Part shown: in pieces, positions 1 through 64,000 of the stretch
Position numbering within the stretch: position 1 is the first letter of the stretch
Layout: each line of letters opens with the position of its first letter
NCBI GenBank assembly: GCA_964199315.1
Contig: OZ116698.1
Span: forward strand, 25,730,001-25,794,000
Source of the DNA: Orbicella franksi
Lineage: Eukaryota
DNA: 64,000 bases
Reading direction: 5' to 3'
Position numbers and translations under genes: made by a program
Notes under the pieces: generated by a model
Databases searched by the model: none
Seen by the model: only the letters and a program-made list of their open reading frames with translations
Told to the model about the DNA's origin: nothing

Positions 1-120
1 CTGGAATCACATTCTCAGTTGTTAGGTGGCCGTGATTTTGCAAATGAAAGACTCTTGCTCTGCCAATTTGACGCTTAGAGCTCATAGTTAACAAAATTAA
101 ACAAAATTACCTAAAATAGC

Positions 121-293
121 GTGACCTAGCCCTTTTAATACGGTCACCTCGTTATTATGGCCACTTTATTCTGGTCCGAATAAAAGCTCGGTCAGTTATT
201 TTCTCAATTAAAGAACCCCTTTAATACGGCCACCCCGTTAAAACAGCCAGATTTCTGTGGCCCGTTGGTGACCGGATTAACGGGGTTCCACTG
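121..293. mobile_element. 3' part of a pogo/Tigger-like (Tc1/mariner) MITE
   Basis: Ends ...cggggttccactg|ta, a CAGTGGAACC-type TIR followed by TA. Confidence 0.6.
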
Positions 294-438
294 TAGTTAT
301 ATATTTTTTTTAACTGAAGGGTCATAAATTGTTTTGATAGTCGCAGGAAACAAATGCACTCAGCCCGTTATAGCTGAATTGTTGAAATGATCACAGTACC
401 CACTGAAAAACACTGATGCTTTATCTGCTTTAATTCAG

Positions 439-605
439 CTAAGCTGCAAGACACTACCATAATGACAGATGATATTGTTTGCAACGAGGTGAGTCAGGAT
501 CTATCACTCGTCAACTTTGATGGAATAGACGACGTTTCAAGGGAAGATTCTTTGGAAGAAGAGAGATTAATACTGCAGCCAAACACAGTATTAGACAGAC
601 ATCTG
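439..605 (+). CDS. Cluster gene copy A, penultimate exon (AKLQDTTIMTDD...LILQPNTVLDRHL)
   Basis: Acceptor ttaattcag|ct at 438 (phase 1) and donor catctg|gtaagc at 606 (phase 0). The peptide end matches copy E (ISLQHHTVLDRHM|gtaag) and copy C (VVLRPDTKLDKRK|gtgag). Confidence 0.85.
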
Positions 606-928
606 GTAAGCAGATTGGTCAGATATTATTATATAATGGAGAACTAGAAGCTGGCTAAAGGTTCCAGGCTAGGTTTACAATTTACTGGCTCTAAACGATA
701 TTCAAGGGGTGTACATTCTAACCTGTCAAAACAGATAGTTATCATGAAACTTTAACCTTGCTTGAATGTCGGACTAAAAATTCCAAACGGAATGAGTAAT
801 AGGAAAGGTGTCAATATGTAATGGACAGTTCTGAAAACATTTGTTTTTTAATATTAATACACGTAGGTTTATCGAAGGCGTTGATGGGATCAATTTCTAA
901 ACGTAAATCGTCTGGTTCCGTTTTTCAG

Positions 929-1279
929 GTCGCATCATACTACAGTCAGGAGCCGAGGATCCGTTATGTTGTTGAACAGCCTGAGCTTCCTGCTTTGTTG
1001 AAGCTGGTGGCAAAGCGATCTATGCCGGTCGGGGATCGTCGGAAGAAAGCCAGGAGAAAAAAGTCCACTGATAAAAACTTTTGGTGGGCTTGTGGCCACT
1101 GCTTTTTTGAACGACAAAAAAAATCGACCATCAGAGCTCATTTAATTCAAGAAGTTTGTAGAAAACCAAGACTGCAAAGACAAATGTCGAAGAGAATACG
1201 TTCTGTTTCCGAGTTAGAACATCGATCCGAGCTTGACAAGTATAGACATGATTCATGGAAAAGGTCGATATCAATTTGA
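929..1279 (+). CDS. Cluster gene copy A, terminal exon with CCHC zinc-finger-like motif (WWACGHC...H...C)
   Basis: Acceptor gtttttcag|gtc at 928, open to the stop at 1279. Homologous to the terminal exons at 34820, 43764 and 63924. Confidence 0.88.
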   Translation, partial: VASYYSQEPRIRYVVEQPELPALLKLVAKRSMPVGDRRKKARRKKSTDKNFWWACGHCFFERQKKSTIRAHLIQEVCRKPRLQRQMSKRIRSVSELEHRSELDKYRHDSWKRSISI

Positions 1280-2550
1280 AGAGATCTTTAGCTTAGAAAT
1301 TTAAAAAAGAGGTTTATAACATAAATGAGAACGTTGTTACATCTTTTTAAAATATCTTTTTTAATAGTTTCAACTACGTCCTGTGGTTTACAATTTGCAG
1401 AACATTCGAATCGGTAAGAGTCCTTATTGGAAGAAACACAAGTTCTTTTCCTTTGACCCGTACTTTCTTGCCTAAACAACAGGCTTGAGATGTAACGCGT
1501 TGTGCGGAACCACTGTAAGCCTTTATAAGAGACTTTATAACTAGAGTAAGCACATTTCATGACATATCATTTCTATTAATAACTGCGTGACTGGACCCAC
1601 GTATATGTCCCGTTTCCTGTTTTACCAGGTTACTATGGAAAATTTCACTCCCTCTTACAAGAATGTCTTCGTGTCGAGCTGTAACCAGGAACAGGTTTCT
1701 TTCTCAGCAAATTCATGACCTGTTTTGAAACCTTTTTCGCAGTTATTCGTTATGAAAAAAAGTCCTGCACTCCCTTGCCTAAACACAAGGTTAAGCTGTT
1801 ACGCGAAGTGCGGAACTGCTTTAAGCGCGACAGCTAGGTCGATCGAGTACTTTCTAGAATTGCATTACGTGACCACTCCGGCGGTCATTAATTTTTTTTT
1901 TCACTACGTGACGCCTTGAACATTTAGAATATGAATTTAAAACTCACAAAGAAGACGACCGCATTGCCGGTCAATGTCATTTTGAGAATTGAGCTGAAAC
2001 CAAAATCTTCTGCACAGTTAAATTTTTAAAAGAAATCTTCTGCATTGGACGAAACCAGAACATAAAAATGACCATTCTAAAGTTAGCTGTACACAACAAT
2101 CATGACTGTCAAGAGTGAAATGTTTACAAAGTGTTACAAAGTGTTTTCTAGACTCGTTGACCCCGACGGCGCGCTATAGTCCGTCAAAAGCAAATCAAGC
2201 GAGCTACGAAGTAGTCGTAACACTCGTAACCAAACATGGATCAAGCATCGAGATATGTAAACCAGTGGGTTGAATGGAACGATGTGAGGATAGCAAGCTG
2301 CGCTTGGAGAAAAGGGAAGAAATATAGAGAAGGCGAACGCCGAGTGAACGATAACAAATATTGCACAATCATTGTCGAACGCCTTTTGACTAAAACCGGA
2401 ACAGTCAGAGGCCATAATCGCCTTTTGTTAGCTAAATTTGGGTGGTTATTTTTAGCTTTGAACTCTGATTTAGAAACAAGAGAAAGCTGACATCACTAAT
2501 TTTTACCGCTATTGCTTAATCACTTCTGCCATTGCAAGTTCTATGTTTTG

Positions 2551-2592
2551 CTCAAGACGTTTCGGCTGGTGCTTGAGCCTTCATCAGTTGAA
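2551..2592 (-). ncRNA. Minimal type I hammerhead ribozyme motif (Penelope-like element remnant)
   Basis: The minus strand reads UUCAA-CUGAUGA-A-GGCU(caagcacc)AGCC-GAAA-CGUC-UUGAG. This gives both core boxes, a 4-bp stem II, a 5-bp stem I, palindromic ACGU as stem III and a GUC cleavage triplet. Confidence 0.7.
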
Positions 2593-3186
2593 ATACTAAC
2601 GTTAGTACGCGTGATTCAAAAACCAGCGCGTCGAAAGCGCGCTGAGGAAACTTCCGCGTGAAGTTTCAAGAAAACGTAGCGCGAGAGTTATGCGCGCGCC
2701 AAAGACTTGTAGACTTCTACTCTATTTTTAAACACATTGGAGACTGGGCAATGGTCTGGATTGGAGCCAGAATTATAAGTTCTAGAAAACAACCTAACTC
2801 ATCACCAGTTTATCCTAAAATTAACTTATTTACATCGTTCGAACGTCTTGAATTGAAATACGTGACATCCTTTGTAGTCTGGCACGCTTTCATTGGCGGT
2901 TGGTAGTCACGCGAAAAAATATTGTGCATAAGAAGTCAAATATTTAAAATCAAAATCAAAAAATAATTGTAATAAAAAATCGTAAGGTCCCAAGTGTCAC
3001 TAAATTCCTAAATGCCCCACTTAAAAGGAAAAGAACTTAAAATTCACGGTCTTTGGAATCCGTGTACGAGCCGAGTAGGTGGCAACAGTATGTGAACTTT
3101 GTACACCTCACGTGTCCAGTCGAGTGCGGAGGATGTCACAGCAGATTCATAGCAGACTGTTCTGAAAACATTTTTTTTTTTTTTAA

Positions 3187-3514
3187 GGTGGCTGAAAACA
3201 GTTTCCAGCAATTTCCAAAGCGTAGATTTTGATGGGTCATTACGATCACTCTATATCCATTGTTGCCACAACCATAGTATCAAAAAACTGCCCAATCATT
3301 GGTGAGCATATTGGCGTCAATTTTGTGGCACAATAGGTTACCATAGCAACAGTATGACCTGCTCAAAACACCCTGAATTTTAGCTTGAGGCGCTTATAAC
3401 TCAAAAACGAGCTCAGTTAACCAAGTTTTTATCATCGAATTGTGTTAAGCTTTATAAGACACAAAGTTTTACAAAGTTTAAAAAAAAAATATGTGCCGAG
3501 GGTTCAGAATCACC
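3187..3514 (+). mobile_element. TTAA-flanked MITE (Kolobok/piggyBac-like)
   Basis: TTAA at 3183-3186 and 3515-3518, termini ggtggctgaaaac...ggttcagaatcacc. Related copies at 3675-3994 (inverted) and ~42500-42736. Confidence 0.7.
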
Positions 3515-3518
3515 TTAA

Positions 3519-3670
3519 ATACATACATACATACTTTATTCGTCCCAAAAGGGCTTTTCGGAATAAAGATAGAACTATTAAAAACTGATTAAATTAATTA
3601 AAAAGTCTATGTACAACTCAATTAATTAATTAATAAGTAACTAATTAACAACCCTTAAATGTTCGAAAAG
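3519..3670 (-). mobile_element. Short L2-type 3' end fragment
   Basis: The reverse complement reads aaaagcccttttgggacgaataaagtatgtatgtatgtat, the same tail architecture as 16130-16182. Confidence 0.55.
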
Positions 3671-3674
3671 TTAA

Positions 3675-3994
3675 GGTAGCTCTGAGCCCTCTCCACAGAA
3701 TTTTTTTAGACTTTGTAAAATGTTGCGTCTTAAAATGTTTATCACGGCTCGAGAATAGAAAACGGTGGCCACCTAGCTCGTTTTTAAATTATAAGCGCTT
3801 AACACTAAAATTAAGGGGTTTTTTAGCAGGTTGTATTGTTGCTATAGTAGCCTGTTATATAAAAAAGATGACCGAAACTTGTTTACCAATGATTGGGCAT
3901 GTGTGTGATACCATTATTGCAGCATCACGTAATAGTATTCATCATTCGAAGAATAGCTATCAAAAAAAAGAGCTGGAAACTGTTGCCAGCCTCC
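3675..3994 (-). mobile_element. Second copy of the TTAA-flanked MITE, inverted
   Basis: TTAA at 3671-3674 and 3995-3998. Its ends are reverse complements of the 3187-3514 ends. Confidence 0.7.
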
Positions 3995-4069
3995 TTAATA
4001 CATGTACGTTTATCGAAGGGGTTGATGGGATCAATTTCTAAACGTAAATCGTCTGGTTACGTTTTTCAG

Positions 4070-4440
4070 GTCGCATCATACTACAGTCATCGGGCAAGGG
4101 TTCGTTATGTTGAGGAACAGCCTGAGCTTCCTGCTTTGTTGAAGCTGGTGACAAAGCGATCTATGGTGGTTGGGGATCGTCGGAAGAAAGCCAGGAGAAA
4201 AAAGTCCACTGATAAAAACTATTGCTGGGCTTGTGGCCACTGCTTTTTTGAACGACAAAAAAAAAAAAATCGACGATTAGAGCTCAATTAATTCAAGGAG
4301 TTTGTAGAAAACCAAGACTGCAAAGACAAATGTCGAAGAGAATACGTTCTGTTTCCTAGTTAGAACGTCGTTCAGGTAGTAGTTTCGAAATTTCAGAACT
4401 TGACATGTATAGCCACGATTCATTGAAAAGGTCGTTATCA
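4070..4440 (+). pseudogene. Copy A', duplicated terminal exon, frameshifted
   Basis: Highly similar to 929-1279 with an intact acceptor (gtttttcag|gtc). The poly-A run is 13 nt versus 8 nt (frameshift at ~4257-4269), and a gag>tag stop follows at ~4357. Confidence 0.8.
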
Positions 4441-6594
4441 ATTTATCTTTAGCTTTGGAAATTTTATATAAAGATATTTATAACAAAGATAAGAACATTG
4501 TTACTGACGATGACAGAAATTTCTGTCCAAACACGACAAATATATTTTTTAATAGTTTCATGTCGTAATAAACGTAGACGAATTACAACTGGAAAAAGGA
4601 TATCGAAGGGAAAAAAACTTCGGAGAGGTAACATTTTGATATGCAGCGATGATAACGCGTTGTAGAAACCTTAACTCAACGTCATTAACGTCGATAATTT
4701 TACTGGAAAATAAATCATAACACGTATGAAATAAATCATCTATGTGGTCAAAAATTTAAACACATGTAAGACTCCCCCGCCCCGTTTTCCTTGAAGAAAA
4801 AAAAAGATAGAAATACAGTAACTGCGTCCTGTAGTTTAGAATTTGCGGAACATTCGAATCGGTCTGAGAGTCCTTAATTGTTTAAACAAAACAATTTCTT
4901 TTATTTTTGTGGCTCGCCTAAAACTGAGAACATTCCACACTGATTACATGCCGAACGGAGGACGGTTTCCATGAAATCGCTTCGATTGTTCGTAGCAATT
5001 ATTCACGAAATTGGCAATTCGATGGAGTCTTATAGAATTACTTTGGCGCCTTTTCAATTAGTTAGTGCAGCTTACTGCTACAGTTCTTCTTGCTCGCGAA
5101 AGCAGCTCTCGATAAAACTTTCCCTATGGAAAATATACTGGAACTTTATTTCAGACGTTTACAAAGGTCAGTGGCTTTTTAGAAGATCAAAATACCTTTA
5201 TATTCCTGATACCAAACTAATCTCACTCTCACTCTAAAGACCTTTACTCTTTTCTAATACGAAACATATTTTCAAACTGAAGCATGCTGAGAGCTCCCAT
5301 AATGGACGATATTCTCGTTCATGTGGTTGGACTGAATGAGTTCTTACTGGCACATAAGTTCTTTGCCGCATTGAATAAAACAATGTGACATCACATGAAT
5401 CGTGCATGTTATTCATATATAAACCCTGATATGGAAGTTTCCGATTTTGTTTGCACTTGAAGGAAACGAACTTTAACAGGAACACGCGAAAGCTTAAAGA
5501 AGGAACAAATTCCCTTTTTAATTACTCTCTCTGAAACAAGCTGCTCACAAGGAAGTGCATATTCCTCAGCGATGAATGTAAATGGCTGAATATTATTTGG
5601 ACTTAACAACGTTCACTTTCACTTACCCTACGTTGGTTAAACAACAGAAAACATATATGCAGTATGCATGGTTATAATTGATTAGTTACAAACAGCGCTT
5701 ACGCACGTTGATATCAGACTAAAACTATATTTCACTAGCAAACCTCACTTTGAAAATGCAAATCGTAAATTTTGTCATTACCAAATGCTCAAAGCAACAA
5801 ATTAATAATGAAAAGATTGCCGACGTGAAAACAAAACAAAAACGTGCTAGGCTTGAGGGTAACTAATAGCAAATTAACGCACCGTCCCAATAATAACTTA
5901 TACAGTAGCTTTGACATTACGCAACTCTTACATGTACGAGTTACACAATTAGTACACGTGCCCATACAGCATACTTCACTAACAGCGTTGCCAAACGAAG
6001 CTTGAGAATAATTTTGAGAACAGAACGTAATCATGCACAAGACCCATCGGAATGGCTCCATATTTTAGACTCCGCCGCTGTTTTGCTACTATTCATAATG
6101 AGCAACGGATAATTACAATATATATTAAGGAAAATGAGTGGTACAAATGTGGCGATGCCCTATAAACAATACATTAACGTTTATTTCATCCCGAATTTAA
6201 GGTGGCAATAATGCTAACACCTTAGAGAAAAAAATAAGCAAGGACGATAAAAACAAACGTATACTTATAGCTGGGCAAGAAAAAAATGAATCGAGTAACT
6301 CTGGCTCTTATGAAAAACATATGGTTGCTTTCACTCTAAACATAAATTTATATTTGCTAACGTTCACTAAAGTAGTTTTTGTTTACAAGTTCGAGAGAAT
6401 GAGCGCGGAGCGGGCGGGATTCAACCTCTCAAAAGAATTTCACAGACCGTCTAATTTCTCTCTCCGACCATCCAACCCTGGCGTTCTCGCTTGTTCAAAT
6501 CCCCCGCAGTTAATATTTTGCTTGCAATCTCGGCTAACTTATAAGAGAAAGTAGACGGTCTGAGGTCGGGCTATCATCGAGGTGTTGTTCCGTT

Positions 6595-7130
6595 TTACAT
6601 CAGAGAATAATAACGGTTGCTGTAGCAAAACACCAGCCTACGACCTAATGTCTTCAAGTTCATCCCATTGACCTCAATTTTCTTTTCGATTTCTTTACAG
6701 ACCGCCTTCCTGCGCTTGCCTAACTTAACCGCTTGAAAATAATTGAAACGCTCCTCATTGCACTCCGACCGTTCGGCCAAATGTAGAGGACGTAGATGTA
6801 AATGTAGAGGTGCGTTTGTAGCGAAGGGATCGTGTTCGACGGACTCGTCGTGCTCGTAACGGAAAACCACTGGCACTTTAATGGAAGAGGACAATATCTC
6901 TGGAGCCGAGGTGAATTTTTTCTCAGTAAACTGCTGCCAGTCAATGTCGTGCTCTTTGGAGTTGCTTCTTTCTCTCTCGGTTTTGTGAACTGGTCGAAGA
7001 CGATCACAGTCAGGCTCATATCTTGCTGATTCTTGAGTCAAAACCACAGCCAAGTACGTATCCCAGCCAACGGGGTATTTTGGTTTTAAATTTCGCTGAA
7101 GACTACTTGTTGCTGGCTTAAACGATATGT
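6595..7130 (-). CDS. Unidentified open frame (~178 codons), probably the terminal exon of an unrelated gene
   Basis: Stop-free from ~7131 to 6595 with a protein-like charged composition. No in-frame ATG near the 5' end, candidate AG acceptors at ~7100 and ~7141, and AATAAA ~410 nt past the stop (6180-6185). No family recognised. Confidence 0.45.
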
Positions 7131-7154
7131 CATGCGGCCACTGTTACTACTCAT

Positions 7155-7290
7155 CGTGCTTGATCTGTTGTCTACAAGTAGTTAGTAGGACCAGATAATA
7201 AACCCAACCGAGTCAAGTGACGCACCGATCATCTCAGTAATACTTTCATGTACACAAATGAAGTATCTTCTTCTTCTTCTTCTTCTTCTT

Positions 7291-7321
<31 letters not shown>

Positions 7322-8125
7322 TGCAATGATTACACGTGCCCACTGCCCGTGCCCATACTGCATACTTTATACCAAGAGCGCTGCTGACCCACAATCTCGG
7401 TCGGGACAAACTTAACTACCACTCTGCCGAACAATGATGAATTCGGCGGCCTGTGACCAAAACGTGTCATTTTTCCACCATATGTTTAAAAATTTTGTTT
7501 GAATTAACCAATATTGTAGCTATAATACTGGGTTGTTATGTTATTGGGAAATTTTAAGACATTTATATGGTGGAAAAATGAAACATTTTCATGTACGTAT
7601 TACGTAATGATTACAGGTGCCCACACTGCATACTTTATACTAAGAGCACTGCAATCTCGGTCGGAAGAAAAACGATCTAAACAACCCCTTCCCCATATCA
7701 ATGATGAATATGTAACCAAAATCTCCCATTTTCCCACCATCTGTGTTTTTAAATTTCATTTAAATTAACCAATATTGTAGGTATAATATTAAATTGTTTT
7801 GTTATTGGTCAATTCAAATGAAATTTTACGGCATTTATACAGTGGGAAAATGACACATGTTGATTTTTGGGTGCCGAATTCGGGAACAAGACAAGAACTA
7901 AACTACCCCACCACGACCGAGATTGTAGGTTAGCAGCGCTGTCAATAAGAAGTATGCAGTATGGGCACGTGCACGTGCCCATTGCGTAACTCGCACGTGT
8001 AGGAGTTACGTTGTGTCAAAGTTACCATTCAAGTTATTATTGAGGCGATCGGTGCGTCAATTTGCTCATTTGCACTTACAATCTTTTGGTCCTACTAACT
8101 AAGTGAAGACAACACATCAGGCACG
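7155..8125. mobile_element. Inverted-repeat (foldback-like) element with ~250-bp arms and an internal tandem duplication
   Basis: Perfect 15-bp core tagttagtaggacca (7179-7193) / tggtcctactaacta (8087-8101) within longer imperfect arms. Contains (CTT)n at 7266-7320. Another arm copy lies at 5860-5995. Confidence 0.65.
7266..7320 (+). repeat. (CTT)n microsatellite
   Basis: Direct reading. It explains the poly-Arg ORF at 7182-7409. Confidence 0.97.
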
Positions 8126-11100
8126 CATGCTCTGTTTATTTGTTTGTTTGTTTGTTTGTTTGTTTGTTTGTCTTAGAGCAAATTATCTCCCATGTTTTCA
8201 TATATGTTACTAATGTAGCAACCTTCTTTTGCTAACATGATCAAACCAAACCCCATTCAGTCCACCAAAGCAGGCCATTTTACAGTTCTGTGAATTGTAA
8301 CAGAGCCTCTGTATGAAAGCGAGGTTTGGGTTTATATGGTGATGATAGAGATAATATTAAAATTAGTTAGTATGATAACAGAATAATTTAGACTTGAGAA
8401 GTAGCAAGGTTTGTATCATAACAAAGTCAACTCCAGCCTCACTTCTGTTCGAATTAAAGGCTTGCAAGCAGGGAACTGTGAAATAGACTAAACCAAATGA
8501 TTATTATTGAGTCTCACAACGTGACACGAAAATTTTGCAGTGCAGACAATAGGCATGGTTAGAATCTGTCGAAAAATAGCTTTATCGTATAAAGCTTCTA
8601 GCTTTATACGTTTTGGCAGCTAATGCAACCTTCTTCACCCAAAAACAATAGTCAATATCGATGGCATTTCTGGCGATCAACGTGAATAAAATTACAACAA
8701 AACAGCAATAAAATATCTAAGTAAACAGTAACAATAAGCATAGTTAGTAACTATGCAATAAGGCAGAAGTGAAACAAAATACTCTTTGTTAACCGCTTTG
8801 TTCCTAATAATTCATCAACATCTGATTTCCCTTTCGAATATCAGTTCATTGTCAAACCGACAGTGAAAAAATCGTCGCTATTAGCCTGCAAGAGTATCGG
8901 GTCTCGACCTACAATTCTGGTCACATTACTTGAAAATGTGTGTTCACATCCAGTTTTCCCGACTCAATGTTGGCAACGGGCAAAGCGCCTATATTTATCA
9001 GTTTGAAAAATTACGACCAGGATTCTAGCTGTCGGCGCGAACCGAGAGGCGAATATAGGGCTGTTTTGGGTGGATTTCAAGCAGGAGACACTAAACATGT
9101 TTCCAAAACTAAAATTAAACCTATCTCCAGGAGAAATTGAAACTCCATGCTCTTTGAATTGAAGACCTAACATGAAACTATTGACGACTATAAATAGTAC
9201 GAGTCCACCGTAAGTGAAAACTCACGCAAGAAGAGCCACAAACTGTACTGACTGAATTCTTCTGAACTAAGCACACATTGCGGACCACTGCTGCAGTCAA
9301 GGCAACTGAACAAAGATACGCGCTATTATGTTTTTCGTTCTCGTTGCCCCGCACACACTATAACTACCAGTGACCGTTCGTGATCTACAAGCTTTTCTCG
9401 TGTTCTCCCGACATCTCATGTTGGTTTTTATTGCACCAGTAAACCAATCAAACATTGATAGCAAGAACATATGATTTATTTATTCACTTATACCTTCAGC
9501 TAAAAGACTACCAATGATTGGAATATTAGACCTATGGTCAACAGAAAAGTTGGTGGTATATTTAATAATACTTGGTACAATAAAGAGCTCGTTCCAGTTC
9601 TGGCGTCACGGATTTCTCGCATCGTCCTATGAAGGTAAGTTTCAACGACCCCGTCACCTACTAAAACGGACTCCAAAGGCGACCACTTAAAAGGGCCTAA
9701 GATGGGAATGATACAAGGAGCCAGATAAAAGTACGAGGCTAGAATGTTCGAAAAATGACGCTTACAGGGTGGAAACTTGAAAGGCTGCTGAAATGGTTCA
9801 CATTGTCATTTGGAAAAATAAAAGAGAGGAAATCAATACACTTGTAGAACATCATATAATCTATCAAACTTGCAAAAAGTCACTGAATAATTATTGATAC
9901 CGGGTTAAATACTTTTAAAAAGTTATTTTGAAGTAGATAACTTACAAACAAATGGTCGAGATTAAATATCACCTTAAGGTTAAGAAGCAGTTCATTCCGT
10001 CAATTCTAACGTGGCATATATGGTTAACCAGGTCATAAGCATCATCGGTGTCGCCACAATAACAAGTGTCATATGCATGTTAAGATATATATTATACAAG
10101 TGTGCGCGTACTTCTTTCGCTCGCGACTAGTAAAGTATTATAAAACAAATGAGCGAGTCTTGAAACGTTATTGCGAACAAAGCAATTGGACCAAACACTG
10201 AACAGTGACTGATGCAATTTCAGTTTTACGCTTTAAGAACAATGGTAAGCTAAAGGGGTAAGATGGGTGCAACAACCTTAACTAAAAGACAACGTCGCGG
10301 CGAACAAGACTGGAACCAGTCAATTTTGGAAGATGACGTAGATGAACAGCGGCAATTGGACCGCACACTCCAATTAAGTTTTCTGCATTGTTTAAACGGT
10401 TAGTTTTATTCACGACTTTCAAAAGTAAAACAATATTCTTCCAATTTAATGCATTGTTAATGAAAAAAAAAAATAAATAAATTACTTGGACAAGATGACA
10501 GAGCTGCCAACTACACGTACGGCCTTTAAACCTTTAGGAAATTGTTTCTCTTAAAAGTTCTTTGGAATTGAGTGCTCTTGACCGGTTTGAAAATTGCTCA
10601 TTGTCTGTCCTTTAGGGGCATCTGTATCAAGGTGACTACTTTGCTATTGGATTCGACACGGAAATTTCCAGAAACTTTTCCTGGGTATTCATTGCGAGGA
10701 TATATTTCACCTAAAAATGACGTGTTTATTTGAACCAATCACGCATGATTCGTGAGAGCAGATAGCATAGGGAGGAAGCATGCAGTGAAGTAAACCATTG
10801 ACCTCAAGGAACAATTTAAAGCACGTTTCACTGCTGATAAACGAAGTCATCTTCAAATGACACTGAGTTCCTTGTTCCCTTCGTGCCATGCTCCTGAACT
10901 CACGAAAATGATTATTTTCATGAGTTCAGTCTTCCGGTGATCATTTATTTAACTGACAAGAAAAGTCACGCAGAGACGTCTTGCTTGTTTGCGAAAAAAA
11001 AACAATCATTTATCTCCCTGGAAAGCTTTGACGTTAATTACGCGCGACTTAAAGCGCAGATTAAGATTCGCAAAGTAATTTAGATACAATGAAATGACCG

Positions 11101-11416
11101 AAAGAAAAGCAATCCGTTTCAAGTATGCGCTTTCCGCTAGTAAAAGACTGTTAACTGTAAACTCGCTTTAAATGGAGACACCTTTCAAGTTCAGCTACCT
11201 GAAAAGGTCAATTGCTTGGCAAAATACTCTACTATATCAGCTGTTTTAACTTCATACCTGACTAACACGTGATTCCTTTTTGCAAGTTTAATGTCCAAAA
11301 ATCCACATCTGTTTAAATTCAGTAACTATCACCCAAACGTAACACTACGTTCGTGGTGATAAACAAAGATTGCACTTGTACACTTACTGTTTAGTAACCA
11401 TTTCAACCGCAAACTC

Positions 11417-11478
11417 CTCCCACTCATTATCTTGGAGACAGTTCACTTCTCTTAAAGGATAGACATGACTTCCTCCCA
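11417..11478 (+). promoter_or_regulatory. Conserved upstream module CTCCCACTC...ACTTCCT (also at 25830-25890 on + and 59191-59248 on -)
   Basis: The same two motifs occur in the same order and spacing (43-46 nt) upstream of all three first exons. Confidence 0.5.
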
Positions 11479-11533
11479 AGGAAACACACGCAGAGTTTCT
11501 GTCGGTCCTCGCGAGTAACTGGCTTTTGACAAA

Positions 11534-11711
11534 ATGAGTCTTTTCGCTTTCGACCCCGAGCTAGAGCAACAGTTAAATGACATAGATGAGTTTATCAGGG
11601 AGGAGTGTGGAATTGACCTATCTGCTGGGTTAAACCAAAGCGAATGGTCTTTGCTTTCACAAAGTGGGAAAGCCCCACCGCAGTATACTTTTAGCTCCTG
11701 GAGCTTTACAG
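11534..11711 (+). CDS. Cluster copy B, first coding exon (MSLFAFDPELEQQLNDIDEFI...), no downstream exons found
   Basis: ATG at 11534 and phase-1 donor acag|gtaggt at 11712. Same length (178 nt) and phase as exon 1 of copy C. The promoter and ~700 nt of intron are homologous to 25780-26880. Confidence 0.75.
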
Positions 11712-14469
11712 GTAGGTCTGGAAATTTCATTTTAATTAGATACTGGTGATAAAATGTCGCTATTCTTGAAGAACTACGGGTTCTACCAATAACGCAACTT
11801 TGAGATAAGACAAACCAAACAGGTATGGAAGTAAAAAGCGCCAGCATGATGGCATTTCCCCTCGTTTATATAGAAACACATTGTCTTCTTAAAAAAATTA
11901 CCATTTTAAAAAGCAGTATGTCGCTACTCCCTTTACAAAATATACAAAATTAAGAGAAAAAAGTTCAGTCTCCTATTTAACCAACTATATCAATCACCTC
12001 TACTGCCACAATCAAATCACCACGACTTACTTGGCTACAAATGTTCTGTACGTCTGAACTTGTTTTAAAAAACATCTACTAAAAAAATCTACTTTGTGGC
12101 ACTATTCGGCTAGAGTTTTGGACGTTTTCACGTTAGCTACAGCTGTAAGATATAGTCACTGTCCATTAGGATAGTTTCTGGTGGAAACGTTTTGTTGAGG
12201 TAGCTTGACGTTTGATTAGTTTATCAAACTTCTTTCCTTCACATGCTCTCTACTGTCCGGTCTAAATCATTTTTCCTCTTTGAGAACCTGGAAATAGATG
12301 ACTTGCCGTGTGCAGTTTTTTACTGATGATAATCTAGTGCTACAACATCTAGCAACGTTAGTTGGCTGCGGAGAAAGCAGCAGTGCCGACCATGGAGTTT
12401 TACGAATAACTGAATTAAAATTGAAACAAGTTCCCTACACAATATTATATTTTAAAAGGGCTAATGCTGATTAAACGCTGACAGAAAGAAATACGATTTT
12501 TTAAGTGATCAGCTCGTAATTGAAGAGCTTATTTACTTCCCGTTCATATCAGTTTGGTCACAATTTGCAAAATGAAATTATACATTGAACTACGTTCAGG
12601 GATTTCGTGTTCCTACTCCATGCAAAGGCATCAGACAGTGACTGTGGAAAATATTGAACTGACGCTAACTAAATTTTGTGAACTTTTCCAACAAAAGATA
12701 AAATGAACTGTAATGGTTAGGTTTAGGGCAGCACTGGGAAATTCAATGAACATCTTCATGCCATATAGGTTTAAGCGTGGGCGTAGGATCGTACTCTTAA
12801 TAAATATTTAAGTTTGCTGTTTGAGTGTTAAAACTTCTTCCCTGACAATTCAATCAGTAAAAATGGGTTCCCACTATTGACATAAATCATTTCCACGTGC
12901 ACAGTGACATGAAGGTTGCCTATGCGATTTCACCCTGAAAAGTATGTGCTTCCTTTCCTCGTCAGGGAGTCAGAAAACGACAGAAAATAGTTGACCTATA
13001 CCTACTGGTTGCGAAAAGTAGTTTATGTTTATCAGTTATACAGGCACAATGGTCGTCAAAAGAGAAAAATCACGTGAAATGTTTGTGCCACCCTTTTTTT
13101 TTTTTTTGGCGTAGGCTCGCCAAGCACGAACATCGGCGAGCCGAGAGATGCAAACGCGCTTTCACCAGCGAACATACATTTACAGGCTAAAGTGGGTCAT
13201 TTAGATCATAATGCCAGCAGTCCTAAGTAGCATCATCCCTTGCTGAGTACTTGAGCGAATTGATATACGAAAACCCGCTATTCGTTACATTTTTTTTTTC
13301 TTTACGGTCATTTGTCAATACATGTAACCACAAAAAATAAAATAGAAGCTATTACCGAACTGAACGAAAGCTTGTTAGGCCAATTTATTGCACACCTTTG
13401 CGTCTTACACAATAAAAACTGATATATTGTTTATTTATCTTTCACGTTAAGACATTTCCTTTTCATCACATTGTGATAAAACAAAACACTTCTTAAAGCG
13501 TTATATACACCGCTCTTTTGCTAATATCCAGCTGGCAAAAGGTCAAAGGAGACTTAGAAATATTATAAAGGAATGAGAAGGGTTAAACAAATACATTTCA
13601 GTATCTTGAGGTTTTCTTCCAGTAAATGCGCTTTGAATTACCGGACATACTCCCTCGGAACGCGTGAAGTGCATATTCTATAAATACTTTTGGTTAACTA
13701 GCGCGAGGTCCGTATTGGGAAATGTTGGTCGAGTTCTTTATTTGTTTTAGAAATGCAAAAAGTATTCTTCTTTGAAAACTCGCAAGTTCGGGTAATGAGA
13801 CATCCCTCCATCAAAATTTCTGTCACTTCAGTATTTGGCTACAGAATCTGGACGGTATAAAGTTTAAACAAATACACCGCCATGAACAAAATGGGAAGAG
13901 CAGAAAAACGACTTCCCCATGTCTTCTGCTAAAACTTCCTTGTTTCGAGCTGCCCCTAAAAATTGCTTCGGTGTAGCATTCTTCGGCTTTCCTTCGAAGC
14001 CACAGGTTATTTTCTGAACAGTGTATTACCAATCATGAATAGAATAGGTTTGACAAAAACTGCCGACAAGCATGGATTCCTCAAGGCCATTAGAAACCTC
14101 CCACGACAATAGAGTGCACTCGGGTCTAATTCATTTGTATTTCATAAAATATTGTTCATTTAATAAAACATTCACTTGGCGTTTGCGACAACTTTTCTTG
14201 TATGTCTTTTAACAAATAAGTTCACGATGTCTCGTATGTATGTGAAATAAAGATTGAATCAATTCAACTAAATTCGAACATCCTTCATGAACACAACGAA
14301 ATTATTATTATTTTTATTATTATTATTATTATTATTTTTTTTTTTTTTTGATCCTTAAAATCAAGTTATTTGGCAAAGAACATAAAATACAAACCTACAT
14401 TATTAAATAACAACAATGAAGCGCGATTGTTCTTACAACGGAACTATTTGTGAGGTCGGAATTTCTTAA

Positions 14470-15097
14470 AGCGGCCTTCACACGACAAACTAAAGTTAAC
14501 AAACTGGTGTTGGCAAACTCAAGTTGGTGTGTGTGTGAACGGCACAAATACAGTCGGCAAACACGTTGGCAAACTGTTGGCAACAAATAGAACTTGCCTC
14601 TATTCGCGCCAACTTTTCCCCCAACTTTTTCGTGTTCGTAAACTCGTAATTGACGCGTGAACTACGTGTGATCGATTTGAAAACGTGTGTTGGTAACTGT
14701 CAACCAATCAGAACACGCGCTCTTTTCACATGATTTGCGTGACACTTCACAAAATGGCGGACGACTATGCGCAAAAACGTTTTGAGGGCCGAGGCATCTT
14801 CTGTGCGAAGCTCTCGAACGAGCGTGTCCCACGCGTCAAGGGAGGGATTTCTGCTGATATACGGTGTTTCGTTCAAACCTTTCTATTTCTCCACCACTTT
14901 CTGTTTATTCTCAGGCGATTAACTTAAAATAATACCCAGACACAAGCGGCAACTCCAGGTCAGTGCCACTGCGTGACGATGTCGGCCATGTTGTAAATTA
15001 GCGTGTCTTGTGATTTAACGCGGGTCTGACGTGTGAAGGCACGAGTTTGCCAACTTTTTGAAGTTTGCCAACACGAGTTTGCCGTGTGAAGACCGCT
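14470..15097. mobile_element. PIF/Harbinger-like MITE
   Basis: 15-bp TIRs agcggccttcacacg / cgtgtgaagaccgct (14/15 match) with subterminal ttggcaaac repeats. No TSD recognisable. Confidence 0.6.
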
Positions 15098-15540
15098 GAA
15101 GAGCTCAAACTTGATTTTCTTAGCTGACTTTATTTCCATAACAAAAATGAATTTTTAGTATCTTTTATACAAAGTATAAATCTGTTACGTTATTAAACTA
15201 AATTACACGCTTTTGTTAATTCTACTTACAACGACAACACTCTCCTGGATTCACTGAAACGAGAGCATGTTTCAAATTCATTCTAATAAATATGTTATTG
15301 AACTAGCGTGAGGTCCATATTGGAGAAATATTGGTCAAGTTATTTTTTTCTTGCAAGTTTATGGACCTAGTCGCTGTCGAGGTCCATAAACCTGCAAATA
15401 AAGAAGGGGATCTATATTCTCATATACGGACCGAAAAAGCTAGTTCGATAAAGTATTTATTATAATGGCCTTTTTTAATCTGCTGATAAATTGATGTCAG
15501 TGTCTCTCGGTAAACTTGAACACGCGCGCGAAAGGAAAGC

Positions 15541-16182
15541 GTTATAATCAATGCCTTAGTTTTCAGCAAATTGTTTTATTGTTCGTCGGTCTGGTCGAAT
15601 GCAGCAACTACTAACCTCCTCAAACTTCAAGCGGTGCAGAACTTCGCTGCCCGAATAATTAGTTATACCAGAAAGTTCCATCACGTGACCCCAGTCCTAA
15701 AAGAGTTACGTTGGCTGCCAGTTAAATCACAACTGTATTATCGTAACGCTGTGCTTGCTTTTAAATACATGACTGGACAAGCTGCCGCTTACCTTTCGTC
15801 GCTCTTTTTAAAGCGAGCGGAGATACGTGGCCGTGAGACTCGAAATTCGCAACTTTTAAACATTCCTTTTTTTAAGACCTCTACAGGACAAAGGACTTTC
15901 TACTATCGAACAGTGTCATTATGGAATAGTTTAGAAAGAAATCTTAAGCTAAGCGAATCTCTGAATATTTTTAAACAAAGATTACGAGGTAAACTCTTAC
16001 GTGAATTTTTATCTTCATAATGCAATATTGCCACATAATTCTACCTTATTTCATATCATTTTTATAATTCCTTGGTACGTTGATTTATTTCATTTTAATT
16101 TTAATGTAACTTATGTAGTAGTATTAGTACTGAAAAGCCCCCATGGGGAGTGCCAATAAAATTTGTATTACATTTTATTGTA
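15541..16182 (+). mobile_element. 5'-truncated L2-type LINE (ORF2 C-terminus and 3' UTR)
   Basis: KLFYCSSVW...KLQAVQNFAARII...HVTPVLKELRWLPV...RTFYYR...LWNSL. The 3' end has the aagcccc..gggg stem-loop, AATAAA and a ttgtat-type tail. Confidence 0.88.
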
Positions 16183-16189
16183 TCTCTCA

Positions 16190-16682
16190 GTTAGTACGCG
16201 CGCTGTGATTGGTTAATTTAGCTGGCCGTACTCTCCTGTACGGCCCGCTAAAATTTAAAGTTGGTTTTGTTGCTAAACTGTTTCGTGATTTATCGCTAAG
16301 TGTTCTTTACTTTTATAGCAAGTGAAAGTTTATAACTTTCTTATACTCTAAATTGTGTAATAAAGCGTACTAACGACTTAAAAATTCAGTTATTTCAAAC
16401 TGACCCGTTTTGCTTTCGAGGTGCGTCAGAAATTTGAAGCCTTTCCGAGTCCGCGTGAATAGAAATCGTTTCCGAACCCGTCAGGATCACGGTAGAGATA
16501 TAATAAATACCTTACTAACCTCGTCTTCTCGGTCCGTCCTGTAAGTTACGGATCCGCGTTTTTTTCCCCTTCGATTTATGACCCGCACGCTTCGTGCTTG
16601 GGCCATAAATCGAAGGAATCGAAGGGGAAAAAACTCGGTCCGTAACTTACAGTACGGACCTCGAACTAGGTTAGTAAGAGGT
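16190..16682. mobile_element. Long-hairpin miniature element
   Basis: Arms at 16510-16584 and 16600-16682. Similar architecture at 15295-15465. Confidence 0.7.
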
Positions 16683-19600
16683 ATGTATTGAAAGCACATA
16701 GTTACTTTTCTCGGGTCGCTTTTGTGAACATTTCATTCTAATTGTCCTAAAAACATGAAGGTAAAGATTTTCACTGAACAAAAAAATTGCTTATCTTGTG
16801 TAATGAACTGAAAAAGCAATTCGCCGAAATTAATTCGTGAGCGGCACATCTTATTGTAAAATCGGACCGCTGATGGAACCAACCAGAATTCTCCTTTTCA
16901 TCGCAGAACAGTTCAGCCATACAATAATTAACAACTATTCGACGAGCGCGCGTTGGATACAGGATGGTAAATAACCAACTCGGCGCTACGCCCCTCGTTG
17001 GCTATAATCATCTCATATCGAACTAGCCGAATGGAATAACTGTTTCATTAAAAACGCCCCAAAATATAGAAAACTAAACAAAACTAAAAATAAAAACGCC
17101 CAAAAAAAATCACGCGTACGCTACCCATATCTGTAGAGGACCACATAGCAGCACAAGACTACTGAAACGTTCTCTCATCACTTGGGTGTAAAATAAAATG
17201 GTACTCGAATTTGTTCATGGTACTGGCATAACAGACGTCTGAAAATGTACTCCAATAAAAGCGATAGACTACCTATGTGAATATTAAAAGCAAAGTTGGT
17301 TTGATATGGCTTTCGTGAATGAGGAAGACATGGAAGAGCAACAAGTTAAACACTAAATGGTACACTACGATACGATAACAAAGAAAATTTCCATATTTAC
17401 TTCAACTTAGTCCAATTGTATGTATTTATTTCTATTTGACCCTGTACCTTGACAATGGTCAAATAACAGCTGCACAATGCTATTGAAGAACACTATAATA
17501 TTTTGACTGAGTAATAAAATGTGGACTCGATTTTTTGTGTGTGTGTGTGTGTGGTTTGGACATACGACGCATCAGAAAATGTACTCGGACAACAGCGAAG
17601 AACAAAGAGTATAATCGCTATTTTACTACGCGTCTTTGGCGTCACCCTCATTGCTTATACCTTCTATTTTTTGGCCTTTGCTGTGTTTTATAAAAAAGAG
17701 CTACTTGACTTGGCTTTTTACCGATAAAGACTTGTCTGCAAGGTCGTGTTACCCAGACCTGGTCAATAATCCTAACTTTCTTCCAGTTATATCGTGCATG
17801 TATTCTCACTGTAATTTATGCGAGTTTGGTCAGAGATGAAACATATTGTTCAGTTGGCCCGGGGTAAAGGACACTCCTTTCCTCGTTCGCGTTATCAATT
17901 CCACACATCCATAATGCAAAGGAAACTTAACGCATCACTCGCAGCAGATCAGTCAGTAAAAATGTAAGGCAAACCTCGCTGTGGTTTTAGCTGAACAAGC
18001 TTCAAATTGAAGACACGCATTGGTCTAAGGAAACAAGAAAAAGTGAGGTGCGCTTCACAAAGTGCGAAATACTAAGAAGGCGATTTCAAAAAGGGTAATC
18101 GATCACCATAGCTACCTGCTCAATTTCTACATTCATACAACTGTTTGGAGAAAGGTTGTCCCGCAGGAAAAATACTAGAGTATGAGTGGTGGTAGTTAAC
18201 CTTTGCTACCTTTAGCTTAATGGCTGGGCGGAAGGTGCCCTACTACATTTTTTATCAAGTGGACCATAACAACTTCAAGGAACACGGTGTTTAATGGTGA
18301 TCTTGACTCACTCGCCCACAGGCGGAACTCAAAGATATTTCTAAAAGTCAACTGTCATAAGTGAGTTGTAGCCAATATTATTGCGACAACTCAGTTTAAG
18401 GACGTTCGCGCCCATTGTTACTTAGCTTCCCACGCGTTACTTAGCTTCCCACGTGTTAGAGGCTAATTGTTACTGCGCATCCTTACTGACCATGTAATTA
18501 GTGCCGCGACGTCACACCACGTCACACATCAAGCGCACGCACTAAGAAAAAAATATAAGCAAGTATAGGGGTTGGCACCGCGAGCGCTAACTTGGCCTAC
18601 AATTTACTTTCTTTACTGATTTTTCTCATTTCATGAAAATCAGAACAAATCTGTACGTAAGAAATAACAAATATTTCTCCTTTTCTGCTCTCGTGTTAAG
18701 GAATTGGTCTACTTCGATTGGCACCGTTCAAGTCTAATGTGTATTCCTTTTTAAGACTCATTCTACCTCAAGGAGCGACATCAGCTAAAAATGCATGGCC
18801 TTCAATGCGCATTATTTCGAAAACGAGCACGGTGATCCCCCCTCCCCCCTTTTTTTCATTTTTTGGCAAAAGTCAATTGCACGACAACTTTAAAAAAAAT
18901 CTGCACGTGGGAACATTTTGGGCGGGAAAGTTCGCAACTCGTAAGCTAGGCAAAGGAAATCCTAAGGATATTACTTTCGACACTCTTAACACCTGAACTG
19001 AGATCGTTTTTCATCAGTCGAACGCTTTGTTCTAAGAGCAGGTTAGATACAGTTATAAAACTAGCTTGACGATTATTGTTTTGTTAAAAATGTTTCGTAA
19101 CACTATTCCCCCGGGCGCTATTCATGATTCACGATTCATGTTCAAAATAATATCATTTTAGTTTCCTTTGTAAAAATTCAGTACCGCGAATTCGTTTCTT
19201 CTTAATCGCACCCAAATTCGTTTTTCACTTATTGCCTCCGACCCTGGCAATATACTCTGCGGCTCAAATATGCCACATATGGCTCGTTTTCGACAAAGCA
19301 GTAGATAGAAAATAAAAGTTTACTATTTCTCTCTAAAATACTTCTCAATCTGCTAAAAATGTGTTCGAAGTTTATCTCTAGACTTTCGATTGTGGATTGT
19401 ATGTTCATTTCTCGCTCGACACGCCGAGATAACGCTTGCTGTGGACGCCAGTTGTGTTTTTTTTTTTTGTTTTTTTTCTGCAGTATTTTCGGCTTATGTT
19501 GTTGTTGTTGTAAGTTGTTTTGAATCCCGAATGAAATTTGAACCACTCGCTCAATGAAAGTTAATCGGCGGTAAAATCTACCGAATGATTTCTTTTTCGC

Positions 19601-19804
19601 GAACGAATGGTCTTATTTTGGGGCTGTACTGTATTAAACCCTTGCTATTTCTCTGTTCTATTTCCTTCCCTTCGTCACCCGTTGGTCGTTTCTTTCGTCA
19701 ATTATGGTCTAAAATTTCACGTTCCGCGATGACGCAAGTAATGGATGCAAAAATATCATTACAAACGGTCGATATGTTTATTTGACATATGTAATATATT
19801 TATT

Positions 19805-20263
19805 CCTTTCCACAAATATCACGTAAAATCGCCAAATATCTTTCCGGAAATTCTCAAAATTTGTTCTTAATGTCACAAAATGTTTTCTAAATATCTCGAA
19901 AACCTCTCTAAATATCTCTTATTTTTGTCGTAAAAATACACCGATTTTGAATCACTTAGGCCAAAATTTTCAAAGGTCTTCTTGTTGTACTAGGAATTGA
20001 GGGAGAAAATTCAGGCACTTCGATGTTACCAGCATCCGCCATTTTGGAAAATTGCAGCTTAAGCGCTTTCAGTGATGTTGAATATATTCTTCGAGAGGGA
20101 AATCACTGAACTGGATTGTTTCTGGCATAGAACTGAGAATTGTTCCCAGCAAATAGCGACGAAAAGTCAGAAAACCTATGAATGTTTCTACATATCTTAC
20201 ATTTTCTAAATATATCGGAAACTTCTAAATATCCCTAAAAATATCCGGATATTTGTGGAAAGG
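19805..20263. mobile_element. MITE with 16-bp TIRs and subterminal aaatatc repeats
   Basis: cctttccacaaatatc / gatatttgtggaaagg are perfect inverted repeats. Confidence 0.65.
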
Positions 20264-23200
20264 CCTAAATATATTCCATACTTTTTATTTATAACGCTTC
20301 ATACTAAACGCTTCAGTGATTCTCGGGAGAAATGAGGCGAGAGGTGGTAACTTACATTTGAGTGGTACTGTACTCCATAATAGTAAAAGAGGAAACTAAT
20401 GACATGCAGCCATCCCTAAAAAATCCATCTGTGGACTGAATTATATTCCGTATAATAGTAACAAAATATATTTTCTTCACAAAGGTAGACTCTTCATTTC
20501 GCATATGCCAGAAACATTGTGACTGTATAAAGGGTAGTAGATTAAAGAGGGTTTAAATAGCGGGTTTTTAATTAACAGTAGTGCACGAAGCATGCTGCAT
20601 TCCGCAGCTCTCTGCGTATAGGAGCGTTGTTTCACGGGACTGAACGATAAATTTGAACCAGTGATCGCTGTAAACAGGAGCCGTGAAATACTAATACTCT
20701 TCTGTTTGAGCAGTAAAACCATTGCAACTTTTGGGAGCACATTGTCCCAACGTACATATGAAAAAAAAAACCATGAACTGGCCTTAATTTGTTCTAATAT
20801 CTTCAACTCCGTTATTTTCATCGAGGTAATAAGCCATTACCAACCGAACTATTTCGAACAAATTCATATACACTGTGTTGGTATGGTATTTAATGGTTGT
20901 TAAGCCTTTTATTACACCGAGGAACTATCGCACATGAACTTTCCGCGTGGGAAATGTTCGAAGAAATTTCTCCATTAAAAACACGGACGATAACTTTTAA
21001 AATGTCGGTGCGCAGAGCATGCTTCCCTAGTATACAAATGATATTAAATTTCAGCAAAAATACCCTACAACTAAGACTGCTTGTAAGGGGCACCCAGCAG
21101 CTCGTTTCGGTGAATTATCTGTTCGGAGGGCCGTTAATCCATTCCGATTTTTCTTAAGAGAACTGTCACCTCGAACTGTCGAGATTTGAGAAATTGTTTT
21201 GGCCTGTTGTTTTCGGATTTATAAAAATGTCGTTTTGGGTACCAAAAAAAGGTCAGTTATGATTTTTAGAAAGGCAAGGAGACCTAAGGGTTTCGAGAAA
21301 TGGACAAAGAAAGCCCTCGTAAATTCGATAAGGCTCAATTTCCCTTAAAATGACCAAAAAATAAGCAAATTAATAGCGCAGCCTAAACATTTACCGACAC
21401 AGCTTTCAAAGCATTTCAGAAAGCCGAAAACAGCGTTTAAAAGTATTTGAGAGAAGACCGTATTGAGTGCCCCTGGCCAGTTTCGGGAAGACCGAATAAT
21501 TGTAATTGTGTTAACAAAAAATTAAAATTTACATCTCAACAAACTTCTTCTACCTGTACAGTAGTGCTGCTTTTCACACCTGGCCTAGTTACACTGACGT
21601 CAGTTTAATAAAGATCGTTCCATTAATTACCCACTTAAAATTGTGACGGCGGGAAACTGTTGCAGGTCCTATTGGCTGGATACTGGCAGGTAATGAGCCT
21701 CGCTAAGTAAGTTTACGGAAACTTAGATGAAGCAATCAACCTCTGTACATTTTTTATGTAAAATTAGGGAGGGCCATATTGTAAACTACTGGGCAACCAG
21801 TAAATTATGTTACCCTCGTTAAATAAAGTCTTTTATTTATTATTTATTATTTTGGGTAAACAAATGAAGTGCCTTCGTTGTCGCCAACGAACTTAGAAAT
21901 ATAATGATTACAAACTATTGAATCATACTGTGGGCAACACCACCCCCCTTCCCCCGCTATCGGGTCTCGCTGAGTTCTGTTTGTAACGAAATGGAAGTTC
22001 CATCCTTTTCCCACGATTAGCCCTTTGTTTCAAAGCGAAAATATGAAACTGACGTAGGAAAAGAGTACGTAATGACGTAACAAAATGTCAACAAATTTAG
22101 GTTGCCTATCGGGGAGATATTAAAGACACCACTTGTTGTTTTTTCCCAACGTTTCAAGCAAAGCTACAAAACTGACATCTTTCAATATTTGAAGCGTGGC
22201 AATGAACTTGAAAAGCATAATTTTGAACAAAAACTGATAGCGATATGAACTTTGGTCAGGTGTTTAAGACTGTTTTTTACAAAATGAAACCTATCCCTGA
22301 TTAATATGGTCAGTGGCATACACATACGATGACCGCCATATTGGAGAAGGAGATACGCATTTCACTTCACCACGGGTAACAAAATTCAATACGTTTCGTC
22401 AATTAAAATGAGACTTAACTCAACACTTCGGTGTTTCCATAAAGCATGTGAGGGCAGGTGTTCAGTTCTCCCCTGTGGAGGTGTGACGTACTCTCATGAT
22501 GGCAATTTTCGACATTAAAATGAACTGTTTTGATCAAAAATTATAAATGCTTTAGAAATAACGTACTTAGCTTGAGAGCATAAGATTGCGTTGGCTTGGA
22601 CTGGTCTCAAACTCAAGGCATATTGAGGGATTGAGATCTCTCAAGTGGACAATTACACAGAGTGCCGTGACAGACGGAAAGTGTGTTGTGACGTGATTTG
22701 CGGGAGCCCTGCCCAGCGCCGGCGGGCAGGTGACTGAAATTATCATTAGCAAGAACTCCCGCGCAAGAGCCGCTGTTTCTGCAAAATGATGCGAAGACGG
22801 TTAATTCGCCGTATCTAACTAAATAACTCATTACTATGTAGCTTTAGGCTGTGACAAAGGAGGTTATTTAGTTCAATAAAGAACAACAATTCTTCGACAT
22901 TAAGCTGTCCAATCTAGCCAGCATCAGAGTATAGACGGCGTACGTTTTGAAGAAGGAAAATATATCCCTGGTACTAGTTTGGAAGTTTATTTTAATTGAA
23001 TTTTAAGTTCGATGTTTGAAGAAATAAGTTTAACCCTGAAGTCGCTTTACTCAGAGCCTGAATATTCCAACCCTGAAGTCACTTTACTCAGAGCCTGAAT
23101 ATTCCAGAAGATATTATATTCTACCCTTCCTGTTTTGAAATTAATGTAAAGAATTTTCTAGAATACCACCGGTACATAATAAAAAGCGGTTCGACAAACG

Positions 23201-25957
23201 TACCGAGAAGACGAACAAATTTCGGGAAGTCAGTTAAGAGTTGAGTATTTCGTGTCAAAATGGTGTTAAAAAGCGAAATGGATGATGTGCGAGGGCTGAT
23301 GTTGGAAGTCGAGGCCATGGACGCAGAGTTACTCTTAAGGTATCTGAAATGAAGCCGCTTGAACAGTGCTGGCTCGATTCGCTGATGAAAGGGTTCAACT
23401 CACAGTTTGGATACAAAATCACGTGGATGAAAAAACTAAACGTTTTTCACCGTCATCTTCTCAATCAATTGACAAATGGACGAGATAAATTATCACATGG
23501 AAGTTTAAGTGAAGACACCAGGCGATTTTCCGTTTAAGTATGGATCCGGGTTCTGCTAAATCCGATGCAGAGCCATTAATCACTACGAAATCCACAAACT
23601 ATTAGTCACGTTTCCCGAGTTCGGCAAGGATAGCGAAAACAGAGCTGAAGCCTACGCTTCTCTCACGTGCGAAAATTTATCCCACTTACTACATAAGGCA
23701 TGTAAAATAAAATTAACTGAAGGACACGAAACGTCACAGAAAGGTTTGATTACATGCTGGGTTAAAAAGGAGATCATCATTGGAAGCACGGAAATGAACA
23801 GACCACAAATATGTGTATGCATCCATCTTTGGTAAGAAACCCTACTGCCATTTTAATCAAAGGAAACACCTCTGAAAGCATAAGTGATAAAGCTGAGTAT
23901 ATCCTGACTCGAGAACATGGGTTGAATTTCGCGTCATCCGAATGTAACACAGGGGTAATTCTGGACATCAAAAGTGAGTTTTGGAGGAAATTAAATCTTT
24001 TTGATTTTCGTTGCTATCGTAATTAAGCGATCGTAAACAGTCAGCCATGGGTCACACTCCTCAAATTTTACGGCGGCGTTTTCCTTGTTATTTGTCTCTT
24101 TTATCTCCTACCTGTCAAGGATTAAGATCTGGAAAAGATCCGCTCAGTTGTGTTAAAAACTGGCTTAGAAATTGAAACGTGTCTTAACTAAGGATGACCT
24201 CTCAGATTAGCGACACGCACAGCGTATCTGTTGTAAGATGCCACTAAGAGATCCCTGATTAGTTTGGTTATAAATGGGTCCACGTGTTACAGAACAAGCT
24301 TCATGTCTCCGTCTAAACTGTTTGGACACCCCAACCTGCCTTTGATTATGAAATTGAAGTGCGCGTTTGCTCAGACTCAGCTAACCCATCATGTCATGAA
24401 GTAGCCCGGTTTAGAGGTTGTCGGAACAAACGAAACATGTTGACGAGCACGGGCAAGCGAGAATAATAAGCTCCGAGGGTCAAGAAAGTCGTAAATAATC
24501 TCCATGATCACATCCATTGGAAGGACAAAAAAACATCAGCATATCCTCGAGTTTCTTTCACATTGATTTAGATGACAATAGTGGTACACTGTGAAATATA
24601 TGTGCGAGTAAATTTGTTTTGACTGCATACCCGACATGACGTTACTCCATGCAGAGACGTGACTTACAAAATATGCTATGGGTTTCGCAATATGCTGCAT
24701 TGCGTGGAAGGTGTGACATGCTTACGTCATTGCGGTTCAACATTGTGCAAGGTTTGTAGTGAGTAGACGTCAACAAGGTAACGCGACGTGACTGAGAGAC
24801 GAGGACCCAAACATGCCTCTTGAAACTGGATTTCGGATACAAGGCTAACTCTGAATGTAGCGAGAGCATTACTACCTTCACTTTAATCTTTTCACTTTTA
24901 CGAAGGAAGACTGACGGTACGGATGAAATTGTAAATAGAGGCAAAGATGGATTTTCTGACTCGAAACAGTGGGAGCGGTGGGTCACTTAATTGGAGAGGT
25001 CAGCAAGGCGCGCCAATTTCGAAGAGCTGACATGTACACAACGCTCTTCCACCCACACTGATTTAAGTATATTTGAATAACGATTATTATTTAACGCTAT
25101 TTAAGTTTCAGTATGAGATCACTAAATTTATGGACGAGTGTTCATATATTAGCGTTGAACGCTTGAAGTCATTCATAGTAATGACTTACTCGTGACCAAT
25201 TAAGCCTACACGGTACTTGATTTTGTCCAAGGATAGATCTGACTTAGTTATATCATAACAAAACTGTATTACTAGTATTATGGCGGAGCTCATTCCACCA
25301 TTAGTGAAAGGTTTAAGGGCAAAAGACATCGGCAATCAAGCGAAGTGGAAAATTCAAAATAGTAACTTAATATAATAGAATATAAAGTGAAATCATGAAA
25401 GTGATGAAAAATGTTTCGCTAGCTAGAATTGAAGAGGATTTGTTTTATGTTTGGTTTGGTGAACGGGATTGTTGTCTAAAGTTCTTATTCAGCTTCTGAC
25501 AATAGAAACACATGTTATCCAACCAATATGCACAACCTATATGAGACTTATAACGTCACGCCATATGTACCTGAGAGCTGCTGGCAAAAATTTAACAATT
25601 GAAATGGCAATTGTCGTAAAAGGTGTAATCAAATATGGCTTTTTTTTATAACGAAACATCTGTGTACAAAGTGGCAAATAATGAAGTCGAGATTAAGTCT
25701 CAAACATAGTTAGTCACTGAAACAGTACTGGCTAGATAAACAATCACCCGGAAACCACGCTTGAGGCTGGAAACAAAGGCCACATACGTCATATTTTTCC
25801 CGTTTGTTTGACATTTATACCGGAAACGCCTCCCACTCTTTGTGAGACATTTGAACTACTCTTGCAAAAAGATTTAAGGAACGACTTCCTCCCAGGGCAT
25901 AGAAGCTAGCCGTGCAGAGTTTCTATCGGTCCGCTCACCTGACTGGCGTTGGAGAAA

Positions 25958-26135
25958 ATGAGTCAATTCGCCTTCGATCCCGAACTTGAGCAACAGCTAA
26001 ATGACATAGATGAGTTTATTAGAGCACAGTGCGGAGACGATTTATCTGTTGGATTCAATCAAAGCGAATGGCTTTTGCCTTCACAAACCGGGGAAGCCCC
26101 AGCACAGACCATGTCTAGCTCCTGGAATGTAAGAG
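25958..26135 (+). CDS. Cluster gene C, exon 1 (MSQFAFDPELEQQLNDIDEFI...)
   Basis: ATG at 25958 and phase-1 donor agag|gtaggt at 26136. Paralogous to 11534 and to 59098 (-). Confidence 0.85.
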
Positions 26136-29100
26136 GTAGGTCTGGAAATTTCATTCTTATTAGACACAAGCGGAACGAAAAGGTACGCCGGTCTACAAAC
26201 ACGACAACTTGAACCTTGTACGTGGCAAGCAACTATAAAATAATCTCCTTATGAGGCAGCGCCATTTTGCCGCTTGCGATTCCAAACTCGCTCGCTTATC
26301 AGCAAATAGATTAACTATATACACACATTTCTCTGATAGGACATTATCACCTCAAAAGGTACCACGTATTTTACCCAGGCATAGAGTAGACAAAATAATT
26401 ACCAAGAGAGAATGATTGCCTTATTTCATTACTGCCTGAAGAAAACTGTTTTATTACTGCCGTCGAACTGTAACCAAATCTGCAAGGCTACAAATATTCT
26501 GGACAACTACGTTTCAAGTAATAACAGAAAAAGGAGTATTTAACTCTATTCTAAAGTAACTAGTTTTTAGAGTAAACAAAGGCAGTAAGCTTCTGCCTTT
26601 TTAGATGCGTTTTTCTAATTTATTGCGGCATCCATGTGTAAAAGTTCAGTAATTTATGGAGGCTGCTTTTTAAAATGGTTCATCACACTTATTCTCGTCC
26701 ACGTGCTCTTTAATGTCCGGTTTAGATATTGTTTTTCCTCTTATAAGCAAACTGATGAACTGACATTAATTTTTCCGTGTGTGTTTTTTTAACTGACAAT
26801 CCCATCTTATTGTTTGACGCACGCGACAACGACCGGTGGGACAAGAAGAGTCGCAAGCAACGTCGAGGTTTAAACCGAGTGACTACTGAATAGCAACATA
26901 CATGGACATTCTCTCAACATCATGTTAAGTGCCATTGCAATTATACGGTGTTTCCACGGAACAAAAAATGACATTTGTATGTAGTGAACGATCCTGTGTC
27001 TTTCCTGTTCCTGTGCTTATCAGTTTAGCAACAACACTGAAAACATAACAAGCTATAACAAACTGGTTCTTGTGTGTTATATACGAATGCCACACTTTCG
27101 AGCCTCTCGATAATCAATATAACTAATGGTAACACCTGATCATGAACATTTTCCACTTTTCACTGATTTTACCTGTTTACCTTTCCATGGAAACTTATTG
27201 TTGTCATTAAAAATGTACCCTGATTTCGCCAGTTTCTACCGCACCCACTAGCAGGATTAAAAAGATGGCAGCTGACGTATATCACACGTTCAGATAAGTC
27301 TAGATCAACCGACTCATTTCGAATAGATGATAATGTCGGAAACCAAGAAATGAACAAAATCCCGCCACCAAGCAGAACAAGAATCATCTACCGAAGTAAC
27401 TCGAAGGGATTTGTGATTCTGTGCAATGTCAAGGCGTCAGATCATCAGCGGAAGAACTTTCCTCTGAAGCTGGCTGAACCGGGCTCTGGCTGGCAAATCA
27501 GTTCAGCTGATCGACTGTTCCGAATTTACCAAACAAAGCAAAATATCAACATAAATGACACAACTAATCGTAGTCATGATGTCAGGAAACTTCAACGTCA
27601 AAATTGAATGTTTTCCTTCCCTACAGGTTTGAGCGTGGGACGGTCATACATTCGATAAATATTTTAGTTGGGTTTTGTAACAGTTAAACATTCCTCCCTG
27701 GTAATTGTACATCGGGTTGGCAGTGGACAGGCTCTTACTGCCACTATCCTGATTTTGGCTATATTTTTATCACTAATCCCAACGCATTTACGAGGACACC
27801 AACAGACTATACTGACAAGACGAATTTTTCCTGAAAGGTATGCACTTCCCTCCTTCTTTAATCGAAATGACTTCACCTTCATAAGAAACATTCAATTCTT
27901 ATTGATAAATAACAACATTTGTACTTAATAACGTTTCTTTTAATGATAAACTTCTAACTGTTTTATTACTCGACGAATCAAAACCCAGAAGGGAAAACTA
28001 GACTCAAAAACTGAAGAGTCAATTCTGCAGATGGGCCACTAAATAATCAGTTTTACATTCTACCCAGCACAAAAACCAGTTTCGTTAAATTATTCAAAAA
28101 CAGTAGACTCCACACATCGAAGCAGTTTTCAGGGAGGTTTATCTATCTATCTTCATTCAGTTCTATTGCATCAACTTGTTGCTATCGGAAAAAAAAATCG
28201 TGCAACATATAAAGATCCCTTTGATAAAAGTTCAGAGCAAAGAGAAACATCTAATGGAAGGACTCTGCTTTGGCCAAGAAAATAATATAGTCTTACTACA
28301 AAATTTCTGAGGACTTTCTTTCGTCCAAATGTCTTAAATTACCACTCTTATTACCGTCCGTTCAGATTTAGAAGTAAGTTATTTTAGATCAAAAGCAGCA
28401 GAGTTCTGCTTGCTTTAACTAAAGCAACCACTTGACGGGATAAAGGTATGGAAGTAAATGCAACGAAACTTGAAAAACAGCCACTATTTGGTTTACCTGA
28501 ACTTTCAATATCATGGCTAAGAAAAAAAAAATTATTTCCATCGTTCTTTTTACAGTTCAACTTAATTCTCATTCACAACAAGAGAGCGTTTGCTCTGTGC
28601 ATAAACCTAATAAACAACAGAGTCGTTTTCAACTAACTGATCTTCGGAAAAGAGACAATTGACAATTCAGCAGGACTGACGTTGTCCCAAAACTACGTAA
28701 GTACTTGTACAGATGATTATTTTGTTAAACTTCGCCGTTAATACACCACCAGTTCCTCAGCAAGAACACAATGCGATCAAGTAGAACAACAGACGACCTA
28801 ACTTTATCTTCTGATAAAGTCAGTGGACTTTGGAACTAGCTGAAATGTCCATCGTTCACTCGAGATCATGTAATCCACCAAACAGCCACTTAAATCAGCA
28901 AAAATATCACCAATGTAGTTTTCCACTAGTTTTGTGATTCAAGACCAAGTAAAACAATTTTTCATTTTATATTTAGTGCACAACTGATTCGGAGAGTATT
29001 GGAAAGGCTAACAAAGGTCCCAGCGCCATAGACTAGCAACCTTTCGTGGCATTCACATTTTTCACCTTCCATATTATACAACATTTAGTTAGAAATTGCA

Positions 29101-31799
29101 CCAACCTTTCCTTATGTCTTTCATCTGCGAAAAATAACTAGTTCAACTTCCATGGGAATCAGTGTAAGTGAAAAAAATACCTCGGTAGCTCAGACAAAGA
29201 ACCTAAGGCAGAAGACGTGTAAGACAGTAAAGCGTTGTCATCCTGACTATCAAGGGCGTGACAAACTGGATTACTATCAGAGTTTTCGTAGCTTTTCGTG
29301 GTCCTCTGTTAAGATTTTTACTCATTTTAAAAGGCTACAGCATTTAAATTCCAGTGAGGAATGCTAGGACAAGCTTTAAACTTGGGTTTAATTTGTTAGC
29401 TGACATTCAGTCGAGAGTACAAAAGTACAAAGCAGCTCAGTCGTGAAAACATATGCCGGAAAGGATAAAGCACGATTGTCTTAGATTTAAGCACGATTTT
29501 GCTTAGAACTTGGACAACTAATGAAATTCAGCATGGTGTTTTCTCAGTCACAGAGGTCGTATTTAACTTCTTACGTATTAATTTCAGCAGGTCCTACATA
29601 GCTCAAAAAAAGGAAAGACAGTAAAGCGTTGTCGTCTGTTATCAAGGGCATGACATGACTGATTTCGTAGCATTTCACGGTTCTTCGTTAAATTGAAATA
29701 GAACTTCTCGTTTCAGAAGGCGACCGCACTTAACTTCTAAGAAGAAACGGCTAGTACAAATTTTAAACTTGGGTCGAATATTAAGTTATTCAGTCGAGAG
29801 AAGAAAATACAACGCGGCTAATAATAACATGTGATGGAAAAAATGACACGATTGCCTTCGGAGAGGGTTAAGCACGACTTTTGCTTACAACGCGACCATC
29901 TAATAAAATTCGACAAGGTGCTTTACCAGTCGTAGGTCGTATTTCAATTTCTCCGCTACAGGTACCGTGTATTTCAACAAAGACTTTTAACTATAGCATA
30001 ATCTACTAACATTACATCTGCCAAATCCTCGCTGTTTTCAATTATGCCAATATGGCTATTGCTTGTGATATGCAAACTACGGCTTTAGTCTGTAACAAAC
30101 AGGAAGTATGTCAAGTAGTCTTCTCCACCCTTAAAGTCAAAACTATTTATCCGCTTGTTCCATTCGCCCACGTATACTTTGAAGTCAAATCAGAAAAGAT
30201 TTAATCCATGAATTCTCGGTACAAAGAGCACACACTCGAAGTAACCACCTAATAAATTCAGTTAAAGCGTCTCAGTTCTTGTCGTAATTCGCCTTTGAAA
30301 TACATTACAAGTGGATTTAATTAATGAATTAACATAACAACAGAGCAGTAGGCAGCGTGCGTTCGACATGCATCGAGCTAGCATATATCAAGCCGCCATA
30401 TTGTTAAAGCATACCGCCAGCAGCAGCAGAGTGTCTTCGACATCAAATCAGCTTTCATCAAGCCGCCATATTGTCAAAGAGTACGTTTAGCCGCTAACAA
30501 CAAGTACATTTAGAAAATCCAAATTAGCATTTTTTTACATTTACTAGTGGTACTTAAAAGTCATTAACCGTTTAAACATCAGAAGGAGCCAACCACTCAA
30601 ATTTTGAAAACAATTTTAACGACTTGAGAAGCTTTGTAACACCGAAATGCGTTTCTGTGATTATTTTTATTGCAGCAGCATTTGTACTTCTTTAATATCA
30701 AGTCTACAAAGTTGTGCATCACTATACACCATACTCAGACTATACTCAGAGCGTTTCCGCCGCATTTTCATAAGAAAGGAAAATATTCAACGATATTTTT
30801 GTGGACTGACGTGTTCTAATGAAATTTCGAAAACATGTTCTGAGCAGAAATGATGCATTTTGCCCACGCCAAGCGGAAAATAACACCATTACTGCAGATA
30901 ATGCTTGACTTCAACAACCTGTTCGCTACGAACTGCAGGTGATAGAATTCAAGGTGTTTGTACAGAACGACTGAATATCTCACCGCGCTAATCGACTTCA
31001 CACGAGAAATCGCACTATACATCTATTAAAGAAAAGTTACAGCTACCACGGACATTAATATCTCTATACTAGATTACAATCGTTTTCGTTGCTTTGAATG
31101 TTACTACATCTTCATGCGTGTGCTAAGATCCAAACAATTTTAAATTACATCCGGTTTTAAGGGAGTGGAGTTGTTTTCACTTTGTTTTTTTCCGCTTAAT
31201 CTAGCGACCTATGATAGAAAGTAGTGTCAGAATATGTGTCGACAAACGTATCTTATGTTATTACTTCAAGTTCCTTCTTGTAAAGCGGAATCGAGAATTG
31301 CGCTGGTAATTGCAGTTTCCAAACCGCAAACCCCTTTGCACGCTTCAACTGCAATTACAATATAATTTCATACCAATATAGCTTTGCCCGAGGAAGCAAG
31401 CGAAAATAACCCTGACTCAATTGTTACCGGCTTCAGATACGCGTGATGAACACAGCGTTCATTTTGAATAGCCAGGGTCAAGGTTTATATCAACATTCCC
31501 GCATAATCCATCTCCAGGCAATATTCGATTCTACAAAAAGATCATTCGAAAGACAAAAGTTGTACTAAATAATTTAAAAGTATCACGTAGAAAGCAGAAG
31601 CGGAAAATCCGCTCTGACCGTGATCTGAATTATGTATGCATGGTTACCTTTTCAAAGTAGCAAAAAATAATCTTTTGTTGGACTCATGGATAATCACATA
31701 ATCTCTTACAGACGAACTATTTGTTTTTGAGTTCTTAGCTGCTATAATGGCTTCCAGGATTTTCAGAGTGCTAAACTTTTCATCTTCTTCTGCCAACAG

Positions 31800-32072
31800 C
31801 CGACCAGAGTTTTCCATCCTCTTGTGGTGCCAAGATGGAAGGGCTCTCTAAGGACCCTCCTCCAAAAGATTTACAGCCTGAGGTAGGGGTTCAAATAATG
31901 AACCTTATGGACACCTATGATAAGCGAACAAAGAAGTTGTCTGGAAAGTACGAATATCGACTGGGATCTTCAGAGGTGACTATTGTGGCCCGTGCATCCG
32001 ATGAAATAAAAAGAGTCCGAGTTTACGTTCAGAGATGTCCTGAAGCAGCAGTTAGAACACAAGACACAGTGG
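31800..32072 (+). CDS. Cluster gene C, exon 2 (...EVGVQIMNLMDTYDKRTKK...QRCPEAAVRTQDTV)
   Basis: Acceptor ttctgccaacag|cc and donor gtgg|gtaagt, both phase 1. Peptide aligns with the exon at 57719-57970 (-). Confidence 0.88.
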
Positions 32073-32391
32073 GTAAGTCGACTTCAAAAGCCCATCGCCT
32101 TAACATAGGCTTACAAAAGAACCACCACATAGACAAGTTCTCCGATACAACGAGCAATGGGGTGGGCCCCACCCACAATTGTAAACAATTCACTCTGCTC
32201 TATCAACAACTGCACTACAACTAGTTCCCGTTGTCCAAGTTTAAGAGAACTCAGAATCTTGCATAAAGATAAAGATAAAGACCCACTGATGCACGACGTT
32301 TTTTTACTTGCCGTTTAAAAAAGTCAAAATAATCAAAGCTCGATATAAAATTGCACGCATAAACATTATTACACTATTGCGTTTTCTCCAG

Positions 32392-32661
32392 GTCCTGTTG
32401 AGCTACAGGTAAACTTGCAGCAGCACGACCACTCGCAGACGGTCGTGTCAGTTGATTTAGGCTCAGTGCACAGAACTGACGACGGCAATGCGGTATACCG
32501 ACTAGAAAAGGCGGATGTCTTGGAGAGAAATAAGTGGGAGCTGATTATTATGATGGGTTTTCATGCAGGAGTCGTCACTACTGTCAAGTCAAAACCTTTC
32601 AGAATCACCACAAGGGCTAGCCACAAGACCAGGAGTCCGGAACTACCACTAGAGAAGTCAA
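32392..32661 (+). CDS. Cluster gene C, exon 3 (GPVELQV...YRLEKADVLERNKWE...SKPFRITTRASHK)
   Basis: Acceptor gttttctccag|gt and donor tcaa|gtaagt, both phase 1. Aligns with 55221-55475 (-). Confidence 0.88.
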
Positions 32662-33079
32662 GTAAGTAAAACCTTTACTCAGCACGAACGAATCGACCAT
32701 TGGTGGAGCTTCCAAACGCCATGTTCCAGTACCATCACAGCTTGGTAAAAATAAGTCATGAAAATAAAAACGATTTCCTCTTGGTATGCTAAAGAAATGT
32801 ACCACATAGGAGAGTATACCAAGAGTTTGGCGCGGAAAAGATAGGGCAAACTGCACGCAGCATAGAGTGCAAGACTACTAATAAAATTTGTGCAAAGATC
32901 GCACTGGAGAATGTTTCACTCATGCGCTTATCACGACATATGTGCTAAGTAGTAACAGGTGTCTACATCCCAACCAGAGATTTTCTATGTACGGCCAGCC
33001 CGACTTAGTCAGCCAGTGATCATGTTTTGTCGTACTATCTTTTCTTCAGTCCGATTTCGTTACAAAGCTGCCTACTAAT

Positions 33080-33595
33080 GGCAAACCAAAACACGTCCGA
33101 GCTGAATTTGGTACGAGGCTGAGTGGTTTCCACCGGATTTACTTCAGTGAGTGGCAAAGTTCCCAATAGAATGACGCAAAACGCATGCAAACCAAAAAAG
33201 GTGCGAGCTGAAATTTGGCTGAGTTTTTATTTCTGGATCTATTCCAGTGAGTGGGAACGTTCCTTGTAGAATGACGAAAAACTCATGGTTGTAAACTCGT
33301 GACAAAAAAAACCCTGCGGGCTGAAAAGTACGAAGCTAGGTTTCTTTCAGACTGAGATCTATTTTACTGAGTGGGAAATTCCCCACAGAATGTCATTAAA
33401 CTCATGGCATTTTAACTCATGGCAAGCCAAGAAACGTGAGAGCCAAATGGAATGCAAACCAGAAAAATCATGGCAAACCAGAAAACGTGCAAGCTGAAAT
33501 GTACGAGGCTATGTTTTTCTTTTTTGTATATACGTTTTTTAATTTTGGGGAGGATCTATTTCAATGAGTGGGCAATGGAATGACGTCAAAGCGGG
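33080..33595 (+). repeat. Degenerate ~110-130-bp minisatellite (4-5 units) in intron 3 of gene C
   Basis: Recurring gcaaacca...gctgaa...gatctatt...tgagtggg...gaatgacg blocks. Confidence 0.75.
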
Positions 33596-33909
33596 GGCCT
33601 ACGATTAGTGCTCTGTAAAACCAGCACGCTTTAGTAATTACCAGGTATCCAGGTTGCTATCGTTAGATGTTAGAATGTTGCCAGTGATGTAAAATTTTCT
33701 TAGGCTACTCAGTAGTAGAACTGAAAGCCACTGCATTGCAAACTGTACACTGAGGTACGAATACAACAGCTGTAGCTACCAACGCTAGTAATCATAGAAG
33801 TATTTGACAGGTACGCTGGCTTCACTCTCAAAACGTTACAACTATATAAGGGAAGGTCTTTTTCTTAGAGATTCGAGTAACTAGTTAATTGTTCTTTGCC
33901 CTTTGTTAG

Positions 33910-34014
33910 GTGTCGCTGGAAATGACATTCAGAGAATACCCTCGCAACATTGTGAAGTCCAGAATCACTCGTTCAAAAGCTCCAATTTCACAGAAGTTGA
34001 CGAAATTGCGATAG
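33910..34014 (+). CDS. Cluster gene C, exon 4 (linker, SVAGNDIQRIPSQH...)
   Basis: Acceptor ctttgttag|gt and donor atag|gtaggt. Symmetric phase 1-1, 105 nt, open frame. No clear sequence homologue in the other copies. Confidence 0.6.
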   Translation: MSLEMTFREYPRNIVKSRITRSKAPISQKLTKLR

Positions 34015-34297
34015 GTAGGTTATTACCAAGTACTAGTCAAGCAACGCACGACAAAAGAGAAGGTGAAAACACTGTAGCTGTTTAAGCTGTTTGAAAATAG
34101 TTCCAGATAGGTAAGCGACTGAGGAGTGCGAGATAACCGAGTTCGAAATAACGAGGTTCACTGAGCTTCAAGGATAAGAAGAGCGAGACACTAAGGCAAA
34201 ACTCTTTATAGTGCTACATTCGTAGCAACAAGATTGGCGTAGTAATGTAGTACCATAGAGTTTAAAGCTACAACTGACCTATTAAACATTTCTTCAG

Positions 34298-34476
34298 CAG
34301 AATCCCTCAATTCAAACGCTGTTGTTAACAGAGTAGCCTCAAAGCTTCGTCAAGAGCTTTCAAAGCTTCATCTTAATGACGAGAACCCCAGCTCAACTCC
34401 AACATGTTTGAAGACAAATCCACTTGTTTTTGGCAAAGTTGTTCTGCGACCAGATACGAAACTTGACAAAAGAAAG
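34298..34476 (+). CDS. Cluster gene C, exon 5 (...KVVLRPDTKLDKRK)
   Basis: Acceptor catttcttcag|ca (phase 1) and donor aag|gtgagt (phase 0). The end motif matches copies A and E. Confidence 0.8.
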
Positions 34477-34819
34477 GTGAGTCGTCGACACAATGATGTC
34501 ATGTCACTCTTATATGAAAAGTATCGATTAAGTTGATAGATCATCAAGTTTTTAGACCTGACTGAATTAATTGCAGCACTATTTATCCTCATTTTGATGA
34601 GCATCAGTATTTCTTAGTTTTATAGCAGCAGGTTCGGGACCCCACGGTTACTCCTACTCCTCCTCCTCCTCCTCCCCCTCCTCCTCCTCCTCCTCCTCAC
34701 CCACCTTTACAACCCGTCATTGACCAGCTGAAACCAGTCAGTCTCTGCAGATCTGCTAATACATTTATGTGCAATGAAACGCTTATCGTTTGTTTTGTGG
34801 ACTTCTTTTGTTTCTCCAG

Positions 34820-35191
34820 GTCTCAATGCACTACAATCGTGATGTTCGCGCTCGGTACGTTGTCGAACAACCTGACCTTCCTGATCTGTTAAAACTTATG
34901 AGCCGCCGAACGACTTGCACAAGTGGCGGAAGAAGACGAGCAAATGGCTTCAAAACCGCCGAGGAAGACTTTTGGTGGGCGTGCGGGCTATGTTTCTTTG
35001 AGAGGCGAAAGAAATCTACAGTTAAAGCCCACGTAACACAACGAGTTTGCCAGAAAACATCTTTGAGGAAAGAAATGAGACAGAGAAGAAAGGCGTTAGG
35101 TCACTTAAAACGATACGCTAGCTGTGAATTTAGCACTGAAGGATTTGAAGACATTGAGCCACTGGCATGGAACAGTCCTCTTTCCGTCTAG
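34820..35191 (+). CDS. Cluster gene C, terminal exon 6 with CCHC finger (WWACGLC...H...C). Spliced CDS is 1377 nt = 458 aa.
   Basis: Acceptor tttctccag|gtc, open to the stop at 35191. The six exons sum to a multiple of 3 with no internal stops. Confidence 0.88.
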   Translation, partial: VSMHYNRDVRARYVVEQPDLPDLLKLMSRRTTCTSGGRRRANGFKTAEEDFWWACGLCFFERRKKSTVKAHVTQRVCQKTSLRKEMRQRRKALGHLKRYASCEFSTEGFEDIEPLAWNSPLSV

Positions 35192-37531
35192 CTGAATCAA
35201 ATGGTACTTTTAGAACCATCCACTTCGGATTGTGTCCCAACACTTTACAGCAGCAAGACTGTGGTTTCAAACAAAGTGCAGGATCGAAGCCGAAGTGCAA
35301 AAAAGTAGATGCAGATTATACTTCGTGTAATTACGGATTTAGATCTGTCGAAACGTAGTCGGCTAACAGCAAAGATGTTCCAACTGCATATGATTTACTG
35401 CACTATCTTAATATTCCTACCCAACACCAGAATCGTTGCGTATTGCAGCATCGTGCATCAACATATTACTGAGACGTGATCTACAGACATTTCAGTCTTC
35501 TTATGGATTCAAGAGCCCAACTCGTATACTGAAAGCGCGTTTCCAATAAAGGCGAAAAGGAAAATATTAAGAACATGCAGTAAAATCAAATAGCATAGTA
35601 CATAGACAGAAAAGAAATATATCTAAGAACTACCCCGGAACATATGGCACATAAACATATGTCTATATTATTTAGTAACAATAATTATACTAGTATTTTA
35701 TCGCAGATGTGGTCACCTTATGGCCCATATTCATATTTATATCGATCGAACTAAATAACCCACTAGCATCGCTTTTGAAGAGCAAATCGGTAATGTTTCT
35801 CATCAAAGAAATCACGGCTGAAGGCTGCAAGGATGAAAACATTGCCCATGCCAAAACGGTGGGATGATACCCAAGGTTTAGAAGGAATTGCCCTTTTAAC
35901 CGGAGTCTTGGGAGTGACTTTAAATCAACTAACCCAATATGCATAAGCTCTGTTGTACTTAACACTATGCCGTACTAGCGCCCACCGCAGGCAGGGTAAG
36001 TTTTTCCTCGGGCTTCTAAAGTTCGTTAAGAATCAAACTTTGAAGCACATGCTACTTAATTATCATTCTAGAAGGGAAAATAAGACTAGATAACTAACTA
36101 GGCGCTGTGAAAGCGCTATCAGTGCAATAAAAGACAGCCTGCTTACTAGGGTTATCGCTAGTTTCCGACCAAAAGTATATCAAAAGTGCAAAGTAAGCCC
36201 ATCTCAATATCCCGACAAGCCCTGAGTTTATAATTGCGCAAAAGGTGTTTTAGTGGGCTTATTACCGAAAAGAGTTCCGCATCTAAGGTTGTTTGAGAGA
36301 GGAGAGACGTTTCAGAATGACTTAAGGAGAGAGATCTTATATTATTGATGGAGTACTTCCCTAAAATTAAAAATTTTTCGCTCTGAGAATGCATGCCAAC
36401 TGATTCAATACATAAATTATTAAATGCAGATTTCTCACAGGCGAAGGAAATGTTAAGAACTTTTGACCCTTATGAGACCTAAAAACTGGTTCAACCTCGT
36501 TAAACAAATGGTGACGAGCAAATTGACAATAAAGGCCCGCGCAATTTTATGCAACTATTCTGAAGCGTGAGGTTCAAATACAAGTTCAGTTTGGTTTGTA
36601 AAGAACGAAACGTTCGACACAAGTTCAATTTCTAATTTTTCACCTAAGTGGAACAGTTATACAGATTTCTAGATTAACCAAAACAGTCAGAACGTGCACT
36701 CTTAATTTAGTAAATATTTTGAGCTCATAACACTACACAACTATCATATATAAGTTAGTACTTATTTCGACCACACGAAATGGAAAAAATCTCGTTCACA
36801 CTAACTCAGCAGGGTTAGGTTTACCACGGGGTTTCAATAAATTAACTTGTACTTGTAATAATGGGAGCTTTGATGTCTATGAACATAGGTAGTAAATGAT
36901 CTAAAGGCACAAACTTAAGAATTTAAACCACTTTATCTAATGTGAGCAGGGTATTAGCCAAGGTAATGGCAAAAAAGTAGTATTTATTAATAATCAAATA
37001 GTTTATCTGGTAGATGATAGATATGCTTACAAAAAAGGTAGTTAGACTATGAAAGGGGTGGTATTGTTATTATAAAAGGTGTCGGGGTACTAATAGTTTT
37101 TCCATGTATAAGGTCATCAATAGTCTATCACGATTACAAATTGTCTATTATACCTGACTTCTCATGGCCAACTCATGGAGTTCTTGGACTTTGTTTTACT
37201 GAAGTGAGGAAGAAACATTATTCAATAAACCACAAGAGAACAATTTCGTAAGGACATGATCATTACTATAAAAATCAGTTCTCTCCTTCCTGAGCAGAGA
37301 GAGAGAAGACAGCCACTAATCATATGTCTGCAGCAAGAAAGTTCAGAAAATCCTAAAGACCTGCTTAATTCATGAAGATTCTTTTATACAGTCATGATAT
37401 ACCTTTGGCGCAGAATACTTAGTTCAGCTTTCCCATCTCCCCATTATCATCCTCCATGATTAAACCAGCTAAAATTCAAAAAATTTACTGCTGGTAATTC
37501 GTATGGACAAACATCACCTTCTCTTATGATT

Positions 37532-38024
37532 TAGTAGGACCCCACTAATTCGAACTTGGTTACTTTGAAATTCCCGTTATATCGAACACAAATGCATTTC
37601 CCTTGGATTTTCCCTTGTTTTCCAGTAATTTACAATCGGTTATTACGAACTCGGCTATTTTGAACTCCCCGCTATCATGAACTGATTTCTCTTTCCTTTG
37701 GCCTAAAATAAACCCCACTTGTTTCGAGCTCAGTTCCTAGAGTTTGAAAAATAAACATCATCATGGTGTCAGACCACGTTAGAACAAGCTGCAAATTGGG
37801 CTTTTCATTGCACTTTAATCTTGTACTGTAATGAACTTCGTCCTCGGGTGTTTCTCTTACGGTCTCTGTGTCAATACAAAAATGTACTCCATCGTGTTGA
37901 TTACATATTAATCACTATTAATTGTTATTTTAATATTTAATGCTGAGCCGGTTATTTCGAAACCCCGCTAGTTCGAAGAATTTTTTTTACAACCTTCGAG
38001 TTTGAAATAGCGGGGTTCAACTTA
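37532..38024. mobile_element. pogo/Tigger-like MITE with degenerate ~24-bp TIRs
   Basis: tagtaggaccccactaattcgaac at the left end and gtttgaaatagcggggttcaactta at the right end, with repeated ccgctatttcgaa-like motifs inside. Confidence 0.65.
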
Positions 38025-41000
38025 AGCTGAAAATGATATATTCTGTGTGGCTGTTTTTATGGAGATTAATGATATCATTAGTGAAGTTAATTCCTATAAT
38101 AAATCATTTGATGAAATGTTTTGAAAACCTTTATGGAACGACAAGGATCAACAGACAGGATAACATTACTCATGTTTATCTCTTGTAATAATCTTTATCT
38201 CTAGTATTAAGACGGGTTCCGCTCAAAGTTCGAGCAATATGTGCAAAAATTAATTACTAAAAATCTACTCACAGCACGGTAGTTTTTGAATAATATTTCA
38301 AACATCTCACTTTAATTAATTTCTTTAAAGAAGTGATCCCGCGATTAAATTCTCGAGTGTTCTCGAAAAAGTTAATGTCCAACCTCGTAAGAATGCTCCA
38401 TTCCTGTGTTATTGTGTTTTCAACTAACGCGAAACGTCCGTTTTAATTGAAATATGGATAACTTCAAGTTCAATTTTCTCTCGCGGGGTCAGCTTGAGAG
38501 CTTTTTGGTAACTTTATTTTTGCCATTATTGCTCGAATGTTCTGCAGAAATGATCTTAAATAGTCTTTGCCTCTTGTAATAGCCTCAGGCACTTTATTTC
38601 TTGGAATGGTTTTTATCTCTTGTAATAGCCAAGTACAACAAACGTCTAAAATGAACATAAAAATGACATGAATTATTCAATTAATTATAGAATAATGAGA
38701 ACGCTACATTAACGCAGCTGCGTGGAATTCACTGCCATGATAGCGATAGACTAAAACTTCTGTTTCAAACAATCTACGCGTTTCAAACAATGTCATATTG
38801 TAGTTTCAAAAATGGGAGCTTTCAAGTCTATAAATCTAAATACGGAATCAAAATCCAAAAATCAACGAATGTTTAACGGAATTACGTCACGATTTGCGCA
38901 TTTTGAAAAGTTTAGCCTAGATTTTCCTCGTTCATTGCTTGTAATCCATGTCAATCGTCTCTATCATCAACTCTCTGGTGTTCTTCTTTCTTAGCAAACT
39001 ATTATCATTTTCAGGTTTCCTTCAATTTAAAGATAATTTTGCGCGAGGCAAAAATAACTCGAAATGCCGTGACTAAGCTCCCTCAACTAATATGAACTGG
39101 GTGCTAGCCAAGTTAACGGCTTATGGCTCATTATTTATTAACTATCAAATAGCTTGTATGGTAGGCCTGGCTAATAAAAGTAGTTAATTCGGAACAAGGA
39201 TATGCTTTGCACGGATGTGCAGAATGACCTTGTGTATGTTTTTATGTAAAATATTGGTGCTCCGGCTAAACTGAGTTTATTAACATGACACATGTCAAGT
39301 TATCAAGATTTCGCTTCGTGTTGCTTGCGTTTTCCTCGCTCTCCACTGTATCATGTATTATCTCTAGTTTAACATATGCTGAATAGTTGTAACGAGAACA
39401 GCGCGATCCTGCATTCCGAACAATTAATCAGTGTCCTGCAGAAAACTCTCCTCAACCCATCGAGCCACCCAGAACGTACGAAAATATTCTATACTCGAAA
39501 AATAAACTCTCGTTTACTGACTGATATTCATATATTTTAGCGCTCGTTCTCATTAATGGTCTTTCCTCAAACAATGTCCTGAAGGTGTCGGAAACAAGAG
39601 AACCTATTGAAAATACCGTCTTGATTTTAAAGTTTTAAAGGATGAAAGTTAAATGGACAGGGCATTTCAGATATCAATTCAATACTTGTATTGCAGTGAA
39701 AACAATAATACTTCAATACAAACATCTGCCCACTACAGATTCTGAAAAACAAAAAAAGTTCAACTGAAGTCAAGACCATTGACTAGCGATTGGCACATTT
39801 TGATGGTAAGTTATTTAGCCAGTCATTACATTAAAAACAATATTTTCTAAGCATATTTTCTTGCAAAGCCACCTTACATTACGGAACGGGTAAAGGCATC
39901 AATGGAGGAGAATGCTTGTTTTCTGGATGTGACGTGATTTTCATAATTTATGCCACGTGCTGTTAAACAATTAGATTTTGAGTTCGAGATTTCTATGACG
40001 TCAGTGATGGCTGGCGAGGACGAAGGCGGAAACTACTTTCACCGAGAGCGAAAAATGTACTTGATTTGGTATAATTTCCGTCAAAAATTATTTCAATAAA
40101 TTTATCTAAATATGTAGTAGTGCGACACCTCACGCTCGAGTTTTAATGCTTGGAGGATGACAGATTAATGGATCAGGCAATAGGGATATCTTCTAAGGCT
40201 TACGTCAGATTGGAAACAATACTTGCGATGCGTACCTGCTCATTACATACATGAACTCTGAATAAACAGTCAAGAAAGCACCTGTGACCACCGTTCGACG
40301 CAGTTCGGACGTCATTTAACCGTTTTATATCTTTCCGTGCTTCTGTGGCATTGTAACCAATGTTAAGTACATCTTACCACATCTGCTCACAAAGACCCAC
40401 ACATGGTAGCATCACGTCATACCAACTTTACAAATACTTAGCTATTTACCAATTTTGAAGTTGTTAAAAGTAATTTAGCCCTTCATCAGAACATTTTTCT
40501 ATGCAGTTTACCGTGTGGTGGAGTGAAAACATCACCGTTCTACCATCACCTAAAACCCAACACACACATGCGCAAGCCTCGGTGGAATTAATACAAATGT
40601 CGCGTAAGGCGTGCTTGGAAGGTGAAAAATGTCTGCGACGCTCAAAACTTGAGCGGGAAGAGCGCGTGAGGTAGAGAAGCACAAGCTAAACTAGTTTAGC
40701 TCGCAAGAAACCGCATTAAGTGACGTCATTATGGCGCGAAATTTTCTGGCCGTCGTGTGTCAGTAGAGGAGGTTATAAAATTTGTTTACTTTCTATCAAA
40801 GAAAATTCACAACGTAGAACCGGTGATACAGGTTTTTGCTCTCGCGGTGACGCTTGTGAAGAAAACAATAATCGACTCGCCGCCGAAACAAAAAGTCAGT
40901 GTTTCGCCGCTGTCGACAGTGTTCAACACAGGCCGTGAGTTATTTCAAAGCAAACTGCATGTATTGTACTGAGAAACGAGTTAAATTTGAAAAACTTATA

Positions 41001-43422
41001 TTCATTAATCGTCTGCATTACAGATATCAAAACAGAACATAATGTGTTGAACAAAGCTGTTTACAAACGCATTTTTTCACCGGCTTCTCCGACATGACGT
41101 AGTCACAGCTCTGCATGAGGTAGATTTGGGCTTCCAAAACCTCAGGGATATTTTTCGTTGCGAAATTAAACTTCTTTCACTTCGTCAGTTCAAATGAAAG
41201 CCAAGTGAAAGTTTCCCTGGCTATTTAAAAGCGGTATAGTGGACCCCGGTTGTTACGGACACTAAATTGACCTGTAAAATTGTCGGTATCATACGTAAGT
41301 CCATATTAGCGGGCTCTAAGAATAAACGTCACGACATGCGCTTTATCTGTAAAAGCTTGGAACTAAAGCACCCAATATAAACAGAGACAAAACGACACTT
41401 AAGGCCTGGTAACTGCAACTTAAATTGTAACTTAAGCTTGTGCTCATTTAAATAGTCAGATGTCTCGCACTTACATTAATACTCTCCTGTCCGTTTCAAA
41501 AGCGGCAAAATAATCAGTTATTTAAATTGTACCCATACCCACGTTATTTAATATATAGTGCAAAGATATTTTGCTTCCTAAAGGTTTAAAATGGCAAAAT
41601 GATCCGGCTTGAAAAATGAAAATCGACGGAGCGAAGCGCAAAGCCAGAGTCCGTAAAGGTTACTTAGTATGAGCGTATGTCACTCGTCCGTGGAAAACTT
41701 CCGTTATCCATATTAACCGGTTTCCGTATTTAGCGGCTATTAAAAATAAGAGAAAACATGTCAGCCTTTTGTCGGGACAAACAAGACTGTCCGTTATTGG
41801 CAGGTTACCGCATTAAGCGGGTGTCCGTAGAGCGGGGTTCTACAGCAGCATCTTTGCTTGTCTTGTTTGAATTCCTCCGGTAAATTTGGCGCGCAAAAGG
41901 GATGAAAGTCCATCGCGCCAGCCCTTGTAAATTCGCTCAAGAAAGGAATCAAAAGAAGAGGAATCAGTGCGTTCGGGAACAAGTAAATACACCCGCTCGT
42001 CATATGCATTTTTCTAATCTCTTCCAGCTGCCTGGGCCAGGCAGTGAAGGACGGATAAGTGCTAGAGTTGAACTGGGCCGGGCAGTGAAGAAACGATGTG
42101 TAGAGAGTGCAGTGGGCTTTTCATCGCCATGAACAAAGGAAAAATAAAAGTAACGAATAGTATGAGGTGAAGGAAACGAAAGGAGGATGTATGATGATGA
42201 TACAAATTAAGGATTAACAAATGTTTCTTTAGAATAGATTCTTGGTTTCAAAAGGTGACAATGCTTAACTGAGTAAAACGTTCCGGTCTTTATTAAAGGG
42301 TTTCTATTGTGTATTTTGAAACCATAACCATATACTACATTTCATACAAGCATTTTAACATAACATGCATCTAACTCTCGAAAACTGGCCACCTCTGTTC
42401 TCATCCCTACGGTACGGTGGCCGCAGTGCAGAGGTTCAACTGCATGATTTATATCTCACATCTCTGGTACAAAAGTGAACGTTTTAGCCACTCTTTATCA
42501 GTTGATGCTACAATCAAGGAATCAAAAAACTCCCCAATCATGTTTGTGATAAGATAGGTTACCATTGTAACAGAATGACCTGCTAAAAACACCCTTAACT
42601 TTAGATTTAATTACTTATATCACAAAAACGGCATGGTGAAACTCATTTTTCATAGTCCAATATTGAGTAGCAGGGTAAGATAAAACTTTTGGCAAAGTTT
42701 AAAAATCATCTGCACATAGGTTTCAAAGCCACCTTAAACTTTTTTCTAAAAACTTGTTCCGCAGGTGGCTGGTTTAAACGAGATGGAGGCTAACTCGATA
42801 ACCACGCGGTTCTATTAGCCTCCATGCACAAACCATATACCATTGTCACCTTTAATTCTTATATATGTATCTTTTTTTTCTTGTTTTCTTTTTTACGCTA
42901 ATATTGTAATTTCAAAATGTAAGTGCAAAATAAAGTGAACTCGAAGTTGAAGTTGAAGTTGAAGGCAGTGGTAGCCAGAGCTTTCCACCTCTTATCCTTT
43001 GATGCATCAGTAGTACCACTCTTTATGAGTTGTTGCTACATAAACAATTTCCCAAGCATTGGTGAATAAATTGTACTCAAAACTTATCTTTGGTGGTTAT
43101 CATAGCAATGGTATTACTATACTACAACACATTATTGTATGCAATTATAATTTCTATAGGTTTGTTACTGTCTTCGTGGACTTCCTACTATCTACTAAAC
43201 AGCTTCATGCGTACAGAGCTTGTAGATATGTTCGTCAATGCGTCATAAATTTCAAATCAAAGCTAACCACAAATACTTTACATTTTTAGAACACCAGTGC
43301 CTTTAACACATGCACGCTTATTGTCATATTTACAACAGCAAAAAAATGCTGCTGTATAACTAGTCTACACCAGGAAAGTATATATTAATTTCACATATTT
43401 TACCAACCAATAAGAAATAACA

Positions 43423-43764
43423 TTATACAGAAAGAGGGCCCTCCAACCAATATCCTTCGAACGTGTCTTCCTGCAACTCGCTCTGACTCAAGCTTGTTGA
43501 TTTTCTCCTTGGCGCTTTAACGTTTATCGGCCTTTGACAAACCCTTTGAATGATGTGAGCTTTTATACTCGATTTCTTCTGACGTTCGAAGAAACAACGC
43601 CCACAGGCCCACCAGAAAACTTGCTTAGTGCTCTTGCGACAATCTGTCTTGTGACCCGCGCTGACCTGCAAAGAGCGTTTTCCAACCAGCTTCAACATAC
43701 CAGGGAGGTCAGACTGCTCTATAACATGGCGAATCTTTGGGTTGTGACCGTAATACGTTGTGAT
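43423..43764 (-). CDS. Cluster gene E, terminal exon with CCHC finger (WWACGRC...H...C)
   Basis: Acceptor tttattccag|atc, open to the stop at 43423. Homologous to the other terminal exons. Confidence 0.88.
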   Translation of the reverse strand: MTTYYGHNPKIRHVIEQSDLPGMLKLVGKRSLQVSAGHKTDCRKSTKQVFWWACGRCFFERQKKSSIKAHIIQRVCQRPINVKAPRRKSTSLSQSELQEDTFEGYWLEGPLSV

Positions 43765-44408
43765 CTGGAATAAATTAATTGATTCATTAGTTTTCTTCAA
43801 CAGTGCAAAACTAATGGAGAAAAGTATATTGAGTTTACTTGGGTCTTGTGAGCAAAGATTCTCTACCATGAAAACATTTAAGGTCGAATATGAGGCAAAT
43901 GGCCTACACCGCCTGAGACCACTATGCAGGCTTTCTTTAGGCTAGTAACGCAGCCATTCGTCTCCGGCTAGTTCAAAGAGCGTCGGTTTAAGAGGCTAAC
44001 ACCCCTACCACTTTCTGTATAAAGAAGTGAGATGGAGTATTTTTACTCTCTAACCAGTTCATCGGCAGAAAGAGGTAACGACCAGGACCGGTTTTCAAAC
44101 GCGCTTCTCACTTTCAGGAGTCCACAATAAGCCTCCATGATTAAAAGTATGAAAGGTTTTTTTCAAATCAATAAATATACCACAACCAAATTCATTATTA
44201 TCAATAGATTGGTGAATAGATTCATTGATATAAATAAATGCATGGGTAATCAAGCGTTTTTCCCTGAAACCAAACTGAAATGGATAAAGTCATTGAACAT
44301 ATTTGGCCGAACCTGATGGGTGGCTTGAGTCTTACTTGCCACAGGGTTCGAGCATTTTACTGACAGCATACTTTGTCAAGCTACAGATAAGTCATCCTTA
44401 CCACTTAC

Positions 44409-44596
44409 CATGTGTCTATCTAAAACTGTGTGGTGTTGCAACGAGATCTTCTCTTCAGCCGAAGAGCCTGATCTAGACTTAAAGTCAGTCCCAGAATCGT
44501 CAGCAAACTGGCATCGTGCTTCACAATGATCCTCCTCCATTAAGTTAAATGCCATTAATTCGCGATTCAAAGCACACGTTTCATCATTCGGGAACT
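44409..44596 (-). CDS. Cluster gene E, penultimate exon (...ISLQHHTVLDRHM)
   Basis: Acceptor cttccttttag|ag (phase 1) and donor atg|gtaagt (phase 0). Matches the copy A exon at 439-605. Confidence 0.85.
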
Positions 44597-44807
44597 CTAA
44601 AAGGAAGATACAAATAATTCAGCAAACTAAGGGTTTCTCTAACGGGCAAACGGGCTTCATGCTACTGAAGCCGGGATAAGCCCCGGCCTGATCAGCCACT
44701 TGGCTCGTATGCAGACTTGACCTTGACCTTTTTCTTTCTGCTTTTGTTTCCACAACAAACATAAACAAAACCCTTATAAAACAAAAAAAACACGCCTTAA
44801 GCCATAC

Positions 44808-44939
44808 TTCTATAACGCGATGGCAACACGGAATTAGTAGCTCGAGAAGTGAAGGTTATGGTGGTGCGAGCAACGAGAATGCACTTTTTGATAATCAAAA
44901 TAAACGAGTGACTCTTCTTTCTTTCTGTCGCAGTGTTTT
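44808..44939 (-). CDS. Candidate exon 4 of gene E (linker)
   Basis: Strong acceptor tttttatctcttacag|aa and donor agaa|gtatgg, symmetric phase 1-1, open frame. It lies 211 nt before exon 5, similar to the layout in C. No peptide similarity to C exon 4. Confidence 0.4.
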
Positions 44940-46469
44940 CTGTAAGAGATAAAAACGGACCATTGCTCCAAGTTTCTATCAAGTTGTAATTGGCTTTAAA
45001 CAGCTTTTAAGCACATTTTTTTCAACGCACTCGTCTCCTGTTCCCGCAAAATTTCTTATTCTCCCAGACTCCCATTCAAGTTTTTGTAACTAAATAGAAA
45101 CACGGAAAATGTTTTCTCCTTCTTTAAAAAAAGAGGAAGAGGGGAAGGAGGAGGAGAGGGAAGAAGAGTGAGAGGAGAAGGAGGGGAAGGAGGAAGAGGA
45201 AGTGAAATACTTTCATGATAAAATCTGCAAGCAAGGCTTGGTGGTGAAATTAGCTGGTCTGATGCCACCATGCAATTGAGCTTTCAACAAGGAATTTGAA
45301 AGTACTCCTCGCTTGTTTACAGTAGCTTTACTGAGGTGTAACAAAATTTCCTCCCTGTGGAAGTGAGAATTTTCTCACGTAGCCAATCATCACTTGGACG
45401 CTTTGAGCGCTTGAATACTGAAAATTCGATATATTTTGGCTCATCCACAAAAATAATACAAATTATCATATGACCCGTACGGCCCCGCGCGCAATTTCCT
45501 TGGAAAACCATAACAAAAAAGGTCCCGTATGAGGGCCGTAAGCGTCGAAGTGATAGGGCCGGAAAAACACGTACGGTCCTATTAGAAATGCGTACGGCCC
45601 TACTAGAAACTCAATGCGAGCTAATGACAAAACAATTTTGTCGCTGCAAAATTTTGTTTTCTTCAAAATGAGTGATAAAAGTGAACATTCTGAGAGCGAA
45701 GTTTACTATCCAGGCGAACTGTCTGATGCAGAATTACTTCAGTCTCTAACTCACTCCGAAAGCACAGAAAGAAAGTCAACAGTCCTCACAACTGAAGAAG
45801 TTCACAACTTTCTCAGAAGCCAACAACAAGCAAACAGGCAGTCAAGAAAACAACTTTTCCGGATAAATTTTCCAATAATTAACCCTCGGAATAAGCAAAC
45901 AGTCTTGAGGCGAAACTTCTTTCAGTGGAAAGTATCAAAGAATTCATCGTGGGTCAAAAGCAAGAAAACCGGCAAGTCGCGAAGAAAACAAAGTAAATAA
46001 AAAAAACAATTTTTTTCTTCGAGTTTCCAGAGTTGGGAGAAGAGAAATCACAAACATACCTTGTGTACAGTAGGATAAATTGTTTCTACATCAGTGTTGT
46101 TTGAAGAGAAAAAACTGAGTACGAACACAAGTTCATTACCGTACAGTTCATCCAGAAAATAAAACTCGCTTCAATTTCCACTACACAGCAAAGCCATTAA
46201 TATTCAGTTGGTGGTTCTCCCTTGTTCAAGAGAATCCAAGAAGTCTACAAATAGCTTGAAACGACGCCGACATTTTCTTGAGTCTTCAGATGAAGAAAAT
46301 TTGTGAACAATTTCAGTGAAGCGTGAAGCAAACTTTTGTCACTCGCTAAGTTTTTGATGGTTTTGACATATTTTTGACAGCTTTATGTCAACTTTCTGTT
46401 GGCTTTTTAGCATGAATTGTAATTGTAGACTTACATTGAAAAACAACGATAGGGTCTAAAAGTACTTAC

Positions 46470-46710
46470 GAGTGACCACGAGTGACCACGAATGACCACG
46501 AGTGACCACGAATGACCACGAATGACCACGAGTGACCACGAGTGACCACGAGTGACCACGAGTGACCACGGGTGACCACGAGTGACCACGAGTGACCACG
46601 AGTGACCACGAGTGACCACGAGTGACCACGAGTGACCACGAGTGACCACGAGTGACCACGAGTGACCACGAGTGACCACGAGTGACCTCGAGTGACCATG
46701 GGTGACCATG
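46470..46710 (+). repeat. (GAGTGACCAC)n, ~24 units
   Basis: Direct reading. It produces the spurious VVTRGHSWSL ORFs. Confidence 0.97.
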
Positions 46711-47974
46711 AGTGAGATTACTTCAAAAACTGTCAATAATGTTATTATTACGTCATTATGACGTCGTTGTAAGATCATTTCATCACGATTAGGACATATG
46801 CATCAAACTGAAACTATTTACTGGTGTAGTAATCAAAGATTACAGCAGTGGCTGTGCGTTCATGATTCCATTGTTTAGTTCCTTTACAAATATTGGCTGT
46901 TGAGCTTATGTTCTTTCAGGCTGAAAGTGAAGAAAAATCCGAGCGGTTTTATCAAACGAAGTGAGGCTCGAAACTTCAGGCGCGGACTATGTATATATTT
47001 TCTGAACGCCGAGCTACAAAGCATTCATGCTCAGTTACTTGTGGTCGAAAATCACAGCGCCAGACTGTAGCTAGCACTTTGCGTTATTCACACGCAGTGC
47101 CATCGGATCTAACTCGTGACTGCGTGCACGCACTCATGTTGTTATTTGCCCCTGCTACAGTACAAGGAGGACAAATCGACGAACACGGTCGTCCCAAAAA
47201 ATTTTGAACGGACTAGACTAGGATTGCGTTACACCACGTGAACGCCACTAGTTTAACTAGAACACGTCCGATAATTTTTAGCGACTCAGTTTAGAAGAGG
47301 TGCATCTCCTCTATGTCTTCCCCCTACTCCTTTGGAGCTGTTCACAATTGTGGCATGTGGACTATAGATTGCAGATTGCATATCATGGAATGAAAGGGAA
47401 ACCCAAAATATGAATTGAAAAATAAATTTTGCGAGTTGTAGCTCGGCAAATGGCTATGATAAGTGGTCAGGAGTGAAACATTCTTCCGAGTTGTGTAGCT
47501 TGCCCAAAAGGCCGTGATTTGTGGTCAGAATGGTTTATTCATTACTAATTTAACAGTTTTCATTTTTGAAAACAAGACGTCGAAAATTCGAACAATTTAG
47601 AAAAAATACAAATGCAAAGTAAAATTTTTGGCTATGCGCCCTTTGACTATAAACTTTGTCAAGAAATATTTGTTACAAGCGTTGGCGTTCTGAAATTGAA
47701 CGTTCAGTTTCGAAAAAAAAGTTTATTAAGGAATGCTTCTCCTGGAAGTTTAGAGTTTCTTACAAGTTTATAGTTTTGCAAGTTTTTAATCTATTCATTG
47801 CTAGTTCAACTTCACTTGCAGATCGTTAACTGTTATTCAATCAAACAAAACATGCAAAAGTTTTGAGCCTCACTTCGTTTCGTAAAATCTCGGATTTTTC
47901 TTCGCTTTCAAAAATGAAAAAGGTCACGTAATAAGCATCAAATACATAATTTCAACAGCCAATATTTGTATAGG

Positions 47975-48458
47975 TAATCATACGGTTTCGAGTTCAATTT
48001 GGAATTAATTTGCTCGAGTGAGTTTTTCAAAAAGCTGAAATTGCACGAGCCGCTTCGGCGAGTGTAATTTCAGCTTTTTGAAAAACTCACAAGTGCAAAT
48101 TAATTCCAAATTGAAGGAGAAAAACCGTATGATTACTCATTAATAATATAAACATGAAAAAAATTCGCGCGGAGGAAGTGCCGGAAGATCTTTCTTGAAG
48201 CCATTTTTTCTCATTTGAGAAAACTTTTTTCAAAGTTTCGGCACAAAATTTTCGTCATCAGTTTACGTGATATCATTTTCTTAGAAAAGTTCGTATTGTC
48301 TTTCAGTCAATCATAATCCAGAATGTCGATGTGTAATTTGCACTGGTGTTACACTTTTTGCACTGATGTTACACTTTTTGCACTGGTGTTACACTTGAAC
48401 TGCACTGCTCTTAGCCAATCAGAATCGAGTAATTTTTTCATGTGTATTATTAGTAAAG
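47975..48458. mobile_element. Long-hairpin miniature element inserted in the right arm of the foldback
   Basis: ~75-bp inverted arms (47975-48135) around gccgcttcggc. It interrupts the arm sequence tttgta|aaggaac. Confidence 0.75.
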
Positions 48459-48630
48459 GAACTGAACAATCGAACTGTGAACGCACAGCCACTGCTGTAA
48501 TATCTGATTACTACACCAGTAAATAGCCTCAGTTTGGTGGATATGTCATTATTTGATGAAACGACCTTACAATGACTTTGAAATTTACGTTTTAATAACA
48601 TCACTGACATTTATTGATGTAACCTTACTC

Positions 48631-48700
48631 GTGGTCACTCGTGGTCACTCGTGGTCATTCGCGGTCACTCGTGGTCACTCATGGTCACTTGTGGTCACTC
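48631..48700 (-). repeat. (GTGGTCACTC)n, 7 units, inverse of the 46470 array
   Basis: Direct reading. Confidence 0.95.
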
Positions 48701-48886
48701 GTGAGTACTTTCAGACCCTATCGAAAAACAACTATGAGAAAATGAGTCGTGTTTTTCGATGAATTGTGAGTTTCTTGTTCGAGCGAAGAAACAAATGACA
48801 CTGAGTTTTTATAGTAGAATCTTTTCCGTAGTTTTTCCACGCACGGCCGTCTTATGTTATGTAATCGTGTCCTATTTAGAGAAAAG

Positions 48887-51800
48887 GCGAGTGAGCAGCA
48901 TGGAGTAAGACGTGCCGTGCTGAGCTCCGCAAAAACGTTTTTGGTTCTAACACATACTGTCCAAAATTATCTTGGTTTTTGATAACTATGCTTCATGTCA
49001 GGAAAACGACTTCGGTCGGGAAAAATCTTAGCGCTTGAAAGAAGCGATAAGCAGCATAAATATTCGAAAGCTTTAAATCTTAGCGAGTCGAACATGGCCG
49101 CCGCCGAATTACTTGAAGAGTTGAAATCGATGAGACTTGACCTCACAGGTCAAATAACCAAGCTTAGCGATGACCTAAAGGACTTTCAAAGAAACACTAA
49201 CGAGAGGCTGCAAAAAATTGAAAGCGTCATGTCCAAAGTAGATGAAATAGACGGCTTGAAGACCAAGCAACAGCAACTAGAAGCCGATGTTGACAACATA
49301 ACGAAATCTCAGCTAAACCTGGTGAGCAACAACGCTGAAGAAGTAGAAGCCCTTCGTAGAAATAATGATGAACTTAAGAAAAGACTGGAACATCTAGAAC
49401 GATATTCCAGGAATTTTAATAATCGAGTGCTTGGATTTAATGAAGATGAAGGAGACGAGTGTATGACAATAATTACGGATCTTATCACCTCTCTTGGCTT
49501 CGAGAATGCAACTGCGGAAATAGAGAATGCCCACCGCACCGGGAAAAAACGAAACGACAAGCCAAGACCTATCATCATAAGGCTCTACAGCAGGCCTTTT
49601 AAAAGAAGTCTATTTCAAGCAGCAAAGAGTGCAGATGGAAAGGCAATACTACAAAGGGTAAGAATTGTAGAGGACTTTACACCTAGTGACTTCAACGCCC
49701 GCAAGAAAGCACTTCCACTTATGAAACAAGCTTATGACAAAGGTAAAAAAGTACGCTTTACTAGAGGAAAACTCTTCATTGATGGAAGTACGCTAACAGC
49801 TCCGCCTAGCCTAAATTCCTTATTATCTATAGCTTTGAGAAGCGACAGTGAAATGATGAGATCTTTTTGCCACTTTTGCGAAGCCAAGCGCTAAAGACAC
49901 CCGCGCGATGTCTTCATGTCTGCTGGGATTGCTTGTGCAGAGCTGCACAAGAGCGAATTTTACGCAAAACTTGCTTTTAATGATTTTGTTTATGTAGGCT
50001 ATAGTTTTAACAGCAATTCTTCACAAACCATATATTTTGCTTACCGCAAAAATTTCTTGTATTAGTATAATTCATTTGAAGGACTTGAAGCGTTCAATTA
50101 TTGTAATTGTGTGTCTATTAAGCACCGGGAATATAAAGATCATCTTCTACCAAATTTAGACTTTTTCACATATCCAACAATCACAAATGGTGACAGGTAA
50201 ATTTATTTCTTTAAATACGAGAGGCATAAGCAACTATCGTAAACGACGGACAATATTTACTTGGCTCAGAAAACAAAAACCCGACGTTGTTTTCCTTCAG
50301 GAAACACATTCTACCCAAGGGAATGAAGTTTTCTGGCGAAGAGAATGGGGTGCCACACTAATCTGCTCTCATGGGGCTAATAATACAAGAGGTGTCGCAA
50401 TCTTAATTAGGAATAACTTTGATTGTGTTGTTGAAGAATCGGTCATTGACACAAACGGTAGATTTATAATATTAAAAGTACTCCTGAGCGGAGAACCCAC
50501 GTTTTTAGTTAATATATACGGCCCTAATCGAGACAATGAACTGGTTGCCTTTTACCACACAGTCCTGCAAACCATCGTGAATAAAAACTTTGACGATATC
50601 GAGAACATTATCATGGGAGGAGACTTAAACTGTGCTTTAAATCCCATTATTGACAAAAGAGGTGGCAATCTAATTCCAAGGCAAGCTGTAATTAAAACAA
50701 TTGAGCTGCTACAGTCCGAGCTGGATTTGCATGATATTTGGCGAGTAAAGAACCCAACAAAACGCAGCTATACTTAGAGTCAATCAAATCCTTTAACATT
50801 TTCTAGTTTGGATTATTGGCTCATTTCAAATTCTCTATCTGATAATGTCTGTCACGTTGACATGATTTCAGCCATAAAAACTGATCGCTCTGCAATAGTA
50901 ATAGAATTGTAGGATGTTGAAGCTAAGGTGAAAGGTCCAGGGTTTTGGAAATTAAATTGTTACCTCCTAAATGATAAGGAATATGTCAACGAACTAAATC
51001 TTCTCCTACCTACTTGGATACAGGAAAGGAAGCACGATCTAGGTGATCCGCGATCCGTATGGGGCTGGGTAAAGTACAAGGTTAAGAAATACTCTAGATG
51101 GTATTCGATAAACAACTGTAAACAACAAAATCTAGAGGAACAACAGCTAAACAGACAATTTCAAGAGGCTACAGCAACCTACCAAAACTGCCCAAGTTAA
51201 GAAAATTTATCAGCTTTAAATGTTTTGAAAGAAAAACTGGAACATCTGTATGAAAAAAAGGTGGAAGGCGTAATCATCAGATCGCGTGCACGGTGGCATG
51301 AACACGGGGAAAGGAATTCAAAGTACTTTTTAAATTTAGAAAAACGAAACCATGTTAGGAAGCATATCAGAAAGCTTCGCCTGAGTGGAGTTATCTCAAC
51401 AAACCCTTTCGAGATCTTAGAAGCGGAGCGCGTATTCTATGAAAATCTTTATAAATCTAGACGAGATGGTTCAGAAGTAAATAAACCTAATTTTCACTTT
51501 GAAGACTTACCTGTACCAACACTTTCAAACGATTCTTCTTATCTTGGTGAAGGTTTAATAAGCATAGAGGAATGCAAAAAAGTTCTAAACTCCTTTCCGT
51601 TAAATAGGGAATTCTACAAGACTTTTTGGGATTTTATAGGTGATCCTTTAGTTGCAAGTTTTAATGAATCTTTTGCTAAAGAAACAATGAGTCCATCACG
51701 AAGACAGGCGGTTATTACACTCATCGAGAAAAAAGACCAAGATCGCTGTGATCTTAAGAACTGGAGGCCAATTTCCCTACTGAACGTCGATGCGAAGATA

Positions 51801-54018
51801 GCTTCAAAAGTTATCGCCAAAAGAATGAAGCGTCTTTTACCTGGATTAATTCACCATAATCAATCAGGATATATTCCAGGCAGAAATATTAGCAAAAATA
51901 TACGTTCAATTTTGGATATAATGAAATATACGAAAGTTAAGAAACTACCTGGTCTTTTATTATTTATTGATTTCGAAAAAGCCTTCGATAACTTAGAATG
52001 GGACTTCCTTCAAAAATGTTTAGAAAAATTCAATTTTGGACCAGATTTTAGAAGATGGGTTCATATCTTCTACAATGACGTTCAAAGTTGCGCAATGAAC
52101 AACGGCTTATGTTCTCACTACTTCCATATAAAACGTGGAGTAAGGCAAGGGGACCCCCTCTCTCCTTACCTTTTTGTCACCGCGGTGGAAATCCTAGCGA
52201 TTGCTATACGAAATCAAGAAAATATTAAAGGAATAACTATAGCTGGTTTAGAAACTAAATTGTTGCAATTTGCCGATGACACAACTGCTGTTCTATCAGA
52301 CTTGGACTCAGCACGCGCCTTGTTTGCATTGCTTGAACTTTTTGAGAAAGCATCTGGACTTAAACTAAATGTAACGAAAACAGAAGCAATGTGGATTGGG
52401 TCACTTCAGAATTGTGAAATGAACCACTAGGGGTCGAGTGTAAAACGTGCGTCAAATTTTTAGGAATATATATTACATATGATGTACAAATATTAGTAGA
52501 AAAAAACTTCAAACAGAGGTTGAAAAAAATTAAAAACACAATAAATCTATGGAAGTCAAGAGGATTATCAATTTACGGGAAGGTAAATATTATTAAAACA
52601 CTTTCATTTCCAAAAATGATCTATCCTAGTTCGGTGATATGTACTCCGTATGAAGTCATGAAAGAATTCAATAGTCTGATTTCTCGATTTTTGTGGAATG
52701 GTAACGACAAGGTTACCGACTTTCAACATTTGCACCCTACGACCAAGGTTGCCTTAAAATGTTAGATTATGATAATATGGTTAAGGCTTTGAGGCTAAGC
52801 TGGTTAAAACGAATAGTCGATCCAGATTACTTTGGTTTCTGGAAGTCTTATCTTGATCATCTTTTGGTGAACGAAGGGGGGTTATTTTTAATTCAGTGCA
52901 ATTACGATATCAACCGATTAACAATCTCAGCAACTTTCTATCGAGAACTATTGGATTGGTGGTCAAAATTAAGAGAAGTCAAGGATCCCGAAAATATACA
53001 TAGGTATATATTATGGAACGACAAAGAAATAAGGATTGACGGCAAAAGTGTCTTCTATAAACATTTCTTTGATAATAATATCATATACACAACTCATCTG
53101 CTTTATGAGATGACAAATATTGAGTCTTTCAATGTCGTCAGGGGTGCAGGACTGAAGAACTCCAACTTCTTAGTATGGACAGGTCTAAGGCAATCAGTTC
53201 CACTGAAACTGCGTGTTCATAAACCCAATTTCGAGAATATCCTTGATTTAGAAAAATTTAAGTGTCGTGATCATTATCATCTTTTTATAAGGCAAAAATA
53301 CCAAAAACCAAATAAATGGGCTAAGTTGAAAGAAGAATTTAATCTAGAGGATAAGCAACTTTCGGAGGCATTCGTGATGCCACTGAGAGTTGCAAATGAA
53401 CCTTATGTACGTTCTTTTCAGTATAAAGTGCTGAATTCTATTCTATATACAAATGAATTACTTTGTAAGATAGGCTATATTTCTGACCCCAAGTGTTCCT
53501 TATGTTATCAGACTACTGAGACCATATCTCATATTTTCTTTGGCTGTTCTTTTTCTACTTCCTTTTGGAATGAGATACGTGAAAAAATTTTAAATAAACT
53601 TAATAGTTACGTTTGCCTCTCTTTAGAGTATCGCGAGATTATTTTAGGATTTTTAACGGGGGAGATGGATCTGCAAAACTATATAATCATTTTAGGAAAA
53701 ACGTACTTGTGGACTTGCCGGTGTAAAGAAACGAAACCATCTTTCAGCCACTTTGAAAGAATTTTATTAAATAAATATCAAATCGAAAAGTATATTTCCT
53801 TGGAATCAAATAACATCAATCTGTTTAAGAAAAAGTGGAGAATTTTTGAGGAATCGTTTCTTTTAAACACTTATGGAAAAGAAAAAATTGTACAAGTAGT
53901 GTAAGTATAAGTAGTATAAGTAGCATGTATATTGTAAGTGTAAATGTAATTATAACATCGGTAATGTAAGTAGTATAAGTGCTCAGGCTGTAAATAAAAT
54001 TCGATTCAAAAAAAAAAA
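48887..54018 (+). mobile_element. Full-length decayed L1/Tx1-clade LINE: ORF1 48995-49894, ORF2 50187-53904 (APE endonuclease, RT, C-terminal zinc-knuckle region)
   Basis: ORF1 has a coiled coil plus L1-type motifs (LERYSR...AHR...PRPII). ORF2 has SLNTRG, FLQETH, MGGDLN, QGDPLSPYLF and QFADD. It carries stops at 50775, 50910 and 51198 and frameshifts at ~52430 and ~52760. AATAAA at 53993 and poly-A at 54008-54018. The 5' boundary is approximate. Confidence 0.92.
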
Positions 54019-54103
54019 GATATATAGGAGTAAAATACCGTGATGTTTGTTTCCAAGAAAAAAAAAAACAGGTTCAACCGTTAAGTGGTCATATGATAAA
54101 ATG

Positions 54104-54760
54104 CTTATTGACTGAGTAAGGTCGGGCCGGACGGGAAAATATTTGTCTCTCGATCAGGACGCACGGACCTCGCTGCGCTCGCTCCTTACGTCCTGACCTC
54201 GAGCCAAATATTTTCCCGTCCGACCCTCCCACTCAGTCAATAAGTACATATTATGAAAGCCCCCCACACACGCACTTAGCAACAAACCTTGATTCATTCC
54301 TCGCTTTGGAAGAAAGTTATTCCCTCCCGAAAGATAAGTCACGTTGTTGTTATTGTCAGACCACGTGAACTTGCCGAAAAACTGCTGTGTCGTACAATTA
54401 CTAGACGAATCTGAGAAAATAAGAGATAATCGTAATTTATTATTACCATTTATAATATAGATAGGACCCTGAGCGCGCTCTGATTGTTTGAAAACCAATG
54501 TTTCATCAGAGTATAAAACATAGAAAAAGTGTGTTTTATCGTTTTTTGTCACATTACCTCTATATCATAAAGCAAATGAAGAAGCCTAACCTGTGTATTA
54601 CACTGTGATAAAACACTCCGAACATTTGAGAACGCTCCAGAAATGTGGAAAACACTCGCCTGCGTCTCCTGTTTTCTACATTTCCCTCGTGTTCTCAAAT
54701 GCCCGTCGTGTTTTATCACAGTGTAATACACGGCTTAGGGTTCTTTATTTGTTAAATAAT
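54104..54760. mobile_element. Two adjacent long-hairpin miniature elements (54104-54244 and 54593-54731)
   Basis: Near-perfect inverted arms: cttattgactgagt/actcagtcaataag and gtgtattacactgtgataaaacac/gtgttttatcacagtgtaatacac. Confidence 0.75.
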
Positions 54761-55220
54761 TCGTATGGGTTCATCGAGCGCATTTTATGCTGTTACACAG
54801 TGAGATTTAAGGCCCGGTTTAAACGCCGCTCTACCCGTGTGCCGGACCTACTCATAGCTTAAGAGCGGCGTCTAAATTAGTTCGGCAAGTCCCTTCCTGA
54901 AGAGTTGGTGCATGAGAATTCCTGTCACCTCAACAGTTCGATTTCCCCATTTTATTTACTCTCCGTTATATATTTTGTCTCATGAGTTCACCTCTACGTT
55001 CGCAAATTAAGTCGCTCTCGAAGAGTCGGACAAACCAGTGGACGCAAGCGTCCATGGCAACTTCAGAGACACACGTAAGTAACTTCCCCCGGCCTTTCAA
55101 TTTCAGATTTGCAACCGTTTTAAGTTACAGTTCGTTATCTACTTCATTTACAGTTCACGCAAACAAAACCATTAAGTTCTACTTATCAGTCTTTCCTGAA
55201 CAAACTCTGAAGCTACTAAC

Positions 55221-55475
55221 CTCCAACGTTGCTTTTCATCTTGTACTTTGCTTTAGTCGTTACTCTAAATGCTCCTGAGTTAATAGTTCCTTTCAAGCCT
55301 GAACTGAACTCCATTGCAATTAACATTTCCCATTTGTTCCTTTCCATGACATCAGCCTTTTCTAACCTGTAGACTACATCACCCTCTCGTGTCTTGAACA
55401 CCGACCCAAGATCTACGACGACAACTCGACATCCTGGGTCACTTTGAAGAATATTTACATCTAGTTCAACTGGGC
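55221..55475 (-). CDS. Cluster gene E, exon 3 (GPVELDV...YRLEKADVMERNKWE...SGAFRVTTKAKYK)
   Basis: Acceptor aacctacag|gc and donor ggag|gttagt, both phase 1. Homologous to exon 3 of C. Confidence 0.85.
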
Positions 55476-55574
55476 CTGTAGGTTCAAAAACGTGTGTTAA
55501 TGAACTATAGCTATTTCAGTCATTTAATAAGCGAGAAGTGTCCTTAATGACGACCACCAAATACATTATAAGTT

Positions 55575-57410
55575 AACAACAACAACAACAACAACCATTT
55601 ATTTGTACTCACAATTTATAAGATAATTACAATAAACATTAAATTAGTATAGAGTACTGCCTGCCCAAAATAACCATAAGGGTTAAAAAGAATGGGCAGA
55701 CATTAAGTTACATAGATTATTTATACAGTTATCGGTCGGTAACACACTTACACACACACTCACAAATATAAAGATACAAACAGAAAGGAAACTTACAGCG
55801 GAACAGAATATATCCTTATGAATTAATTAAAATAATTGTAATATTTAATATGAATCAATAAAGTGTATTTTTAATTTCTTCTTTAATTGAAAATCAAGTA
55901 ATTTTTTGTCAGACTCATCAAGAGAATTCCAGATTTTAGGTCCCTGATATCTAATGTTGAAGATCCCGAAATTAGTTCTGGTTTTGGGCAATGAATAGGA
56001 TTGTTTGGAAGCAAGTCTCGTATTATAGGCATGAATTTCATTAACTGTAGTAAAATAATGATTAAAAGGAGATGGCAATTTTTTACGATGGAATTTATGC
56101 ATAAAGATTGCAATATTTAAGACATAAAGATCAGGGAGTTTGATTATAGTAAGATATTTAAAAATTGGACTAGAGTGAGCATCAAATTTAGAGAAGGTTA
56201 TTATGCGCATGGCTTTTTTCTGTAGAATATGTAAAGGTTTCTGGGAGGTTGGATAAGAACTGCCCCAGGCGATAATGCCATAGATAAGGAAAGGATAAAT
56301 TAAGGTATAGTATAGATTAATTAAAATATTTAGATTTGTAAAATAACGGATTTTAGACAGAATACCTATACTTCTTTTGATCTTTTTAGCAATGTAATTC
56401 ACATGACTTTTCCAATTTAGATGGGAATCAATAAAAATACCAAGATATTTGATTGAGTATTCTCTTGTCAATTCTTTTCTATTAATTGTCAACTTAACAT
56501 CCTGTATTAATTTCTTTTGTGGAGGATGAAATGTAACACAATTTGATTTATCTATACTTAAAGACAGTTTATTAGCGCATAACCATATATAAATGTTATT
56601 TAATTCCATGTTTATATTAGACTGGAGGGTGAGAAGATTTTTATGTTTATAAAACAAGTTAGAATCATCCGCAAAAAGGTGGAAGTCTAGTAGTTTTGAA
56701 CATTTATTGAAATCATTTATATACAAAAGAAAAAGTAATGGCCCGAGGACTGAGCCTTGAGGGATTCCACAGGATACTGGATGCAAGTCTGATTTTATGT
56801 TATTCAATGAAACAAATTGTTGTCTATTGCTAAGGTATGAAACAAGCCACTCTTTAGCAATTCCTCGGATTCCATACTGTTCTAGCTTTTTAACTAGGAT
56901 ATTATGGTTAACAGTGTCAAAGGCTTTGCTAAAATCAAGAAATATCCCACAAGAATAGCTCCTTTCCTCGACTGCTAATTGGATTTTATCAATGATACTT
57001 AATATTGCATGATCTGTTGAATAATGTGCACGAAATCCAAATTGTTTGTCATAGAGGATATTTTTCTTTTGTATAAAATTGATAAGTCTATTGCACATTA
57101 GTTTTTCTAATAGCTTATTAAATATTGATAAAAGGGAAATTGGTCGATAATTATTCAAACTAGTATGTGAGCCTTTTTTAAACACTGGAATAACTCTAGC
57201 TATCTTGAAGCTACTTGGTACTATCCCTGATGAAAAAGAGGCATTAAATAATATTTCTAATGGTTTAGATATTACTTGCTTTATAAGCTCCAGTGCTGTA
57301 ATTGGTATGTTGGAGGGTCCACAGGCCTTACCAGCTTTAAGGCTTGCGATTTCAATTTCAATTTCTGTAGCTGTTACAGGAAAAATAAAGAAACTATCGG
57401 GATTTAATAC
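55575..57410 (-). mobile_element. CR1/L2-group LINE, sense part: RT and C-terminus (open frame 57410-55845), 3' UTR, AATAAA and (GTT)n tail
   Basis: NYRPISLLS, FLDFSKAFDTV, QGSVLGPLLFLLYIND and FADD motifs with no stops. The tail reads aacaacaac on the + strand at ~55575-55595. Confidence 0.92.
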
Positions 57411-57710
57411 TATTATACTTCTGAAACTTTTAATAATGACAATGACATTATTGAATGCTTTAATGGAAAAAATTCCTTTTCAGCACTAAATTGTAATATT
57501 AGGAGCCTTTCTGCCAATTATGACAATCTTGTAAATCTGATATCTGAATTAGCCTTTACATTTTCCTTAATAGGTCTCACTGAAACCAAAATTAAACTTA
57601 ATCAAGATCCTATAGTAAACATTAAGTTATCTGGTTATCATTATTTATCACAACCTACTTATTCTAATGCCGGTGGTGTAGGTTTTTATATAAAGGAGGA
57701 TTTAGAATTT
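57408..57710 (+). mobile_element. Inverted 5' segment of the same LINE: N-terminus of the APE endonuclease
   Basis: The + frame from 57408 reads YYYTSETF...FSALNCNIRSL...LIGLTETKI...SNAGGVGFYIKEDL, typical APE-endonuclease motifs in the opposite orientation to the adjacent RT. Confidence 0.85.
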
Positions 57711-57718
57711 TATCCTAC

Positions 57719-57970
57719 CAACAGTGTCGTGTGTCCTAATCGCAGCCTCGACACATCTTTGAGTAAAAGCACGAATTCTAGTGATTTCATCAGATGCTTG
57801 AGCCACGACAGTTACTTTCGAGTCTTCCAAACAGTACTTTAATCCTTTATTAGTTTTCTTCGTCTTTTTATTGTAAACATCTTTGAGGTCAATTACTTGG
57901 ATTTCTACTTCAACTTCTGAAATCTTGTTTGACGACTCTTGACCAGAGAGGGGGCTGCCTGCATCGTTTC
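57719..57970 (-). CDS. Cluster gene E, exon 2 (...EVEIQVIDLKDVYNKKTKK...QRCVEAAIRTHDTV)
   Basis: Acceptor ggtttcag|ga and donor gttg|gtagga, both phase 1. Homologous to exon 2 of C. Confidence 0.85.
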
Positions 57971-58000
57971 CTGAAACCAACACTAGAACTGTAATATTTA

Positions 58001-58300
58001 ACAATTATTCCATGAAACCGCGTTGGATATGAAGTGATAAATAACCAACGAGCGCGTAGCGCGAGTTGGTTATGATCACTTCATATCCAACAAGGTCGAA
58101 TGGAATAATTGTTTTAGTATATTCTTAATCGGGTTTTTGCCGCCGATTTTTATTTCAACAATTTTACAGAGCGGAAAATTTTTAAACTTGGCGCACTGTT
58201 TTCCATATAAGGTAAAACTCCGACTAATGGCTCATAGTCGGAGTTTTTGAGCCAATCAGAGAGCTAGAAATGCAATAGTCGGAGCTGAGAATATACTAAA
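58001..58300. mobile_element. Long-hairpin miniature element (acaattattcc...ggaataattgt family)
   Basis: Arms at 58001-58049 and 58065-58112. A related copy lies at 16935-17045. Confidence 0.7.
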
Positions 58301-58908
58301 TTTTGATAGTCGAAATGTACTGGTCTAGAACACAACTCCACAGAAAATGGTTGTAGATTTAGTTTGGTATTAATGTTCTTGGTTTGCGGGAATTTTTCTA
58401 AGCGATAAGACTTTGTGGAACATACGCCGGGGCAGTGACTTTCGCATTGCAGGTCAGTGAGTTCTTCACTGCGAGAAGTTTGTTTCTTCTTGGCCACGAA
58501 CGAAAGAGGAACCTTCCGCGAGAAACCGTTCGTTTCTTCGAGTGAGCCACCGTTCAGCGCCTTGAACGAATAAAAAAGCCGGCAATTGCAAACGGTTGCT
58601 TGTAATGCGGGTTTCTATCTCGTTCGTGGCGGGGTAGAATCCAACTTCTCGCAGGGTAGGCGTGTTCAGAATCGCTTCATTACGTTCACAAAATTCACTA
58701 CAGTACTTATTTATGCCGTTTGACAACGCTCTTTATAACACTACAAGGAATAGAGGAAAACAAGTTACGTGAACTGACAATATTTCGCAAAATGCAAAGA
58801 GTATGACTGCTCTAATTTGCCAACATAACTTAGCCTTCGTTCTGCACTAAGAATGGTATACTCCACAATATGAGAATGTGAGATACGATAAACAAGAAGT
58901 GTACTCAC

Positions 58909-59098
58909 CTAGTACAGCGTTCGAGAGTAATCCGCTCGACGTTCCTTCTGTTTCCAGCATGGAGCTTAAGTTGTGGATTTCTGGGGCAGTAAGTGGTTCT
59001 GTGACATTTAGAGGTGCATGGCCCAGCTCAGACTGAATAAACTCGTCAATATCGTTAAGTCTTTCCTCAAGGAAAGCGTCGATCTCGTGGCCACTCAT
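58909..59098 (-). CDS. Cluster gene E, exon 1 (MSGHEIDAFLEERLNDIDEFI...)
   Basis: ATG at 59098 and phase-1 donor ctag|gtgagt at 58908. Shares LNDIDEFI with copies B and C. Confidence 0.85.
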
Positions 59099-59963
59099 TT
59101 AGATTAAAACAAATAGACTCGTGCGTTGAGTCCTTGAAATTAGATTTAGGATGATTTCTTATCTGAAGTTGTCCTTTTGGTCGGCTGCAAAGGAAGTGTT
59201 AACCAGTTCGCCTAACGTGTTTTCATGGCCCTCGCGCTTGAGTAGGAGTGCGAGGGCGAGACAGGATAAACAAGTCTAAGAGTTGAGGGGGCGGAAAAAT
59301 GGAAGTCACACATCTTGACAACGGAAGTGCTACCGGTCAGTTGATTCAAATTTCCCTCTTTGCTTTATTACAACACCTTATCGAAAGAATAGTCTCAATG
59401 TCCAATTCTGATGTTAAATACTTTAGAACTTACCGCGCGACTTCTCCGTCTACATTATATAAAATTCTGCATAACTGTATGTAGATAAATGAAGCGTGAA
59501 GCGTCAATAGTTACACAGACTGACACAATATCAGTTAACATCATCCCCTGTACACCACAGCTTAGGTTTGTTCGTTTTCCTTTGTACAGTCTTTGAATAC
59601 ACGCGGCCTCACAAGTTAAGTGGTTGTGGTATAGATAAAGAAGTCAGCGCAGGGGCATAGCGACCTCCAGATCCAGTAAAGTATATGTATATATATAAAA
59701 TATAAATCTATTGGCGAAACGCGTCTTTAATAATGAAATCGGCTAGTTCCACAGTCTCTAGTCTCGTTACTAAATAATCACCGTTTTAATATTTACTCAG
59801 TGTTTCGATTTATGAGATTGTTTACCGGAAAACGTAGGAAATGTTATTTCCGGAACCCTTAAAATAAATATTTCCTGTTGCAGGGGGTGGCATGAGCATG
59901 CCCCAAAACCGCTCCTTGGCGGCGGGCGCCTTCGACGCTCTATAACTTCCGCTTTGTTGTTTA

Positions 59964-61805
59964 AAGGTAAAGTAACGTCTGCCAGGAGCATGAATGCGGA
60001 AGAGCTTGCTCAAAGGCTGATTCAGTGCCTAGCTGTGGAGTATGGAATGCAACCAAACCATCTTCTAGCAGCAATGAGAGATGGTGCATCAGTAAATGAA
60101 GCTGGATTGCGTCATGTTTTTCTTCCCCGATATTCTTAATGTCATCTATTTCTCACACACAGTCGATAATATTGGGAAACACTTTGAATTTAGTGTCCTA
60201 GACACATTTTCTAGGTGTTGGAACACCATGTTTTCTCTCAGTCCAGCTGCTCGGCTGTTGTGGAAGACAAGAACTGGCACAGCAATGCGACTTCATTCCA
60301 AAACCAGATGGTGGAGCAAATGGGAAGTCCTCAATCAGGTCATGGAGTTTTATGGAGATGTTGAGCCCTTTCTAAGAGAAAATGATAACCTGTCTCCTGT
60401 TTGCCGTGCAAGCCTGTTGCAGATTTTTGATGATCCAGCTACTGCCAGAGACTTAGACATTGAGGTTGCTGCTATGATTGATGCGGGCAAGCACTTTGTT
60501 CAAGCAACTTATTATCTTGAGGGGGATGGTCCCTTAGTATTTACTTGCTATGAGCGTTTGTCCGCATTAGCACATGCAATAGCCATTGAATCTTATCCAA
60601 ACACTGAGGCCAAAGCTCGCCAACATGCAGGTAGAAATATGGCATTGTACAACCAGTTAGTTGCTCAAGCAAAGGCATGTATCAATCCAGGCTTCCGCTT
60701 TTACCAACAGAAATTCAGTGTGCAATTCCATAATATTGTCCGTGCATTTAAGGCTGCACGCTTATGCTGCCCAATACAGGTGCAAACACTACATCCAACT
60801 GCTGTATCAGTCCAGGAACTAAAGCAATTTAGTTTCATTACTGATGCAGAAGTTGTACAGCTTGTGGAAGAGCTGCCAAACTATCTGGCCGTTGCTGATG
60901 GTGCAGCCATTGAAACAGAGGAAGGTTGTGATGAACGCTCAATGATCTATTGTAGTCTTACCGCAGTATTACGTAGTTCCGTTCTAATCAAAGGAACAAT
61001 TCAGCCTTATAGTTTCTGTACGTGCACGTAGCTATTAGATTTGTCAGTTGTATCCTCGCTTTCACCACGAACGCAAGTTACCTAAGTTGAAGAAGTTAAA
61101 AGTGACCGCCTAGTGAAGCCAAAGCAGTCTACCTTTAGAGGCAAGCGTAGGACTGATATGTAAGTGTTGTCTTTACCTTTTAATAGTTAGTTTCCACGGA
61201 ATTCTCAGTTAGTTTTCTTATCGATCGTATCTTATTAGTTATTGCAATTCCGTATATAGACTTGCTGTTTTCTACTGCCCTGCAGTCATAAGGTTTAGGT
61301 TAGTTTTCTAGTTTCGTCGCAGTTTAGTGTAAGTTAAGTACATAAGTATCACGTGGACCTCAATGCTCGCAAGAAGAACTGTTTCTTTAGTAGCTTATGC
61401 TTTATTTTTAATCAAATTTCAGTTTACGGCTAAACAACGATTATCGCAATTGGTGTCAAGGAAATAAATCAATTTGTCCTACACATCAGCGTGCTTTATT
61501 TCGTCAGCCCGTAAAGTAGTCCTATCTTTAAAAGTCGTCTTCACCGGCTCACGACACCTCTAGTTCGCTCGAGAGTCGCCGGCCGCTACAAAGGCAAAGT
61601 ACAGTGGTGGGCTACACATGCCGATGCTCTCCCAAATTGGTCTGCTGCAGTCAAAAAGATCTTTTTGGTGCAGCCTAGTTCAGCATCAGCTGAACGAGTG
61701 TTTAGCCTGCTGCAAAATGCATTTAGTAAGCAGCAAGAGGCAGCATTAGAGGAAACAGTGGAAACATCGGTCATGTTACGTTACAATGACAATAAGCGCA
61801 CATGA
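59964..61805 (+). pseudogene. hAT-superfamily transposase remnant (catalytic and dimerisation domains), split by a solo LTR
   Basis: RDGASVN, (C>Y)FSH, TRWWSK, WWATH and PSSASAERVFS motifs, with the stop at 61803-61805. There is a frameshift at ~60120, and the frame rejoins as EEGKVQWW when 60927-61595 is removed. Confidence 0.88.
60927..61590. mobile_element. Solo LTR (664 bp, Gypsy or BEL type)
   Basis: TG...CA termini (tgtga...ctaca), a 5-bp target duplication aaggt/aaggc (one mismatch) and an internal AATAAA at ~61463. It interrupts the hAT frame cleanly. Confidence 0.75.
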
Positions 61806-62282
61806 AATCTTGAATTATATGTCTGTAGAAGACTAGCTGGTGGTGCAAAACATTGACCAACAGGGACAGTGCTCTGTACTACATCCGCAAAGAAGTAAAT
61901 ATTGAAAGACTATGGTTTTATACCACATACAGTCATACACTCGTGTATCTCAGAGAAACTTTATATATTTAATAAGCATATTAGCAAAGTTTGTTTTGTT
62001 CGAATACAATCACGTGCTTATCGTAATAGAAAGCCAATACAGAGAATGATTTGAACAAAGTAGTTGATAAATAGAAATAAGAGACATTACACAAAACTGG
62101 GAGTTCAGCAGTTACTAATATCGCCTTGGAAAGGGAAGAAAAAAGAAAAAAAAAAGAAGTTATTACAACTCGGGGTATTCGTATTTGGTAACAAATCCAA
62201 GCATGAGCCCACCGAACAGGGCTTAACTTTGTTGAGCGGACGAGACGCGGTGCTGTCCTTGTGGTATTATGACTCTAAAAGT

Positions 62283-62405
62283 AAAGTCTGCATACGCGAC
62301 AAGTGGCTCATCAGGCCGGAGCTTATCCCGGTTTCAGTAGCATGAAGCAACTAGGAGTATTTCTATTCCCCCCTGGATGCGATGCTAGTCCATCGCAGGG
62401 TTACC
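62283..62405. mobile_element. SINE-like dispersed repeat fragment, with an inverted copy at 44655-44720
   Basis: tctgcatacg..caagtggct.atcaggccgg.gcttatcccgg.ttcagtagcatgaagc occurs at both sites in opposite orientation. Confidence 0.55.
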
Positions 62406-63582
62406 CATTCATGGCTTCTCATCGCCATGAACAAAGGAAAGATAAAAGTATAGAATGGTATGAGGTGAAGGAAACGAAAGGATTCATAATAAATCATTGT
62501 CTTGAGATTTTTCAAAGGATTAACAAACGTTTCTCTACAATAGATTCTTGGTTTCAAATGGTGACTATGCTTAACTGAGTAAAACGTCCCAGTCCTCATT
62601 AGAAGGGTTTCTATGGTGTATTTTGAAACCATAAGCACATACCACATTGTATACAAGCATTTAAGCATAACATTGATCGAAAACTGGCCACCGCTGTTCT
62701 CATCCCTAAGTTACGGTGGCCGCTGTGGAGAAGTTCAACTGTATTCAGTTTTAAACCTCACAGCTCTGGTTCCAAAGTGAACTTTACTCAATTACTGTTG
62801 CTTTTCGATACTCCTTGAGCGCCCTAAATGATTTAAACTGAACCATCCTACTGTCAGTATTTTGCTTTACTATTTAAATTAAGGAACATTGTTCAGCAGA
62901 TGGCTGGTAATCTAGCCAGAGGTTTCCAGCTCTTATCGTTTGATGGAACAGCATTACCACTCTTTAGGAGACGTTGCTACATAAACAATTTCCCAAGCAT
63001 TGGTGAATAAATTGTACTCATCTACTTAGGGTTACCGTAGCAATAGTATTACACATTTCTGTATGCAAAATTCAAGACGTTAACCATATATTTTCAAAAG
63101 CATTATTTTGTTTTTCGACTCAAATGAGTAAGTTTAGTTACACTCCAAGAAATGGAGAATGAATTGCAACCATGATACACTGGGAACCCACAGAAACCGG
63201 GCTGGGTGACTTAGAATCGGCTTTACAGTCCTTTACCCACTATTTACATTCTGTGACTGCATTTTTTTTTTTAAAAGTCCAAAGTCGTTTGCAGTAAAAT
63301 GCATATATACTTCCACAATTATTATCTTGTGGACCACGTACTATCTACTAGACAGCTTCATGTGTGCAGCTTGTAGAGATGTTCTTCAATGCGTCATAAA
63401 TTACAAATCAAAGCTAACCACAAATACTATAAATTTTTAGAACACCAGTGCATAAAGACATGTATGCTTAACTTATTTTCATATTTACAACAACAAAAAA
63501 AACACATGCTGCTATGTAACTAGTCTACACCAGGATAGTATATATTAATTGCACACATTTTACCGGCCGATAAGCAATAACC

Positions 63583-63924
63583 CTAGGCAAAAAGAGAGTC
63601 CGTCAACGAATATCCTTCGAACGTGTCTTCCTGCAACTCGCTCTGACTCAAGCTTGTTGATTTTCTCCTTGGCGCTTTAACGTTTATCGGCCTTTGACAA
63701 ACCCTTTGAATGATGTGAGCTTTTATACTCGATTTCTTCTGACGTTCGAAGAAACAACGCCCACAGGCCCACCAGAAAACTTGCTTAGTGCTCTTGCGAC
63801 AATCTGTCTTGTGACCCGTGCTGACCTGCAAAGAGCGTTTTCCAACCAGCTTCAACATACCAGGGAGGTCAGACTGCTCTATAACATAGCGAATCTTTGG
63901 GTTGTGACGGTAATACGTTGTGAC
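63583..63924 (-). CDS. Cluster gene F, terminal exon (upstream exons lie beyond the window)
   Basis: Acceptor atattccag|gtc, nearly identical to 43423-43764. The downstream ~1.2 kb (62420-63580) is also homologous to 42120-43420. Confidence 0.85.
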   Translation of the reverse strand, partial: VTTYYRHNPKIRYVIEQSDLPGMLKLVGKRSLQVSTGHKTDCRKSTKQVFWWACGRCFFERQKKSSIKAHIIQRVCQRPINVKAPRRKSTSLSQSELQEDTFEGYSLTDSLFA

Positions 63925-64000
63925 CTGGAATATATTCATTAATTCATTAATTTTCTTTAACAGTGCAAAACTAAAGGAGAAAAGTATTTGGAGTTTACTT

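Follow-up and report, generated by a model that had tools for sequence, protein, structure and literature searches.

Tandem copies, locally duplicated and decayed, of an expressed gene family with six exons in the coral Orbicella franksi

The window analysed here, a stretch of 64,000 nucleotides of the Orbicella franksi genome, contains tandemly arranged members of an expressed gene family with six exons, which has undergone local duplication and decay. Searches with exon pieces (tblastn/tblastx) found copies of the last exon in genes A, C, E and F and in the frameshifted copy A', copies of the first exon in genes C and E and in the orphan exon B, and paired exons encoding a beta domain in C and E (Table 1), at the places where the original prediction, made from sequence alone, had put the exons of a tandem multi-exon family. 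The exon-copy matches had E-values of 1e-16 to 1e-100 and, because frames are intact and splice sites canonical as well, chance is excluded as their source. Genes C and E are complete in the window, with C on the plus strand and E converging on it from the minus strand. Genes A and F, of which the window holds only the 3' ends, are cut by its edges as predicted, and their missing exons were located in the flanking DNA, where a fifth gene, G, also lies; a sixth copy of the family was found on contig C15. The C-terminal domain occurs at seven loci in the 497-Mb genome, six of them in the cluster, and the full family genes number six. Reading frames are unbroken and splice sites canonical in genes C, E, F and G and in the C15 copy.

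Table 1. Positions of exons and exon copies of the family in the window.
Feature	Position	Strand	Content or evidence
Gene A exon 5	469-605	+	tblastn, splice model with AG/GT sites
Gene A last exon	929-1279	+	C-terminal basic domain with C2HC site, stop codon; tblastn/tblastx
A', pseudo-exon, partial duplicate of gene A last exon	3995-4443	+	tblastn matches in two frames
B, orphan exon 1 copy with LEQQLNDIDEFI motif	11534-11707	+	72% amino acid identity to gene C exon 1
Gene C exon 1	25958-26135	+	start codon, acidic N-terminal helix; 71+12 reads and one contig, consensus equal to 26104-26133
Gene C exon 2	31800-32072	+	beta-sandwich, first half; RNA-seq depth and junctions
Gene C exon 3	32392-32661	+	beta-sandwich, second half; junction reads
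Gene C exon 4	33910-34014	+	variable linker; junction reads
Gene C exon 5	34301-34476	+	helical segment; junction reads
Gene C exon 6, coding part	34820-35191	+	C2HC domain and stop; junction reads, 2570-nt transcript contig
Gene E exon 6	43423-43764	-	C2HC domain and stop; tblastn/tblastx
Gene E exon 5	44409-44596	-	gene model
Gene E candidate exon 4	54288-54410	-	123 nt, canonical AG/GT sites, phase 1
Gene E exon 3 (beta 2)	55221-55475	-	tblastn/tblastx
Gene E exon 2 (beta 1)	57719-57970	-	tblastn/tblastx
Gene E exon 1	58909-59098	-	tblastn/tblastx
Gene F last exon	63583-63924	-	tblastn/tblastx; remainder 0.3-5.6 kb past window end

The splicing of gene C was established from the raw reads of two polyA RNA-seq runs and one transcript assembly. 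GT..AG junctions join 32072 to 32392, 32661 to 33910, 34014 to 34301 and 34476 to 34820. The first junction was placed at 26135/31800 from 84 reads or contigs with an end at exon 2, which bear the final 30 bases of exon 1 exactly as they stand at 26104-26133. In every read that runs into exon 2 the preceding exon is exon 1 of gene C itself, and splicing of orphan exon B to gene C was therefore rejected. RNA-seq confirms every junction of the gene, and the intron phases are 1,1,1,1,0, as predicted. The coding exons measure 178, 273, 270, 105, 176 and 372 nt, and the 3' UTR extends beyond 35650; one contig also shows a long 5' part. Gene C had been described as complete with a product of 458 aa; it is complete, and with the first ATG, at 25958, as its start the product is 457 aa. 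A minor internal acceptor in exon 3, at 32568, gives rise to a 399-aa isoform (46+8 junction reads for the major form versus 6+4 for the minor one), which is the NCBI isoform X3 (P0056), and exon 5 has an NAGNAG alternative acceptor 3 nt upstream (63 versus 20 junction reads in run X23).

The candidate exon 4 of gene E is homologous to an exon in a transcript-derived 453-aa relative (P0073) and is kept in gene F. The gene E product would be 408 aa without this exon, which together with the convergence on gene C agrees with the original prediction, and 449 aa with it, which replaces the 452 aa given there. Gene E is probably expressed, on the indirect evidence of word matches to RNA-library contigs: in its 3' part (42900-43870), up to 59% of the sampled words were found in such contigs.

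Gene A starts approximately 8.7 kb upstream of the window and is 96% identical to a transcript-derived 450-aa protein (P0077); its model covers exons 2, 3, 5 and 6 only, and one donor is GC. The A' copy is part of a DNA duplication (854-1340 versus 3995-4504, 85% identical) and has a frameshift at about 4265, inside the finger, with the finger motif truncated. Exon B belongs to a 360-bp duplication of the gene C exon 1 region (25812-26167 versus 11399-11743, 74% identical) and retains an open frame and a GT donor; a search for its downstream exons found none. A weak beta-domain-like stretch at 23181-23459 was rejected as a further copy (24% identity, two stops, E 0.005) and attributed to either chance or extreme decay. 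In Acropora, the G-type member is encoded by a 437-aa ORF that runs without a break on a contig from a metatranscriptome.

The family tree contains three old clades, each with orthologues across the corals sampled. Genes E and F are a recent pair (dS 0.11, dN/dS 0.54), and dN/dS was 0.19 for G versus the C15 copy and 0.35 for E or F versus G. Because the tree combines old clades with a recent pair, and because decayed fragments (the frameshifted exon copy and the orphan first exon) are present, the cluster fits the birth-and-death mode of evolution that had been proposed. Remains of LINE and hAT elements are plentiful in the region, and a hAT-like relic was noted at 60096-61031, between genes E and F. 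The neighbours of the cluster are conserved in Oculina.

A profile of the C-terminal domain found only 25 of 1.84 billion cluster representatives; all those checked were from corals or Nematostella, and no domain-bearing representative exceeded 511 aa. The named members, from Acropora, Montipora, Porites, Pocillopora, Stylophora, Oculina, Orbicella and Nematostella, are all annotated as "uncharacterized". Hexacorals are thus far the only known source of the domain, with stony corals joined by a shorter relative in Nematostella. Several lineage-specific copies are present in Oculina and in Stylophora. No named family had been recognised from the sequence, and the searches led to the same conclusion. 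Pfam gave no significant match to single exons, to full-length homologues or to any of 33 C-terminal sequences, sequence-profile searches of the PDB with full-length and C-terminal alignments were empty, and an ESM Atlas feature search with exon 2 gave no usable match. Fold searches with the C-terminal domain in the PDB (Foldseek, VIA wide), AFDB clusters, the Atlas and BFVD gave no convincing neighbour, the sole lead being A0A3R7MVB8 (E 8.5e-3, 26% identity), and the beta domain gave generic Ig-like matches only. No paper on the family was found by locus tag, accession or topic.

The predicted architecture comprises an acidic N-terminal helix, an Ig-like beta-sandwich, a variable linker and a basic C-terminal domain with a CCHC site; both the sequences and the predicted structure are in good agreement with the order proposed originally, in which a helix precedes the CCHC site. 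The N-terminal 82 aa have a pI of 4.05. The C-terminal domain of about 118 aa (net charge +20, pI 10.8) gave a predicted fold with pLDDT 81.6 and pTM 0.69, in which a beta-sheet is packed on a putative Cx2Cx12Hx5C zinc site, with a long basic helix after it. The two Cys, the His and the final Cys of this site show no or almost no variation across 33 sequences, Nematostella included, and there is one finger per protein and no variable array. The beta domain (about 140 aa, pLDDT 70-90) was modelled as a two-sheet sandwich that superposes on Ig-like domains, and its top conserved stretch, VDLGSVY...VYxLEKADVxxRNKWE, as a poorly ordered, flexible loop. Its matches to cell-surface Ig and enzyme accessory domains equalled or surpassed those to any transcription-factor Ig fold. 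The absence of a signal peptide or membrane segment from the six gene models of this genome (maximum 19-residue hydropathy, KD19, 1.36) argues against a secreted or membrane Ig-superfamily protein.

Distant paralogues, here called H-type, share with the family an N-terminal helix of the L-x-D-L-D-E-I-L type, the beta domain and the TIG/PVEL intron position, and have no C2HC domain; therefore, the common module works without the finger. The Oculina H-type product is an uncharacterised protein of 615 aa with no Pfam match. A region-restricted protein search for distant H-type relatives returned known family members only, and three unnamed AlphaFold DB clusters (A0A3M6UAN5, A0A7D9DIM3 and A0A6S7GEM3) matched at the level of the fold only (Foldseek E 4e-14 to 7.5e-11).

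The finger resembles classical C2H2 and BED fingers in its Cx2C-x12-H-x5-C arrangement, in the aromatic residues before the first Cys, and in having a short hairpin that bears two Cys and a helix that bears the His and the last Cys; however, it is a single finger embedded in a beta-sheet domain. Its spacing is that of classical C2H2 fingers (PF00096), but the fourth ligand, after five residues, is Cys and not His, and no Pfam match was obtained. The pattern F-W-W-A-C-G-x-C-x12-H-x5-C loosely resembles the BED pattern Cx2C...H-x3-5-[H/C] with upstream aromatics, which by itself does not define a family, and the zf-BED profile (PF02892) matched none of the 33 C-terminal sequences at E<=10 and none of five full-length proteins at E<=1. 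The acidic N terminus, Ig-like sandwich and basic C terminus give a layout like that of p53 or Rel among the Ig-fold factors (Rel/NFAT, p53-like, Runt, IPT/TIG), but these factors have no sequence match to the family, and no Runt, p53, T-box or STAT chain was among the best 50 structural matches.

Our preferred reading, with chances that we judge evenly balanced, is that the proteins act inside the cell, probably in the nucleus, as regulators that bind DNA or RNA. Composition, the putative zinc site and the Ig-like fold may point to a "transcription-factor-like nuclear regulator". In this reading, contact with DNA or RNA would fall to the C-terminal basic domain, with its beta-sheet, zinc site and long basic helix; the Ig-like sandwich with its conserved stretch would add specificity or bind a partner; and the N-terminal helix (L-x-D-I-D-E-F-I), acidic and amphipathic, would bring in co-factors in the manner of an activation motif. 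An equally good explanation of this last motif is that it exports the protein from the nucleus or docks a partner. Proteins that bind RNA or other proteins also contain basic regions with a zinc site, and a possible, less probable reading is that the family consists of zinc-stabilised adaptors or RNA-binding proteins, whose Ig-like domain and loop bind proteins and whose basic domain binds RNA or acidic proteins. The generic nature of the Ig-like matches, the lack of a match between the C-terminal domain and any known DNA-binding fold, the flexible loop modelled for the most conserved stretch, and the retention of the N-terminal motif and beta domain in paralogues without the C2HC domain are all consistent with such adaptors, although the +20 charge, the C2H2-like spacing and the basic helix are most typical of nucleic-acid binders, for DNA and RNA alike.

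The cluster is reminiscent of vertebrate KRAB zinc-finger clusters in its local duplication, divergence, copy decay and transposon-rich surroundings, and one could envisage a fast-evolving family that serves genome defence or immunity by tracking transposons or pathogens. The recent E/F pair with its dN/dS of 0.54, the pseudo-exon and orphan exon, the Oculina and Stylophora copies, and the abundant LINE and hAT remains would suit such a role. We nevertheless consider it unlikely: the proteins are unrelated to KRAB factors, the coral family is small, its main clades are old with orthologues kept across the stony corals sampled, dN/dS between G and the C15 copy is 0.19, and each protein has a single invariant finger instead of a variable array. 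It is most improbable that the genes are transposon-encoded or recently domesticated, for example as a BED-finger protein from a hAT element. The aromatics before Cx2C, followed by H-x5-C, may recall BED fingers, and the hAT-like relic lies nearby; however, neither BED nor transposase domains of Pfam matched the 33 C-terminal sequences or the full-length proteins, the copy number is low and mostly confined to the cluster, the five introns have conserved phases and confirmed splicing, synteny with Oculina is preserved, and the domain is absent from representatives longer than 511 aa. Matches to a well-characterised family or a transposon were looked for, and neither was found.

Many coral genes flagged in studies of stress and development have no ascribable function. 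The family described here is well defined and expressed, is conserved in the stony corals that were sampled, and has a confidently predicted domain without a known structural relative. We propose tentatively, as a possibility that we rate below even, that it founds a hitherto undescribed class of sequence-specific DNA-binding regulators in animals, in which the C-terminal zinc domain would represent a nucleic-acid-binding fold not seen before, of hexacorallian origin, and the Ig-like module and N-terminal motif would be common to a wider, undescribed anthozoan superfamily. Should the family bind DNA, cnidarians would gain a further, lineage-specific class of regulators, and the Nematostella orthologue (LOC116615681) and CRISPR in Acropora would make the family a tractable system for the origin and expansion of new regulators; should it not, the domain family is nonetheless new and cleanly delimited and deserves a Pfam entry.

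The gene cluster is genuine: it is expressed, spliced and constrained by selection. In the assembly of this stony coral (497 Mb), where the window occupies G000:C1:25730001-25794000, tblastn and tblastx searches with exon pieces recovered the family exons at the same positions as in the original prediction. Splice models, for which flanks of 20 kb (left) and 30 kb (right) were added to the window, had canonical AG/GT borders at all introns of genes E, F, G and the C15 copy, a sixth full gene on another contig, and a single GC donor in the partial model of gene A. Genes C and E are arranged tail to tail. Genome-wide, there are seven loci with the C-terminal domain and six full beta-domain pairs of the family that bears the C2HC site. 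Gene C is almost residue-for-residue equal to the database protein P0056, listed by NCBI as 'uncharacterized protein LOC110042126 isoform X3 [Orbicella faveolata]'.

Cluster members, gene C junctions and other features (plain numbers, window coordinates; negative numbers, left flank; numbers above 64000, right flank)
Feature	Coordinates	Strand	Remarks
Gene A	exon 1 near -8666; exon 2 -1992..-1717; exon 3 -1365..-1087; exon 5 469-605; exon 6 929-1279	+	partial model
A'	3995-4443	+	0.5-kb copy of gene A last exon; 85% DNA identity; frameshift within finger
B	11534-11707	+	orphan first exon; gene C 5' end duplicated (360 bp, 74% DNA identity); donor site retained
Gene C	25958-35191	+	457 aa
Gene C junction	32072-32392	+	46+8 reads
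Gene C junction	32661-33910	+	62+18 reads
Gene C junction	34014-34301	+	63+5 reads
Gene C junction	34476-34820	+	57+5 reads
Gene E	59098-43423	-	408 aa; 449 aa if exon 4 (54410-54288) included
Gene F	69565-63583	-	409 aa; 450 aa if exon 4 included
Gene G	78382-74612	-	465 aa
C15 copy	C15:928996-924019		463 aa; unlinked to cluster
H (H-type paralogue)	L008:2577-5906 = G000:C1:25822577-25825906; also L014:1-3597 (-)	+ in L008	outside window
Beta-domain-only loci (4)	C1:24404794-24406444; C1:25844973-25845287; C1:25630979-25631368; C2:16616173-16616331
Weak beta-domain similarity	23181-23459	+	24% identity over 101 aa; E 0.005; stops present
Tandem repeat	46468-46715		large intron of gene E; 10-bp unit, 24.8 copies, 95% matches
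Retroelement pieces	48995-53904 (+); 55845-57185 (-)		introns of gene E
hAT-like ORF	60096-61031	+	311 aa; between genes E and F

To follow transcription of gene C, raw reads of two polyA runs were mapped to 29700-35650 together with one assembled run; RNA depth formed five high blocks with approximately zero signal in between. Beyond the edge of exon 2, 83 reads and one contig ran on into the terminal bases of exon 1 (identical to 26104-26133), and the spliced frame was open throughout 457 codons. The predicted intron phases (1,1,1,1,0) were exactly those of the read-supported gene C junctions. Minor forms were also detected: an internal acceptor at 32568 shortens the beta domain by 59 aa, giving NCBI isoform X3, and a NAGNAG acceptor 3 nt 5' of exon 5 parallels the annotated 447/448-aa isoform pairs of Acropora. 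A 3353-nt transcript contig from RNA-seq run X1 carried 2806 nt 5' of exon 2 (upstream of 31798), against a coding exon 1 of 178 nt, and may reflect a long 5' UTR, additional 5' exons or retention of upstream sequence. Of the ten differences listed between RNA and genome in 33564-35413, seven were sense-strand A>G changes (two fixed in the reads, three near 50%), which could be alleles or A-to-I editing.

Expression of the other cluster genes is supported indirectly. Up to 59% of sampled words from the last exon and 3' flank of gene E were present in RNA-library contigs. The homologous proteins P0073 (453 aa), P0060, P0077 and P0053, whose nearest tree positions are to E/F, G, A and C, respectively, are recorded only in run assemblies or JGI metagenome/metatranscriptome records, on contigs of 1.7-3.9 kb, and a metatranscriptome contig encodes an Acropora member in an ORF of 437 aa without interruption.

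The family is known from hexacorals only and is without a named relative. A last-exon profile searched against 1.84 billion cluster representatives matched 25 proteins (E <=0.001), the longest at most 511 aa; all named members are labelled 'uncharacterized' or 'hypothetical' and come from Acropora (5 species), Montipora, Porites, Pocillopora, Stylophora, Oculina, Orbicella and Nematostella. In the Nematostella relative (264 aa), the beta-2, exon-5 and last exons were recognisable; the acidic N-terminal exon was not, and no local cluster was found. A maximum-likelihood tree of 39 proteins resolved three old clades: C-type (nine rows, including gene C), A-type (six, including gene A) and G/E-type (23, among them G, E, F and the C15 copy). 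Members of the C- and G/E-type clades come from Acropora, Montipora, Porites, Stylophora, Oculina and Orbicella; named A-type members are from Pocillopora and Oculina only. Genes E and F form a young group with P0073. The dN/dS values for G and the C15 copy (0.19; dS 0.80), E and G (0.36; dS 0.69), F and G (0.35; dS 0.68), and E and F (0.54; dS 0.11) indicate constraint, looser for the young E/F pair. Given the old clades, this young pair, the frameshifted A' and the orphan exon B, the birth-and-death evolution originally proposed is a fair description. Other corals share the cluster: in Oculina, a second family gene (449 aa) lies 3 kb downstream of a G-type gene, and several Oculina and Stylophora members lie on single contigs with adjacent locus tags.

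Repetitive sequence was also observed among these genes. Of the retroelement pieces within gene E, one is a LINE comprising a coiled-coil ORF1, an EEP endonuclease, a reverse transcriptase and a zf-RVT domain; the second, on the same strand as gene E, is a fragment of a reverse transcriptase. Because of these pieces, gene E extends over 15.7 kb (gene G, 3.8 kb). The tandem repeat, ACGAGTGACC, appears in ORF lists as a VVTRGHSWSL repeat. By language-model features, the 311-aa ORF resembles the RNase-H-like/dimerisation region of hAT transposases (FAM200/GTF2IRD2/ZBED5-like); a Pfam search with it gave no matches.

Neither Pfam, searched with exons, full-length members and C-terminal sequences, nor a PDB sequence search gave any match for the family. 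AlphaFold2, run on a 23-sequence alignment, predicted a helix at the acidic motif (residues 8-25) and a beta domain spanning residues 84-225, mostly with pLDDT 70-90; beyond a disordered linker come a helix at 280-295 and a structured C-terminal part. The modelled fold of the beta domain is Ig-like; the fold search gave no specific link to the Rel, velvet or Runt families. Modelled alone from 33 sequences, the C-terminal 118 aa (pLDDT 81.6, pTM 0.69) comprised two short strands, a helix, a hairpin and a disordered basic loop (RRRANGxK), then a W-A-C-G-x-C strand, a helix with the His and last Cys, and a basic helix of 22 residues. All four residues of the C2HC site (three Cys and one His) are invariant or nearly so, Nematostella included. 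The N-terminal 82 aa have a pI of 4.05, and the C-terminal domain has a pI of 10.8 (31 K+R versus 11 D+E). Sequence composition revealed no segment hydrophobic enough for a signal peptide or membrane span.

The beta-domain region matched three unnamed proteins among AFDB clusters (836, 450 and 598 aa; E 4e-14 to 7.5e-11), and a full-length profile over the host genome also detected beta-domain exons outside the C2HC-bearing family. One such gene, H, adjoins gene G head to head on the opposite strand and carries both beta exons, with an intron at the same TIG|PVEL position, and an L-x-D-L-D-E-I-L helix at its N-terminus; the C2HC domain is absent. Its Oculina orthologue, a 615-aa protein with no Pfam match, is encoded head to head upstream of the G-type gene, as in the present genome. 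The N-terminal motif and Ig-like domain thus constitute a module that predates the finger-bearing family and is more widespread than it. The weak similarity at 23181-23459 crosses the exon 2/3 junction position without an intron and is either a chance match or a very old decayed copy.

A transposon origin of the family was rejected on its low copy number, conserved introns and neighbours, and lack of a TE domain. The main rival view of its function, that the proteins are RNA-binding or protein-binding adaptors, is somewhat strengthened by paralogues in which the N-terminal/Ig-like module persists without the finger, and we consider it possible but rather unlikely. We give a roughly even chance to the reading that the family is a nuclear DNA- or RNA-binding regulator, based on a zinc site that is invariant and spaced much as in C2H2 fingers, a strongly basic domain and helix, an N-terminus that is both acidic and amphipathic, and the lack of secretion signals.
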